Shown here: positions 1 to 48,022 of the stretch, one piece after another
How positions within the stretch are numbered: position 1 is the first letter of the stretch
How the letters are laid out: each line of letters begins with the position of its first letter
IMG/VR virus record: IMGVR_UViG_3300022917_000015
Span: 1 to 48,022 of that record
DNA length: 48,022 nt
DNA from: a virus
Taxonomy: Duplodnaviria; Caudoviricetes
Strand: one strand, 5' to 3'
Position numbers and translations under genes: made by a program
Notes under the pieces: generated by a model
The model's database searches: none
Told to the model about the DNA's origin: nothing
Seen by the model: only the letters and a program-made list of their open reading frames with translations

Positions 1-127
1 GCGTCAACCCAAGTCGCTCTCGCGCAAGGCACGCAACGCGCGCGCGGTGAGCGAGGCCATACGTAGTGGTACGCGCATTGCCTACCTGGAGATGGCACGT
101 AAGCGAGGCATCTACAAAATCATGGGG
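1..127 (+). repeat. Terminal direct repeat copy 1 (circular-assembly overlap)
   Basis: Identical to 47896-48022 (gcgtcaacccaagtc...aaaatcatgggg). Confidence 0.95.
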
Positions 128-298
128 GGGCGCAAAAAGCCCAAGGTGCTCAAGCTTTACGACCTCACGCGCCCTGCTGTGCCGCTGCCCCGCAATCCCA
201 CACTTCAGCGCACATTAGCTCTCGCGCTGCTCCAGGGCCCTACCATCGGCCTCGCTGCTATCCAACGACAACTGGATCGGCAGGCCTCGCGCGGCTGA
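2..298 (+). CDS. 3' part of the ORF starting at 47477 (238 aa across the join); putative virion morphogenesis/neck protein
   Basis: Frame of ORF 47..298 is continuous with ATG 47477 through the terminal overlap. Confidence 0.75.
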   Translation, partial: RQPKSLSRKARNARAVSEAIRSGTRIAYLEMARKRGIYKIMGGRKKPKVLKLYDLTRPAVPLPRNPTLQRTLALALLQGPTIGLAAIQRQLDRQASRG

Positions 299-329
299 CC
301 TCACGAAACAGCATGATTTGTGCTGCTAC

Positions 330-428
330 GAAGTGGCTTGTTTTATGCTGAATCCGTGGGCCGACGAGTACCAGTCCCATAGTGGGACCAGTGCCGGCCC
401 AACGATTGAGCATGAAACAAGCCACTTC
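330..428. repeat. 34-bp imperfect inverted repeat with an inner 6-bp stem (~100-nt hairpin)
   Basis: 330-363 gaagtggcttgttttatgctgaatccgtgggccg vs reverse complement of 395-428 gaagtggcttgtttcatgctcaatcgttgggccg (30/34); inner gtccca/tgggac at 374-388. Confidence 0.9.
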
Positions 429-449
429 ATGAAGCCTATGCAACGTGTA

Positions 450-462
450 TAAGTGATTGATA
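450..462 (-). promoter_or_regulatory. IHF-consensus site in the cos region
   Basis: Minus strand TATCAATCACTTA matches WATCAANNNNTTR exactly; AT-rich island upstream of terS. Confidence 0.6.
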
Positions 463-473
463 TTGCTTATGTT

Positions 474-586
474 TTTACGGGTCCTGTGTAGGCAGGCCCC
501 CCCGGCCCAGGGTTCATCATTGCGACCGGCCGGCTCTCGCAAACTCCCGATTTTTCGCCAAGTGTTAACCGCGACTGTTAACCGCG
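474..586 (+). other. Putative cos site (cosQ-like GGGTCCT at 479-485; candidate terminase-binding direct repeat tgttaaccgcg at 563-573 and 576-586)
   Basis: tttacgggtcct matches the lambda cosQ context; located immediately upstream of terS in a phage with gpA-type TerL. Confidence 0.65.
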
Positions 587-599
587 GCCGCCCCGTCTG

Positions 600-1439
600 A
601 TGGTCAAACCCTCTACAGGAAAAGACAAACGCGCCGCGGCGCCCGCATCGATGCGGCCTCGGGCGCACTTGATCTCGCGGGCCGAGATGGCTCGCATGCT
701 CGGCCTCAGTCGCCCCGCGATCACCAAAGCCTGCCGCGAGGGCGGACGCCTCGCGCCGGCGTGCGACGGCAACTCGATCAACGTCTTGCACGCACAGGCA
801 CAGCGCTGGCTCGTCGAGCGCGCCGTCGCTCTCGAGCCCGAGCAGCTCGCCGCGCAGCCGGCGCCGGCGACTCCTCGCCGCGCGCCGCCCGAGCTCGACG
901 CGGAACCGCCGGCGCCGGCGGCGCGGACTCCTCGCCGCAGGCCGGCGCCGGCGCCCGCGCCTGTCGAGCTGCCGCCGATCGAGGTCGATGATGATGAGCC
1001 CGAGAACGCGCAATCGATCGAGGACCTGGAGGAGCAGCTCGGCCCGCTGCAGTGGCGGAACCTCGCCGAGCTCGCCGAGCCCCTCACCGTGCTCACCGAG
1101 CGTTACGGCGACGCCCGCGACTTCGAGGGATGGATCCGCGCGCGCAAGGCGCTCGAGGAGGCGCGCAAAGCGCAAATGATCCGCGAGCGGATCGAGGGCA
1201 GAGTCATCGCGCGCACGACGGTCGTGCGAATGTTCGAGCACATCGACACCGCGTTTCGGTTGCTGCTCTCGGATGCGCCGCGCTCGATCGCGACTCGCAT
1301 CGCGCCGCAGGACGTTGCCGCCGTGGCTGCCCTCGTGCGCGATGTGATGGGTCAACATCTGTCGGCCTGCCGCAGCAAGATCGACGTCTCGCTCGCGAAT
1401 GACGATCCGATGGCACCGCTCGCCGAGGCCGCGGAGTGA
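600..1439 (+). CDS. terS: Terminase small subunit (N-terminal HTH, Pro/Ala linker, helical C-terminus)
   Basis: HTH ISRAEMARMLGLSRPAITKACREG; Nu1-like C-terminal region; position after cos and before TerL. Confidence 0.75.
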   Translation: MVKPSTGKDKRAAAPASMRPRAHLISRAEMARMLGLSRPAITKACREGGRLAPACDGNSINVLHAQAQRWLVERAVALEPEQLAAQPAPATPRRAPPELDAEPPAPAARTPRRRPAPAPAPVELPPIEVDDDEPENAQSIEDLEEQLGPLQWRNLAELAEPLTVLTERYGDARDFEGWIRARKALEEARKAQMIRERIEGRVIARTTVVRMFEHIDTAFRLLLSDAPRSIATRIAPQDVAAVAALVRDVMGQHLSACRSKIDVSLANDDPMAPLAEAAE

Positions 1440-1831
1440 GCAGGCGCACGGGCCCGGACTACAGCTGCCGGTGCGGCTGCGGCGAGACGGAGTTTTTTCC
1501 GACATATCTGTTCTACGGACCCGAGCGCGCAACAGATCCCGGAGGCATCGGACCGTACACCGCCGACCGGCTCGAGTTCCGCGGTTACACGCTCCACAAG
1601 CGCAACCTCTGGTCGCGTCGGCTTCAGGAGTGGCACTGCCGCGAAACGAGTATCAGCGCCGCCGGGCCCGGGGATGAGCCTCTGCCGTGGGACTCGAGTG
1701 GCTGGACTGCACGGGCGGTCAATGTCGAGGGCGAGGGGTCCACCATGCGGGAGGCACTCGAGGACGCCTGGCGACTCGCCGAGAGCGAGGGCCAGCTTCA
1801 CAACCTAGGGCCGCCGGAGGTGTGGCAGTGA
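1436..1831 (+). CDS. Hypothetical protein (CxCGC motif)
   Basis: GTGA overlaps with both neighbours. Confidence 0.65.
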   Translation: MSRRTGPDYSCRCGCGETEFFPTYLFYGPERATDPGGIGPYTADRLEFRGYTLHKRNLWSRRLQEWHCRETSISAAGPGDEPLPWDSSGWTARAVNVEGEGSTMREALEDAWRLAESEGQLHNLGPPEVWQ

Positions 1832-2841
1832 TCTTCGCGGACTGGTCTGAAGCGCTCCCTTTCGCGATCAAGATCGGCAAGGCCTACGCGCGCAAGTTCC
1901 CGATCGGGCTCGACGTCGAGAGCGCGATCATGGAATCGCTGTGGCGCTCTCAGCAGCGCGGTGCCGAGTTCACGAAGGGCTATGTCTACCTCCGCACGAT
2001 CGGCGCGATCAAGGATGAGGCGCGGCGAATGGCAGAGGGCGGCCGCGGCACCTATCAGGACGTTGGCGCGTTCGTGGACGCGGACGAGCAATGGGACCTC
2101 GCAGCGGACGCCCAATTTGAGCCCGAGGATCTGGATCGGCATCGGTTGCTCGAGGCCATGCCCGCCGCTGCGGTGACCCTGGTTCGGCATCTCGCGGACG
2201 GGGATTCACAAGCGCAAATGGCGGAGCACTACCGGGTGTCGCAAGCGCGCATCAGCCAAGTGCTGACCGATCTGAAGTCTCGGCCCACGCGACCGCGCCA
2301 GTTGCCGCGGCACGTCGACTTCTATGCCGAGCTCCGGAGGTATCACCGGGAGGAAATGCGCCGGCTCTCGCGGGGCGCCGTCACCTGCCCCGAGCTGCAC
2401 AAGGCCCTCGGGGCCAGTTCGGGCTCGGCTTGGAATTGGGCGACCGGCTACGTTGGGCTACCGAGCACCCGCGCCCCATCGCTGAAGCCGAGTCCTCTCC
2501 GCGATGCCATCCGCGTGCGAGCGCTCCGCCTCGTCGGCGAGGCGTTCCGTAGCTCGGACGGGCGCTTTAAGGATGCGGCCCGGTTGCTCACGGTCAGCCC
2601 CATGACGGCCTACCGGTGGAGCCGGCTACTGCCAGCGGGCGCGATGGGCGTCGTGCCGAACCGCAGCAAACGGCGGCCCGAGTTGCCCGATGCGGCATTC
2701 GCGGCACTGCGCGCACAAGGCCTCTCGCTCCGGGCGATTGCGCGCCGGCTAGGTGTCGACAAGGCGACGGTAACGTATCGACTGAATCGCGCGCGACCCA
2801 TCCGCAAGTGCGCAGACTCGCTCGCCGAGGCCGCGGGGTGA
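1828..2841 (+). CDS. FliA/WhiG-like sigma-70 family protein with additional C-terminal HTH domains
   Basis: GGAGG RBS plus GTG 1828; region-2-like YVYLRTIGAIKDEARR; region-4-like QAQMAEHYRVSQARISQVL; Fis-like DAARLLTVSPMTAYRW; HTH SLRAIARRLGVDKATVTYRL. Confidence 0.65.
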   Translation: MIFADWSEALPFAIKIGKAYARKFPIGLDVESAIMESLWRSQQRGAEFTKGYVYLRTIGAIKDEARRMAEGGRGTYQDVGAFVDADEQWDLAADAQFEPEDLDRHRLLEAMPAAAVTLVRHLADGDSQAQMAEHYRVSQARISQVLTDLKSRPTRPRQLPRHVDFYAELRRYHREEMRRLSRGAVTCPELHKALGASSGSAWNWATGYVGLPSTRAPSLKPSPLRDAIRVRALRLVGEAFRSSDGRFKDAARLLTVSPMTAYRWSRLLPAGAMGVVPNRSKRRPELPDAAFAALRAQGLSLRAIARRLGVDKATVTYRLNRARPIRKCADSLAEAAG

Positions 2842-4820
2842 TCGCCGTCGAGAGTTTCCACCGCGAGGCCGACGCAAAGAAGTGGCGCAGCGACGTCGAG
2901 TTTCTGCGGCGGCATTGCGGCGCGCTCACCGTCGAGACGCGCGAGCTGCTGCCGTCGGAATGGTCCGAGCGCAAACGCTACCTGCCCGCGTCGAGCACCT
3001 CGATCCCCGGCTACTATCGTTTCGACGTCTCGCCCTACTGGCGCGAGATCATCGATTGCATGTCGCCCGAGAGCCCGGTGCGCCACGTCTCGATCATGAA
3101 AGGGGTGCAGGTCGGCGCGACGACGATCCTGGAGAACACGATCGGTTACTACATCGATCAGGTCAAAACCGCGCCGATGATGCTGGTGACCGCCGATGCC
3201 GAGCTCGCAAAGCTTCGCATCGAGCGCGAGGTCGTGCCCATGCTCAAACATGCGGGGCTCGATCATCTGATCAAAAGCCTCGACGAGCACAACCCCCGCA
3301 AGACGGGGCGCACCGATAAAAAGTACGAATGGGAGGGCGGCGGGTTCCTCGTGCCGCTCGGCGCGGTCAACGCAAACAAGCTGCGGTCGATCCCCATCCA
3401 GGTCCTACTCCGCGACGAGCTCGACGGGTGGGCGGACAACGTCGGCCGTGACGGCGATCCGGTCAAGCTCTCAGCGGACCGCACCGCGAGCTATGAGGCG
3501 ACGCGCAAGATCTACGACTGCTCGACGCCGCTGATCAAGGGCAGCAGCAAGATCTCGACGCTGTTCGAGGCGGGCGATCAGCGCCGCTATTTCGTGCGGT
3601 GCCTGAAGTGCGGTCACCCGCAAACCCTCCGCTGGAGCCGCACAAACAACGACACCGGGGTGATCACCGGGCTCACGTGGGAGATGAGCGAGGGCAGGCT
3701 CGTCGAGGGCTCGGCGCGGTACCTTTGCGAGCAGTGCGAGCACCCGCATCACAACAACGATAAAACCAGGATGTTCGCCCCGGGCAATGCGGAGTGGCGA
3801 CCGACGGCGGTACCGGCGACGCCGCATCATCGGAGCTACCATCTATCGGCGCTCTACTCGCCGGTGGGCATGCAAACGTGGGATGCGTGCGTGCAAAAGT
3901 GGCTCGCGGCGTGGGACGTCGAGAACAACCGACCGCGCGATAACCTCGCGCTCCAGGTGTTCTACAACAACGTCCTCGGCGAGCCGTTCGAGGTGCGCGG
4001 CGTGAAGCTGCGATTCGAGGCCGTGAGCGCGCACCGCCGGCACGGGTACAGCTACGGCGAGGTGCCGAATCGCTGGCTCGTCGAGCATTGCGGCTCGCCC
4101 CTGCTCGTCGCGACGCTCGCCGTCGATGTGCACATCGACAATCTCGCGGTCGCGGTGATCGGCTGGTGTCGCGGGCGCCGGGCAGTGCTCCTCAACTATT
4201 GGCGGTTTTATGGGGATACCGAGCAGCTCGACAACCCCGCCACGTGGGGGCGGCTGGCGGAAGTGATCGAGCAGAAAGACTACCGCGGCGACGACGGCAA
4301 AGGGTATCGCGTCCAGCTTTCGCTGATCGACTGCGGCTACTTGACGGACACCGTCTATCGTTTCTGTGGACAATACGAGGCGGGCGTGTATCCCGTGCGC
4401 GGCCGCGACTCACCGCCGCGCAATGCGCCGATGAAGGAGTTCTGGAGCTACACGACCGAGGGCGGACAGATCGCCTGGGCGGCCTCGGTGGACATGTACA
4501 AGGATCGCTGGAGCGCGTCACTACGCCGCACGTGGGACGGCCTCAGCATGCAACCCGAGGGCTATTTCAACGCGCCGATCGACGCGACCGACGAGCAGCT
4601 CAAAGAACTCACCGTTGAAACGAGGCGCGAGAAGATCGACAAGCTCACGAACCGCCGGCTCGGGTTCGAGTGGCACCGCCCGAGCGGCTCGAATAACGAG
4701 CTGTGGGATCTGCTGATCTACAACAACGTTGCTCTCGATATCGTCGCCTTTGATGTTTGCATTCAGCAAATGCAGCTCGAACAGATCGACTGGGATACGT
4801 TCTGGAGTCAACTCCAATAG
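2838..4820 (+). CDS. terL: Terminase large subunit, lambda gpA family
   Basis: PYWREI, MKGVQVGAT (Walker A), LLRDELD (Walker B), STP..KGSSKI, GDQRRYFVRC..CG, YHLSALYSP, N.VLGEP, AVDV, NELWD. Confidence 0.95.
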   Translation: MIAVESFHREADAKKWRSDVEFLRRHCGALTVETRELLPSEWSERKRYLPASSTSIPGYYRFDVSPYWREIIDCMSPESPVRHVSIMKGVQVGATTILENTIGYYIDQVKTAPMMLVTADAELAKLRIEREVVPMLKHAGLDHLIKSLDEHNPRKTGRTDKKYEWEGGGFLVPLGAVNANKLRSIPIQVLLRDELDGWADNVGRDGDPVKLSADRTASYEATRKIYDCSTPLIKGSSKISTLFEAGDQRRYFVRCLKCGHPQTLRWSRTNNDTGVITGLTWEMSEGRLVEGSARYLCEQCEHPHHNNDKTRMFAPGNAEWRPTAVPATPHHRSYHLSALYSPVGMQTWDACVQKWLAAWDVENNRPRDNLALQVFYNNVLGEPFEVRGVKLRFEAVSAHRRHGYSYGEVPNRWLVEHCGSPLLVATLAVDVHIDNLAVAVIGWCRGRRAVLLNYWRFYGDTEQLDNPATWGRLAEVIEQKDYRGDDGKGYRVQLSLIDCGYLTDTVYRFCGQYEAGVYPVRGRDSPPRNAPMKEFWSYTTEGGQIAWAASVDMYKDRWSASLRRTWDGLSMQPEGYFNAPIDATDEQLKELTVETRREKIDKLTNRRLGFEWHRPSGSNNELWDLLIYNNVALDIVAFDVCIQQMQLEQIDWDTFWSQLQ

Positions 4821-4876
4821 AGTGCCGCGACCCGAAGTGTCGCGCGTGCTCGGGACGACGCCGGCGGCGTGAGCTC

Positions 4877-4972
4877 ATGTTTGCCGGCATCGTGGGCGGC
4901 GCGGTCGCCGCGGCGCTGCTCGCGGTGTTCCTGCTCATTGTCCAAGCGATCCAAGAGATGGGTGCCCAATGA
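4877..4972 (+). CDS. Small single-TM protein (may start further upstream in ORF 4757..4972)
   Basis: Hydrophobic MFAGIVGGAVAAALLAVFLLIV; ATGA overlap with the next gene. Confidence 0.5.
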   Translation: MFAGIVGGAVAAALLAVFLLIVQAIQEMGAQ

Positions 4973-5235
4973 CCGATTGTTGTGATGATGCGACCTGGCT
5001 CGAGGAACGGATCGCCGCCAAGAAAGCGGCGATCATCAAGCTCGACACCGCGATCGATGCGGTCGCCTCGGGCGCGCAGAGTTACTCGATCGACACCGGG
5101 CAAACCCGGCAGGTCGTTACGCGCGCCAACCTCAGCGAGATCCGAAACATGGTCGCGCGCCTCGAAAGCGAGATCTCTACGTTGCAACAACGCCTCTACG
5201 GCTGCGGCCGCTTTCAAGCGAGACCCGGATGGTAA
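4969..5235 (+). CDS. Head-tail joining protein, gpW-like
   Basis: GAQSYSIDTGQTRQVVTRANLSEI motif; between TerL and portal. Confidence 0.8.
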   Translation: MTDCCDDATWLEERIAAKKAAIIKLDTAIDAVASGAQSYSIDTGQTRQVVTRANLSEIRNMVARLESEISTLQQRLYGCGRFQARPGW

Positions 5236-6902
5236 ATCACCCCTGGATCAATCGCCTCGTCGGCTGGCTCTACCCGGCGCCGGCGGCGCCGACGTTTGCG
5301 CCCGAGATGATGAGCGGCGGCGCCCAGCCGATGCGGCAGTTGTGGCACGACGGCGACAAATACCCGGGCGGGTTCGGATACACCGAGCTACTGACCGCGG
5401 ACTATTGGACGCTCCGCAAGCGGTCCGTTCAGCTGTTTAAGACGAACATTTACGCGCGCGGCATCGTGCGCCGGCTGGTCACGAACATCATCAATACGGG
5501 CCTCGCGCTCGAATCCACGCCCGAGGACGCGATCCTGGGCAAGGGCGAGGAACCTCTCGCGGCCTGGAGCGAGCTCGTCGAGAACCGCTTTCATCTGTGG
5601 GAACGCACGCCCGCTCTGTGCGACTACTGCGGCGGTAAGAGTTTCGGCTCGCTCCAGTCGGCGGCGAAAATGGCGGCGCTCATCTCGGGCGACGTCCTGG
5701 TCGTGGTGCTCCAGGATCCGGCGACGGGCCTGCCGCGCGTGCGGCTCGTCGATGCCGAGCGCGTGCAAACCCCATTCGGGGGCCAGCTGCCGCAGCTCGC
5801 GCCAGGCAACGAAATAAAGCACGGCGTCGAGCTCGATGCCGACGGGCGGCAGGTTGCCTACTGGCTCGTTTCGCAGAACATGAGTCAAGTGCGGGTCGAG
5901 CGCCTCGCGGCGCGAGGGCCCACCGGGCGGCGCCAAGCGTGGCTCGTCTATGGGACCGAGCTGCTCCTCGATGAGGTGCGCGGCGAGCCGCTGCTCTCGA
6001 TCGTGCTGCAATCGATTCGCGAGATCGATCGGTACCGAGACGCGGTGCAACGCAAGGCGACGATCAATGCGATCCTCGCGATGTTCATTCAAAAGGATCA
6101 GGAAACGATCGGCACGCGGCCGCTGATGGGCGGCGCCGTGCGCAAGGGCCGAGACGCCGTTCCGGGCGCCGCCGGCGGCGCTGCTCCGCGCACGTTCAAT
6201 TTCGCGGAGATGATCCCGGGCGCGGTGCTCGACGAGCTCGCCCCCGGCGAGAAACCGCAGGGGTTCTCGCCGACCGGCACCGATGAAAAGTTTGCCGACT
6301 TCGAAGAGGCGATCGTTTGCGCCATGGCGTGGTGCTACGAAATCCCGCCCGAGATTTTGCGGCTCTCGTTCTCCTCGAACTACAGCGCCTCGCAGGCGGC
6401 GATCAACGAGTTCAAGCTGTTTCTAAACCGCGTTCGCGTGGAATGGGGAGACTCGTTCTGTCAGCCGATCTACGTCGAGTGGTTGCTCAGCGAGGTTCTC
6501 GCGGGGCGCCTCGCCGCGACGGGCCTGATCGATGCGTGGCGCGACCCGGGCAAGTTCGATCATCTCGCGGCCTGGATGGCTGCCGACTGGAGCGGTGCAA
6601 TCAAGCCCAGCATCGATCTCAACAAACAGGCCAACGGCTACACCGCGTTGATCGAGCAGGGGTTGATCACGCGCGACCGCGCGGCGCGCGAGACGACCGG
6701 CACGAAGTACAGCAAAAACGTGCAGAAACTCGCGCGCGAGAACCTCGCCCTCGTCGCGGCGATGAAGCCGATCAAAGAGCTCGAGGCCGCAGCAAAGGCG
6801 CCGCCGGCGCCGCCGGGGGCGGGCCGCGCGCCGCTCGCGCCGGTACCGGACGACAAAGACGAAGACGACGATCCGGAGGAAAAAAATGCTTTGGTTGCTT
6901 GA
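5229..6902 (+). CDS. Portal protein, lambda family
   Basis: LRKRSVQLFKTNIYARG, GVELDADGRQVAYW, VRGEPLL, SNYSASQAA motifs. Confidence 0.93.
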   Translation: MVNHPWINRLVGWLYPAPAAPTFAPEMMSGGAQPMRQLWHDGDKYPGGFGYTELLTADYWTLRKRSVQLFKTNIYARGIVRRLVTNIINTGLALESTPEDAILGKGEEPLAAWSELVENRFHLWERTPALCDYCGGKSFGSLQSAAKMAALISGDVLVVVLQDPATGLPRVRLVDAERVQTPFGGQLPQLAPGNEIKHGVELDADGRQVAYWLVSQNMSQVRVERLAARGPTGRRQAWLVYGTELLLDEVRGEPLLSIVLQSIREIDRYRDAVQRKATINAILAMFIQKDQETIGTRPLMGGAVRKGRDAVPGAAGGAAPRTFNFAEMIPGAVLDELAPGEKPQGFSPTGTDEKFADFEEAIVCAMAWCYEIPPEILRLSFSSNYSASQAAINEFKLFLNRVRVEWGDSFCQPIYVEWLLSEVLAGRLAATGLIDAWRDPGKFDHLAAWMAADWSGAIKPSIDLNKQANGYTALIEQGLITRDRAARETTGTKYSKNVQKLARENLALVAAMKPIKELEAAAKAPPAPPGAGRAPLAPVPDDKDEDDDPEEKNALVA

Positions 6903-8052
6903 GCCCGACACACTGCGCCGACTCCAGCAGGCGCAGCAGCAATTCGCCGATCCATCGGTCATGCTCCGATGGGAGGCCGAGCAGAGCGCCGCGGCCGAGT
7001 CGCGCGACGGCCTGCCGCAGGGGTTGCAGGTTGCCGCAGGCATCGCGACGATCAGCGTCGAGGGCGTGCTCACGAAACGGCCCGACTTCTGGGCAAAGTT
7101 TTTCGGCGGCAGTAACACCACCTATTCGAGCATTCGCAACGCGCTCGCGTACGCGGCGAGCTCGGCCGACGTCGGCGAGATCGTGTTCTCCGTCGATAGC
7201 CCCGGCGGCAGCGTTGACGGCCTCGTCGAGCTGCTCGACGCGATCGCGCACGTGCGGCAGCACGGCGGCAAACCCATGCGCGCGGTCGCCGACAACGCGC
7301 AATCGGCGGCGTACGGCATCGCTGCGGCCGTCGGCAAGATCGAGGCGCGAGGGCGCGGCGGGACGTTCGGCAGCATCGGCACCGCGGTATCGATCTATGT
7401 GCCGAGCAATGTCGTCACGTTGACGAATACCGATAGTCCAGACAAGCGCCCGGACCTCACCACCGAGGCGGGCAAGGCCGTCGTGGTCAAATACCTCGAT
7501 CAGGTCAATCACGAATTCGTGACCGCGATCGCGCAAGGCCGCGGCGTCGCACTCTCGAGCGTGACCGACGGCTACGGCCGCGGTGCCTCAATGACGGCGG
7601 CCGAGGCCAAGCGCCTCGGCCTGATCGACAGCATCGCAACGACGGCGCCGCGCGCGGTGCCTAGTAGCAACAAAGGAAAAAAAGCAGTGGCAAATCAGGA
7701 TCCAGAATCGGAAAGCCGCGCGGCGCAGGATGCGGCCGTAGCTCGCGGCGTCGCCCAGGAACGCGATCGCGTCCTCGGGCACCTCACCATGGGCGAGAGC
7801 TCGGGCGACATGGCGATCGCGCTCGACGCGATCCGCTCGGGCGCCGGCATGACCGTCGAGCTCCAGGCGCGCTACATGAGCGCGGGCATGAACCGGGCGG
7901 ACCGCGGCAAGCGGCAGACCGAGAGCAACACCGCGGAGGTCCAGCTTGCTGGCGTCGCCGCCGCATCACCCGTAACCACTGCCGACCTGGGCGATCAGGT
8001 CGTTGCCGTTCTGCAATCGCAGAGCGGAGAAAAGAGCTGGGTCCGTGGCTAA
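6886..8052 (+). CDS. Prohead protease (S49 family) with scaffold-like C-terminus
   Basis: VDSPGGSVDG, SAAYGIA, GSIG, AKRLGLIDSI. Confidence 0.9.
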   Translation: MLWLLEPDTLRRLQQAQQQFADPSVMLRWEAEQSAAAESRDGLPQGLQVAAGIATISVEGVLTKRPDFWAKFFGGSNTTYSSIRNALAYAASSADVGEIVFSVDSPGGSVDGLVELLDAIAHVRQHGGKPMRAVADNAQSAAYGIAAAVGKIEARGRGGTFGSIGTAVSIYVPSNVVTLTNTDSPDKRPDLTTEAGKAVVVKYLDQVNHEFVTAIAQGRGVALSSVTDGYGRGASMTAAEAKRLGLIDSIATTAPRAVPSSNKGKKAVANQDPESESRAAQDAAVARGVAQERDRVLGHLTMGESSGDMAIALDAIRSGAGMTVELQARYMSAGMNRADRGKRQTESNTAEVQLAGVAAASPVTTADLGDQVVAVLQSQSGEKSWVRG

Positions 8053-8701
8053 TATCACTACTACCAACATTGATCTCGGGCGCGTGGCGCTCGAGGTGTG
8101 GGGCTCCCTCGCGGCGCTTCTGACCAACGTCGAGGTGACCGACCAGAGTTACCTCGAGGGAACCTTGCTCACGCGCAGCGCCGCGACCGGCAAGCTCGTC
8201 CCGTTCGTCGCGTCGGCGGTCGACACGATCGTCGAGGTCACGGTCGACTTCGCCGACGTGCCCACGCTCGAGGCCATCGATCAGGCGGTGGTCGTGCCCG
8301 GCGCCCTCGTCGGCGACATCGTCTCGATCGAGCCGCTCGGAACGTGGCCCGTCGGTCTGTCGCTGCCGCAAGGCCGCGTGCTCGTCGCCGGCACGGTGCA
8401 AGTGCGCGTTGCCAACGTCACCGCGGGCAACATCAATCCAGGATCGCAGTCGTTCCGGTTCTCGCTACAACATGATCTCGGCGCGCCTGAATACGTGCTC
8501 ACCTATCCGGTGACGGTCGCCGCATCGAGTGACGGCGCGGTGACCGTGCTGTCAGCCGGCAAGGTCAATCAGCGGCTACTCAAGGTGCACGGCGCGCCGC
8601 CCACCGCGGCGACCGCCGATCAGATCCATGCGTTGCTCAATCGTCCGATTATCCCGGTCGACGGCACGCAACTCGCCAAGATCGACAACCCGCAGGCCTG
8701 A
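8045..8701 (+). CDS. Head decoration protein (gpD-like) with an inserted beta-rich domain
   Basis: Between protease and capsid; GTLLTRSAATGKLVPF...P.YVL pattern split by a ~85-aa insert. Confidence 0.7.
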   Translation: MANITTTNIDLGRVALEVWGSLAALLTNVEVTDQSYLEGTLLTRSAATGKLVPFVASAVDTIVEVTVDFADVPTLEAIDQAVVVPGALVGDIVSIEPLGTWPVGLSLPQGRVLVAGTVQVRVANVTAGNINPGSQSFRFSLQHDLGAPEYVLTYPVTVAASSDGAVTVLSAGKVNQRLLKVHGAPPTAATADQIHALLNRPIIPVDGTQLAKIDNPQA

Positions 8702-8758
8702 TCGCGCTCAGCGCCTCACCACGCCCCCACCCCACCCCTACGCACTGAGCTAACCCCA

Positions 8759-9835
8759 ATGAGCGACAAGTCAACCATTGCACTGATCGACATGTACCTG
8801 GAGGATGCGTCTACACCGCCGTTCCTCTCGGGCTTCTTTCGATCGCCGCCTCAAAACTTCCACACCACCGAGGATATCGAGATCGACATTCAGCGCGACA
8901 CCGAGGAGGTCGCGATCGTCATCAACGATCTCAGCCTGCCCCCGAATCACAACGAAAATTCGTTGTACACCAACAAGCGCCTGAAGCCGCCGATCTACGA
9001 TGAGGAGGGATCGGTCACGTCGTTTGACATGATCCAGCGGCAGCCGGGGCAGAACCCCTTTCAAAATCCGAACTACGCCGCGAACGCGGTGCAGCAGAGT
9101 TTCGCGATCTTCCGCAAGCTCGAGAGCAAGATCCGTCGCGCGATCGAGCTCCAGGCCTCGCAAGTTCTGCAAACCGGATCGCTCTCGCTGATCAACAAAG
9201 CGGGAGTCGTGGTCTACACGATCAATTTCTCCCCGAAGTCGACGCACTTCACCACGCCGACGGCATGGGCCGCGGACGGATCGACGGGCGATCCGTTGGC
9301 GAACATCGAGTCGCTCGCGACGATCATCCGGCGCGACGGCAAGCGCGAGCCGAACAAACTGATCTTTGGGCTCGGAGCGTACGCGCGATTCCTCGCGAAT
9401 ACCAAGGTAGCGGCCCGGCTGCTGCAAACCCGCGGGCAGCTCATCGAGGCCGCTCCGCAGGCGCGCGGCGCGGGCGCGACGTTTCAAGGATGGGTGTGGG
9501 CCGGCCACTACCGCTTTGAAATGTGGACGTACGACGGGTTCTATATGCACCCGCAAACCGCGGCCTTCACTCCGTTCGTGGGTGACAGCAAGGTGATCAT
9601 GCTGGGCGACGGCCGGCTCGATCTCACCTACGGCGCGATCCCGATGATCGTGGCGCCGGATCAGCGGGCGTTGCCGTTCCTGCCGCCCCGCATTTCGAGC
9701 TCGGGCGCAGGCCTCGATCTCACCACGAACGCATGGGTAACCCCGGACGGCAAGCGCGTGATGGTATCGGCGGGCACGCGCCCGCTCACCATTCCGACGG
9801 CGATCGACACCTTCGGTTGCATCACCGCGTTCTGA
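8759..9835 (+). CDS. Major capsid protein, lambda gpE family
   Basis: 358 aa; FLSGFF, IRRAIELQASQVLQTG, W...TGDPLANI, C-terminal TRPL.IP; synteny. Confidence 0.9.
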   Translation: MSDKSTIALIDMYLEDASTPPFLSGFFRSPPQNFHTTEDIEIDIQRDTEEVAIVINDLSLPPNHNENSLYTNKRLKPPIYDEEGSVTSFDMIQRQPGQNPFQNPNYAANAVQQSFAIFRKLESKIRRAIELQASQVLQTGSLSLINKAGVVVYTINFSPKSTHFTTPTAWAADGSTGDPLANIESLATIIRRDGKREPNKLIFGLGAYARFLANTKVAARLLQTRGQLIEAAPQARGAGATFQGWVWAGHYRFEMWTYDGFYMHPQTAAFTPFVGDSKVIMLGDGRLDLTYGAIPMIVAPDQRALPFLPPRISSSGAGLDLTTNAWVTPDGKRVMVSAGTRPLTIPTAIDTFGCITAF

Positions 9836-9836
9836 G

Positions 9837-10214
9837 ATGGGCTTACGAGAGCAAGCCAAGCTCGACGCGCGCGCGATCCTCGAGGACGCCTCGGGGTTCG
9901 CGTGGCCCGTGACCTTGACCTCGCCGCTCGGCGCGGTCACGGCGCTGCTCGGGTTCACGACGGACGTTGCCCAGACCATCGATCCGGACACGGGTCAAGC
10001 GGTGGCTGGGCAACGGGCGTCGTTTACCGTCGCGCGGGCGTCGCTGCCCTCGCTGCCCGAGGGCGTCGCCGAGAGCAACCGCAAACCGTGGCTCGCGACC
10101 TTTGCCGATAGCGAGGGCGTGATCGCGACGTGGAAAGTTTCCGATGTGATGCCCGACGCGGCCGCCGGCGTCGTGGTGCTCATCCTCGAGAAGTATGCCA
10201 GCGCTGATCCCTGA
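9837..10214 (+). CDS. Head-tail adaptor/closure protein
   Basis: Synteny after capsid; IDPDTGQAVAG motif. Confidence 0.65.
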   Translation: MGLREQAKLDARAILEDASGFAWPVTLTSPLGAVTALLGFTTDVAQTIDPDTGQAVAGQRASFTVARASLPSLPEGVAESNRKPWLATFADSEGVIATWKVSDVMPDAAAGVVVLILEKYASADP

Positions 10215-10857
10215 GCTGATCACCAAGGTAGACAACGTCGAGATCATCCGCGATCAGATCGCGGCGATCCTCGCCGTCGAGCTCGCGAACCAAGCGCTGC
10301 TCGCGGGAGAACCGCGACCGGCGGTATTCATCGAGCGGAGCAACCCGTGGGGGCAATTCCTCGCAACGACGTCGACCGCCCCGCAGTCGCTGATCAACGT
10401 CTGGTGGGATAGCTCGACGTTTGATGCCGCGACGAGCAACGTCGTTGAGCGGCAAAAGTCTGAGACGGTTTTCAATATCGATTGCTACGGCTACGCGGTG
10501 AGCAAAGACGACGGCGCGACGGGGCACTTGCCCGCCGATGAGATGGCGGCGCGCGAAGCACAGCGCGCGGTGAGGCTCGCGCGGAACATCCTGATGGCAG
10601 GTGTCTACACGTACCTCGGCCTGCGCGGGCTGGTCTGGAAGAGATTCCCGCAAACGATCAGCATGTTTCAGCCGCAGATCGACGGCAACAAAGCCGCGCA
10701 ACGGATCGTCGCCGGGCGCCTCGCGCTCCAGGTGCATTTCAATGAGTTCTCGCCGCAGTACGTCGGCGAGGTGCTCGAGACCCTCATGCTTGAAGTTCTC
10801 CGGAGCGGGACGGGCGCGCTGCTCCTCCGCGCGGAATATCCAAACCCCACCCCATAG
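10195..10857 (+). CDS. Tail completion/terminator-like protein
   Basis: Position directly before sheath; 220 aa. Confidence 0.6.
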   Translation: MPALIPELITKVDNVEIIRDQIAAILAVELANQALLAGEPRPAVFIERSNPWGQFLATTSTAPQSLINVWWDSSTFDAATSNVVERQKSETVFNIDCYGYAVSKDDGATGHLPADEMAAREAQRAVRLARNILMAGVYTYLGLRGLVWKRFPQTISMFQPQIDGNKAAQRIVAGRLALQVHFNEFSPQYVGEVLETLMLEVLRSGTGALLLRAEYPNPTP

Positions 10858-10869
10858 GAAACCCCACCC

Positions 10870-12366
10870 ATGTCCGTAACCGCATCGGCCGTCGCTCGCG
10901 TCCTCGGCATCGACACTTTTTTCAAGGATCTCAGGGGCGGCGCCGCGCAGTCGTTGCCGCAGCAAATCGCCCTGCTCGCGCAGGGTAACAGCGCCTCGGT
11001 CGGCTACTCGCTGCTCGCTCGGCGCGTGCTCAGCGCCGCCGAGGCCGCCTCGGTCTATGGCTTCGGCTCGCCGATCCACCTCGGCATGCTGGAGCTGCTG
11101 CCGCCCACCGGGGGCGGCGTCGGCAGCATTCCCGTTTGGGTCCTGCCGCTCAATGACGACGGCGCCGGCGTCGCCGCGGTGGGCACGATCACGCCCGCCG
11201 GCGCCGCGGCCGCGACCGCGAACTACGTCGTACGGATCGCCGGCATCCTGAGCGCGCCTTTCACGGTCACGGCCGCCGATACCGTCGCGACGCAGGTCGC
11301 CGCGCTCGTCGCTGCGGTCAATGCCGTCCTCTCGCTGCCGGTGATCGCAACCAATACCGGGCCCGGCACCGCGTGCACGCTCACCGCCAAATGGAAGGGC
11401 GCGACCGGCAACGAATTGAAAGTGGAGGTCCTCGACTCCCTCGGGGTTTCCGCCGGCGCGCTGTTTACGATCGTGAACCCCGCGACGGGCGCGACCGATC
11501 CATCGGTGACGACGGCCCTCGCCGGCATCGGGCCCGAATGGATCACGATCCTTGTCAACTCGTTCCACGGCACCAATACCACCGTGCTCGGCGCGATCCA
11601 AACCAAGGGCGAGGCGCGATGGGATCAGCAAGTGCGCCGCCCGTTCGTGGCGATTTGCGGCAACGATGAATCCACGTTTGCGACCGCGACGGCAACGACC
11701 GCAGCGCGCAAGACGGACCGCATCAATGTGCAGGTCGTCTCGCCGGGCTCGGTGCACTTGCCCGTTCAAATCGCGGCCGCGCAGGCGCGCGAGATCGCCA
11801 AGGTCGCGGACGACAATCCGCCGACGGACTACGGCAGCCGCAAGGTAACGACGCTGATCCCCGGCGCCGCCTCGCTCCAGTGGGATTACGCGACGCGAGA
11901 CGCGGCGGTGAAAGCGGGGTGCTCGACGATCGAGGTCAAAAACGGCGTCGTTTGCCTCAGTGACATCGTCACGATGTACCACCCGGACGGCGAGGTTCCG
12001 CCCGCGTATCGCTACGTGGTCGACATCATGAAGATCATGACGATCATCTACAACATCGACCTCGAATTCGCGCAACCCGAATGGGATGGCGCGCCGCTGA
12101 TCCCCGACGGTCAGCCCACGGTCAACCCGAACGCGCGCCGCCCGAGCTCGGCCAAGTCGGCGCTGTTTCGCATCATCGACGGGCTCGCGCTCGAGGCGAT
12201 CATCAGCGATCCCGCTGCCGCGAAAGCCGCGACCACCGCGAACATCAATGCGACGAACCCCAAGCGCCTCGACTTGAGCACGACGGTGCAGCTCTCGGGA
12301 AATACCAACATCATCTCGATCGATCTGAACTTTGGTTTCTTCTTCGGCTCGGCCGTCGCCGCCTGA
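10870..12366 (+). CDS. Tail sheath protein (Mu gpL-like)
   Basis: 498 aa; YGFGSPIH, LTAKWKGATGN, DIVTMYHP, NPKRLD. Confidence 0.9.
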   Translation: MSVTASAVARVLGIDTFFKDLRGGAAQSLPQQIALLAQGNSASVGYSLLARRVLSAAEAASVYGFGSPIHLGMLELLPPTGGGVGSIPVWVLPLNDDGAGVAAVGTITPAGAAAATANYVVRIAGILSAPFTVTAADTVATQVAALVAAVNAVLSLPVIATNTGPGTACTLTAKWKGATGNELKVEVLDSLGVSAGALFTIVNPATGATDPSVTTALAGIGPEWITILVNSFHGTNTTVLGAIQTKGEARWDQQVRRPFVAICGNDESTFATATATTAARKTDRINVQVVSPGSVHLPVQIAAAQAREIAKVADDNPPTDYGSRKVTTLIPGAASLQWDYATRDAAVKAGCSTIEVKNGVVCLSDIVTMYHPDGEVPPAYRYVVDIMKIMTIIYNIDLEFAQPEWDGAPLIPDGQPTVNPNARRPSSAKSALFRIIDGLALEAIISDPAAAKAATTANINATNPKRLDLSTTVQLSGNTNIISIDLNFGFFFGSAVAA

Positions 12367-12419
12367 GCCTCGCGCCCCCGGTCCGTCAAATCCCGCAAGT
12401 TTCATAAGGAGCAGCAGCC

Positions 12420-12803
12420 ATGCCCGCAGTAGGTGGATCCATCCAATCGCTCACGATCCGTGGGCGGATTTTCCCAGTCGCCTCGGATGCCGAGGCAAAC
12501 AAAAAGCTCGGTGGCTTCGAGAACGAGGTGCAAGCCAACGGCGACGCGACCGCGCGCAAGATCATGACCCGGGTTCCCTGGGCGATCGACGGGCTCCAGG
12601 TGGAGATCAACGACGATCGCGGCGATCAGGAATTTCTACAAGAGATTGCCGATAGCCTCGACTTTGTCTCGATGGAAATGGAGCTCGCGAGCGGCACCAT
12701 TTACGCGGGCACGGGCACGGTCACCGATGAGATCCAGGCGAGCAGCCAGAACGCGACGGCGACGATCAAGATCGGCGGTCCGGGCAAGCTCGAGGCGCAG
12801 TAA
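12420..12803 (+). CDS. Tail tube protein
   Basis: AAGGAG RBS; 127 aa after sheath; LGGFENEVQANGD. Confidence 0.8.
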   Translation: MPAVGGSIQSLTIRGRIFPVASDAEANKKLGGFENEVQANGDATARKIMTRVPWAIDGLQVEINDDRGDQEFLQEIADSLDFVSMEMELASGTIYAGTGTVTDEIQASSQNATATIKIGGPGKLEAQ

Positions 12804-12879
12804 GCGCCCCCATCACCAGCCGGGCGAGCTCGCGCTCGCTCGGCCCCCAAGCAAACAGGAAAGCATTCGAGTAACGGAT

Positions 12880-13293
12880 ATGACCGAGTCAAAATTCAAG
12901 GTGGCCGAGGAGGTCGCTACGGCCGAGTTCGAGCGGATGTGCAAAGCGATGCGCATCGAGCAGGACCTCGCCGAGCTCGACGAGGAGGAGCTCGCCGGCT
13001 GGAAAGCGCTGTGCGATCCGATCGTCAAAGACATCATGCGCGGGCAGCTCGTGATCAATGCCGAGGGCCTCGCGGTCTACACGCCGATCGGAGGAAAGGC
13101 GCTCACCTTCAATGCACCCACGGGCGCGACGCTCATGGCGCTCGAGACGTACGGCAAGGGCAAAGACGTTTCCAATATGATGGCCTCGATCGCCGACATG
13201 ACGGGCACCGGCAAAGGTGAGTTGTCGCGGCTTCCCGCGCGCGACGTCCAAGCGTGCGGGAGACTCGCGCGGCTTTTTTTGGCGGACCAGTAA
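12880..13293 (+). CDS. Tail assembly chaperone (short form)
   Basis: Between tube and tape measure; ends in a slippery run CTT TTT TTG. Confidence 0.75.
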   Translation: MTESKFKVAEEVATAEFERMCKAMRIEQDLAELDEEELAGWKALCDPIVKDIMRGQLVINAEGLAVYTPIGGKALTFNAPTGATLMALETYGKGKDVSNMMASIADMTGTGKGELSRLPARDVQACGRLARLFLADQ

Positions 13294-13529
13294 TCGATCG
13301 AATCGTGCGCAACGGCGCCGACGCGCGGCTCTCGAGCGCCGGGGCCACCTACCGGGAAATGCTGCTCCAGATCGCCCGCGACTATCCCGGGCTTCCCGAC
13401 GCGCGCACGCTCTCGATCGGTGAGATCGTTTTCTTCTATGACGGGTTGAGGCCGGAGCTGCATAAGCACACGCGCCCCGCGCCTGCGCCGAGCTCGGGCA
13501 AACCTAGCAAGTCTCGCAAGCACAAATAG
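13275..13529 (+). CDS. -1 frameshift extension of the tail assembly chaperone (G-T type)
   Basis: T TTT TTG heptamer at 13275-13281; -1 frame open to 13529, abutting the tape measure ATG. Confidence 0.75.
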   Translation, partial: FFGGPVIDRIVRNGADARLSSAGATYREMLLQIARDYPGLPDARTLSIGEIVFFYDGLRPELHKHTRPAPAPSSGKPSKSRKHK

Positions 13530-15800
13530 ATGGCTGGAAAAAAGTTCTCGATCGAGGCGGTATTCAGTGCGCTCGACAAGATCAGCGCGCCCATCGCCAA
13601 GATCAAAACAAAGCTCGCGGGCCTCGGCAAGGGCGCGAGCAGTGCCTTGCGAGGGGCGAACACCGCGGTAGACGCGAGCATCGCGGGCATGGGCAAGTTC
13701 AGCAACGCGATCGGCGTTGCGAGCGCGGTGAGTGTCGCGGGCCTCGGCCTCGCCTTGAAGGATACGATCGAGGAGGGCGCCAATTTCGAGCGGACGATGG
13801 TATTCGCCGCGGCGCAATTCCCCGGCATGATCAAACAGGGCACGAAGGAATTCGACGCCCTCGGCGCGGCCGCGCGCAGGGTCGGCGATGAGACCGAGTT
13901 CTCGGCGCAGGACGCCGCCGAGGGCCTCACGCTGCTCGCGACCGCGGGGCTTTCGGCGGAGGCCGCGATCGCCGCGCTGCCCAAGGTCGTCAATTTCGCG
14001 ACCGCGAGCAAAGTGGAGTTCGCGCGCGCGAGCGACATTGCCAACGACGCGATGGGTGCCTTCAGCCTCACGTCCAAGGATGCGACGAAAAACGCCGCGA
14101 ACATGTCGCGCGTGATGGATGTGCTCACGCGCGCTGCGGCCGACTCCACAACCAACGTCGAGGAATTGTTCGAGGCGGTCAAGGTCGGCGGCCCGCTGGC
14201 AAAGACGGCGGGCGTTTCGCTCGAGCAATTCGTCGCGTACACCGAGACGCTCGCGAGCACCGGCATCAAGGGCGCCGAGGCGGGCACGGCGATCCGGAAC
14301 ATGTTCCTCGAGCTCGGGTCACCGAGCACCGCCGCAGCGAAAGGAATGGCAACTCTCGGGGTCAAGCTCGCCAAGACAAAGACGGGCGCGATCGACATGA
14401 CGGCGACGATCGAGCGCTTCTCGAAAGCCACCGGCAAAATGACAAAGGCGCAGAAGATCCAGGCGCTCGGCGCCGTCTTTGGAGCGCGCACGATCGGGCC
14501 CTTCATCGCGCTCATGGATGCGGGCGCGGGCAAGATCGGCGAGTACAAAACAGCGCTCGAGGGCGCCGCCGGCACGACCGAGGGAATGGCCAAGCTGCTC
14601 AGCGCCGACATGCTCGGATCGCTGCGGAATTTCTCCTCGCTGATCGACGGGGTAAAGCTCGATGTATTCACGGCGATCCGCCCGATCCTGATGGATCTGG
14701 TCAAGGCGACGAGCGAATGGGTGACGGCAAATCGCGAGCTGATCAAAACGAAAGCCGCCGAGTGGCTCGGCGCGTTCCGCGATAACCTGCCGGTGATTTG
14801 GGATTGGACGGTGAGGATCGCGACGGCCTTTGCCGGATGGCTGGCGTTTGCCGCGACGGTCAAGGCGATCAACGTTGCGATCCTCGCGTACCGTGGCGCC
14901 GCGCTGCTCGCCGCGGGCGCGACTTGGCTGTGGAACGCCGCTGCCGGGGCGAATGTTTTCTGGACGGCCCGGCTAGTGGTCGAGATCGCCGCGTACCGGA
15001 TTGCCCTCGTCGCCTCGCGCGTGGCAACGGTCGCCGGTACCGCGGCGGCCTGGCTCTACAACGCCGCGATCACCGCCGGGCGGATCGGCACCACGCGATT
15101 TACGGTCGCGAGCGTGGCGAGCAAGGTCGCGCAACTCGCGGGGCAAGTGGTGACCGCCGCAGTGACCGCTACGACGTGGATCTATCACGGCGCCGTGACC
15201 GCGGTGCGCTTGGCGACCACTGGATTTACGGTGGCCACGGTCGCGAGCAGGGTCGCGCAACTCGCATCGCAAGCGGCGACGGTGATCGCCTCGGTCGCCC
15301 AGGGCGTTTACGCGGGCGTGCTCGGTGTGAGCTCGGGCGCGCTCGGCGCTTTCAGCGTTGCAGCGTACGCGAGCGTCACCGCGATCGCGGCGCAGGCCGC
15401 AGCGCTCGCCCCCTTCATCATCACGATCGGCGCTGCCGCGGCCGCCGTTGCCGCCCTCGCGTTCGCGTGGGATCAGTTGAGCAAGCTGAGCGGCGAGCTC
15501 TCGGGCTCGGGCGGTATCCTCGGGACGGCGAGCAAGATGATCGACATGGGCACGTTTGATCCGTTCGCGGCGCATGATGCCGCGATGAATGAGCAGGCGG
15601 CCAAGGATCGCGAGGCGCGCAACGCGCCGCAGGTCGTCTCGCCGCAGGCGCGCGCCGCAGCCGAAACCGCCGAGGCCACGGCAAGCGCGAGCGTCAACGG
15701 CACGATCACCGTGGCGCCGGCGCCCGGTGCAAAGGCGACGGTGCAAAGTAAATCGGGCGCGGTGCCGCTGCGCGTGAAACCCTCGGGGGCGTTTCCGTGA
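13530..15800 (+). CDS. Tape measure protein (TP901-family core)
   Basis: TEFSAQDAAEGLTLLATAG, GIKGAEAGTAIRN; Ala-rich; synteny. Confidence 0.92.
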   Translation: MAGKKFSIEAVFSALDKISAPIAKIKTKLAGLGKGASSALRGANTAVDASIAGMGKFSNAIGVASAVSVAGLGLALKDTIEEGANFERTMVFAAAQFPGMIKQGTKEFDALGAAARRVGDETEFSAQDAAEGLTLLATAGLSAEAAIAALPKVVNFATASKVEFARASDIANDAMGAFSLTSKDATKNAANMSRVMDVLTRAAADSTTNVEELFEAVKVGGPLAKTAGVSLEQFVAYTETLASTGIKGAEAGTAIRNMFLELGSPSTAAAKGMATLGVKLAKTKTGAIDMTATIERFSKATGKMTKAQKIQALGAVFGARTIGPFIALMDAGAGKIGEYKTALEGAAGTTEGMAKLLSADMLGSLRNFSSLIDGVKLDVFTAIRPILMDLVKATSEWVTANRELIKTKAAEWLGAFRDNLPVIWDWTVRIATAFAGWLAFAATVKAINVAILAYRGAALLAAGATWLWNAAAGANVFWTARLVVEIAAYRIALVASRVATVAGTAAAWLYNAAITAGRIGTTRFTVASVASKVAQLAGQVVTAAVTATTWIYHGAVTAVRLATTGFTVATVASRVAQLASQAATVIASVAQGVYAGVLGVSSGALGAFSVAAYASVTAIAAQAAALAPFIITIGAAAAAVAALAFAWDQLSKLSGELSGSGGILGTASKMIDMGTFDPFAAHDAAMNEQAAKDREARNAPQVVSPQARAAAETAEATASASVNGTITVAPAPGAKATVQSKSGAVPLRVKPSGAFP

Positions 15801-17056
15801 CCTGGATCGATCGGCTCGCCGAGGCCGCGTACACCTCGCCGAAAGGCACGCGACAAACGTTCCTGTTCGAGGACGTTTCGAGGGAAGTCGAGAAGCGCAC
15901 CGCGGCCTTCATGTTTCCAGGCATCGACGGCACCTATGTGCAGGACAACGGGCACACCGAGCGGCGCTATCCGTTGCGCTGCATTTTCACGGGCGCCGAT
16001 TGCGATCAGGCCGCGGAGGCATTCGAGGCGCTGCTGCTCGAGCGCGGGCAAGGCGCCCTCGAACATCCGCTCTATGGCAAAAGGAACGTCGTTCCCTTCG
16101 GCACGATCACCCGCCGTGACGACCTGATGAGCGCCGCCAATCAGGCGATCGTGGAAGTGACGTTCTGGAGCACGATCGGCGCCGTGTATCCGTCGAGCGG
16201 TTTCAGTGCAAAGGGCGCGCTCGTCCAGTCGCTCGGCAAGTCATCCGAGAAACTATCGCAGTCGTTCTCGAAAGGGATGAAACTCAACACCGAGGCGCGG
16301 CGCGCAGCGTCTAAGCTCTCGGTGCGCGAGGCGCTGCGGAACGTGCAGGCCGCGCTACAAAGCGTCGCCTCCGCGAGCGATGCGGTAAACCGCGAGTTCC
16401 GGCAGCTGCAAAGCGATATCAATTTCGGGATCGATGTTCTGATCGGTCAACCGTTGCTCCTCGCGCGGCAGCTCATGAACCTCGCGACCCTGCCCGCGCG
16501 CGCGCTCGCGGGTATCGCCTCGCGGCTCGAGGCGTATGCGAATCTACTCGATCGCATGGTGGCCTCGTCGAGGACCTCGCCCGCCGACGTCTCGGTGATC
16601 CCAGCGCTGCGCGTGCGAAAGCAAAACGAGTTCACGTTGTCCAGCCTGCTCGCCTCGGCCGCGGTCACGGGCTCGGTGAGCTCGGTGAATGAGAATACTT
16701 TCCTGGCCAAGCCCGAGGCGATCGCCGCGGCCGAGGCGATCATTGCGCAATCGGAAACGCTGACCGCCTGGAGTGATGAGCGGTACGACGATCAGGAACA
16801 AATCGACGTCGGCGAGGGCTACCAAGCGTTGCAGGAAACGACCGCGCTCGCGGTGGGGTTCCTCGTCGAGATCAGTTTCTCGCTCGTGCCCGAGCGCGCG
16901 ATCGTACTCGATCGCCCGCGCAACATCGTCGAGCTCGCCGCCGAGATCTACGGGTCGACCGATGATCGACTCGACTTTTTGATCACGACAAACAAGCTGA
17001 CCGGATCCGGGATCATCGAGCTGCCGCGAGGGCGGCGCATTGTCTACTATGCCTGA
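15797..17056 (+). CDS. DNA circularisation/tail initiator protein (Mu gp43/N-like)
   Basis: FPGIDGTYVQDNG, GQGALEHPLYG, C-terminal LysM-like LAAEIYG...LPRG. Confidence 0.85.
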   Translation: MTWIDRLAEAAYTSPKGTRQTFLFEDVSREVEKRTAAFMFPGIDGTYVQDNGHTERRYPLRCIFTGADCDQAAEAFEALLLERGQGALEHPLYGKRNVVPFGTITRRDDLMSAANQAIVEVTFWSTIGAVYPSSGFSAKGALVQSLGKSSEKLSQSFSKGMKLNTEARRAASKLSVREALRNVQAALQSVASASDAVNREFRQLQSDINFGIDVLIGQPLLLARQLMNLATLPARALAGIASRLEAYANLLDRMVASSRTSPADVSVIPALRVRKQNEFTLSSLLASAAVTGSVSSVNENTFLAKPEAIAAAEAIIAQSETLTAWSDERYDDQEQIDVGEGYQALQETTALAVGFLVEISFSLVPERAIVLDRPRNIVELAAEIYGSTDDRLDFLITTNKLTGSGIIELPRGRRIVYYA

Positions 17057-18095
17057 GAAGGTCGCGGTCAAGCACAGCGACGGGCGCCGGTTCGGCGAGT
17101 GGTCGGAGCTCGATCTCTCGATCGGGATCGATAGCTACCGATGCGCGTCGCTCAGTGGCCCGTGGGATCCGGAGCGCAAGGAAATGCGCTCGGCGTTCGA
17201 GCCGCTCGCGTTCCCATCGGTCACCGTCGAGATCGGCGACGAGCTGTTTCTAACGGGGCACGTGCAAGACGTCGCGCCGGTGGTCGACGCCGATCAATCG
17301 GTGGTCGGCATCACCGCCTATTCAAACGCCTACTGGCTCACCGAGATCTGTGCGCCCGCCGATGAGCCCCCGTACGAATTCAACGGCCTCGATCTCAAAC
17401 AGATCGCGTTCGTGGTCGCGGGGCATTCGCTCGGCCTGGTTGTCAACCTCGACGGCTCGCCCGGCGCCAAGTTTCACCGCGTCAAGTGCGAGCGCGATGC
17501 CGAGCTGCATGGGTTCCTCGCCGAGCTCGCGCTCCAGCGGGGTTTCGTGGTGACCGATACGGCGAGCGGCGATCTGCTGTTTCGAAGCGAGGGCCCGACG
17601 GGCTCGCCCGTCGCGCGGCTCGCGGGGCAGCCGCTCGGCAAAGTGTCGGCGCAATTCCAGCCGGGCCGGTGGTTCTCGCACATCACGGGGCGCGCGTGCA
17701 AACGCGCCGGCACGCAAGAGGGATCGAAGTACACGCAAATAAACAAGCTCTATCGGTCGTCCTTTCCGCGACACAATTGCGCGAGCGTCGGTGACACCGG
17801 ATCGGCGGACGTGCCTCGCGCCACGAAAGCCATGGTGGGGCGCATGGTCGCGAGCGTCGCGACGTACACCGTCGAGGACCTGCCGACGTGGCGCGATCCA
17901 TCGGGCAAACTGTGGCGACCCAACACCACGATCACGCTCACCGCGCCGGGCGCGATGATCTACAAAGAGACCGAGCTGCTCATCCGATCCATTCGATTCA
18001 AGCAACGCGGCGACGTTGAAACCGCGACCCTCGAGCTCGTGCTGCCCGGCTCGTTCGGCGGGACGCAACCGAAAGCGCTGCCGTGGGATTCCTAG
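17049..18095 (+). CDS. Baseplate hub protein (Mu gp44/P-like)
   Basis: W...G.LWRPN motif, LALQRG...DTASGDL; synteny. Confidence 0.85.
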   Translation: MPEKVAVKHSDGRRFGEWSELDLSIGIDSYRCASLSGPWDPERKEMRSAFEPLAFPSVTVEIGDELFLTGHVQDVAPVVDADQSVVGITAYSNAYWLTEICAPADEPPYEFNGLDLKQIAFVVAGHSLGLVVNLDGSPGAKFHRVKCERDAELHGFLAELALQRGFVVTDTASGDLLFRSEGPTGSPVARLAGQPLGKVSAQFQPGRWFSHITGRACKRAGTQEGSKYTQINKLYRSSFPRHNCASVGDTGSADVPRATKAMVGRMVASVATYTVEDLPTWRDPSGKLWRPNTTITLTAPGAMIYKETELLIRSIRFKQRGDVETATLELVLPGSFGGTQPKALPWDS

Positions 18096-18754
18096 CAACG
18101 GTGGTCGAGTTCCTCCGGAGCAGCGATCAGGGCACCCCTACGCCCGAGGTCAAGCTCGACCTCGGCGGCGAGGACACCGTTACCGGTTACCACTTCTCGC
18201 CCGCCGGCACCGATGCGCCCCCGAGGCCCGGCGACGTTGCCTATCTGGGCGAGGACCTCGGCGCCGGCAACGCGCAGGCCGTCGGTTACCAGGATCCAAT
18301 CAATGCGGGCGTCGCCGCCGCGGGCGAGCACCGCGTCTATTCGCGCGACGCGGACGGCGCGCCCATCGCGGAGCTATGGCTCAAGGCCGACGGCTCGATC
18401 CTCGTGCGCAGCGTCGCCGGGGGCAGCTCCGCCGAGCTCGCCGCCGACGGGGCGATCACGCTCACCACGCCGCAGGGCTCCGCAGCGCTCGCCGCCGACG
18501 GGGCGATCACGCTCACCACGCCGCAGGGCTCCGCGGCGTTCGGCGCCGACGGGGCGATCACGCTCACCACGCCGCAGAGTTCCGCGGCGTTCGGCGCCGA
18601 CGGGGCGATCGACCTGAGCAACGCCCTCGGCGGTGTCGCGATCGACGCCGCCGGAAACGTCGTTGCGACAACGCCCCTCGGGACATTCGGCGCCGGCACG
18701 CACACGCATGCCTCGCCCTTTGGCCCCACCGGGCCGCCGATCCCCGGCACGTGA
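18083..18754 (+). CDS. Baseplate spike (Mu gp45/gpV-like)
   Basis: OB-fold-like N-terminus, GEHRVYS, beta-helix repeats, terminal HTH (His-x-His) metal-binding motif. Confidence 0.85.
   Translation: MGFLATVVEFLRSSDQGTPTPEVKLDLGGEDTVTGYHFSPAGTDAPPRPGDVAYLGEDLGAGNAQAVGYQDPINAGVAAAGEHRVYSRDADGAPIAELWLKADGSILVRSVAGGSSAELAADGAITLTTPQGSAALAADGAITLTTPQGSAAFGADGAITLTTPQSSAAFGADGAIDLSNALGGVAIDAAGNVVATTPLGTFGAGTHTHASPFGPTGPPIPGT
18443..18610 (+). repeat. 51-bp tandem repeat (~3.3 copies, ADGAITLTTPQGSAA(L/F)(A/G)) in the spike gene
   Basis: Unit starts at 18443, 18494, 18545, 18596. Confidence 0.95.
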
Positions 18755-18798
18755 CCTTTAGCCCGCTGCGGATCTTCTCACGGTTTCTGTAGTTTCGA

Positions 18799-19239
18799 AT
18801 GCCGCTCAACCCCGCATCCCTGCAAAGCTCGCTCGAGGCGCTGTTCGCGGATCCCCCCCTCGCGCGCGCGGATTGCGCGCAGGCCTGGGCGGACGCGATC
18901 AACGGCTACGCCGCCGGCATCGTGCCCCCCTCAACGACGGTCGCGGCCGGTATCCCCACGCTCGCGAGCGCGCTCGCGAGCGCGTTCGCGGCGCCCGCGG
19001 CGGCCTCGCCCTTCGACGCGGCGTTCGCGGCCTTTGCGGTGACCGTCGCCGGCGGCATGCTGCCCGCCTTTACCGGCGTGCCCCCCGCGGCGCCGCTCAA
19101 CATCGCATCGTTACTCGCCGGCAGCCAACCGACGCATGCCGCCGCGGCCGCCGCGTTCGCGTCGCTGATCGACGCCTGGTTTCGCACGGGCCTCGGCACG
19201 CTCGTCGCACCGCCATTCACGGTCGTTCCCTGGAGCTGA
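18799..19239 (+). CDS. Hypothetical Ala/Pro-rich baseplate-region protein
   Basis: Between spike and gp46-like gene. Confidence 0.65.
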   Translation: MPLNPASLQSSLEALFADPPLARADCAQAWADAINGYAAGIVPPSTTVAAGIPTLASALASAFAAPAAASPFDAAFAAFAVTVAGGMLPAFTGVPPAAPLNIASLLAGSQPTHAAAAAAFASLIDAWFRTGLGTLVAPPFTVVPWS

Positions 19240-19242
19240 GAT

Positions 19243-19659
19243 GTGACGGACGTCCTACTACGGCAAACCAACGACGGCGGCGACGTCACGATCGAGAACG
19301 GCCTGCTCCTCATGAGCGAGGGCCTCGAGACGTCCGCCTATCTGTCGCTGTTCGGAGGGAACGAGGACGATCCCGCGGCGACCGACACCGCCCAGCAATG
19401 GTGGGGCAACCTACTCGAGGACGAGCCCGAGCGCGCGTACCGCAGCGAGACTCAATTCCTGGTGGCCTCGCTGCCCGCGGTACCCTTCAACCTGCGGCGC
19501 ATCGAGCAGGCGGCAGCGCGAGATCTCCAGTGGATGATCGACACCGGCGTCGCGCAAAGCGTCACCGTCGAGGCCACGATCCCAAACGTGAATCGCGTGC
19601 TCATCGGCCTCGTGATCATCACGGCGACCGAGCAACGCATCGAGCTTTTTTTCGGATGA
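19243..19659 (+). CDS. Baseplate wedge protein (Mu gp46-like)
   Basis: GLETSAYLSLFG, WWGN, DLQWMIDTGVA. Confidence 0.88.
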   Translation: MTDVLLRQTNDGGDVTIENGLLLMSEGLETSAYLSLFGGNEDDPAATDTAQQWWGNLLEDEPERAYRSETQFLVASLPAVPFNLRRIEQAAARDLQWMIDTGVAQSVTVEATIPNVNRVLIGLVIITATEQRIELFFG

Positions 19660-19669
19660 GGCAAGTAGC

Positions 19670-20869
19670 ATGGCTCTCGTAACACCCACGACGGCAGCGG
19701 TCGCAAGCAACGTGATCGGGCAGCTCGAGACGGCGATCTCGCAAACGATCCCGCTGCTGCCCAAATCATTCAGCCGCGTTCTGGCCAAGGTGATCGCGGC
19801 CGTCTACATCGTCCTATACAAATACGCTGGGTTCTCGCTGCTCCAGCAATTCGTGAGCACGGCCTCCTTCGAGGAGACCGAGGTCAACGGGACGATCCTC
19901 CGCCCCCTCGTCGAGTGGGGCAGGCTCGTGGGAGTGGGCGATCCTCGCGCCGCGACCCAAGCGCAACTCACACTCCAGGTCACGGTCCTCGTTCAGGTCG
20001 GATCCCTGCCGAGCGGAACGCAGCTGCTCTATGCCCCGACGGGCGTTGTCTATCTCACCGCGGCCGCGGTACCGCTCGCGGCGCCGACGGTCATAGTCAC
20101 CGCGATCGCGAGCTCGGATCAGGACGACGGCGACGGCTCGGGCACGGTCGGCAACCTGGAGCCGGGGCAAATCCTTCAGTTTGCGAGCTCGCCGCCAAAC
20201 GTCGCGACGAATGCAACCGTGACCGGCTCGGCCGTCGTGGGCGCCGAGGGCGAAACCGAGGAGGCCTATCGCGCGCGCGTGCTGCGGCGATGCCAACGAA
20301 AGCCGCAGGGCGGCGCGTATGCGGACTATCAAGCGTGGGGCACCGAGGTCGCCGGTATCCGCAATGTGTTTCCCTACACGGGCGCGCCGGGCGAGGTCGA
20401 TGTGTACGTCGAGGCCGAGGCCGGGCCCGACGGGATCCCGGACCTATCGCAACTCGACGAGGTGAGCGACTTCATCGAGTTCGATCCGAACGAGGCGCCC
20501 TCGCCGACGGGCCTCGCGAACCGGCGCCCGGCAAACGCGGCAGTCAATGTGCTGCCGATCACGCGCGCTGATTTCGACGTGGATATCAACGGGTTTGAGG
20601 CATCCGATCCGCCGACGGTGCTCGCCTCGATCGAGGTCGGGCTCGACGAGTTCCTGCGCGCGCGCGAGCCGTACATCGTTGGCTTGTCATCGCTGCCCCG
20701 GCTCGATCGAATCACGCAAGGCGCGATCGCCGGCGTGGTGCAAGAGATCGCCGAGGCCAACGGCGCAAGCGTCGCGGCCGTCACGCTGCGGCGCGGCGTC
20801 ATCACGATCGCTCAATACACATTGGCGCGCGGCGAGCTCGCAAAGCTCGGCACGCTCAACTCGCTCTAA
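19670..20869 (+). CDS. Baseplate J-like protein (Mu gp47-like)
   Basis: GAEGETEEAYRARVL...PQGGAYADYQAW. Confidence 0.92.
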   Translation: MALVTPTTAAVASNVIGQLETAISQTIPLLPKSFSRVLAKVIAAVYIVLYKYAGFSLLQQFVSTASFEETEVNGTILRPLVEWGRLVGVGDPRAATQAQLTLQVTVLVQVGSLPSGTQLLYAPTGVVYLTAAAVPLAAPTVIVTAIASSDQDDGDGSGTVGNLEPGQILQFASSPPNVATNATVTGSAVVGAEGETEEAYRARVLRRCQRKPQGGAYADYQAWGTEVAGIRNVFPYTGAPGEVDVYVEAEAGPDGIPDLSQLDEVSDFIEFDPNEAPSPTGLANRRPANAAVNVLPITRADFDVDINGFEASDPPTVLASIEVGLDEFLRAREPYIVGLSSLPRLDRITQGAIAGVVQEIAEANGASVAAVTLRRGVITIAQYTLARGELAKLGTLNSL

Positions 20870-20885
20870 AAGGAACCTCCCTCAA

Positions 20886-21992
20886 ATGGCCCTCGTCCCG
20901 AGCTCCAGATACCCAGGCCAAACCGATAGCGCGGCCGTCTATCCGCACGGCAAGGCGCGCAACGCAGGCTCCTTCCAAGACGGTACCGGAACGCCCCTAG
21001 AAAAGGACTGGCTCAACGATCTGTGGGGCTTTCTACAGGCGCTGCTCACCAATGCCAAGATCACGCCCAGCGGTTCACCCGATGAGGTCGGCGCGAGCCA
21101 ATACCTGGAGGCGGTGCAGTACGCGGCGAACGCCGCGAGCGAGCGCACCGTGCTCGGAACTTGGACGACGCTCGCGGGCGCCTTCAGTCAATCGCAAAGC
21201 GACGTCCTTTGGAGCGACGATCTCGAGCTGTTTGTCACCGTCGGAGCCTCGAGCACAGCCTACACGTCGCCGGACGCGATCAACTGGACGAGCCGCGCCC
21301 CCGGCGCAAACGTAACGGCGCTTGCGGCGAGCTCTAGCCTGGGCATTGTCGCCGTCGGAAATACCGGGGCGGTGACGCACTCGACGGACGCGGTCACGTG
21401 GGCGGCGCAAACGAGCGGCACGGTTGAAAGTCTGCAAGGTGTGGCGGTGCACGGCGCCCTATTCATTGCGGTCGGCAACGCGGGAACGATCATCACCTCC
21501 CCGGACGGCGCCGCCTGGACGGCGCGCACCTCGGGGGTTGCCGTGCAATTGCTCGGGGTCGGAACCGACGGAACGCTCGCCGTCGTTGTCGGCGCCTCCG
21601 GAACGATCTTGACCTCGCCCGACGGCATTACGTGGACCGCTCAGACGAGCGGCGTCGCGGTGTCGCTGGGCGACGTCGTTTGGAACGGCTCGCTATTCAT
21701 CGTTGCCGGCTCCTCCGGAACGATCTTGACGTCGCCCGACGGCATCACGTGGACCGCTCAGACAAGCGGCTTTGGTGGCCCTTTCTTCGGCCTCGACGTC
21801 ACCGATAACTATGTCCTCGCCCTCGGCAACGGCGGCGAGCTGTTCGCGTCGCGCGACGGCATCACGTGGCTCGAGGTAAAGCACGGCATCACCGCCGGCC
21901 TCGGCGATCGCGCGTTGGCGTGGAATGGCGCGGTCGCTGTAGTGGTCGGCGACGGCGAGGAAAACCGCTCGGCGGCGAGGTTGCCCCTGTAG
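20886..21992 (+). CDS. Tail fibre/receptor-binding protein with beta-propeller-like repeats
   Basis: Fibre-type N-terminus (GTPLEKDWLND...ITPSG...QYLEA); repeated GTILTSPDGITWTAQTSG. Confidence 0.75.
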   Translation: MALVPSSRYPGQTDSAAVYPHGKARNAGSFQDGTGTPLEKDWLNDLWGFLQALLTNAKITPSGSPDEVGASQYLEAVQYAANAASERTVLGTWTTLAGAFSQSQSDVLWSDDLELFVTVGASSTAYTSPDAINWTSRAPGANVTALAASSSLGIVAVGNTGAVTHSTDAVTWAAQTSGTVESLQGVAVHGALFIAVGNAGTIITSPDGAAWTARTSGVAVQLLGVGTDGTLAVVVGASGTILTSPDGITWTAQTSGVAVSLGDVVWNGSLFIVAGSSGTILTSPDGITWTAQTSGFGGPFFGLDVTDNYVLALGNGGELFASRDGITWLEVKHGITAGLGDRALAWNGAVAVVVGDGEENRSAARLPL

Positions 21993-22768
21993 TGTTTAGT
22001 ACCTTCCAGCATCTATTGCCGCGCGCGCTCGCGTGGCGCACCACGGTCGCGACGAACCTTCGGCGGTACGTCGAGGGCCTCGCGGCCTTTGCTGCCGACG
22101 TCCGCGAATTCATCGACCTCGTTTATCTCGATCTGTTTCCGCCAACGACGCGCGAGCTGTCCACATGGGAAACGCAATTTGCGATCGCCGGCACGGGCGA
22201 CGATGCGTCGCGCCGGCTGCGCCTCGCCGCAGCGTGGGCCGCGCAGGGCGGGCAGTCGCCGGATTATATCCAAAGCATCTTGCACGCCGCGGGATTCACC
22301 GAGGTTTACATTTACGAATGGTGGGGCGTGAGCACCGGGCCCGCATGGATCCCGCTCGATCCCCGCAACTACACCACGCAACCGGTCGTAGGGTTCTATC
22401 AGTGCGAGGGCTCCTCGCCGTGGGAGTGTTTCGACCCTGCGCCGGGCGAGCCGCTCGCCGCGCATTGTGATGATACGTTGGCGAACGAGCCCGGCTACAT
22501 CGTCAATCTGGATCTCACGCGCCGAGCGCCGCCGGCGGTACCGGATGATCCCGCGCGGTGGCCCTACTTTCTGTATTTCGCGGGCGAGGTGTTTCCCGAT
22601 CTCGCGCCCGTCGATGCGGCGCGCGTTGACGAATTGAAGGAGCTGATCCTTCGGATTGCCCCCGCGCAGCAATGGATCGTTTTGATGATCGATCCCATCG
22701 AGGCGATCGAGGCAGCCGGCGAGGGCTTCGGGACGGCGCCGATGGGCACAACGGAAGTAGGAGCGTAA
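21992..22768 (+). CDS. Baseplate protein (Mu gp48/YmfQ-like)
   Basis: HLLPRALAW, FPPTTRELSTWE, GGQSPDYI; TAGTG overlap. Confidence 0.75.
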   Translation: MFSTFQHLLPRALAWRTTVATNLRRYVEGLAAFAADVREFIDLVYLDLFPPTTRELSTWETQFAIAGTGDDASRRLRLAAAWAAQGGQSPDYIQSILHAAGFTEVYIYEWWGVSTGPAWIPLDPRNYTTQPVVGFYQCEGSSPWECFDPAPGEPLAAHCDDTLANEPGYIVNLDLTRRAPPAVPDDPARWPYFLYFAGEVFPDLAPVDAARVDELKELILRIAPAQQWIVLMIDPIEAIEAAGEGFGTAPMGTTEVGA

Positions 22769-22772
22769 GACA

Positions 22773-24566
22773 ATGGTAGCTCGGATCAAGATCAGCCAAG
22801 CGGGGCTCGCCGCCGGCGTCGCCGGTGTGTCGCGAACCGACGGGCTCGCGACCGGCGCGCTCGTGACGATCGAGGACGTGAGCGGCGCGGGCCTCAGTAC
22901 GTTTCATTTGTTGTGGGTGCCCGTCGAGGACACCACCGCCGAGGCCTCGCTCGCCGCGACGGGCGATCCGGATATCTGGACATTTTCGCCCATGGCTGCG
23001 GCGTATGGCAGCTATGAAATCGAGCTCCGCGAAAGCGGCGTGCCCGTCGAGCGTCGAATCTTTGGCATCCGAACGCCCGCGAATCAGTTGCTCATCCCCG
23101 CGCTCAACGAACGGGCGAGCCGGCACGCAAACCTAGACAACGACGGCGCCGATCAGATCGCGCTATCGGAAAACAACGCGATCGACTTCCCGCTCGTGGT
23201 GCTCAACTCGTTCGCTTACGCCGGCTGGTGGCGCTCGCTGTATGAGCTCTATCGGATCGTCGAGTTCGGGCTCGGCAGCATTGCCAATAACGCGGTGACC
23301 AATGCGAAGCTCGCGAAGATGGCCGCCAATACGGTGAAGGTCAATGCGACGCCCGCCCTCGCCGACGCGCAGGATCTAACCCTTGCCGCGAACACCGTGC
23401 TCGGCCGGGTCGGCGGCAACATCGTCGCGGCCGCGCTGGTCAACGCACAGATCGACGCGGCCGCCGCAATCGCGCTCAGCAAGCTCGCAACCCAAGCGGC
23501 CAATACCATCCTCGCGAACGCGACGGCGGGCGCCGCGGTGCCGACCGCCGTTGCCCTCGCCACGAACGAGATCCTGCTACGCGCGGGGGGCAACGTCGCG
23601 GCTCTCGCCGTGGCTGCAAACACCGTGCTCGGCCGGGTCGGCGGTGACATTGTCGCGGCGGCGATCGTCAATGCACAGATCGACGCGGCGGCAGCGATCG
23701 CGCTCAGCAAGCTCGCAACCCAAGCGGCCAATACCATCCTCGCGAACGCGACGGCCGGCGTCGCGGTGCCGACCGCCGTTGCCCTCGCCACCAATGAGAT
23801 CCTCCTACGAGCGGGGGGCAACGTCGCGGCTCTCGCCGTGGGCGCGAATACCGTGCTCGGCCGGGTCGCTGGCAACATCGTCGCGGCGGCGATCGTCAAT
23901 GCACAGATCGACGCGGCGGCAGCGATCGCGCTCAGCAAGCTCGCAACCCAAGCGGCAAACACCGTCGTAGCGAACGTGACCAGCGGCGTCGCGGTGCCAA
24001 CGGCGCACGCCGCGGCCGCGGATGAAGTGTTACAGCGCGTCGGCAGCGCCGATATGGCGTTCTCGCCCCCCCGTACCGGGCTCGCCACACAGCTGACGGC
24101 AGCCGTGGTGAGCGCGGCGACGACGTCCCTCGCTACGACGGCAACCCGGACGATCGCAGCCAATACGCTGGTCGCCGGCTCGCGTTGGCGCGTCGAGTTC
24201 ACTCACCAATTCATCCGCGGCGCGACGGCGACCGCGCTCGATTTGCGCTGCTACTTCGGACTAAACGCGGGCGTCGGTCTGACAACGACGTTCACCTCGC
24301 CCACGGTCGCCGGCACCTACTATCTCCGGACCGTGGTCGAGTTCACGATCTTGACCGTCGGCGCCGGCGGGACGGCAATGGCGACGATCCAGTCGTGGGG
24401 CAACGCCTTCACCGGCGGAGCAACTCGGTTCGAGGCCGCGGTCAATCTCGCCCTCGCGATCAACACCACGACTTCAAACACGATCAGCGGCGCAGCAGAC
24501 ATGAGCGTGGGCGTCGCGGCGACGTCGATCACCGCGACCGGCGGCAACGTCGAGCGAGTGAGCTGA
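22773..24566 (+). CDS. Putative second fibre/appendage protein with 76-aa repeats
   Basis: NAVTNAKLA/IALSKLA fibre-like repeats; located between baseplate and lysin. Confidence 0.65.
   Translation: MVARIKISQAGLAAGVAGVSRTDGLATGALVTIEDVSGAGLSTFHLLWVPVEDTTAEASLAATGDPDIWTFSPMAAAYGSYEIELRESGVPVERRIFGIRTPANQLLIPALNERASRHANLDNDGADQIALSENNAIDFPLVVLNSFAYAGWWRSLYELYRIVEFGLGSIANNAVTNAKLAKMAANTVKVNATPALADAQDLTLAANTVLGRVGGNIVAAALVNAQIDAAAAIALSKLATQAANTILANATAGAAVPTAVALATNEILLRAGGNVAALAVAANTVLGRVGGDIVAAAIVNAQIDAAAAIALSKLATQAANTILANATAGVAVPTAVALATNEILLRAGGNVAALAVGANTVLGRVAGNIVAAAIVNAQIDAAAAIALSKLATQAANTVVANVTSGVAVPTAHAAAADEVLQRVGSADMAFSPPRTGLATQLTAAVVSAATTSLATTATRTIAANTLVAGSRWRVEFTHQFIRGATATALDLRCYFGLNAGVGLTTTFTSPTVAGTYYLRTVVEFTILTVGAGGTAMATIQSWGNAFTGGATRFEAAVNLALAINTTTSNTISGAADMSVGVAATSITATGGNVERVS
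23391..24000 (+). repeat. 228-bp tandem repeat (~2.7 copies)
   Basis: Unit starts at 23391, 23619, 23847; differences mainly at third codon positions. Confidence 0.93.
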
Positions 24567-24570
24567 TCAA

Positions 24571-25059
24571 ATGACCTCGGCGAATTTCCAGCGAGCGATC
24601 CCGATCCTGCTCGAGGAGGAGGGCGGACTGGCGGACGACCCAAACGATCCGGGGGGCCTCACCAAATACGGGATCTCTCAGCGGTCCTATCCGGGCGTGG
24701 ATATTCGGGCGCTCACGCCCGAGGCCGCGACGGCGATCTACGCGCGCGACTGGTGGCCCGCCTGCGGCGCTGACCGCCTGCCTTGGCCGCTCTGCCTGTT
24801 TGTTTTCGATCACGCGGTCAATGCGGGCAGGGTCAGCGCGATCAAGTGTTTGCAGCGAGCCGCGCACGTGGGCGCGGACGGCAAGCTAGGACCGCTCTCG
24901 CTCGGCGCCGTGCAAGCGGCGAACCTGCGCCTGCTCTGCAGGCAATTCAACGTCGAGCGCTGCCGCTACTACATGAGCCTCGACGGGTTCGAGCACCACG
25001 GGCTCGGATGGATCGGGCGCGTCGCGAGCGTCGCGTTCAAGGCCGGCTGGGTTTCGTGA
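24571..25059 (+). CDS. Endolysin, glycoside hydrolase family 108
   Basis: EEGGLADDPNDPGGLTKYGIS, FDHAVNAG, ADGKLGPLS, GWIGR. Confidence 0.92.
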   Translation: MTSANFQRAIPILLEEEGGLADDPNDPGGLTKYGISQRSYPGVDIRALTPEAATAIYARDWWPACGADRLPWPLCLFVFDHAVNAGRVSAIKCLQRAAHVGADGKLGPLSLGAVQAANLRLLCRQFNVERCRYYMSLDGFEHHGLGWIGRVASVAFKAGWVS

Positions 25060-25162
25060 CGACGGCATGGCGCACGGATGCCGACCGAGGCATTTAGTCA
25101 CGCGCCCCGTAGGGTGAGACGAAGCGGAATGCAACACCGCGCGACTCGGTCCACACTTGGGC

Positions 25163-25444
25163 ATGTCGGCGGAACTAGTTCTCGGCGGCGTAACTCTCTG
25201 CTCGCTCGGTGTGAGCGTCTGGCTCGAGCACCGATTCGCTCGGCGCGAGTCGTCGCTGCGCGTCAAGCTTGGCGCCAGCCGCACCTCGCTCGAGGCCGTC
25301 GAGGCCGAACGCGATCACATGCGACGGCAATTCAACGCTCAGGCCGTCGAGCTCGCGCGGTACCGCGGCTCGCTCCCCGCCCAACACCGGCTGACCCGGG
25401 TGTTTACCGGTCTGCCCCGGCCGCCCGAGGACGAGGGCGAGTAA
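25163..25444 (+). CDS. N-terminal TM plus coiled-coil protein (possible lysis accessory)
   Basis: Hydrophobic N-terminus; directly after lysin. Confidence 0.55.
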   Translation: MSAELVLGGVTLCSLGVSVWLEHRFARRESSLRVKLGASRTSLEAVEAERDHMRRQFNAQAVELARYRGSLPAQHRLTRVFTGLPRPPEDEGE

Positions 25445-25507
25445 CAGGCTTGACGGCGAGGCCGGTCCGGCCGCATCATTCGCCCTCGTGTGACTCGCGA
25501 AACCTAA

Positions 25508-25553
25508 CGCCGCGAGCGGCCGCCCCCCACGGCCCTCGCGGCGCCTTCCTTTT
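25508..25553 (+). terminator. Intrinsic terminator-like hairpin with a C-rich loop
   Basis: cgccgcgag(c)ggccg-cccccca-cggccctcgcggcg followed by ccttcctttt. Confidence 0.65.
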
Positions 25554-25563
25554 GTGCGTTCGT

Positions 25564-25592
25564 TTGCCGGCGCTGCCGCCGTGCCCCATGCT
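25564..25592 (+). promoter_or_regulatory. Sigma70-like promoter (TTGCCG-17-CATGCT), 7 nt upstream of ATG 25600
   Basis: Hexamers and spacing visible in the sequence. Confidence 0.5.
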
Positions 25593-25599
25593 TGCGAGC

Positions 25600-26082
25600 A
25601 TGCGGAACCCAAAGGACCCGCCCACGCTGCCGCCCCCCGTGCCGCGCGAGCCGTTCCTGCTGCTGCGCACGCCGCCCTCGGGCACGCAGCTCGGCCTCGC
25701 GTCGCCGTCGGCGCTGCCCCCTCGCGCGAGCGCGCCTGCGCCCGCCCAGGCGCCCGCGGCCGCTCCCGCCGAGCCGCGCAGGGTAGACCTCGCGGACCTC
25801 GCCAATACGCCCGAGGGCCTGCGCGTCGCCGAGGGCCTGCGCCTGGAGCTCGCGCACTTCCGGCAATGGCTCCCCGGGCAGCTCGTCCAGCTGGAGCGGG
25901 GCGCGCGCGCCCGCCGGCGAGCTCGCCGAGGGCAGTGGCTCACCGGCCTCGCCGGCGTCGCCCTGGCGCTGCTCCTCGCCGTGGTGAGCGGGGCGACCGC
26001 CCTGCGGTGGCCCGCGTACGGGCGTCTAGTGGCCCGCGCTGCCCCGCTGCCTGCGCCGACCGCGGCCGACCCTCGGCGGTGA
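25600..26082 (+). CDS. Hypothetical Pro-rich membrane protein
   Basis: One TM segment (WLTGLAGVALALLLAVVSG); upstream promoter. Confidence 0.55.
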   Translation: MRNPKDPPTLPPPVPREPFLLLRTPPSGTQLGLASPSALPPRASAPAPAQAPAAAPAEPRRVDLADLANTPEGLRVAEGLRLELAHFRQWLPGQLVQLERGARARRRARRGQWLTGLAGVALALLLAVVSGATALRWPAYGRLVARAAPLPAPTAADPRR

Positions 26083-26193
26083 GACCGCGCGCCGCGCTCG
26101 CGCTGGACGGGGCAGCCTGCGCCGCGGCGGTGGTATGCGTTCCTGCTATCGGGAAATTAAGCCCGGGGCTCCCCGTGCCGTTCCCATGGGGCA

Positions 26194-26718
26194 ATGACTC
26201 GGTGGCTCGCCCCCCTCGCCCTCGCGCTCGCCGCCGGGTGTCTGCCCGAGTCGGTTGAGGTTGTGGTTCTCACACCTACAACCCCTGAGATCGAGCAAGT
26301 GCTGCTGGCCGCCGATGCGCGATGGGAAGCCGCCGGCGTGGCTCCGGACCGCATCCAAATCGCCCCCGGCGGCGCGCCCGTGCGGCTCGTGCCCGAGCGC
26401 TGCGGCTCGATCCTTCCCGGCAAGTGCGTCGCGGAAACGCGCCGTGTGATGCGCGGCCACGCGTTCCGCGGTGTGCGCTGGATCGAGCTCTATGACCTCG
26501 ATGTAGACGTTGCGGCCCACGAGATGGGACACGCCCTCGGGATCAAGTTCCACATTGATGCGGACGTCGAGAGCTATCCGGACGGTGTCGCTGACTGTGG
26601 GACGGACGGCGCCCACCGCCCGCTGATGTGTTCTAGCGCCGGGCCGGCGATCGTCGCGTCTGACCTCGACGCGGCCTGCTCCGCGGGCGCGTGCGAGCGC
26701 TTCACCCCCGAGCTTTGA
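26194..26718 (+). CDS. Lipoprotein, metzincin/matrixin-like metalloprotease
   Basis: Lipobox LAAGC; HEMGHALGIKFH; Met-turn-like PLM. Confidence 0.75.
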   Translation: MTRWLAPLALALAAGCLPESVEVVVLTPTTPEIEQVLLAADARWEAAGVAPDRIQIAPGGAPVRLVPERCGSILPGKCVAETRRVMRGHAFRGVRWIELYDLDVDVAAHEMGHALGIKFHIDADVESYPDGVADCGTDGAHRPLMCSSAGPAIVASDLDAACSAGACERFTPEL

Positions 26719-27250
26719 CCGATCGCGAGGGCATGCGGTCCGCGCAGGCCGAGCACAGCGCGGGGCGCGCCCAGTAGCAGGGCTCACCGGTGCGGGCGAC
26801 GCATTGCGAGCAATCCATTTCCGTGCAGTCGCACACCGAGCATTGATCGAGCACCGGATCGATCATCCGGAGCAGCTCGCGAGTCTCGCGCGCCCAGTCG
26901 AGCGCGTCGCGTTTGTCGGTCGCTGGATACCGCAAGACGTGCCAGCCGCGCAGCACGGCCGCGCGGTGCTTTTCCAGATCCTTGCGCGCCCCGTCTACCG
27001 TTTGATGCCGCCCGGCCTTGTCCGGATTGCCTCGCGCCCGCCCGTCGATCTCGATCGCGATCTTGTAGGGGGCGATCGCGAAGTCGAAACGCCACTTGCG
27101 CGATGGGTGGAACACAAACTCGGTGTCGAGGACGACGCCCTGGAGCGGCGGCAGCATGAGCCACGCGAGCTCGAACGCTCGTTCCGCTAGGCTGCGCCGG
27201 GCCCGCCCCCGAGGACTCGGCGCCGAACCTTGCCGGCCTTTGCCTCGCAC
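26702..27250 (-). CDS. Vsr/DUF559-like PD-(D/E)xK endonuclease with Cys-rich C-terminus (start uncertain)
   Basis: EFVFHPSRKWRFDFA...IAIEIDG...H...D.EK...GWHVLR. Confidence 0.8.
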   Translation of the reverse strand: MRGKGRQGSAPSPRGRARRSLAERAFELAWLMLPPLQGVVLDTEFVFHPSRKWRFDFAIAPYKIAIEIDGRARGNPDKAGRHQTVDGARKDLEKHRAAVLRGWHVLRYPATDKRDALDWARETRELLRMIDPVLDQCSVCDCTEMDCSQCVARTGEPCYWARPALCSACADRMPSRSVKARG

Positions 27251-27414
27251 TCCGCGAGCGCTCGCTTTCCCGCCGGCGATGCCGCCCATTCGTCGCGCAG
27301 TGCTTGGCACCACCGCGCGAACCGAGTGTCGCGCCTTTCCCAGTCGGACGTCTTGCGCGTGAGCAGGGATCGCACGGCGATTTCCTCGGGCGTCAAATCG
27401 TTGAAATGGATCAT
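27187..27414 (-). CDS. Hypothetical protein
   Basis: ORF 6 nt after the upstream stop in the early chain. Confidence 0.5.
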   Translation of the reverse strand: MIHFNDLTPEEIAVRSLLTRKTSDWERRDTRFARWCQALRDEWAASPAGKRALAECEAKAGKVRRRVLGGGPGAA

Positions 27415-27420
27415 GCGCGG

Positions 27421-27966
27421 TCAAGGATCCACACCTCGGTTGCAGTCTGGGCACGGGCCATGGATCGCGCAAATGCCGTCGCCGCTCGCCGGCGGTGCCG
27501 GCGGTGCCGGCGCGCCCGGTGCGCTCGCCTCGCGGATGGCCTGAATCGTGGCGGCGGCGCTCGAATAGGTGAGCGTCAAGTGATAGATGTTTCGCAGGCG
27601 CGCGCGCAGGTCGCGGCAGCCCTCACACGCGCCGCCGGCGGCGAGCTCGTCGCCGGGCGGCGAGGCCTCGGCGGTAGGCTCGCGGCAGAGTAGCTCGATC
27701 CGTTTGGCGATCCGCGAAACCTCGTCGAGGTCGTAGGGGCGCGGCATCGTGGCGCGCTCGCGCACGAGGTTCGCGATCTCGGTGTCGATCTCCGCACGCG
27801 TCCGAAGGCGGCGCGCCGCCTTGCACACCGCGTCGAGCGCTCGACAAACGCCCGTTCCCATGGGCTTAGGTCCGGGCCCGGGGGTATGCCAATACGTGAC
27901 CGACTCGTGAGCGAGTTCCTCGAGCAGCGCGCGCGGTGTGCGGCTCCAGTCGTAGATCTCGGTCAC
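27421..27966 (-). CDS. Hypothetical protein (Cys-pair motifs)
   Basis: GTGA overlap with the upstream gene. Confidence 0.6.
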   Translation of the reverse strand: MTEIYDWSRTPRALLEELAHESVTYWHTPGPGPKPMGTGVCRALDAVCKAARRLRTRAEIDTEIANLVRERATMPRPYDLDEVSRIAKRIELLCREPTAEASPPGDELAAGGACEGCRDLRARLRNIYHLTLTYSSAAATIQAIREASAPGAPAPPAPPASGDGICAIHGPCPDCNRGVDP

Positions 27967-28601
27967 AGTCGCAACCCTCGCGGCGCGCTCGCTTTGCGCC
28001 CGCGCTTTGCCGTCGCCTTGCGCTTGCCGGCCTTGCGCTTGGCGGCCTTGTCTTTGCGGATCGAGGCGTCGCGTTCAAAGACGATGTTCTCGAGTACGCT
28101 CGGCATCGGATACGCCGCCGGCAACGCCAGGCCGGCGATCGGCGCTGCCCGTGTGTGCTCGACGCGGCACCACCGCTGGACGTCGGCGCGAACCTGTTCG
28201 TGCCACGACTTGACTTGTTTGATCGTCGGAACCATCTCGGGAGGGCGCACGCATGCGATCAAGTATCTGAGGTCGACCGGCTCGAGCAGCGGGCCCTCGC
28301 CGTGCCGCGGCTCGCCCGTCAACGCGCTCCACGATCCCAGCGGCGGCGCCGGCTGGTCGAGCGCGAGCACGCCTTGCCTCGACTCGAATACTTTCCGAGT
28401 TCGGATCTCGCGGCGTATCTCCGCGCTCTCGAGCTCGAGCTTTTTTCTGGCGACGTTGAGCGCGCGGATCTGTTTGCGCTTGTCGCTCACCTCCGCGACG
28501 TTCTCGTCGCACTCCGCTTGCAAAGCGAGGTTCAGAGTTTTGCGTTCCTCGATCTCCTCCGGAGTGAGATCGCGTTCGTACATCCCTTGTCCGTCTGTCA
28601 C
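27963..28601 (-). CDS. Hypothetical coiled-coil protein with basic tail
   Basis: GTGA overlap with the upstream gene. Confidence 0.65.
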   Translation of the reverse strand: MTDGQGMYERDLTPEEIEERKTLNLALQAECDENVAEVSDKRKQIRALNVARKKLELESAEIRREIRTRKVFESRQGVLALDQPAPPLGSWSALTGEPRHGEGPLLEPVDLRYLIACVRPPEMVPTIKQVKSWHEQVRADVQRWCRVEHTRAAPIAGLALPAAYPMPSVLENIVFERDASIRKDKAAKRKAGKRKATAKRGRKASAPRGLRL

Positions 28602-28903
28602 TGAATGGCTCCGATCGGTTGTTGTTCCCGAGCTCGCGCGAGCTCTATCCGCGCGGCCTCGGTGAGTGTCATTGCGCGCGCGCGGCGAGCATGCCGCACG
28701 AGCATCCCCTTTGCCGCGAGGCGCGATAGATGTTCGTGGATCGCCTGCCGGCTATGCGGGCTGAGGCCGAGGGCGATCGTAAATTCCTGGTAGGTGGGAG
28801 GGAACCCGCGCTCGGCGACCGAGCGCTCGATGATCTGCAACATCTCGAGCTGCCGCGGCGACAACGGCGGGACGCCGGCGCGCGCGCCGAGTAGGCCACT
28901 CAT
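28598..28903 (-). CDS. LexA-type DNA-binding domain protein (no peptidase domain)
   Basis: LSPRQLEMLQII...RGFPPTYQE...LGL...IHEHLSRLAAKGML. Confidence 0.85.
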   Translation of the reverse strand: MSGLLGARAGVPPLSPRQLEMLQIIERSVAERGFPPTYQEFTIALGLSPHSRQAIHEHLSRLAAKGMLVRHARRARAMTLTEAARIELARAREQQPIGAIQ

Positions 28904-29037
28904 GGGACAAACTCCCAATCGTTCGAATCGTTGAGGTCGAGATCCTCGACGGCCTCCGCCTCGCCCTCGGGCCCGAGCTCGGCGCGCTCGAGCAGCGCGA
29001 GGGCCGCGCCCTCGCCGGCGGGCTCGTTCTCGGTCAC
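28900..29037 (-). CDS. Small acidic hypothetical protein
   Basis: 4-nt stop/start overlaps on both sides. Confidence 0.5.
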   Translation of the reverse strand: MTENEPAGEGAALALLERAELGPEGEAEAVEDLDLNDSNDWEFVP

Positions 29038-29915
29038 GCGGCGCCCCCGATCGCCGCCTGCCGCTGCTCGGCCGCGGTCATGAGCAGCGCCCCGAGGCGG
29101 GCCCGTAGGTCGTCCGGGCTGAGGCCCGCGGTGCTCGGATCGTCCGCGAGCTCGACGAGCAACGGCGCCACATCGACGCCATGCTCGAGGGCAAATTCGC
29201 GGTGAGCCGGGCACACCTCGACGGGGCGCCCGAGCTCGCTGCCTCGCCCGCGGGGATCTCGGATCGTGCTTGTCAGACTTCGAAGAGATTTTTTAGATGG
29301 GTTGGGGAGGGTTGGGCTGGGATGCGCGCTCGCCCGCGTAGGCGCGGGCACGGGCGCGCCCTCGTGCGGGCGCTCGCCCGCGAGGCCGTCCCGTGGGACC
29401 GTCTCGCCGGTGTCACGCGAAATGTCACACCCGTCACGTGTGACATGTCCCGCGGTGTCACGTGTGACATGTCCCGCGGCGTCCCCGCCGGCGGTGAGCT
29501 CGGCCGATAGGCGCCGGACGGCGGCGAGCTCCAGGCGCTTGCGCTCGCGCTCGTCCTGTTTCCGGAGCCGGGCCTTCTGCCGCCGTAGCTCGATCTCCTC
29601 GGGCGCTGCCGAGTGATCGAGATAGTCGTGCAGTTTCCACCCGCCCTCCGCCGGCTCGACGAGGCCCGTGCCGCGCTGCCCCCCGGGCAGCAGCCGGCCG
29701 CACTCGATCAACGCCTGGAGCGGCTTGCGCCGCGCAGCGCGAGGCGCTCCAGGCAATGCGTCGAGCTCCTCGTCGGGAACAAACCCCTCGGTGTCGGGAT
29801 GTAGCGAGCAATAGCGTTTCATTGCCAGCCACATCGCGATCACGTCGTTGCCGCCGAGCTTCACCGCTCGGCACCACTTCTCGCCCCCGACAAATTCCTC
29901 TTTGATGAGGATCAT
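29034..29915 (-). CDS. Putative replication initiator (N-terminal wHTH, iteron-containing linker)
   Basis: TEGFVP...LIECG...GGWKLHDYLDH...RRQKARLRK pattern of phage replisome organisers; GGAGG RBS; internal DNA repeats. Confidence 0.7.
   Translation of the reverse strand: MILIKEEFVGGEKWCRAVKLGGNDVIAMWLAMKRYCSLHPDTEGFVPDEELDALPGAPRAARRKPLQALIECGRLLPGGQRGTGLVEPAEGGWKLHDYLDHSAAPEEIELRRQKARLRKQDERERKRLELAAVRRLSAELTAGGDAAGHVTRDTAGHVTRDGCDISRDTGETVPRDGLAGERPHEGAPVPAPTRASAHPSPTLPNPSKKSLRSLTSTIRDPRGRGSELGRPVEVCPAHREFALEHGVDVAPLLVELADDPSTAGLSPDDLRARLGALLMTAAEQRQAAIGGAA
29409..29479. repeat. Iteron-like repeats (gtcacgtgtgacatgtcccgcgg x2 plus TGTCAC partial copies); candidate replication origin
   Basis: Copies at 29433-29455 and 29457-29479, inside the initiator gene. 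Confidence 0.7.
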
Positions 29916-29968
29916 TTCGTGCTGCCTCCTTTGCCCGTTGCCTTCCCTTGCACGGGCGACTCGAATCG

Positions 29969-30325
29969 TTAGCCCGTTGCGGTGATGCGTTCCGGCAAGT
30001 GCTCGGCGCAGAACGCGATCGCGTAGCGCGTGGCTTTCTCGCGCCCGAGCTCGGCCTTCATCGGACCGAGGAGCGGATCGCGTTTCATGCGATCAATGAT
30101 CTTCCCGAGGTTCGCGAGGTCGATTGAATCGAGCTGCACTTGCATGCTCTGCCGCGGGCGCTCCGGAGGCGGGGGATCGACGCAAATGGGTTCGGATGGT
30201 TCGGCTGGCTTGGTTCGTTTGCTCACTGTCGTTCTGCTCCTTACGAGCCGCGCGATGGTACGCGCGGCCGCTTTCAATTCACGCCGATCCATGCGCACGA
30301 GCGCCCGGTGCTCGCCCGCGCTCAC
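29969..30325 (-). CDS. Hypothetical protein (possible RHH-like C-terminus)
   Basis: GTGA overlap. Confidence 0.55.
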   Translation of the reverse strand: MSAGEHRALVRMDRRELKAAARTIARLVRSRTTVSKRTKPAEPSEPICVDPPPPERPRQSMQVQLDSIDLANLGKIIDRMKRDPLLGPMKAELGREKATRYAIAFCAEHLPERITATG

Positions 30326-30486
30326 TCGGCCTCTCGTTCTCGGGGCGCCGGCGCCGGCGGCGTGGGATCGGCGAGCCCGAGCTTGCCGAGGTGCCACTCG
30401 CATACGCGCTCGCCCGAGGGCATGGGCACGTGTAGCGTCCTGCATTTGCAGCGCTCGCAATAGTCGACCGATGCCACGGTGATCAC
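30322..30486 (-). CDS. Small Cys/His zinc-ribbon-like protein
   Basis: CERCK...H...C; overlaps on both sides. Confidence 0.5.
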   Translation of the reverse strand: MITVASVDYCERCKCRTLHVPMPSGERVCEWHLGKLGLADPTPPAPAPREREAE

Positions 30487-30884
30487 AACGGCGCCTCGCC
30501 TTGCCATTCGCGGAGCGCCGCCGTTTCCGCAGGGTCGTCCACTGGAGGCGGGCAACCCCACGCGCAACGCCAATCGCTCTCGCCGCTATCGCTGCCGTCG
30601 CTCAGTAGCCGGCACGGGGCGCGCCGGCGGCAGAGCTCGCACTCCCCGAGGTCGTCCGCGACATGCTCGAACACCAGGGCGGCGACGGCCTCGGGCAGGC
30701 GCGCGAGCAAATGCGCGACCTCGGGGGGCGGCAGGCCGTGCCGTGTCCACTCCCGCGCCGGGCCTCGCGGCAGCCCCTCGAGCTCGCGCAACGCCCAGGC
30801 CTTGATCAGCTCGTCGGCGCTCATCGCGCGTAGTCGAGCCGGCAACGCCCGGCAGGCCCCGATCAGTTCCTCGTCGCTCATCAT
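30483..30884 (-). CDS. Hypothetical protein with CxxC/CxxGC motifs
   Basis: ATGA overlap. Confidence 0.55.
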   Translation of the reverse strand: MMSDEELIGACRALPARLRAMSADELIKAWALRELEGLPRGPAREWTRHGLPPPEVAHLLARLPEAVAALVFEHVADDLGECELCRRRAPCRLLSDGSDSGESDWRCAWGCPPPVDDPAETAALREWQGEAPL

Positions 30885-31384
30885 GCCCCCTCCGGAGGCG
30901 CCGCCGGCGGCGAGGCCTCGAACCATTCGGGCCGCTCGACGCGCAAGATCTCGATCGTCTCGTCGGGCGAGAGCAGCACGCTATTTGTCACCTCGACGAG
31001 CCGCACGACCGCCTCGGCGACGAGCGCGCGAACCGCGGCCTCGAACGCGGGGCGGCGTTTGGCGAGCACCTCGACGGTAAACATTGCGCGGTCGCCGTCC
31101 GGATCGCCGAGGCCGCTGTCATCGTCGAGCGCCTCGCGAGCTCGGTCGATGGCGCGATCGGTCGCCTCCTCGATGTGCTCCTCGGTGATCGTCGCGCGCC
31201 GAAAGCCCTCGCACGTGATCGCCCCCATCTCGCGGATCACCTCATCGGTGGGGCGCCCCGGCTCGAGGTGACTTTCGACGATGGCCTCGAGGGCGCTGAT
31301 CGGATCGAGGTGTGTGAGGCGCTCGGCATCCGAGCAATCCCAGAATTCCGCGGCGATCCCATTGAACTTGTCTCGTGCCGTCAC
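30881..31384 (-). CDS. Hypothetical acidic protein
   Basis: GGAG RBS; GTGA overlap. Confidence 0.6.
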   Translation of the reverse strand: MTARDKFNGIAAEFWDCSDAERLTHLDPISALEAIVESHLEPGRPTDEVIREMGAITCEGFRRATITEEHIEEATDRAIDRAREALDDDSGLGDPDGDRAMFTVEVLAKRRPAFEAAVRALVAEAVVRLVEVTNSVLLSPDETIEILRVERPEWFEASPPAAPPEGA

Positions 31385-31899
31385 TTGAGTTTCTCCGGTT
31401 TGAATGTGTGTTGCCATTGCCTGCCGCCGGGCCATGTGACGGGCCGCAGGTTGCGAGGTAAGTAGAGCGGGTGCTCCGGGTTCCCTTTGCCGGTGAGGCG
31501 CAGGACGTGGATCGTAACGCCCGCCTGCCGTAGCAGCGTGCGCAGCGCGAACGCATCACGCTCACGAATGTTGTTGCCCCACGCGGCGACGAACAACGCC
31601 GCGGCGCTCGCGCAACGGACGACCGTCGCGTGATTGCCGGGCCCGATCGGTTCGTCCGCGCCGAGCATCGCCTTTGGATCGGTACTGCGCCAAGCGTACG
31701 CATTGACTTTCACCAGGCGCCCGAAACCCCAATCGCGCGCGAACCCGAGCTCGCGCCGGATCGTCGGATCGTCTTTCGTCGCGTCGGCGGTGCTCGGATT
31801 GAGGCCGCAGAAAACGACGGTCGGCCGGGTCGGGTCCCATTCCCGCCAAAGGGCGAAGCGATACAGGCCGCAGGGCGAGAACGTCGCGCCGTTGATCAT
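31381..31899 (-). CDS. DUF1643 family protein
   Basis: ATFSPCGLYRFALWREWD...GLNPSTADATKDDPTIRR...AAWG...HPLY. Confidence 0.9.
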   Translation of the reverse strand: MINGATFSPCGLYRFALWREWDPTRPTVVFCGLNPSTADATKDDPTIRRELGFARDWGFGRLVKVNAYAWRSTDPKAMLGADEPIGPGNHATVVRCASAAALFVAAWGNNIRERDAFALRTLLRQAGVTIHVLRLTGKGNPEHPLYLPRNLRPVTWPGGRQWQHTFKPEKLK

Positions 31900-32387
31900 T
31901 GGTGCGCCTCCGCGCTGCCGAGGCCGCGCAGCGCATGGATCGGGCAGGGGTTGCCGTGCTGCGCCCAGAATTCGCACCCTCGGCACGGCTCATCGGTGGG
32001 GTTTGTCCAGCGATAGCCGTCCGGCTCGACGTGTGTTGTCTCGCTCGTCTTGCACTCGCACTCGACGCGATGCGCGGGATCGACGGGGCGAAAGTAGTGG
32101 CGGGCGTGCCCGGGGTGATGGTTGTCCTCTTCCCATCCGACGATCCCAAACGCTCGCTGCGCGCGCGCGAGCTCGGCTGGCTTGGGGCGCTTGCCGAACC
32201 GCGAAACGGAGACATACCATTGCGGCCCGACGCCGCTGCCGTCTGGTAGGTCGGCATTGATCAACGATGAGACGACGCTAAGGCGCCCGTCGGTCCACAT
32301 ACTCTGAGAGATCACGCCCGAGGTCCAAGCGCTCGACGGTACGCGCATCGTGCGCCAGGCGTGCCCGCGTGGCTGCGGTTCTCTCAT
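31896..32387 (-). CDS. Hypothetical phage protein (W.VSVS..GKRP motif; Cys-rich tail)
   Basis: ATGA overlaps. Confidence 0.6.
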   Translation of the reverse strand: MREPQPRGHAWRTMRVPSSAWTSGVISQSMWTDGRLSVVSSLINADLPDGSGVGPQWYVSVSRFGKRPKPAELARAQRAFGIVGWEEDNHHPGHARHYFRPVDPAHRVECECKTSETTHVEPDGYRWTNPTDEPCRGCEFWAQHGNPCPIHALRGLGSAEAHQ

Positions 32388-32482
32388 TTGCGAACCCCGC
32401 AGCGGGCGCAGCGAGCCGGCGCATAGAGGATCGAAACCCACCACTTGTGGAAGCCGAGCCGGCAAAGCAGTCGACCGATCAT
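32384..32482 (-). CDS. DUF1660-like micro-protein
   Basis: LLCRLGFHKW...CARCG; ATGA overlaps on both sides. Confidence 0.6.
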   Translation of the reverse strand: MIGRLLCRLGFHKWWVSILYAPARCARCGVRK

Positions 32483-32886
32483 GCTTGCCTCGCTTTCTGC
32501 TCCGCGATCGCGGCCTTCAACCCCGCCCCACGCTCGGCGGGATAGTTGAGCCACTTGAAAAACCGACTGTCGCTCAGGTGCGCGATCCCCCACCGCTCGA
32601 TCCCTTTGCTCTTGGCAAAGAGCGATTGCTTGACGGTGTCCGGCGAGTCACCCCACGACGGCAGCAATAGCATCCCATCGCAACGCGAGAGCAGCAGCGT
32701 ACAACCCTCGCGCCAGAAAGCATCGGGCACCACTCCAGACAGGACGCGCCCGAGCGAGTGAGGCACGACCGGCATGCCCCCGAGCTTGGCGACGCGCATC
32801 GCGACGGCCTCGGCATGATGCGCGTCGCAAGCGATATCCCAGGCGTGCGTGCCGCTGAACTTGCCGGCGATGAAAACCAGTTTCAC
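32479..32886 (-). CDS. DUF4406/nucleoside deoxyribosyltransferase-like Rossmann protein
   Basis: VFIAGKFSG...PH...LSRCDGMLLLPSWGDS. Confidence 0.7.
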   Translation of the reverse strand: MKLVFIAGKFSGTHAWDIACDAHHAEAVAMRVAKLGGMPVVPHSLGRVLSGVVPDAFWREGCTLLLSRCDGMLLLPSWGDSPDTVKQSLFAKSKGIERWGIAHLSDSRFFKWLNYPAERGAGLKAAIAEQKARQA

Positions 32887-33512
32887 GGCGTCGCCTCGGC
32901 GCGCTCGGCGAGCGCCTGGCGATACGCATCATTTATCCGGGCCATGGTGGCCGAGTCCCCGCCCTTGTCCGGATGATGTTCTGCCGCGAGCGTGCGGTAG
33001 ATCCCGCGAATGTAACGGGCATCCGCGTCGCGAGACACCCCGAGCACCTCCCACCATGCCTGGGCGCCGGCCGTCTCGGGCAGGCGCGCGAACCCCTCGA
33101 ACGCGCGATCCTGGATCTCGCCGGCGCCGCAGCGCTTGAGTCCGCGGATATAGTCGATCGCCATGCCGAGGGCGCGGACGTTCTCGCGGACCGTGTACCA
33201 GTGATCACACGGGATCTCCTTCGGAGCGGCCTTGCCCGTCTTTGGATCGCGCATCGTCCAATACACGGCGACGCCCGGATCAGATATCCGCTGCTCGGCA
33301 TGGTCGCCGCGATACATCGTGCCGTCGCGACGGATCGGCACGTTGCTCGAGACGATGATATCGCGGCCGCCGAGCTGCCGAATGCTACCGAGCAGCTCCT
33401 CGAGCGCGACGTCGGTCGTCACCTTGTAGGGGCTGCTCGCGCGATGTTTCGTGCGCGCCCACCCGGAGGGCCAGCACAGCGGGAACGCTTTGATCGCTTC
33501 GTTGTCTTTCAT
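32883..33512 (-). CDS. Phage J-domain (DnaJ-like) protein
   Basis: PLCWPSGWART, SSNVP.RRDG, DPGVAVYW; C-terminal WWEVLGV...HHPDKGG...INDAY. Confidence 0.88.
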   Translation of the reverse strand: MKDNEAIKAFPLCWPSGWARTKHRASSPYKVTTDVALEELLGSIRQLGGRDIIVSSNVPIRRDGTMYRGDHAEQRISDPGVAVYWTMRDPKTGKAAPKEIPCDHWYTVRENVRALGMAIDYIRGLKRCGAGEIQDRAFEGFARLPETAGAQAWWEVLGVSRDADARYIRGIYRTLAAEHHPDKGGDSATMARINDAYRQALAERAEATP

Positions 33513-33769
33513 AGATCCCCGTCGTCCTCGCTGATGTAGTCGTAGGGCAGCGCCGCCGGCGCCGGCGGCGAGCTATCGGCGATGCCGCATTCGCAGGCGG
33601 ACACGCCGCACCGATCGGTGTGCTGGCTGTGGCCGCAGGCGCCGCAGCTCGGCCCGAGCAAGCTCGGATCGTCGTCGATGAAAAATACCGCGCCGATCGC
33701 GGCGATGGGTATCGCGACGAGGGCCCCGAGGGCCGCGCGTCGCTGTAGAAACTTCCCTGTTTCTGTCAT
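33509..33769 (-). CDS. Small TM protein with Cys/His cluster
   Basis: GGAG RBS; TM segment, then C.CGH...H...C....C.C. Confidence 0.55.
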   Translation of the reverse strand: MTETGKFLQRRAALGALVAIPIAAIGAVFFIDDDPSLLGPSCGACGHSQHTDRCGVSACECGIADSSPPAPAALPYDYISEDDGDL

Positions 33770-33809
33770 GTCTGCTCCGTTCAAACCGGCGAGAGCTCGC
33801 CCCTTCGGA

Positions 33810-34130
33810 TCACGCTCGCCGTCGGTACCTCGCGAACCCCTCGGGCTCGCCCTTCCCATCCCAGCCGATCGCGGCACGCCATGCGGCATCACCGTCGGCA
33901 AAGTCGTAAACGTCCTCACCGTCACGCATCCAGCCGCCGAGGAGCGGGCGCCAACGGCGCGCGACTAGGGTGAAAATCCTAGCCCCGGCGAGCTTGGCTC
34001 GCACGAGATAGAGCTCGCCGCCACGGGGCAGCTTGCGCGTCGCGAGGCACGAGGCACCGCAGCGCACCCGATCCTCGGCCTCCCACGCGAGCTTGATGAT
34101 CTCGCCGTCGGTCACCGCGCGTTGTCCCAC
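33810..34130 (-). CDS. Hypothetical protein, paralog of 44820..45170
   Basis: Shared DAAWRAAIGWDG.GEPEG motif. Confidence 0.65.
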   Translation of the reverse strand: MGQRAVTDGEIIKLAWEAEDRVRCGASCLATRKLPRGGELYLVRAKLAGARIFTLVARRWRPLLGGWMRDGEDVYDFADGDAAWRAAIGWDGKGEPEGFARYRRRA

Positions 34131-34501
34131 TAGACGGCTCCCTCGTCGGTCAGCGGCGTGGCCTCCCAATGGGCGCCCGCATAGTCGATGCCGCCCGGTT
34201 GCAGAGCGAGCAACGCGATCCCCATGGCGAGTGAGTTCAGAATCGCCCCGTCGCCGGAGGGTGAGCCATTGGCGAAGCTCGCGGGTCCGTTGCCGTGCCT
34301 ACCGCGGAGCTCGTCGCACTTCTCTCCCCCTGCAATGACCCCGGAGGCGTCGTGGGCGCGCGCGCAGCGCTGCTCTGTTGTCCACTGCCGGGCGTGTGCA
34401 ATCCAGAGCGGGACGAGCGTCCGCAGCGAGAGAAGGAGCAGCTCGCGCCGCTGCGCCTCGGTGTCGATGCCCTGCACCTGGGCGTGCATCTCGGGCGTCA
34501 T
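34130..34501 (-). CDS. Hypothetical protein, paralog of the C-terminal domain of 35235..35918
   Basis: VP.W...RAH...N.LA.G.A..A..PGG...AG..WE. Confidence 0.65.
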   Translation of the reverse strand: MTPEMHAQVQGIDTEAQRRELLLLSLRTLVPLWIAHARQWTTEQRCARAHDASGVIAGGEKCDELRGRHGNGPASFANGSPSGDGAILNSLAMGIALLALQPGGIDYAGAHWEATPLTDEGAV

Positions 34502-35235
34502 AGGTCGCACGGAGCGCTCGGGGCAGGCCCGTGTTGCAGGATACGCACCGCGTTAGAAAACAGCTTGGGGCTCTTGGCTCCGCGCGTTGCCATCTTCACC
34601 GAGGCGCCGAGCCGGCGGAGCTCGCCGTAGCGTTGACGGCGGTCGTGGCGATGTTTCGCCTTCCAATCGGACAGAATGATCGTGTTGCTCGGGCGCATCT
34701 CACCATCGGGGTCGACGACCTGGCGCAGCTTGTCGTTGGCGGCAGCGGCGAGTTGCACGACTCGCGTGCGAGTGACCCCAAACTCCGGAGCGAGCTTGTG
34801 GGACGGCTCGTCCAATTGTCGCTGAGAGTACCAGGCCACGGCTTCACGCAACGGCATCGACAGCAGCGCGCGTTTTATGTCGATGAGCAGCGCCAGATCA
34901 GGGGTCGGCACGATCCGGTGCCACTCATGCAAACCGGTAAGTTGCGGGGGGTCGCCAAGGCGCCGCCGGCGCGCATAGCCGAGTGGGGAGCGTTTCCCAG
35001 AGCTGTCAGCCCATGCGTTCTGGCCCCACTCGAGCGCGGCCGCGTGCATCGCGTGCTTCACGGACACGAACACGAGGAGCCGCGATGCCGACTCCGCGCC
35101 CTGTAGATAGCGCGTCGCGTGAAGCCAGCCCGCCTGCACCAAATCACAGAGCTCGATTGTGTTGCTGCTCGGCAGTCCGCGGCGCACGATGCGAGCCGCG
35201 TCGCTGATCGGTCGAGCGAAGTCGTCCACGTTCAT
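34498..35235 (-). CDS. FliA/WhiG-like sigma-70 family factor
   Basis: RGLPSSNTIELCDLVQAGW (region 2); ALLSMPLRE...LAPEFGVTRTRVVQL...KLR (region 4). Confidence 0.7.
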   Translation of the reverse strand: MNVDDFARPISDAARIVRRGLPSSNTIELCDLVQAGWLHATRYLQGAESASRLLVFVSVKHAMHAAALEWGQNAWADSSGKRSPLGYARRRRLGDPPQLTGLHEWHRIVPTPDLALLIDIKRALLSMPLREAVAWYSQRQLDEPSHKLAPEFGVTRTRVVQLAAAANDKLRQVVDPDGEMRPSNTIILSDWKAKHRHDRRQRYGELRRLGASVKMATRGAKSPKLFSNAVRILQHGPAPSAPCDL

Positions 35236-35918
35236 CAACCGGCCTCCGCGATGTAGGTCGCCGCGGCGGTCTCCAGGTTCGCGCACGGCGCCGTATCCCA
35301 GTAGTTCGGATCATCCACCGGGTACCGCGCGCAAAACATGCCGTTCGTCACGCGCAGTTCAGTCGCGGACACCTCCCAACGCATCCCCGCAGCCGTCGCT
35401 CCACCGGGACAATAAGCGCCGATCGCCAGGCCCTCCGCGATCGCGTTGAACACTTCGGCGATATCGCCCTCGCGCGCGGTGCCGATAGCGTCGCGATCGG
35501 CGATGGCCGCGGCGGCTTGCGCGTAGGCAAGCACCTCGCCGAGCTCGTGAGCGCGGCGCTCGCGTTCCTTCGGGTCCGTCGGGTAGTGGCGCGTTGCCCA
35601 GCGCGGCACCGCATCGAGCAGCATCGGCAGAAACCACTGGCCGCCGAGCCCCTGCCATTCGCTCGCCGAGCGCTCCAGCGCCATGGCCTCGATATCCGCA
35701 TCCGTCTTGCCGGCCCAGAATGCTTCTCGCTCCGCTCGCCGGCGTGCTTCCCGACGCGCAACGAACGCCTCCAGGGTCTCCAGCGCCGGCTCGGAAAGAC
35801 TTCGTTGCTGCGCTTTCGCCGCCCGGCGCGCCTTGCGATTGTGGGTACCGCCGGCTTGCTTTCCCACCGGTCGCGCCTTGCGGATCCGGACCTCGCCCCG
35901 TCGTCCACCGCCGCTCAT
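35235..35918 (-). CDS. Hypothetical protein, paralog of 34130..34501
   Basis: Shared motif; TGATG overlaps. Confidence 0.65.
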   Translation of the reverse strand: MSGGGRRGEVRIRKARPVGKQAGGTHNRKARRAAKAQQRSLSEPALETLEAFVARREARRRAEREAFWAGKTDADIEAMALERSASEWQGLGGQWFLPMLLDAVPRWATRHYPTDPKERERRAHELGEVLAYAQAAAAIADRDAIGTAREGDIAEVFNAIAEGLAIGAYCPGGATAAGMRWEVSATELRVTNGMFCARYPVDDPNYWDTAPCANLETAAATYIAEAG

Positions 35919-36373
35919 CAGAAACGCTCCGAAAATTCGAGCTGGCATTCCTCGCACAGCCCACCGTTCGAGGACGGCCACACCGGGCCCTCGCCGCAAT
36001 CGTCGCAGAGCGACGCGCGCGCGTCGCAATGCTTGCACGCGATGAAGGGCTCGCCGCCCTCCGGACACTCGGGCATCGACGTGATCCAGTGGTGCGCCTG
36101 CCCCGCGCACTCGAGGCAGCGCCGGCAGCCCGTCACCGGCGCCGGCGCCGGCTCAACCGATGAGCAGTGCTCGGGCACGGTGAGGATCCACGTTGCGCGA
36201 CATTCGTTGTCCGCTGGGAACGGGCAGCGCTCGTGCCGCGCGTCGAGGCGCACCCATGCCAGCGCTCGACGAAAGCACTCGCGCGCGACGTTGCCCCATG
36301 CGCCGACGGGCGCGCCGGCCTCGTCGCTCACCACGTAGACACGCTGCCCTAGCTTGAGTCGCGAGACGCTCAC
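35918..36373 (-). CDS. Hypothetical Cys-rich (zinc-finger-like) protein
   Basis: Multiple CxxC; GTGA overlap. Confidence 0.6.
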   Translation of the reverse strand: MSVSRLKLGQRVYVVSDEAGAPVGAWGNVARECFRRALAWVRLDARHERCPFPADNECRATWILTVPEHCSSVEPAPAPVTGCRRCLECAGQAHHWITSMPECPEGGEPFIACKHCDARASLCDDCGEGPVWPSSNGGLCEECQLEFSERF

Positions 36374-36789
36374 CGGTGCACCTCAGCATCGGGCACGAGG
36401 AACCGCAGCAGCTCGCCTCGCTCATTCAGATCCATGCCGCACCCGAGGCAGCAGCGATCCTCGTCGCTGCGGGTGACGTTGCGCTCCTCGCACGTGATGC
36501 ACACCCATTCCTCGGGTGCGGCGCCGACGCCGGAGACCTCTGCCCGCGCGAGCGCCTCGGTGACTCGCGGGCTCAACGCGCGGCATAGCGTCTCGGGGAA
36601 ACCGAGCGCCCGCTTGATCGCGTTGCCCCCCTGTGCGGCCTGGGCGCTATCGGTCAGCGAGGCGCCCCACGTGACAACGTGCGTCGTGCCGTCCGGCGAC
36701 CAGCCGACGAGGATGGCTTGCGTAAGCCCGAGCTCGGTCGCGAAACGCTCGAGCTGCTCGGGCAGAATGATGATCGGCTCGCCGCTCAT
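36370..36789 (-). CDS. Hypothetical protein with C-terminal CxxC..CxxC
   Basis: ATGA overlap. Confidence 0.6.
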   Translation of the reverse strand: MSGEPIIILPEQLERFATELGLTQAILVGWSPDGTTHVVTWGASLTDSAQAAQGGNAIKRALGFPETLCRALSPRVTEALARAEVSGVGAAPEEWVCITCEERNVTRSDEDRCCLGCGMDLNERGELLRFLVPDAEVHR

Positions 36790-36917
36790 GGCACCCACCC
36801 GATCGAGACGTGCCGGCGCAAGTAAGAATAGCCGCGCTCGCATCCGATGCCGAGCAACGCGCCGCCCAGGGCGACGAGCGCGAGGAACGCGAGCCACTGT
36901 CGACCGCTTCCGAACAT
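36786..36917 (-). CDS. 43-aa membrane or lipoprotein-like peptide (not in ORF track)
   Basis: MFGSGRQWLAFLALVALGGALLGIGCERG...; TGATG and ATGA overlaps. Confidence 0.55.
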   Translation of the reverse strand: MFGSGRQWLAFLALVALGGALLGIGCERGYSYLRRHVSIGWVP

Positions 36918-37144
36918 CACGCGCGCCCCCGAGTAACGGCCTTGCGAGTCGCGATGGCGATCGAGCGCTCGAGGCTATCGGCGCACTCGTTCAAAATGCG
37001 GGCGTACGCGGAGGCCCGTACTGCCCCCTCCGGGAATTTGTGACCGCCCGCCGGCACGTCACCCTCGATCGCGTTGTGCCGCGCCGCGACGGCCTCCCAT
37101 TCGCGCGCCACGCGCCGCCAGCGTCTCACCAGATCCTTGCTCAT
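36917..37144 (-). CDS. Hypothetical protein
   Basis: ATGA overlap. Confidence 0.55.
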   Translation of the reverse strand: MSKDLVRRWRRVAREWEAVAARHNAIEGDVPAGGHKFPEGAVRASAYARILNECADSLERSIAIATRKAVTRGRA

Positions 37145-37491
37145 CGGCGCACCTTGATCGCTTGCCGTTTGCGTTTGCCCCGCGCCGCCGGCGAGCTCGC
37201 CGCGGGCAGCATGGCCACGATGAAGGCCGCGGCGTTCTGCGCCTCGGCCGCGGCCGCCTCGAGCGCGGCCTCGCGCGTCGCGCCGACACCGGGGTAACGA
37301 TCGGCACCGATGCGGAGGCGGGCGTGCCAAGTGGATCGCGTTTGGCGCACTTTCCAGTCGGCGGTCCGCTCGTCCTCACCGATCGAGATCGGGGCGTTCG
37401 AATAGAACCCGTCCGGCTCGCGCCGAGGCGGAGGATCGAACGCGATGCCTCGCCAGACAAACCCCGGTGGGGGGCGCTTGCTCACGGTCAC
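37141..37491 (-). CDS. Hypothetical protein
   Basis: GTGA overlap. Confidence 0.55.
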   Translation of the reverse strand: MTVSKRPPPGFVWRGIAFDPPPRREPDGFYSNAPISIGEDERTADWKVRQTRSTWHARLRIGADRYPGVGATREAALEAAAAEAQNAAAFIVAMLPAASSPAARGKRKRQAIKVRR

Positions 37492-37676
37492 CGCTGCCCC
37501 CATGGATCGACGTAGGGCGCCGGCTCGAACCCCGCGGCGCGGATCTCGGCGACCTCGGCGGGCGTGAGCCGGAACCCGTAGCCGCCGGCCTCGACGAATT
37601 TGCGACGCGCCTTTGCGACCCACGCGCGCATGCCGTCGCCGAGCAGCTCGACTTGCGCGGTACCCTCGGCGCTCAC
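37488..37676 (-). CDS. Hypothetical protein
   Basis: GTGA overlap. Confidence 0.5.
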   Translation of the reverse strand: MSAEGTAQVELLGDGMRAWVAKARRKFVEAGGYGFRLTPAEVAEIRAAGFEPAPYVDPWGQR

Positions 37677-37837
37677 GAGTCGGCCTCGCTCATCGCCGCG
37701 ATGGCAATGCAGACAGGCCAGACGACGGCACACGCCGCGATGCTGAGCAGGGGCATGCGAGGCCTCGAACCGGCGAGCAGCACGCCCACGTAACAGGCGG
37801 CGCCCCCGAGCCACGCGGCGAGAGCCACGTCGCTCAC
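37673..37837 (-). CDS. Small two-TM protein
   Basis: Two hydrophobic segments; GTGA overlaps. Confidence 0.55.
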   Translation of the reverse strand: MSDVALAAWLGGAACYVGVLLAGSRPRMPLLSIAACAVVWPVCIAIAAMSEADS

Positions 37838-37929
37838 CACAGCCCCCAGGCGTGCCCCGCGCAGGCCATGCAAGCGAGCCACGCGAGGACGGTGAGGCCG
37901 CGCACCGCGACCCATGCGGCGGCCCTCAC
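37834..37929 (-). CDS. 31-aa TM peptide coupled to the integrase stop (not in ORF track)
   Basis: MRAAAWVAVRGLTVLAWLACMACAGHAWGLW; its GTG overlaps the integrase TGA. Confidence 0.5.
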   Translation of the reverse strand: MRAAAWVAVRGLTVLAWLACMACAGHAWGLW

Positions 37930-40307
37930 GAGGCCCCCTTGCGCTGCGCCCGGACGACCTCGAGCCGGACCGGCGCCGGTGGGGCAGCTCGGGCGGCCTC
38001 CGCGAGGCGGGCGACCTCCGCGGCTCGAGCGGCCTCCGCGAGGCGGGCGACCTCCGCATCGATAAGCGGTTCGAGCGCGCGCAGCGCCGTCCAGTTGCGC
38101 TTATCGTAGTAGGCCTGCCCTGCCGCCTGGAGGAGCTCCAGCGGGGTGGCCGGCGTGGTCACACCCGGGTGTGACCCTCGGTCGCTTCCGGTCGCTTCCG
38201 GTACAGGCTCACCCCCCGGATTTGCCGGGTTTTGTTTCCTCCGGTCGCCAAAGGCTGGATTTAGGTTCCAGCACCTCACGGTATGGGAGTTCGACCCTCC
38301 CCTCGCGCACTCAGCATCAAACATGCTCGATTTCTCATTCTCCGGAGCCGTCGAGCACTCGCCCGCGAGGGCATGGTCACACTCGGGGTCACACTCGTTC
38401 CGGGCGTTCAGTGGTTTCGAGTCGCGGTGGACTAGATCCGCGCCGCCGTCGTCCGCGTAGTCCACCCCGTCGCGCTGCCCCGCGCTGCCCTGCTGCTGCG
38501 CCGCAAACCGGGCGGCGAGCAACGCGCCCGGGGCGTAGCCCTCGACGATCTGGACGTACGCGCCGGCGGGCGTTGCCTCGCCGTTAGCCGGTCCGCGGGG
38601 CGGGTGTAACGGCGAGGTAACAGGATCCAGCCAGTCGCCCTCCGGCTCGCCCGCGGCGTTGCAGCTCACGCACGCCCAGCCGGACCGCTTGCCCGCCTGG
38701 ACGCGTGCGAGCGGGCGCTCGCACTCCGGGCACTGCGGCGCGGGTAGACGCGCGCCGGGGAGGTCAGCTCCCGGCGTGCTCGATGCTGGCCCCTGACCGG
38801 GCCCGTCGTTGTCAATTGCAGTCGCTTGCAACGGCTCGCCCCCGCCGAGCGGGTTGCAGGAACGGCCGCCGGTTGCAGGAACCGACGTCGGTTGCGCGCC
38901 GACCTCGGTTGTCGGTTCGCCGGCGGCGAGCTGCCGAGGCTCGGGCCCGGCGGCGAGCACCGCGGCGTCGAGCTCGCCCGCGACGTCGAGGCCCATTGCC
39001 TGATCGAGCGGCAGGTAGGGCGCGAGCCCGAGGTGCTCTATCGTCGCCTTGCTCCGGTTGTAGCGCGCGATCATCGTGTTCGACTCGTGCCCCGTGTGCT
39101 GGGCGATCGTTTCGTTGTCGATGCCAGCGAGCTTGCACCACGAAACGAACGTCGATCGGAGGTCGTGCTCGCGGAGGCGGCGCAGGCGCCCGGCGGTGAA
39201 CAGCAGCCGCTCGCGTTCCGTTCCCGAGATCTCGATGTGCCGTCGCAAATCGTGGGCGGCCTTTTTGTAGTTCGTGGCGGTGAGCCACACGAACGGACCG
39301 GCGAGCTCGGGGCGCAGGCGCTTGAACGCCTCGAGTACTTCGCCCGTGCCGGGCATGAGAACGAACATGAGCGCGCGGCCCGTCTTCGTGGCGGGCACGT
39401 TGAGAACCCACCGAGCCGGCATCCCATGCATGGGCGGCAGTAACTCGAGGTGCTCCCATCGGATGCGGAACGCCTCGCCGAGGCGCAGGCCCTCACGGAT
39501 GATGAATCCCCAAAGCACGCGATAGTCGATCGAGATCTCGCCGCAGCGCATGAGCCGCGCGTATTCCTCCGGATAGAGGAACGGAAACTCGGGCGCCTCG
39601 CCTTTGGCGAGGATCGGCAGCTTGCACACCGCCGAGAGCGGCCACGCGGGAATGATTCGCAGCTCGACGCCGATCTTGACGACGCGCCTGCATACTTGCG
39701 CGTAGGCCCGAAACGTCGAGTCTGTTTTGCAGTGCGCCCGCGCCGGTCGCATCGCGCGCCAATAGTCGTCATCATTGAACGTCGCGAGTGGCACGTTCTC
39801 GATGAACTTGCACAGATACTCGACGCGCGGCTCGTCGGTTGCCTCGGCGGATTTTTTGCCATAGCCCGCGTTTGGATAGAGGCGGGCGAGTTCCTGAGAA
39901 CACCACGCCCGCGCGAGCTGGCCCCACGTGACAAAGCGCGACGAGGCCTCGCTCGTTTTCTCGCGCGGGCGCGACATGACGACGTTTGCCGCAGCGATCG
40001 CAAAGTTGAATTTCTCCTCGTCGCCGGCGACGGCGGCCGCCTTGCGCATCAGATACGCGGCCTGCGCGCCGCGGCCGACCTTTACAAGCGCCTTGCGCAT
40101 CGCGGTGATATCGGCCAGGCGCGCGACCGCGAGCGCCCGGCGCGCCTGCGGCGGCCCGTACGACTCATCGATCGCGAGCTTCAAACGAAACTGTCGACGA
40201 TTGCCTCGCTTGCCCGTCGTGGGATCCTTGGGGTCCTCGAACCCCGCGCTGATCATCTGAGAGAACCCGCCCGCGACGGGTAGCAAACCACTTCGTACTT
40301 TGCCCAT
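37926..40307 (-). CDS. int: Tyrosine integrase (~793 aa) with a long C-terminal extension containing attP
   Basis: Catalytic R (GLRLGE), K (TKTG), HDLR, GH, Y (ARYN); ATG 40307 lies 1 nt after the upstream stop. Confidence 0.92.
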   Translation of the reverse strand: MGKVRSGLLPVAGGFSQMISAGFEDPKDPTTGKRGNRRQFRLKLAIDESYGPPQARRALAVARLADITAMRKALVKVGRGAQAAYLMRKAAAVAGDEEKFNFAIAAANVVMSRPREKTSEASSRFVTWGQLARAWCSQELARLYPNAGYGKKSAEATDEPRVEYLCKFIENVPLATFNDDDYWRAMRPARAHCKTDSTFRAYAQVCRRVVKIGVELRIIPAWPLSAVCKLPILAKGEAPEFPFLYPEEYARLMRCGEISIDYRVLWGFIIREGLRLGEAFRIRWEHLELLPPMHGMPARWVLNVPATKTGRALMFVLMPGTGEVLEAFKRLRPELAGPFVWLTATNYKKAAHDLRRHIEISGTERERLLFTAGRLRRLREHDLRSTFVSWCKLAGIDNETIAQHTGHESNTMIARYNRSKATIEHLGLAPYLPLDQAMGLDVAGELDAAVLAAGPEPRQLAAGEPTTEVGAQPTSVPATGGRSCNPLGGGEPLQATAIDNDGPGQGPASSTPGADLPGARLPAPQCPECERPLARVQAGKRSGWACVSCNAAGEPEGDWLDPVTSPLHPPRGPANGEATPAGAYVQIVEGYAPGALLAARFAAQQQGSAGQRDGVDYADDGGADLVHRDSKPLNARNECDPECDHALAGECSTAPENEKSSMFDAECARGGSNSHTVRCWNLNPAFGDRRKQNPANPGGEPVPEATGSDRGSHPGVTTPATPLELLQAAGQAYYDKRNWTALRALEPLIDAEVARLAEAARAAEVARLAEAARAAPPAPVRLEVVRAQRKGAS
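37987..38057 (-). repeat. 36-bp tandem duplication (AEVARLAEAARA x2) in the integrase tail
   Basis: Units start at 37987 and 38023. Confidence 0.9.
38157..38397. promoter_or_regulatory. attP arm-type sites GGTCACAC (inverted pair 38157-38176; direct pair 38375-38385 and 38387-38397) plus cggtcgcttc x2 at 38179-38198
   Basis: Repeats flank the tRNA-derived core on both sides. Confidence 0.75.
38254..38310 (+). other. attP: attP core: 3' half of tRNA-Leu(UAG)
   Basis: Anticodon arm ctgga-tttaggt-tccag, long variable arm, T-arm gggag-ttcgacc-ctccc, acceptor 3' strand ctcgcgc-a; no D-arm or 5' acceptor strand. Confidence 0.9.
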
Positions 40308-40308
40308 C

Positions 40309-40692
40309 TCAGAGACTCGACTTTCTTTGCGCGAGGCGATGCTGCTGGAGCCGCAGGGTAACGAGCAGCTCCCATCGCGCGGAGGCCAACGTTTGCGGGC
40401 AGTCTCTGTGCTGCGCGGGCAGCGCCAGGAACCCGGCACGAGCACCGCCGAGATCTTCAGGCCAATTGACGTTGCTGCTCACGCCGCAGCGGTGACAATG
40501 AAACCAGATCTCGACCCGCTCGTCGCCCTCGCGATCGGGCTCGGGCGTTAGCCAATAGAGGCCCACGCGCCACGGCTCCGCGCTCGGCGCGAGTCGGTCG
40601 ATCTCGGCGCGCAGCGCCGCGGCCTCGCTCGTCTTGCGCTGCTCATCGGCGAGGGCGGCCCTCGTCGCCTCGGTGCTCCAAACGGACGGCAT
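40309..40692 (-). CDS. Hypothetical protein
   Basis: TAATG overlap. Confidence 0.55.
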   Translation of the reverse strand: MPSVWSTEATRAALADEQRKTSEAAALRAEIDRLAPSAEPWRVGLYWLTPEPDREGDERVEIWFHCHRCGVSSNVNWPEDLGGARAGFLALPAQHRDCPQTLASARWELLVTLRLQQHRLAQRKSSL

Positions 40693-40931
40693 TAGGGCGC
40701 CGCCTTTGTTCGATAGTCCGCGACCTGGACAGGGGCGCCGTCCGGGTACATTTCGTCCAGCTTGGCTATCAGGTCGGCATCCGTCTCGGCAAACCAAAGG
40801 CAGATGTGCGGGCCCGGCGCCTCGGGCTCTTTCGAGATGAAGCAACACCGCAGGCCCGCGAGCAACCCCTCGATCTCGCGGCGCGTGATGCCGAGGATCA
40901 GCGCCCCTTTATTGTCGACACCGCGGATCAC
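40692..40931 (-). CDS. Hypothetical protein
   Basis: TAGTG overlap; GGGAG RBS. Confidence 0.6.
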   Translation of the reverse strand: MIRGVDNKGALILGITRREIEGLLAGLRCCFISKEPEAPGPHICLWFAETDADLIAKLDEMYPDGAPVQVADYRTKAAP

Positions 40932-41212
40932 TAGAGCACTCCCATTTGCCGGTCATGGATCCGACGGGCCGTGCGCATCGCCGCCCAGGAAATCAGTTGG
41001 CAAAGGACGCTCAGGAACATGAGCACCCCACCCGAGGCGCGATAGTCGAGCGCGATCGCGCCCGCGCCGAGCAGGATCGTCACGAGGGCGAGTTTTCGCC
41101 AGCCGCGCTCGCTGCGATAGATCGCGTCGAGCGCGGCCTCGGTCGCGTTGCGCTGCTCCACGGAGCTCACGATCGGCGGCCTCGCCTCGCGCGGGGGGTA
41201 ACCCGGGCCCAT
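40931..41212 (-). CDS. Two-TM hypothetical protein
   Basis: Hydrophobic segments; abuts the upstream stop. Confidence 0.55.
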   Translation of the reverse strand: MGPGYPPREARPPIVSSVEQRNATEAALDAIYRSERGWRKLALVTILLGAGAIALDYRASGGVLMFLSVLCQLISWAAMRTARRIHDRQMGVL

Positions 41213-41431
41213 TTAGAGCACCATCCGGGTAGGCCAGAAACCCGCGGGGCGGGGTTGCGGCGTTTCCTGGAGCTCGCGCTCGAATTCGCTCGAGTCGTCG
41301 GCGCGCTCGACGGCGACGCGAGCAATGAACGCCGTTAGCTTGACGCCCGCGGCCGTCGTGCCTTCCCACACACGGCAAAGCACGCCGTTGCACTCGACGA
41401 CCTGCCGCGTGCTTTCGAGGGTGATCTTCAT
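41213..41431 (-). CDS. Hypothetical phage protein
   Basis: MKITLEST...RVWEGTT..G; GGAGG RBS. Confidence 0.65.
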   Translation of the reverse strand: MKITLESTRQVVECNGVLCRVWEGTTAAGVKLTAFIARVAVERADDSSEFERELQETPQPRPAGFWPTRMVL

Positions 41432-41715
41432 GACAACATCTCCTCCGCCAACCGGGCGCAATTCTCCTCGAGCATGCCGAGCTCGCACGCCACACGCGCC
41501 GGGCTCGACGGGTGCTCGAGCAGCACGCGGGCCTTGACGACGTCTCGCCCGAAACCCTTGCGGATGCCGAGTTGCCACACGCACGCGGCCGTACGCAACG
41601 CGACGTAACAGGGAGCTCGGCCGAGGCGCGTGAGCTGCCGCGTCTCGAGGCCCGGCGCCCACGGTACCGTGTGAAACTTCGCGCTGGACGCGACACCCTT
41701 TGCCGCACGCATCAC
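41428..41715 (-). CDS. Hypothetical protein
   Basis: 4-nt overlaps on both sides. Confidence 0.5.
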   Translation of the reverse strand: MMRAAKGVASSAKFHTVPWAPGLETRQLTRLGRAPCYVALRTAACVWQLGIRKGFGRDVVKARVLLEHPSSPARVACELGMLEENCARLAEEMLS

Positions 41716-42137
41716 GTTTTCACCGCGCGCAAACCGCTCATCAGCTCGCGTTCGAATTCGCCGAGCTCGCGGTCGCGCGACTTCGGACCTTTGGAGGGCG
41801 GCGGCCCTTTGTCACCGCCGGCGGGGCTCGCCGCCGCAGCGTCGCCCTTGCCGCGTCCGGGCCTGCCCGCGAGTTCCTCGCGAATGGCCTCGCGAGTCAG
41901 CCAATAGTTACGCCCCGAGTGCCCGGCGCCGCCTTCATCGTTGGCGAGGCGGCGCTTGACCGCGTCGCGGTGCCGGCGCGCGCCGAGCTCGCTATCATGC
42001 TGGTTGACCATGCGAGGCCGCCGGCGTTCGAGACGCTCGGCGAGGCACTCCGCGAGCGCCTCGATGTAGGGTCCGAACGCTTGTAGCATGGCGCTGTTTG
42101 GGCCTGCGCCGGGCCCACTATCGTCCATAGTCATCAC
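41712..42137 (-). CDS. Possible excisionase-like DNA-binding protein
   Basis: Wing-like GHSGRNYWLTREAIREEL; upstream of int in the same operon. Confidence 0.4.
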   Translation of the reverse strand: MMTMDDSGPGAGPNSAMLQAFGPYIEALAECLAERLERRRPRMVNQHDSELGARRHRDAVKRRLANDEGGAGHSGRNYWLTREAIREELAGRPGRGKGDAAAASPAGGDKGPPPSKGPKSRDRELGEFERELMSGLRAVKT

Positions 42138-42709
42138 CCCGGTTGCTCCGATCGTTTTTCTGCTTTGCCGGATCGCGCCCGGCGAATGGTACCTGCTCGC
42201 ACGTGCCGCTTGAGTGTGGCGATGCCGATCGCCGTCACGCCAAACACCGAGTCGCCCCCCGAGAGCGACGAGGGCTTGCGCGTCTCGCGCATGAGGCCGC
42301 GAGCGATCAGCCCTTCGATCGTCGCCCAGTCGGCATGCCCCTCGCCGGCGCAAAAGTGGTTGCGATAGAGCGGCCACTTCGATCGCCAGCCGGTCGTGTG
42401 GATCATCAGCTCGAGCTCGCCCGCGCTCACCTCGACGGTCGCTGCCGCGGCCGCGGCGACCTCGGCGAGCTCGGCGCTCGGCGGCGCACCCTCGGCACCG
42501 AGAATCGGCGCGCTCGATTGTCCGAACGCCGCGCGCATGCGATCGCAATTGCGGCAGCGGTCCGCGAGCTCGACGGGCCCGAGATCGGCAACGATCGTGA
42601 ACCGGGCGAGGTCCTGCGCGTGCAATCGAGGCGCGCGGCCCGGCGAGCCGATGCCGCACACCGTTCGGCGACCGACGTCGCCCCATGCCCATTCATGCAC
42701 GCGCAACAT
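42134..42709 (-). CDS. Hypothetical protein (C-terminal YRNHFCAG winged-helix-like domain)
   Basis: AAGG RBS; in chain. Confidence 0.6.
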   Translation of the reverse strand: MLRVHEWAWGDVGRRTVCGIGSPGRAPRLHAQDLARFTIVADLGPVELADRCRNCDRMRAAFGQSSAPILGAEGAPPSAELAEVAAAAAATVEVSAGELELMIHTTGWRSKWPLYRNHFCAGEGHADWATIEGLIARGLMRETRKPSSLSGGDSVFGVTAIGIATLKRHVRAGTIRRARSGKAEKRSEQPG

Positions 42710-42712
42710 CCT

Positions 42713-43441
42713 TCAGCCGTTCCAGTGGTGCACGCGCGAGAACGACGGCAGGGCGCTGCTCTCGAGCGGCGCATACAGGTGCACGCTCCGGAGGCCCGCA
42801 TCAAACGCCTCGGCCTTGCGCGGCAAGATTTGGATCGCCCGAATGTCACCGAGAAACACCTCGCGACACCACCCGAGCTCCGCCAAGCTCGGCGGCGCCT
42901 GACGCCCCGTCGCCGCCAAGTGCGCCCACAGCTCGCCTTGCCAGACTTCGATCTCTATTACGACCGTGATCGGGCTACCGCCGAGACGCACGCGATACCA
43001 CTTGCTCGCCGCATCATCGACGGTGCGCTCGACGCCCGGGGGCAGCGCCGCCGGCGTGAGCCGCGCGAGCCAACGCTCGGCCTCGACGTCGCGTGCGGCA
43101 TCGCGCCCATGCCCAGCGCGACGGCGACGTACGGCAGAGCTTGCGAAAGCGCTTTCGCTAGCGCTTACCGAGGCAGTTGTTCGCGAGCCTGATCTAGCGT
43201 CGAAACCAGCGCGATCCGCCGCTCGCGAATCCGTCGCAATGTCCGATGCTTGCGGTAAGTTGTTCGCTTTATGCTTGGGGGGGGGGTTACACCTCGTGTA
43301 ACACTGCTCGATCGCCCCCGGGCGCAATGAGTGCACGTCGAGCTCGGCATCGCGCATGCGCCGACGCTCTCCCGACGGCTTCGCTGCCGCCCCGTTGCTT
43401 ACATCACCCACGCCCACCACCGAGTGCTTGCTTCCCACCAC
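42713..43441 (-). CDS. First gene of the early operon; conserved-looking C-terminal domain, C10 tract in the N-terminal part
   Basis: GGGGAGG RBS before GTG 43441; WAHLAA...PSLAEL...F.G...AIQILP...HLY. Confidence 0.6.
   Translation of the reverse strand: MVGSKHSVVGVGDVSNGAAAKPSGERRRMRDAELDVHSLRPGAIEQCYTRCNPPPKHKANNLPQASDIATDSRAADRAGFDARSGSRTTASVSASESAFASSAVRRRRAGHGRDAARDVEAERWLARLTPAALPPGVERTVDDAASKWYRVRLGGSPITVVIEIEVWQGELWAHLAATGRQAPPSLAELGWCREVFLGDIRAIQILPRKAEAFDAGLRSVHLYAPLESSALPSFSRVHHWNG
43286..43302. promoter_or_regulatory. Operator-like palindrome gttacac-ctc-gtgtaac
   Basis: Perfect 7-bp arms next to the G10 tract. Confidence 0.45.
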
Positions 43442-43574
43442 GACTGACCTCCCCGAAAAAACGTTTTACCTATATTCCCACTGAACAACTGGCACCATAC
43501 CAAATCGACACATGTCTCGCGTTTGCCCCAATGGGGTGATGCGTGCATGTGGCATAGCGGAGTACCCGCGCAAC

Positions 43575-43898
43575 TCAAGCCGCCGACGAAATGTTCTCGC
43601 GGATGATGCGCGGATGCCGGGCGGCGATGCGGATCAACGCGAGGCCCGCGCCGTCGGGTGTCGTACGATCCTGCTCCCAATTTTGCAGCGTGCGCAGGCT
43701 GATCCCGAGCGCCTCGGCAAACTGCACTTGCGTGAGCTGGACGAACCGCCGCAGCGCTGCAACGTCGCCTCGCTGGAGCTTGCCCGCGCCGATGCGCTTG
43801 CGCTGCTCGCCCGAGAGCGCGCGCCCGAATGTCTCCGCAGTCCAGGCGGGGTTGTGATCGAGGTCGTTGGCGACCTCGCGGATCGGCTTTCTTTTCAT
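43575..43898 (-). CDS. XRE/HTH antitoxin-like regulator
   Basis: LRRFVQLTQVQFAEALGISLRTLQNWEQDRTTPDG; ATGA overlap with the toxin. Confidence 0.88.
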   Translation of the reverse strand: MKRKPIREVANDLDHNPAWTAETFGRALSGEQRKRIGAGKLQRGDVAALRRFVQLTQVQFAEALGISLRTLQNWEQDRTTPDGAGLALIRIAARHPRIIRENISSAA

Positions 43899-44188
43899 GG
43901 CTTGTTTCCCTTCAAAAACAGGTTGTAACGGGCCTGCTCGGCGCGGTCGGCGCGGCGAGCGCTGATGATGCGGATCACGTCGTCCGCGCGCTCGGTATAA
44001 ACGACCATGAGCACGCCGCGCCGGCTCATACCGAGGCGCTGAAACCGGTCCTCGGTGTCACTGTGCTCGGCGTCATACGCCTCGAGCACGGCGGCGCCCG
44101 GCGCAAACAAATCGGTCGCGTCGCCAAACGTGATCCCGTGCACTCGCGCGTTGCGAGCTGCCTTTTTCGGATCCCATTCGAAGCGCAC
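43895..44188 (-). CDS. brnT: BrnT-family toxin
   Basis: FEWDPKKAARN..HGITF.DA...EDRF..LG...VVYTER...IRIISARRA. Confidence 0.9.
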   Translation of the reverse strand: MRFEWDPKKAARNARVHGITFGDATDLFAPGAAVLEAYDAEHSDTEDRFQRLGMSRRGVLMVVYTERADDVIRIISARRADRAEQARYNLFLKGNKP

Positions 44189-44194
44189 GATCTC

Positions 44195-44234
44195 AGTATA
44201 CGCTAGAAGCGTATCTCATGCACGCTACTAGCGT
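44195..44234 (-). promoter_or_regulatory. TA promoter/operator: -10 TATACT and palindromes atacgct-aga-agcgtat (44198-44214) and acgcta-c-tagcgt (44222-44234)
   Basis: Seen directly upstream of the brnT GTG. Confidence 0.65.
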
Positions 44235-44285
44235 AGTTCCGACGCGTTCTGTGGTATGCCCCGATTCGGAAGGAACACGGTTCAA

Positions 44286-44519
44286 ATGGGAACGAAACTG
44301 CTACATCCGATGCTGCGCCGAGTGGTCGACGCCGGCGTGATGAGCGAGGCGCAGGCCCTCGCTCTCGGGGCTGCCCCCGCCGGCGAGCTCGCCGAGGTTC
44401 ATTTCGCGGCGCTGCGCCGGGCGCTCACCGCGCACGCCATGGGTCGCGCGCCCGCCTCGCCCAGGCTCGTGCTCGTGCCCCCCGTCCCTTCCGATCCGGA
44501 TGCGGGGAGCGAGCATTGA
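44286..44519 (+). CDS. Hypothetical protein
   Basis: AAGGA upstream; TTGA overlap downstream. Confidence 0.5.
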   Translation: MGTKLLHPMLRRVVDAGVMSEAQALALGAAPAGELAEVHFAALRRALTAHAMGRAPASPRLVLVPPVPSDPDAGSEH

Positions 44520-44803
44520 CCTGCCCGAGTTGCGCGCGCCGCACGAAAGACGACCTCGGACCGTGCCCCGGCTGCGGCTCGATCGGCGTGCCGTTCCTCG
44601 ACGGCTATTTCAACGCGCCGCCTCCGATGGATCTCGATGGGGTCGCGGAGCCGCAGGACGGCGACTCGCACGACGGCTACACATTCGCCACCGGCGGCAA
44701 GGTGGAGATCGTGTCGCACGATCCGGCGGCGACTGCCCGTTGGCTCCGCGAGATCGAAATCGAGAGCGACCGCGAGTTTCTGCTCGCTCCATTTACTGAC
44801 TGA
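44516..44803 (+). CDS. Hypothetical protein with N-terminal CxxC..CxxC
   Basis: GGGGAG RBS; TTG start. Confidence 0.55.
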   Translation: MTCPSCARRTKDDLGPCPGCGSIGVPFLDGYFNAPPPMDLDGVAEPQDGDSHDGYTFATGGKVEIVSHDPAATARWLREIEIESDREFLLAPFTD

Positions 44804-44819
44804 AAAGGAGCAAGTGCCA

Positions 44820-45170
44820 ATGGGAACGAGAGAAGTGAGCGAGAGCGAGATCAGGGGCGCGCAGATCGACGGGATCGTCGCGCGCATGGGCGGCGCCGAA
44901 CATCTATCCGTGCGCGAGCTCGGCGACGGGCGCGCGGTGTACCTGCGCGAGCTGCTATTCGACGGGCTCCAGGTCGGGATCGGGCGCCTCGGCGAGGAGT
45001 CGTGCGACGAGGTGTGGGACTATCAGGCCGAGCAAACCGACGCCGCGTGGCGCGCCGCGATCGGATGGGACGGCGCCGGCGAGCCCGAGGGATGGTATCG
45101 GCACCTGAGAACGGGGCGTCGGCGCCCGTGGGGCGATGCTGCGCAACAATACGTCGAGACGTGCTCATGA
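44820..45170 (+). CDS. Hypothetical protein, paralog of 33810..34130
   Basis: AAGGAG RBS; DAAWRAAIGWDGAGEPEGW. Confidence 0.7.
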   Translation: MGTREVSESEIRGAQIDGIVARMGGAEHLSVRELGDGRAVYLRELLFDGLQVGIGRLGEESCDEVWDYQAEQTDAAWRAAIGWDGAGEPEGWYRHLRTGRRRPWGDAAQQYVETCS

Positions 45171-45559
45171 GCGGCGGCCCACCCCCCGAGGACAAGCTAC
45201 GCGCCGACATTTGCATGGTCCTCCGCGACCTCGAGGCAGGCGCCACTACCGCCGAGGCGGCTGAGCTCAACCGCGTGCCAGTGGAGAAAGTCCGCGAGTG
45301 GGCGGCGTTCTACAAGCTCGAGAGCCTTCAGGGGTCCGCGTTGACCGTCCGCGACGGCCAGCAGGCGCGCGAGCAAGCGTTGGATAAGTTGGCAAGAGCG
45401 CATCCCGTGCAGTTTGCCGAGCTGCTCGACAAAGAGCGGGCATGGTTCGAGGAGTACCGCTCTACGCCGGAGGGTCGCGAGAGCGCTGTCGCCGAGTGGC
45501 GCAACACACCGCAGTGGAAGGAGATCCTTAGGAAGCGTAAGAAAGGCGAGGGCTCTTGA
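45167..45559 (+). CDS. HTH-containing hypothetical protein
   Basis: GATTAEAAELNRVPVEKVREW; ATGA overlap. Confidence 0.6.
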   Translation: MSGGPPPEDKLRADICMVLRDLEAGATTAEAAELNRVPVEKVREWAAFYKLESLQGSALTVRDGQQAREQALDKLARAHPVQFAELLDKERAWFEEYRSTPEGRESAVAEWRNTPQWKEILRKRKKGEGS

Positions 45560-45580
45560 AGCGCCGAGCGGGCGGGCGGG

Positions 45581-45796
45581 TCATCTCGGCAACGCGTCCT
45601 GAATCGCGCGAACGGCCTGATCAACGACGGGCGCGGGAACGCCGTGCGAGGCGAGCAGGTATTGCAACGCCGTCCCGACCACGATGCCTAGGGTGGTCCA
45701 GACGGTTGCGCCCCTCACGCGCCGTAGCCGGCTGCGTCGCCGAGCTCGTCGAGCTCCAGGCGTTCGCGGAGGCGTGCCGGGTACGTCGTCCGTCAT
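45581..45796 (-). CDS. Small basic single-TM protein
   Basis: Arg-rich N-terminus, TM segment; extended -10 (TGtCACGAT) 7 nt upstream. Confidence 0.5.
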   Translation of the reverse strand: MTDDVPGTPPRTPGARRARRRSRLRRVRGATVWTTLGIVVGTALQYLLASHGVPAPVVDQAVRAIQDALPR

Positions 45797-45972
45797 GGCT
45801 CGAATCGTGACAGCGCGGCCCTGTACGCGCGAGCCGTAGTCGCCCTCGGGGTGACGCCCCGTCCGGCGCCTACACGCGCCCCTGAATGCACACTCGGGAG
45901 GCTTTGTCGGTCGGCAAGTGGTCGGAGCGCGAAAAATCGATCGCCGAAACGAGGCGGGCTATGCTCGGACGC

Positions 45973-46467
45973 GTGGCGGCGCGCGAGCTCGTTCGAGATC
46001 CAGATCTGGAGTGGCTCCTATGCGAGGCGCCCGCGCTACTCGGGCAGCGCTCGGGGCATGGCGCGGTCGTAGCGGCGCTGGAGCGCGGCCCGGGGGGCGC
46101 CCAAAGCACCGATAGCGCCTGGGCGACCGTCGAGCGCGCGCGGCCTCATGAGCGGCGCCTGCGGCGCCTGCGCGCGGCCTGGGCGCTCCTCGCTCCAGAC
46201 GAGCGCCGGCTACTCGAGGTGCACTACGACGGGCCCGCCTGCCGCGCGGTGGGCGTCTCGGCGCAGCTCGGCGAGCTCGCCCGCGCGTCCCTCGCCCTTT
46301 GCAGCGACCGGAGGGCGCTCGAGCAGGCCTGCGCGCACCCCGCCGGCTCGGGCAGCGGCCGGCGCATCGCGGAGGCCCGGCGCCTCGCGACGAGGGCGCT
46401 CTCGAACGCGCATCGCGCATGGATCGGCGCGCGCCGCGCCGAGGTGTTAACCTCGGTGAGTGGTTAA
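45973..46467 (+). CDS. Hypothetical protein, possible late-gene regulator (start uncertain)
   Basis: AWALLAPDERRLLEVHY resembles Q/sigma-4-like helices; lies before the late module. Confidence 0.45.
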   Translation: MAARELVRDPDLEWLLCEAPALLGQRSGHGAVVAALERGPGGAQSTDSAWATVERARPHERRLRRLRAAWALLAPDERRLLEVHYDGPACRAVGVSAQLGELARASLALCSDRRALEQACAHPAGSGSGRRIAEARRLATRALSNAHRAWIGARRAEVLTSVSG

Positions 46468-46981
46468 CACGGACGGCAAGGGCGTCGCCCAAATGGCGGC
46501 GGCGGTGATCGCCCAGGCAACGGCCGAACCCATCGGACCGCCCAGCGTCGCCGATCGGGCATGGGCGCTGGTGTGCGAACAGCTGGACGCGGTCGCCGCC
46601 GGCGCCGATCCCGCACTGCTCCAGCATGCCCTGTTGCATGCCCTGCGCGCGGTCGCCGAGCACTCCTACCGCGCGGGGCTAGCGGCTCGGCCCTCGCCCT
46701 CGACGCCGCCTCGCGAGCCCCCGCCCGAGCCAAAGCGAGCGGTGGTGTCCGTGCTGCTCTATCCGCGCCAGGCGCCCGAGGGGCTCGCAAACGACGCGAT
46801 CGACGTCGAGCTCGAGGACACGCGCGCCGCTCGCGGGATCCGCATCCAATACGATTTCGACCGCGACGGGTTCGTGATCAGCGCGCAGCCAGATCCGGGC
46901 GAGAGCGGCCCGGCGGCAGGCGAGCACGATCCGCGCTATCGCGAGCTCGCGTTCGTGCCCGCATGGCACCACGACGGTTGA
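46460..46981 (+). CDS. Hypothetical protein
   Basis: Overlaps the upstream stop; IDVELEDTRAARGIRIQYDFDRDG. Confidence 0.55.
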   Translation: MVNTDGKGVAQMAAAVIAQATAEPIGPPSVADRAWALVCEQLDAVAAGADPALLQHALLHALRAVAEHSYRAGLAARPSPSTPPREPPPEPKRAVVSVLLYPRQAPEGLANDAIDVELEDTRAARGIRIQYDFDRDGFVISAQPDPGESGPAAGEHDPRYRELAFVPAWHHDG

Positions 46982-47000
46982 CCCCTGGGCGCCCTCGCGA

Positions 47001-47333
47001 GTGCGAACCGAATGGGTGTCCGTCGCCGTCGCGGCCGCGCTGATGGGACTATGTAAGCGCCAGGCGTTGCGCCGGCTGCGCCGGCTCGATGCCGAGCAGG
47101 GCGGGCGCTTGCTGCGGTCGATCGGCGACAAGCGCATGCCCGGAGGGCTCCAGGCATCCAAGTTCCTCGTTAACACCGCGGCGCTCCGGGACGCGCTCCA
47201 GCCGTCGGCGACGGACCTGCAACGCGACTTTGAACGGCTACGCCTGGAGCAGGTGTTAACCGCACAAAAGCTCGACGCCCTTTGCAGGCGCCTGCGGCCC
47301 GCGCTGCGGCGGCAGGCGCCGAACGGGACGTAA
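47001..47333 (+). CDS. HTH DNA-binding protein with C-terminal coiled coil
   Basis: WVSVAVAAALMGLCKRQALRRL. Confidence 0.6.
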   Translation: MRTEWVSVAVAAALMGLCKRQALRRLRRLDAEQGGRLLRSIGDKRMPGGLQASKFLVNTAALRDALQPSATDLQRDFERLRLEQVLTAQKLDALCRRLRPALRRQAPNGT

Positions 47334-47476
47334 CGGGACATCGATCGCCGATCCTCTAAAGGGGCGCGCGCCGAGCCCGGCCGACGGCAAGGTGATCGCT
47401 AGGTGATCATGTGATACCCCTGGGATCACGTTCCCGAGCACCTACGGCACACCGCGCGCCCCTCGCCCCCCGATCC

Positions 47477-48022
47477 ATGCTGGCCCCCCACATCGAGCTA
47501 CGCGGCCTCGACGAGCTCCAGCGCGAGCTCGAGCACCTCGCGAAACGGGCCGTGCCCTACGCGGCGCGCGAGACGCTCAACGGCCTCGCGTTCGCGGGCC
47601 GGAAGATCTGGCAAGGCGAAATGGCGGCGAGCTTGACCCTCCGGAACGCCTGGACGCAGCGGCGCGCCCTCGTCGAGCGCGCGACCGGCTCGCGCATGTC
47701 GGATATGCAAGCGAGCCTCGGGCACACCGAGGACTACATGCGCCGGCTCGAATTCGGCATCGGCGAGCGGGCACGCCGCGGAGGCGTTCCCATTCCGACG
47801 GAAACCGCAGCGGGGCAGGCCAAAGGCTCGCTGCCGAGCGGGCGAAAGCGGGCCGTCCGCAAGTCGCTGATCCTGCGCGCGATCGGCAAGGTCAAGCGTC
47901 AACCCAAGTCGCTCTCGCGCAAGGCACGCAACGCGCGCGCGGTGAGCGAGGCCATACGTAGTGGTACGCGCATTGCCTACCTGGAGATGGCACGTAAGCG
48001 AGGCATCTACAAAATCATGGGG
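47477..48022 (+). CDS. 5' part of putative virion morphogenesis/neck protein (continues to 298); absent from the ORF track
   Basis: MLAPHIELRGLDELQRELEHLAKRAVPYAARETLNGLAF..., resembling gpZ/HK97-gp10-like N-termini; no stop before the window end. Confidence 0.7.
   Translation, partial: MLAPHIELRGLDELQRELEHLAKRAVPYAARETLNGLAFAGRKIWQGEMAASLTLRNAWTQRRALVERATGSRMSDMQASLGHTEDYMRRLEFGIGERARRGGVPIPTETAAGQAKGSLPSGRKRAVRKSLILRAIGKVKRQPKSLSRKARNARAVSEAIRSGTRIAYLEMARKRGIYKIMG
47896..48022 (+). repeat. Terminal direct repeat copy 2
   Basis: Identical to 1-127. Confidence 0.95.

What the first reader, a model, noticed from the sequence alone, without database searches (positions are those of the whole stretch)
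26702..43502. Integration decapitates the early operon: candidate integration-controlled lysis-lysogeny switch without a CI repressor
Seen: from 43441 to 26702 about 35 minus-strand genes form a chain, nearly all joined by 1-4-nt stop/start overlaps or tiny gaps (largest ~40-55 nt). int is in the middle, starting 1 nt after the upstream stop, with its own stop overlapping the next GTG (37929). attP lies inside int. The only clear promoter-like region I see is at the top (extended -10 TGgTATGGT at ~43494-43502). Recombination at 38254-38310 would put int and the upstream genes at one prophage end and the ~11 kb of downstream genes (replication initiator, sigma factor, LexA-type HTH, J-domain protein, nuclease) at the other end with no phage promoter. 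No HTH+S24 CI-type repressor is visible. Known analogues: Mx8 (attP in int) and mycobacteriophage BPs (attP in the repressor gene). Inference: genome topology itself gates replication-gene expression.
Basis: partly seen in the sequence, partly recalled or inferred. Interest (0 to 1): 0.85.

Follow-up and report, generated by a model that had tools for sequence, protein, structure and literature searches.

The report
Phage attP cuts replication off promoter
In this soil phage the predicted chromosome-insertion site lies inside the integrase gene, midway along one tightly packed run of early genes, so insertion would cut the replication gene off from its likely promoter; this likely works as an excise-before-you-replicate safety catch beside ordinary repressors, and phage Mx8 has the same layout.

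Summary
The anatomy is real. The window is a whole circular 47.9-kb phage. 38 minus-strand ORFs run from 43441 to 26702, with 32 of 37 junctions overlapping or abutting. A tRNA-Leu 3′ half flanked by arm-type repeats sits inside the 793-aa integrase. Five relatives keep the layout. In all six genomes the variable 246–387-codon tail stays open through the att core (read in two frames), ends in a conserved peptide and overlaps the next start codon, so mRNA likely crosses attP. The upstream extended −10 is conserved in 6 of 6. No conserved promoter or terminator was found between core and rep. Integration would therefore truncate Int and detach 29 genes, rep included: a likely excision-before-replication interlock. 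The repressor-free claim is weak: an XRE gene with a palindromic operator lies between divergent promoters in 5 of 6, and a ribbon-helix-helix-like gene precedes rep. No prophage junction, host or RNA data were found. Mx8 shares the topology, Tn916 uses the mechanism, and this scan noted the idea on three other genomes. It is a new variant, testable in Mx8.

The parts
44199..44235 (.). Two copies of palindrome TACGC-N5-GCGTA between divergent promoters (candidate XRE operators)
   Evidence: 44199 exact, 44221 one mismatch. Exact copy at the orthologous place in 5 of 5 XRE-bearing genomes, second copy in 3 of 5; none at this place in L011, whose slot lacks XRE. Hits with at most 1 mismatch average 2.1 per shuffled window, so position, not count, is the evidence. 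Binding is inferred.
44252..44260 (+). Extended -10-like element of the rightward promoter (PR)
   Evidence: TGnTATG invariant in 5 aligned genomes; function inferred
43895..44188 (-). BrnT-family ribonuclease toxin (accessory)
   Evidence: PF04365 E 1e-21; in 1 of 5 relatives
43575..43898 (-). XRE-family HTH protein without S24 domain; antitoxin-like, repressor candidate for its own promoter and PR
   Evidence: PF01381, PF15731, phrog_2328; in 4 of 4 near-complete relatives at 70-86%, three of them without the toxin; not in the L011 slot
43494..43512 (-). Leftward early promoter PL: TGTGTCG box plus extended -10 TGGTATGGT
   Evidence: Invariant in 5 of 5 aligned; -10 kept in G002 with a changed box; best score of the promoter matrix, which was trained on it. 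Activity inferred.
40309..43441 (-). Eight coupled ORFs above int, including 42137-41712, a likely excisionase-type HTH
   Evidence: 42137-41712 in 6 of 6; language-model neighbours with HTH_17 or DUF3853 at 0.89, a lead only
37926..40307 (-). Tyrosine integrase, 793 aa: catalytic domain, 357-aa variable tail crossing attP, conserved C-terminal ~60 aa
   Evidence: PF00589 aa 243-420; R275, K308, H381, R384, H407, Y416 invariant in A1; tail statistics
38376..38392 (.). attP arm on the int side: two GTCAC/GTGAC direct repeats 12 bp apart
   Evidence: Same pair at the same distance in 6 of 6
38254..38310 (+). attP core region: 3' half of a tRNA-Leu(TAG); 13-bp invariant anticodon-arm core at 38257-38269
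   Evidence: Core invariant in 6 of 6, T-stem changes keep pairing; tRNA identity read by eye; no host match
38158..38175 (.). attP arm on the downstream side: inverted GTCAC...GTGAC pair
   Evidence: 6 of 6
26702..37929 (-). 29 coupled ORFs that integration would detach from PL (sigma-like, J-domain, DUF1643, RHH-like, rep, LexA-type HTH, nuclease-like)
29969..30226 (-). Ribbon-helix-helix-like 85-aa protein just upstream of rep
   Evidence: In 6 of 6. Strand-helix-loop-helix pattern; two distant homologues hit RHH_1 at E 0.002 and 0.05 among 23 proteins scanned; model pLDDT 83.5 with two helices; fold searches not significant
29916..29968 (-). 53-nt gap before rep holding a GC-rich hairpin and ribosome-binding site, no U-tract
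   Evidence: Hairpin folds in 6 of 6 with different sequences
29034..29915 (-). Replication initiator with internal iteron-like repeats
   Evidence: phrog_2447 E 7e-16; repeats in 6 of 6

Best explanation
An Mx8-type integrase gene carries the predicted attP inside its tail and sits in the middle of one tightly coupled early gene run, so integration would both shorten the integrase and detach the replication gene from the run's likely promoter, which likely makes replication wait for excision. On the circle, one transcript from PL (43502) is inferred to run through the xis-like gene, int and attP into 29 further genes; translation of the open tail would carry ribosomes across attP and hand them to the next gene. 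Crossover in the tRNA-Leu anticodon loop would join the host tRNA 5' half to the int side, replace the last ~113 residues of Int, and leave rep at the other prophage end behind host DNA. This is an ordering interlock, not the whole lysis-lysogeny decision: PL (which would still drive xis and truncated int) and the rightward genes would still need repression. The XRE protein is the best candidate at PR; the repressor of PL is unidentified.
For: Shown in sequence: attP anatomy in 6 of 6 genomes. int tail open for 246-387 codons in 6 of 6, while each of the five other frames has stops; chance of an open frame in shuffled tails 0.0015-0.012 each, genomes related so not independent. Core read in two different frames (3 and 3) yet ending in the same peptide, whose differences fall mostly on third positions (125/132/248). 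int stop overlaps a start codon in 6 of 6, although no homologue of the window's next gene was found in the five relatives. int start within 2 nt of an upstream stop in 6 of 6. Automatic chains coupled at 30/36, 21/30, 23/28, 21/26, 26/30 and 18/23 junctions. PL -10 in 6 of 6. Between core and rep, 6 matrix hits at score 9 or more over six genomes against 7.2 in shuffles, all far below PL; only one position recurs, inside the sigma-like gene of two close genomes. No terminator-like site on the coding strand of the int tail and none shared further down. The gap before rep is a GC hairpin, not promoter-like. Precedent: the Mx8 review says attP lies in int and integration gives a new 3' end with altered activity (PMC6070905); Tn916 separates replication genes from their promoter on integration (PMC9956884).
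Against: No integrated copy, junction or host tRNA was found, so integration itself is inferred. The promoter search sees only PL/PR-like elements, built from 10 related sites; activator- or phage-sigma-dependent promoters would be missed, and the sigma70 scan missed PL itself. rep is 8.4 kb from the core and about 13.6 kb from PL. An RHH-like gene with a strong ribosome-binding site directly above rep resembles self-promoted copG-rep modules (recalled), and low-GC dips lie near its start in 3 of 6. The open tail is also explained by Int needing its C-terminal peptide, without any role in gating. The Mx8 chain has gaps of 706, 169 and 57 nt that could hold promoters.
Confidence: 0.58

Rival explanations
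1. attP-in-int serves only to change the integrase (Mx8 model). The downstream genes, or at least the RHH-rep module, have their own repressor- or activator-controlled promoter, so topology does not gate replication.
For: RHH-like gene directly above rep in 6 of 6; a sigma-like gene in 3 of 6; a recurring 25-41-nt gap after the 34115-33810 gene in 4 of 6 automatic chains; gaps in the Mx8 chain; selection on the C-terminal peptide alone could keep the tail open.
Against: No conserved promoter-like motif at these gaps. A coupled start bridges to the RHH gene in 5 of the 6 printed regions by eye. The int stop is coupled to a start in 6 of 6 despite gene turnover.
Confidence: 0.27
2. One reading: topology alone is the switch and no repressor is needed. 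The lysogen is quiet because the lytic genes are cut off, and excision is limited by the weak truncated integrase.
For: No HTH+S24 protein among 54 ORFs. The XRE gene is antitoxin-like and absent from its slot in L011, where two unrelated ORFs and other repeats replace it. No XRE palindrome at PL. The other regulator candidates (RHH-like, LexA-type) lie on the detached side.
Against: XRE is kept at 70-86% in 4 of 4 near-complete relatives, three without the toxin, with a palindrome next to the rightward promoter. The rightward and late genes are not cut by integration. L011 is a partial contig. Mx8, with the same topology, has an annotated primary repressor and a described immunity gene.
Confidence: 0.1
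3. The att site is vestigial; the phage is lytic or plasmid-like and never integrates.
For: No junction in four runs of contigs, none among viral records, no integrase relative in the genome collection.
Against: Catalytic residues, core and four arm sites are conserved in all genomes compared while the tail between them changes freely; the tRNA piece varies in ways that keep its pairing.
Confidence: 0.05

Closest known systems
Myxococcus phage Mx8 (NC_003085; imm ... uoi-int/attP ... p19 initiator, p20 DnaC-like)
   Same: attP inside the int tail, 121 codons before the stop there and 99-113 here; GTGAC arm-like repeats (11 bp apart in Mx8, 12 here); int in a co-directional run between the head of the early region and the replication initiator; a LexA-like HTH near rep by eye.
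   Different: Integrases are alike only in the catalytic domain (hhalign 82%, E 1e-5). Target is tRNA-Leu here, tRNA-Asp in Mx8 (recalled). The tail here is longer (246-387 aa) and the chain has no gap over 53 nt, against 706 and 169 nt in Mx8. Mx8's repressor Imm heads the run; here no Imm-like gene is there.
Tn916 (integrative conjugative element)
   Same: Integration separates replication and transfer genes from their promoter, and excision restores them (PMC9956884, passages read).
   Different: A conjugative element, not a phage; shown by experiment; its attachment site is not inside a translated frame (recalled).
Mycobacteriophage BPs integration-dependent immunity
   Same: Integration edits a protein's C-terminus; divergent promoters with an operator overlapping PR (PMC3694055, passages read).
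   Different: There attP is in the repressor, the repressor and Int carry degradation tags, and there is no xis. Here attP is in int, Int has no such ending, arm sites are present and an xis-like gene is likely.
SSV-type archaeal integrases; lambda sib retroregulation
   Same: int interrupted by att (PMC5861418, passage read); integration changes what lies downstream on an early transcript (lambda, recalled).
   Different: SSV int is split within the gene body (recalled); in lambda the effect falls on int itself, not on replication.

Membership tests
Mx8-type attP-in-int module | attP lies inside the int coding sequence | tested here: met
   Core at codon 680 of 793, arms on both sides; 6 of 6
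Mx8-type attP-in-int module | Catalytic domain stays whole; only a C-terminal segment lies beyond the core | tested here: met
   Catalytic domain ends near aa 436; 99-113 aa follow the core
Mx8-type attP-in-int module | Integration into a tRNA gene gives a new int 3' end with altered activity | tested here: inconclusive
   tRNA 3' half read by eye; no junction or host found; activity cannot be tested
Mx8-type attP-in-int module | HTH excisionase-like gene upstream of int | tested here: inconclusive
   42137-41712 conserved 6 of 6; no Pfam hit; language-model lead 0.89
Mx8 immunity region | Imm-type repressor at the head of the early run | tested here: not met
   XRE is unlike Imm. The RHH-like protein resembles Imm only weakly (hhalign E 0.0025, 12%) and lies below attP.
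Tn916-type promoter separation | Replication genes lack their own promoter | tested here: inconclusive
   No conserved PL-like element; other promoter types not covered
Tn916-type promoter separation | Transcripts read through the attachment site only on the circle | not testable with these tools
   Indirect only: open tail and coupled stop
BPs integration-dependent immunity | attP within the repressor gene | tested here: not met
   attP is in int, 5.3 kb from the XRE gene
BPs integration-dependent immunity | [quoted passage not shown] | tested here: not met
   By eye, Int ends in basic and glycine-rich residues in 6 of 6, not AA
Lambda-type CI switch | Repressor with HTH plus S24 self-cleavage domain | tested here: not met
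   No S24 hit among 54 ORFs scanned
Lambda-type CI switch | Repressor gene and operators between divergent promoters | tested here: inconclusive
   XRE plus palindrome in 5 of 6; binding untested; none at PL
Ribbon-helix-helix family (30226-29969) | Strand-helix-helix dimer fold | tested here: inconclusive

The most novel reading that the evidence does not exclude
Mx8-like phages share an undescribed phage switch in which the integrase tail is a translated bridge over attP. On the circle it carries expression to rep and to the phage's own early repressor (the RHH-like protein). Integration removes both, so the prophage is held by a truncated, excision-poor integrase and by topology rather than by an immunity repressor of PL.
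Probability: 0.15. Interest if true: 0.8.

Novelty: new variant of a known kind. Interest (0 to 1): 0.45.

Why it matters
Temperate phages must not replicate while integrated; the textbook solution is repression. If the interlock is real, these phages add a physical guarantee of excision before replication, so far described for Tn916 and not found for a phage in my seven literature searches. The same layout is in Mx8, a cultured and genetically tractable phage, so the idea can be tested at once. The six-genome comparison adds evidence that translation across attP is under selection. Interest is moderate because both ingredients are known and the gating is unproven.

Tried and rejected
Host and prophage search: the integrase found no relative in the genome collection (58 candidate stretches, 0 confirmed); the exact 54-nt core found nothing there; two degenerate att patterns in viral records returned only the four known relatives. 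Contigs of five runs were laid on the att region (X1-X4; X1-X3 and X5, X5 laying nothing): no junction; one low-depth piece in X2 is another tRNA-like sequence with 4 mismatches and 2 gaps. No RNA holder listed. L010 is identical to the window over 13,906 nt and L015 is the other end of the same contig; neither was counted. L012-L014 are short fragments ending inside int and L040 begins below int; not counted. Rep binding the attP arms: rejected, because rep repeats are GTGAC in 4 of 6 and GGGAC in 2 of 6 while the arms stay GTGAC. Separate translation of the C-terminal peptide from the arm GTG: no conserved ribosome-binding site by eye, and it would not explain the open tail. A UVR-like domain in that peptide: no Pfam support. 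Core read in three frames: my error, corrected to two. XRE as Mx8 Imm homologue: no. XRE operator at PL: none within 2 mismatches in the five XRE genomes. RHH-like protein: first model pLDDT 63 with no fold hit; PDB sequence search blank; 0 of 26 members hit RHH_1; dimer prediction gave no verdict; the wide structural search could not be run. Literature searches gave no paper on operon splitting by attP in a phage. The primary Mx8 papers (1996-2003) were not seen and may discuss it.
Full report
What the window is. The window is the entire record. Its first and last 127 bases are identical, so it is a circular phage genome of 47,895 bp, 67% GC. Structural genes run on the + strand to about 26.7 kb; the early region is on the minus strand. 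The best holders among sequencing runs are soil and leaf-litter metagenomes, two of which may be its source. The host is not identified; a myxobacterium is a guess from the likeness to Mx8.

The chain. By hand I ORFs from 43441 to 26702: eight above int, int, and 29 below. 32 of 37 junctions are within -4..+3 nt and the largest gap is 53 nt, before rep. One junction depends on the start chosen for the gene ending at 29969 (-4 nt from GTG 30325, 95 nt from GTG 30226). Because hand-picked starts favour overlaps, I also built chains from codon scores alone: 30 of 36 junctions were coupled, against about 14% expected per junction. rep, the J-domain gene and the LexA-type HTH are confirmed by family hits. 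The sigma factor is only weakly supported.

attP. On the + strand 38254-38310 reads as the anticodon arm (TAG), variable arm, T-arm and acceptor strand of a tRNA-Leu; this is by eye, as ARAGORN and Rfam report nothing. Four viral records (L006-L009) and one metagenome contig (L011) encode relatives of the integrase with the whole region. All six genomes share a 13-bp core in the anticodon arm, a direct GTGAC pair about 120-130 bp to the int side and an inverted pair about 90-100 bp to the other side. The T-stem differs between genomes but stays paired. This is the anatomy of a working attP. I found no integrated copy.

Evidence that expression crosses attP. The catalytic domain ends near residue 436. 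The tail after it is 246-387 codons and poorly alignable, yet open in 6 of 6; every other frame has stops, and shuffled tails are open 0.15-1.2% of the time. The core is translated in one frame in three genomes and another in the other three, and all end in the same peptide, whose differences fall mostly at third positions. The int stop overlaps a start codon in 6 of 6, while the window's next gene has no detected homologue in the relatives. So full-length Int is under selection, and the gene after it is placed to be translated from the same mRNA. This shows read-through is likely; it does not show it is the only source of downstream mRNA.

Promoters and terminators. A matrix built from five PL and five PR sites gave 6 hits at score 9 or more between core and rep over six genomes, against 7.2 in shuffles; the best scored 12.5 against 19-21 for PL, and only one position recurred, inside the sigma-like gene of two close genomes. 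The generic sigma70 scan found nothing in 26-45.5 kb, not even PL, so it is uninformative. No terminator-like site lies on the coding strand of the int tail, and the few further down are not shared. The gap before rep is a GC hairpin with no U-tract in 6 of 6. Promoters of other types remain possible.

Repressors. No HTH+S24 protein was found among 54 ORFs. But an XRE gene lies just above PL. It is in all four near-complete relatives at 70-86% identity, in three without the BrnT toxin. A palindrome TACGC-N5-GCGTA overlaps its likely promoter in 5 of 5 such genomes; a second copy overlapping the predicted -35 of the rightward promoter is present in 3 of 5. Against it: the protein is antitoxin-like, L011 has two unrelated ORFs and other repeats in that slot, near-matches are common by chance (mean 2.1 per shuffled window), and there is no copy at PL. 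A second candidate, an 85-aa protein just above rep in 6 of 6, has a ribbon-helix-helix-like pattern. Its support is weak: 2 of 23 proteins scanned hit RHH_1 at E 0.002 and 0.05, 0 of 26 close members did, fold searches were not significant, and likeness to Mx8 Imm is E 0.0025 at 12% probability. It lies on the detached side, so it could serve immunity only with an internal promoter.

Mechanism. Shown: the order of parts, their conservation, the open tail and the coupling. Inferred: PL drives one long transcript; crossover in the anticodon loop regenerates the host tRNA on the int side, replaces about 113 C-terminal residues, and leaves 11.5 kb with rep at the far end. From Mx8: the recombinant integrase behaves differently (PMC6070905). 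My reading is an interlock that forces excision before replication. It cannot be the whole decision, because the xis-like gene and truncated int stay under PL, and the rightward and late genes are untouched. I give this 0.58, an internal promoter 0.27, the repressor-free form 0.10 and a vestigial site 0.05.

How widespread. A rep profile returned 14 loci, 10 beyond the four relatives. A small integrase profile hit 3 of these 10, each upstream of rep on the same strand (L027, L043, L048); a fourth was seen by eye (L045). L043 has a tRNA-like piece in its int tail and a stop overlapping the next start. L045 has a full tRNA-Leu(CAG) antisense right after the int stop. The other six gave no hit; the profile is insensitive and some loci are short. 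The Mx8 record shows imm, a co-directional run, uoi-int, then p13-p18, the initiator and a DnaC-like gene, with larger gaps than here.

What is known. Papers seen, all as passages around search terms: PMC6070905, PMC9956884, PMC3694055, PMC11610982, bioRxiv 10.64898/2026.09.14.751636 (no mention of attP) and PMC5861418. [quoted passage not shown] Seven searches gave no paper describing it for a phage, but the primary Mx8 papers were not seen, and no supplements were read. Lambda sib, copG-rep modules and the Mx8 target tRNA are recalled. Three unchecked notes of this scan report the same idea on other genomes; I had reached my reading before seeing them, and they are not independent support.

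Verdict. The element is an Mx8-type attP-in-int module and likely works like Tn916's promoter separation. It fails the tests for BPs-type immunity and for a lambda-type CI. New variant of a known kind; interest 0.45.

Noticed in passing
window 43575-43595: The XRE protein ends in AA in 4 of 5 genomes (GA in the fifth), like a ClpXP degradation tag (motif recalled).
   Followed up: no
window 44188-44200: The -10-like hexamer lies 6-8 nt before the start codon of the cassette in 5 of 5 XRE genomes, suggesting a nearly leaderless mRNA.
   Followed up: partly
window 29410-29470 and 43502-43520: Iteron-like repeats in rep keep GACA in 6 of 6, and TGTC half-sites lie 8-10 nt above the PL -10 in 6 of 6; Rep or the RHH-like protein might repress PL. 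A 4-nt match, weak.
   Followed up: partly
window 33838-33890 and 45039-45091: Paralogous genes 34115-33810 and 44820-45170 on opposite strands, one in each early run, both present in 6 of 6.
   Followed up: no
window about 45584-45795, minus strand: Short ORFs opposing the rightward run, one hydrophobic; a similar one in L009, other content in the remaining relatives.
   Followed up: no
window 45886-46467 and 47001-47333: Conserved in 4 of 4 near-complete relatives (70-86%) before the late genes, no family hit; late-activator-like and HTH-like by eye.
   Followed up: no
window 1828-2841: A two-HTH protein gene between the terminase genes, shared with only 1 of 4 near-complete relatives.
   Followed up: no
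window 38426-38950: Co-occurring variants in two runs change the int tail by net -60, -78 and +3 nt, all multiples of three.
   Followed up: no
L045 3873-3957; L043 1-798; L027 6265-7587: Distant phages with the same rep family also have int, with att-like features, upstream of rep on the same strand.
   Followed up: partly
L011 3738-4460: The slot between the divergent promoters holds two unrelated ORFs and a 13-nt direct repeat in place of XRE and its palindrome.
   Followed up: partly

Follow-up and report, generated by a model that had tools for sequence, protein, structure and literature searches.

Layout of the integrase gene

The window, meaning the whole 48,022-nt stretch of DNA that was analyzed, is a complete circular phage genome from soil; sequencing runs with small word shares were kept out of the habitat evidence. 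The region described here encodes a tyrosine integrase with an attachment site inside its coding sequence (Table 1). Its frame is stop-free from 37926–40445 on the minus strand. The probable start is the ATG at 40307, giving a protein of 793 residues, because this is where the homologue alignments begin and, in a co-occurring relative, similarity is lost exactly upstream of this point. The same two observations ruled out a GTG at 40445.

Table 1. Features of the integrase locus and the evidence for each
Feature	Position	Strand	Evidence
Tyrosine integrase gene, free-phage form, 793 aa, spanning attP	37926..40307	-	ORF, Pfam, homologues
Folded integrase core, residues 1–440	38988..40307	-	Pfam PF00589; AlphaFold; fold matches; 72% mean identity among close relatives
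Variable, predicted-disordered linker, residues ~441–630	38420..38987	-	19% mean identity; pLDDT <50
CPEC...CVSC zinc-ribbon-like cassette, residues 526–549, optional	38661..38732	-	pLDDT ~75 beta hairpin
Direct pair of GGTCACAC repeats, predicted arm-type sites	38375..38394	+	116 and 128 nt right of core
attP homology block: tRNA-Leu(TAG) 3' part, anticodon stem to acceptor stem	38255..38310	+	Stems paired; phage alignment; host tRNA match
Inverted pair GGTCACAC / GTGTGACC, predicted arm-type sites	38157..38176	+	90–102 nt left of core
Conserved C-terminal module, residues ~720–793	37929..38150	-	Protein end in 37/38 close and present in 55/144 distant proteins; pLDDT 92.6
36-nt tandem duplication, lengthening the second helix of the module	37984..38055	-	Two copies in 1/36 proteins

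AlphaFold predicts a core with an N-terminal three-stranded domain, likely arm-binding, followed by core-binding and catalytic domains, and the best fold matches are lambda Int, XerA and Cre. PF00589 matches with 39.9 bits (cut-off 27.1) and covers residues ~243–420. The HDLR and TGH motifs and Tyr416 are conserved, as in other tyrosine recombinases.

An earlier, sequence-only reading of this DNA had noticed that the frame stays open past a catalytic tyrosine near 39060, with a tail of ~350 residues. Tyr416 is at 39060–39062 and the frame does stay open, though for 377 residues. From base composition, 377 open codons would be expected by chance with a probability of ~0.0015, and each of the other five frames contains 3–10 stops. 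Third-position GC is 0.72–0.92 along the tail, save for a stretch around att at ~0.65–0.77.

The attachment site

The earlier reading had also placed attP in the integrase gene and named tRNA-Leu(TAG) as the target, and both assignments hold. The T stem of the tRNA fragment is fully paired, and the integrase frame reads the fragment antisense. ARAGORN and Rfam called no tRNA in this region of the window, since the sequence is only a fragment. The predicted 7-nt crossover region, TTTAGGT at 38260–38266, is the anticodon loop and falls at residue ~683 of the integrase. Anticodon-loop sites are a named class of integration site in the accessible text of PMC4383910. A 13-nt core is unchanged in all six aligned phage att regions, as is the GTCAC of the GGTCACAC repeats, which lie on both sides of the core where arm-site clusters had been proposed. 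The letters of att and module are identical in contigs of three sequencing runs, two of which are possibly the source of the window.

A crossover at this loop is predicted to swap out the last 110 residues of the integrase, one more than the ~109 codons first estimated. The predicted prophage form keeps 683 of the 793 residues, including the whole catalytic domain. Of 29 predicted junctions, three were left out – two at tRNAs with a different loop flank and one beyond the locus.

The C-terminal module

The replaced stretch includes a conserved helical part of ~55 residues. In the predicted structure, the module consists of a helix-turn-long helix, a short linker, and a final amphipathic basic helix. 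The lone close homologue that does not end in the module is a cut fragment. None of 1820 shuffled sequences attained 13 bits with the module profile.

Among 36 close relatives, the spacing between att and the C-terminus holds at 89–138 residues, while that from the catalytic tyrosine to att ranges from 71–334 residues. The frame in which the tRNA fragment is translated differs between relatives (NLNP in some and EPKS in others; likewise CAR and VRE). The sequence-only reading had overlooked the module, although this is the piece that its predicted swap removes.

Searches with the module gave little. There was no Pfam match in the 33 members scanned, only designed helical proteins among PDB sequences, no informative match in the ESM Atlas, and only generic helical hairpins in fold searches (Foldseek; VIA, Z up to 6.5). 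These blank searches do not show that the fold is new. The hydrophobic pattern is similar to that of the UVR hairpin of UvrB and UvrC (PF02151), and five of ten host UVR stretches score 8.7–15.2 bits with the module profile. The module has an additional terminal helix, the hhalign profile–profile probability is 1.7%, and PF02151 matches none of the 33 members.

Related elements in Polyangiaceae genomes

Of 383 Polyangiaceae genomes, 248 contain the module, for the most part as short orphan frames. In integrated relatives with ~31% identity to the window integrase, the core is kept, the integrase ends in tRNA-derived text, and the module is left as an orphan at the opposite end of the element; the displaced fragments stop at the anticodon loop. 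Those integrated at tRNA-Leu(TAG) display the form foreseen in the earlier reading, with the C-terminus exchanged for antisense tRNA text. Direct proof of the swap comes from these relatives; for the window phage it is predicted from sequence.

In-silico excision fused integrase and orphan module in frame in 17 of 18 same-contig pairs, an outcome with a chance of ~1e-7 at one-third each. Four of five further tRNA-Leu(TAG) islands likewise fuse in frame. One island (L140) is in frame only at some crossover positions. Some members of the family do without the swap: an island (L134) has a stop at the repeat, and in an integrase that lacks the module (G247:C42) the frame closes before it reaches the tRNA. 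In the 31 top genomic loci, the integrase frame overlaps a complete tRNA in 22 (17 antisense, 5 sense) and abuts one in a single locus, and 8 have no called tRNA. Of 30 orphan modules, 20 have a tRNA-like sequence in the 400 nt upstream and none has one downstream, and the stretch from att to module was stop-free in all 13 islands checked.

The tRNA targets of the family include Leu, Lys, Phe, Arg, Gln and Cys, used in both orientations. The tRNA-Leu target, first taken as distinguishing, is one among many. The family comprises ~1,900 clusters at 50% identity, a count that takes in matches with E up to 1e-3, the weaker ones uninspected.

The host is supported as myxobacterial, as had been suggested, and is narrowed by sequence to the Polyangiaceae. 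The tRNA search proposed for finding host and attB led to Polyangiaceae tRNA-Leu(TAG) at 82–83% identity; it did not lead to the exact host, the best match in the 383 genomes being 83%. None of 401 genomes of the class contained the exact att pattern within 3 mismatches. The prophage form was seen in none of the 38 close homologues, and no integrated copy of the phage or its close clade was found. Among the contig ends listed for four runs there is no attL or attR junction, although contigs drop rare forms. Annotated phages gave a single integrase match, at 29%, and no match to Mx8 Int.

Comparison with known systems

In the accessible part of PMC6070905, Mx8, and Mx9 too, carry attP inside int, and integration gives the gene a new 3' end without destroying the enzyme. 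The window integrase has the same layout, with attP in the coding sequence past Tyr416, and it resembles Mx8 Int/IntP (AF396866) as a tyrosine integrase of a myxobacterial temperate phage. The tRNA-like stretch is antisense in both, ~118 residues from the end in Mx8 and 110 in the window integrase, so the Mx8-like layout proposed earlier stands. However, the window integrase does not belong to the Mx8 Int lineage in either core or tail. Only the catalytic motif aligns (33% over 43 aa, pairwise E 8e-4), the Mx8 tail scores 2.8–4.4 bits with the module profiles and does not match them, and the tail beyond the tyrosine has 179 residues in Mx8 and 377 here. The host of Mx8 is Myxococcus, while the family described here is found in Polyangiaceae and, unlike Mx8, uses many tRNAs in both orientations. 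IntP of Mx8 reportedly has reduced activity in its prophage form. Work by Tojo and Komano in 2003 is said, by its title, to be a precedent of the Mx8 kind.

The archaeal suicidal integrases of SSV1, pTN3 and pT26-2 also have att in the integrase gene and target tRNAs. As far as the accessible text of PMC8371274 goes, integration splits the gene to the two ends of the element, parting Int(N) from the catalytic Int(C) and inactivating it. The window integrase is not of this type – the whole core and the catalytic tyrosine would remain together in a single frame, and the orphaned piece would be no more than an accessory C-terminal module. In mycobacteriophage switches of the BPs type, site-specific recombination likewise edits a C-terminus and alters protein behavior; there, in the portion of PMC3694055 available, attP is in the repressor gene and a short degradation tag is lost. 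In the window phage, attP is in the integrase, and the predicted loss is a folded module of ~55 residues plus linker. Likenesses to lambda are the three-domain core, the arm-type repeats flanking the core site and the crossover in an anticodon loop, the last predicted in the window. The lambda attP is not within int, and Xis and host factors control the direction of recombination.

The layout is known in kind from Mx8; what sets this case apart is a conserved detachable end module in an unrelated Polyangiaceae family. In the accessible parts of PMC6070905, PMC4383910 and PMC8371274, attP within int is treated as an oddity of Mx8/Mx9 and of archaeal SSV-type elements. In this bacterial family, unrelated to Mx8, it is the rule, and a defined module, conserved within the family, is what gets swapped. 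This turns the question of the Mx8-type tail into a clean domain-deletion problem. A search of the open-access literature found no paper on this integrase family or its module.

Proposed mechanism

Since attP is inside the integrase gene, a phage that integrates at the anticodon loop of a host tRNA-Leu(TAG) gene would trim the module from its enzyme. On balance we think it probable that the conserved module lost in this way is what makes the free-phage integrase integration-competent, and that the prophage is left with the core and a short junk tail. The module is likely a built-in on/off switch for integration. In the free form, it may act as a protein–protein tether on a flexible linker, building the attP x attB complex. 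By analogy with Mx8, the tail-less form would integrate poorly and could still excise, and excision would restore the full gene; whether the module activates or inhibits is taken over from Mx8, which has an unrelated tail. Translation of the tRNA and arm-site sequences would give a neutral spacer in any frame, and the family could therefore switch tRNA targets.

More tentatively, and with rather less confidence than an even expectation, we suggest that Polyangiaceae elements use an undescribed covalent directionality switch throughout the family. A detachable helical module, evolved independently of that of Mx8, would be added and removed by recombination in place of a separate excisionase-type control. 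Elements could be retargeted to many tRNAs with the switch untouched, since attP, whichever its frame or strand, would encode a neutral linker, and most annotated integrases in these genomes would be the switched-off form.

In practice, integrases copied from Polyangiaceae chromosomes would be tail-less, and engineering tools for these natural-product producers, which are hard to manipulate, would probably have to start from the excised form. In the 248 genomes that carry it, the orphan module also serves as a marker of island ends.

The module could instead be a handle for a ClpX-type protease or unfoldase, so that the free-phage integrase is short-lived or ClpX dismantles the integration complex, and integration stabilizes the enzyme. 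We consider this unlikely, though it has several points in its favor. In 4 of 5 Polyangiaceae genomes, the host SspB adaptor has PPYLRVVK or something close to it at its end, loosely like PVRLEVVR in the window protein; C-terminal degradation tags govern Int and repressor in the BPs-type switches, in the accessible text of PMC3694055; and a long linker predicted to be disordered fits a tether. However, the module consensus, VVSL-x-x-A-R, lies 5–15 residues short of the C-terminus in 82 of 92 proteins; it is predicted to be helical, unlike the terminal strand of SspB. Conservation does not extend to the last two residues, and a degron would have no need of a conserved helical hairpin.

It is decidedly unlikely, in our estimate, that the module is a brake, restraining the free-phage enzyme or biasing it against excision, so that its removal would yield a more active, excision-ready prophage enzyme and the orphan module might even act in trans from the distal end of the island. 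The C-terminal swap is equally compatible with this direction, and the Pfam scan of 20 neighboring ORFs recognized no excisionase family, a result that does not prove absence. Against a brake, the Mx8 precedent has the opposite direction in the accessible part of PMC6070905, and orphan modules have no consistent start codon (none in 4 of 13, ATG in 1 of 13).

The variable linker

The long linker is a recent, disordered patchwork of cassettes, each common to a subset of relatives. Linker indels among co-occurring relatives are in-frame only, with deletions of 60–78 nt. A search for the origin of the cassettes elsewhere in the phage gave short, weak matches only.

The CPEC (526–529) and CVSC (546–549) motifs are present as first described. 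The cassette scores under the Pfam cut-off, and its motif and AlphaFold hairpin are both there. A functional novelty in the long tail and zinc ribbon, for instance one more domain that binds DNA or a partner and is retained by both forms of the enzyme, is quite improbable. Of the 31 members of the long-tail clade, 21 have a CxxC-CxxC cassette, of three unrelated kinds in all, which could mean repeated selection, and the window cassette is modeled as a small folded hairpin. Yet such motifs are missing from 15 of 36 close relatives and from all 45 distant full-length proteins; the strict CPEC...CVSC pattern occurs in 8 of the 36. There have been at least six gains or losses, sister proteins differ, and the surrounding linker is as variable as its low identity and deletions indicate. 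The cassette also precedes att and so is not swapped. Tail length varies from 167–435 residues in the 36 close relatives. Neither the long tail nor the CxxC-CxxC motif can serve as the defining feature that the sequence-only reading had made of them. If the module is the switch, the long linker and its cassettes would be tolerated passengers of one phage clade.

It is very improbable that the frame stays open by accident, through high GC content, and that the conserved end reflects a DNA-level constraint (arm sites, terminator): GC-rich DNA does have fewer stops, and in a few family members the frame closes at or before att, but this explanation is already largely refuted by conservation at the protein level over integrases ~31% identical, in both orientations and at many tRNAs, by the in-frame restorations on excision, and by compensated frame changes within attP.

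The duplicated helix noted earlier is real, but it too fails as a defining feature – the 36-nt duplication is private to the window phage.

The integrase gene and its read-through of attP

With its 127-bp terminal repeat and its genes for the terminase, portal, major head and tail sheath, the window represents a complete, circular phage genome. Homologue alignments begin at the ATG at 40307 and a co-occurring relative departs from the window exactly upstream of that base; the integrase is therefore 793 aa. The frame runs on for 377 residues after the catalytic tyrosine, close to the tail of about 350 aa described in the sequence-only reading, and the 3’ half of a tRNA-Leu(UAG) does lie inside it, as that reading stated. 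AlphaFold predicts a folded core and end module (residues 720–790, mostly pLDDT >90), with residues 447–521 and 556–719 disordered. The core has fold matches to lambda Int, XerA and Cre. An integrase reading through its own attP is a real feature of this phage.

Features of the integrase region and of two other loci in the window
Feature	Position	Strand	Remark
Open frame	37926–40445	minus	
Integrase gene	37926–40307	minus	
PF00589 match (Pfam)	residues ~243–420		
Catalytic Tyr416	39060–39062		
CxxC pair	residues 526–549		
tRNA-Leu(TAG) 3’ part	38255–38310	plus	
Anticodon loop	38260–38266		
Replication-initiator gene	29034–29915		phrog_2447
GTCAC/GTGAC repeats	29409–29475		include a ~24-nt direct repeat
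BrnT-family toxin (PF04365) and HTH antitoxin-like partner	43575–44188		bacterial toxin-antitoxin pair

Variation among relatives

A protein search gave 38 close sequences (query included), 36 of them full-length. All 36 read through the antisense tRNA fragment, and none of these has an early stop after the catalytic domain. The fragment is read in different frames (the loop gives NLNP or EPKS, the T arm CAR or VRE), and despite this every full-length protein regains one common conserved C-terminus, ending 89–138 aa (median 101) after att. The distance from tyrosine to att is 71–334 aa (264 in the window). The core is on average 72% identical to that of the window protein, the linker 19% and the end module 48%; linker indels in contigs of relatives from the same runs are all in-frame (net −60, +3 and −78 nt).

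The CxxC pair and the duplicated helix were both correctly noted – the latter is a 36-nt duplication, found in one of the 36 close proteins. The proposal that the long tail and CxxC-CxxC mark a distinct variant was not supported: tail length is variable, and 21 of the 36 close proteins have a CxxC-CxxC of some kind. It takes three unrelated forms (the window’s own in 8, by strict pattern), and occurs in none of 45 distant module-bearing proteins, whose median tail is 181 aa. In a tree of 50 cores (the 36 close ones with the first 14 of 45 distant ones), a single supported clade of 31 (96/95) takes in the close-set tails of at least 266 aa; within it the CxxC label switches at least six times. 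Neither the long tail nor the zinc ribbon counts as a core feature. One homologue of 453 aa (P0039) has a non-integrase N-terminus fused to linker, att text and end module, and may have arisen in a related phage by loss of the integrase core.

Attachment site and host

The T stem is paired 5/5 in each of six phage copies examined, sequence differences notwithstanding, and a 13-nt core with GTCAC repeats on either side is invariant in all six. The repeats inside the replication-initiator gene are akin to these arm repeats and are possibly iterons. Crossover is predicted at the anticodon loop, retaining 683 residues and replacing 110; the swap anticipated earlier stands, with its count of ~109 codons corrected by one. 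Translation with 26 usable Polyangiaceae tRNA-Leu(TAG) loci among 29 listed predicts prophage tails of 11–210 aa (median 22), which open with a P-x-R-L-P-I/V-P-P-like motif.

A profile search matched 1,901 clusters at E up to 1e-3, of which 397 pass the stricter limit of 1e-30. A collection scan found genome matches in one Polyangiaceae MAG only, and 148 of 383 Polyangiaceae genomes have an integrase match at E up to 1e-30. Among the 31 best loci, the integrase frame overlaps a complete tRNA (Leu, Lys, Phe or Glu) in 22, 17 antisense and 5 sense; one adjoins a tRNA, and eight have no called tRNA, four of these at contig ends. The tRNA-overlapping loci are integrated forms. Three (in genomes G348, G090 and G166) are antisense at tRNA-Leu(TAG), and the displaced repeat at two of them, G090 and G348, terminates at the anticodon loop. 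One G348 contig (C87, L085–L087) bears a tandem pair of islands at a single tRNA-Leu(TAG), with near-identical integrases; the inner integrase carries a frameshift, and its stop lies inside the displaced tRNA fragment.

The myxobacterial host suggested earlier is supported at the family level, but not by an exact tRNA: the closest in the 383 genomes is 83% identical, and none of 401 class genomes matches the att pattern within 3 mismatches. Module matches in the phylum sample (13 of 401 genomes) all fall within the Polyangiaceae set. Because of this, and since no exact tRNA was found, the sequences point to an unsampled member of Polyangiaceae. The unpublished genomes G240 and G283 entered only the 383-genome tRNA search and the module count below.

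Detachment of the end module

An iterated profile built on the last ~70 residues (helix, G-x-W turn, helix, then VVSL-x-x-A-R and basic residues) detected the module in 37 of 38 close proteins and 55 of 144 distant ones; no shuffled control (0/1,820) reached 13 bits. Of the proteins negative for the module, many have a C-terminus translated from tRNA sequence. With a 33-row alignment, 248 of 383 Polyangiaceae genomes have module matches at E up to 0.01, mostly short frames. In 20 of the 30 best loci a tRNA-like stretch precedes the module by no more than 400 nt; in none does one follow it within that distance.

Eighteen cases had a listed integrase and a listed module match on one contig within 20 kb, frame being ignored in the selection. 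In all 18 the module is upstream of the integrase on the same strand, with a direct repeat of 23–77 nt at both ends. Excision in silico across the repeat gave an in-frame fusion of the two in 17 cases (chance ~1e-7 at 1/3 each). The exception, L134, has a stop at the repeat; L140 fuses in frame for some crossover positions only. Among the tRNA targets that ARAGORN called are Leu(CAA, TAA), Lys, Phe, Arg, Gln and Cys, in antisense and in sense orientation. The same fusion results in four of five further tRNA-Leu(TAG) islands; the fifth integrase stops short of the tRNA and has no module. In 13 islands checked, the stretch from att to module has no stop and in only one an ATG, so orphan modules are unlikely to be separate genes. 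The C-terminus swap on integration is well supported.

In the family members L126, L128, L130, L131 and L138 a 5’ tRNA fragment is read in the sense direction, a layout rare in the Islander statistics (159 of 3919, PMC4383910); excision in silico joins these too to the same module. Several module copies lie 2–18 kb apart (G355:C1 8769402–8790091; G354:C1 3199041–3201324), which suggests tandem island arrays.

Known systems

A review (PMC6070905) places the Mx8 attP within int and states that integration gives the gene another 3’ end, by which the enzyme is modified but not inactivated; the Islander paper (PMC4383910) cites Mx8 and SSV as cases in which the integrase extends across attP. The Mx8 comparison made earlier holds for layout. 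Mx8 Int and the window integrase share the catalytic motif alone, and the Mx8 tail has no match to the module; the working is therefore Mx8-like and the lineage separate. Mx8 Int (L077) has a single CxxC near its C-terminus, in the swapped part, unrelated in sequence to the window’s cassette. In archaeal suicidal integrases, integration cuts the connection to the catalytic domain (PMC8371274), a connection that the window integrase would keep; in BPs-type switches the edited part is a repressor tag (PMC3694055). The layout is not mentioned in the accessible portions of a 2026 myxophage preprint (10.64898/2026.09.14.751636) or PMC12884075, and the open-access literature (subscription papers and supplements lying outside the search) gave no paper on this family. 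The principle is already known from Mx8; new is a family-wide detachable module, of proposed function, in a lineage unrelated to it.

Possible function of the module

The module alone is predicted as a helical hairpin and terminal helix (pLDDT 92.6), with no informative match in Pfam, PDB, Atlas or fold searches. UVR hairpins dimerise, and the likeness to them is weak (5 of 10 host stretches at 8.7–15.2 bits; hhalign 1.7%). The module is probably a tether required for building the integrative complex; an enzyme that integrates would then be turned, by the very recombination it catalyses, into one that mainly excises. SspB tails bind ClpX, and the module is loosely similar to C-termini of host SspB; that it is a ClpX handle is nevertheless unlikely. 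A role as a brake is less likely still, and below it comes a functional zinc ribbon, a doubtful reading of a cassette predicted at pLDDT ~75. Accidental read-through is highly improbable. An open stretch this long has a probability of ~0.0015 from composition, and the remaining five frames have 3–10 stops.

In Polyangiaceae SspB proteins (L143–L146), the terminal LR-x-V motif is duplicated internally besides the terminal copy.
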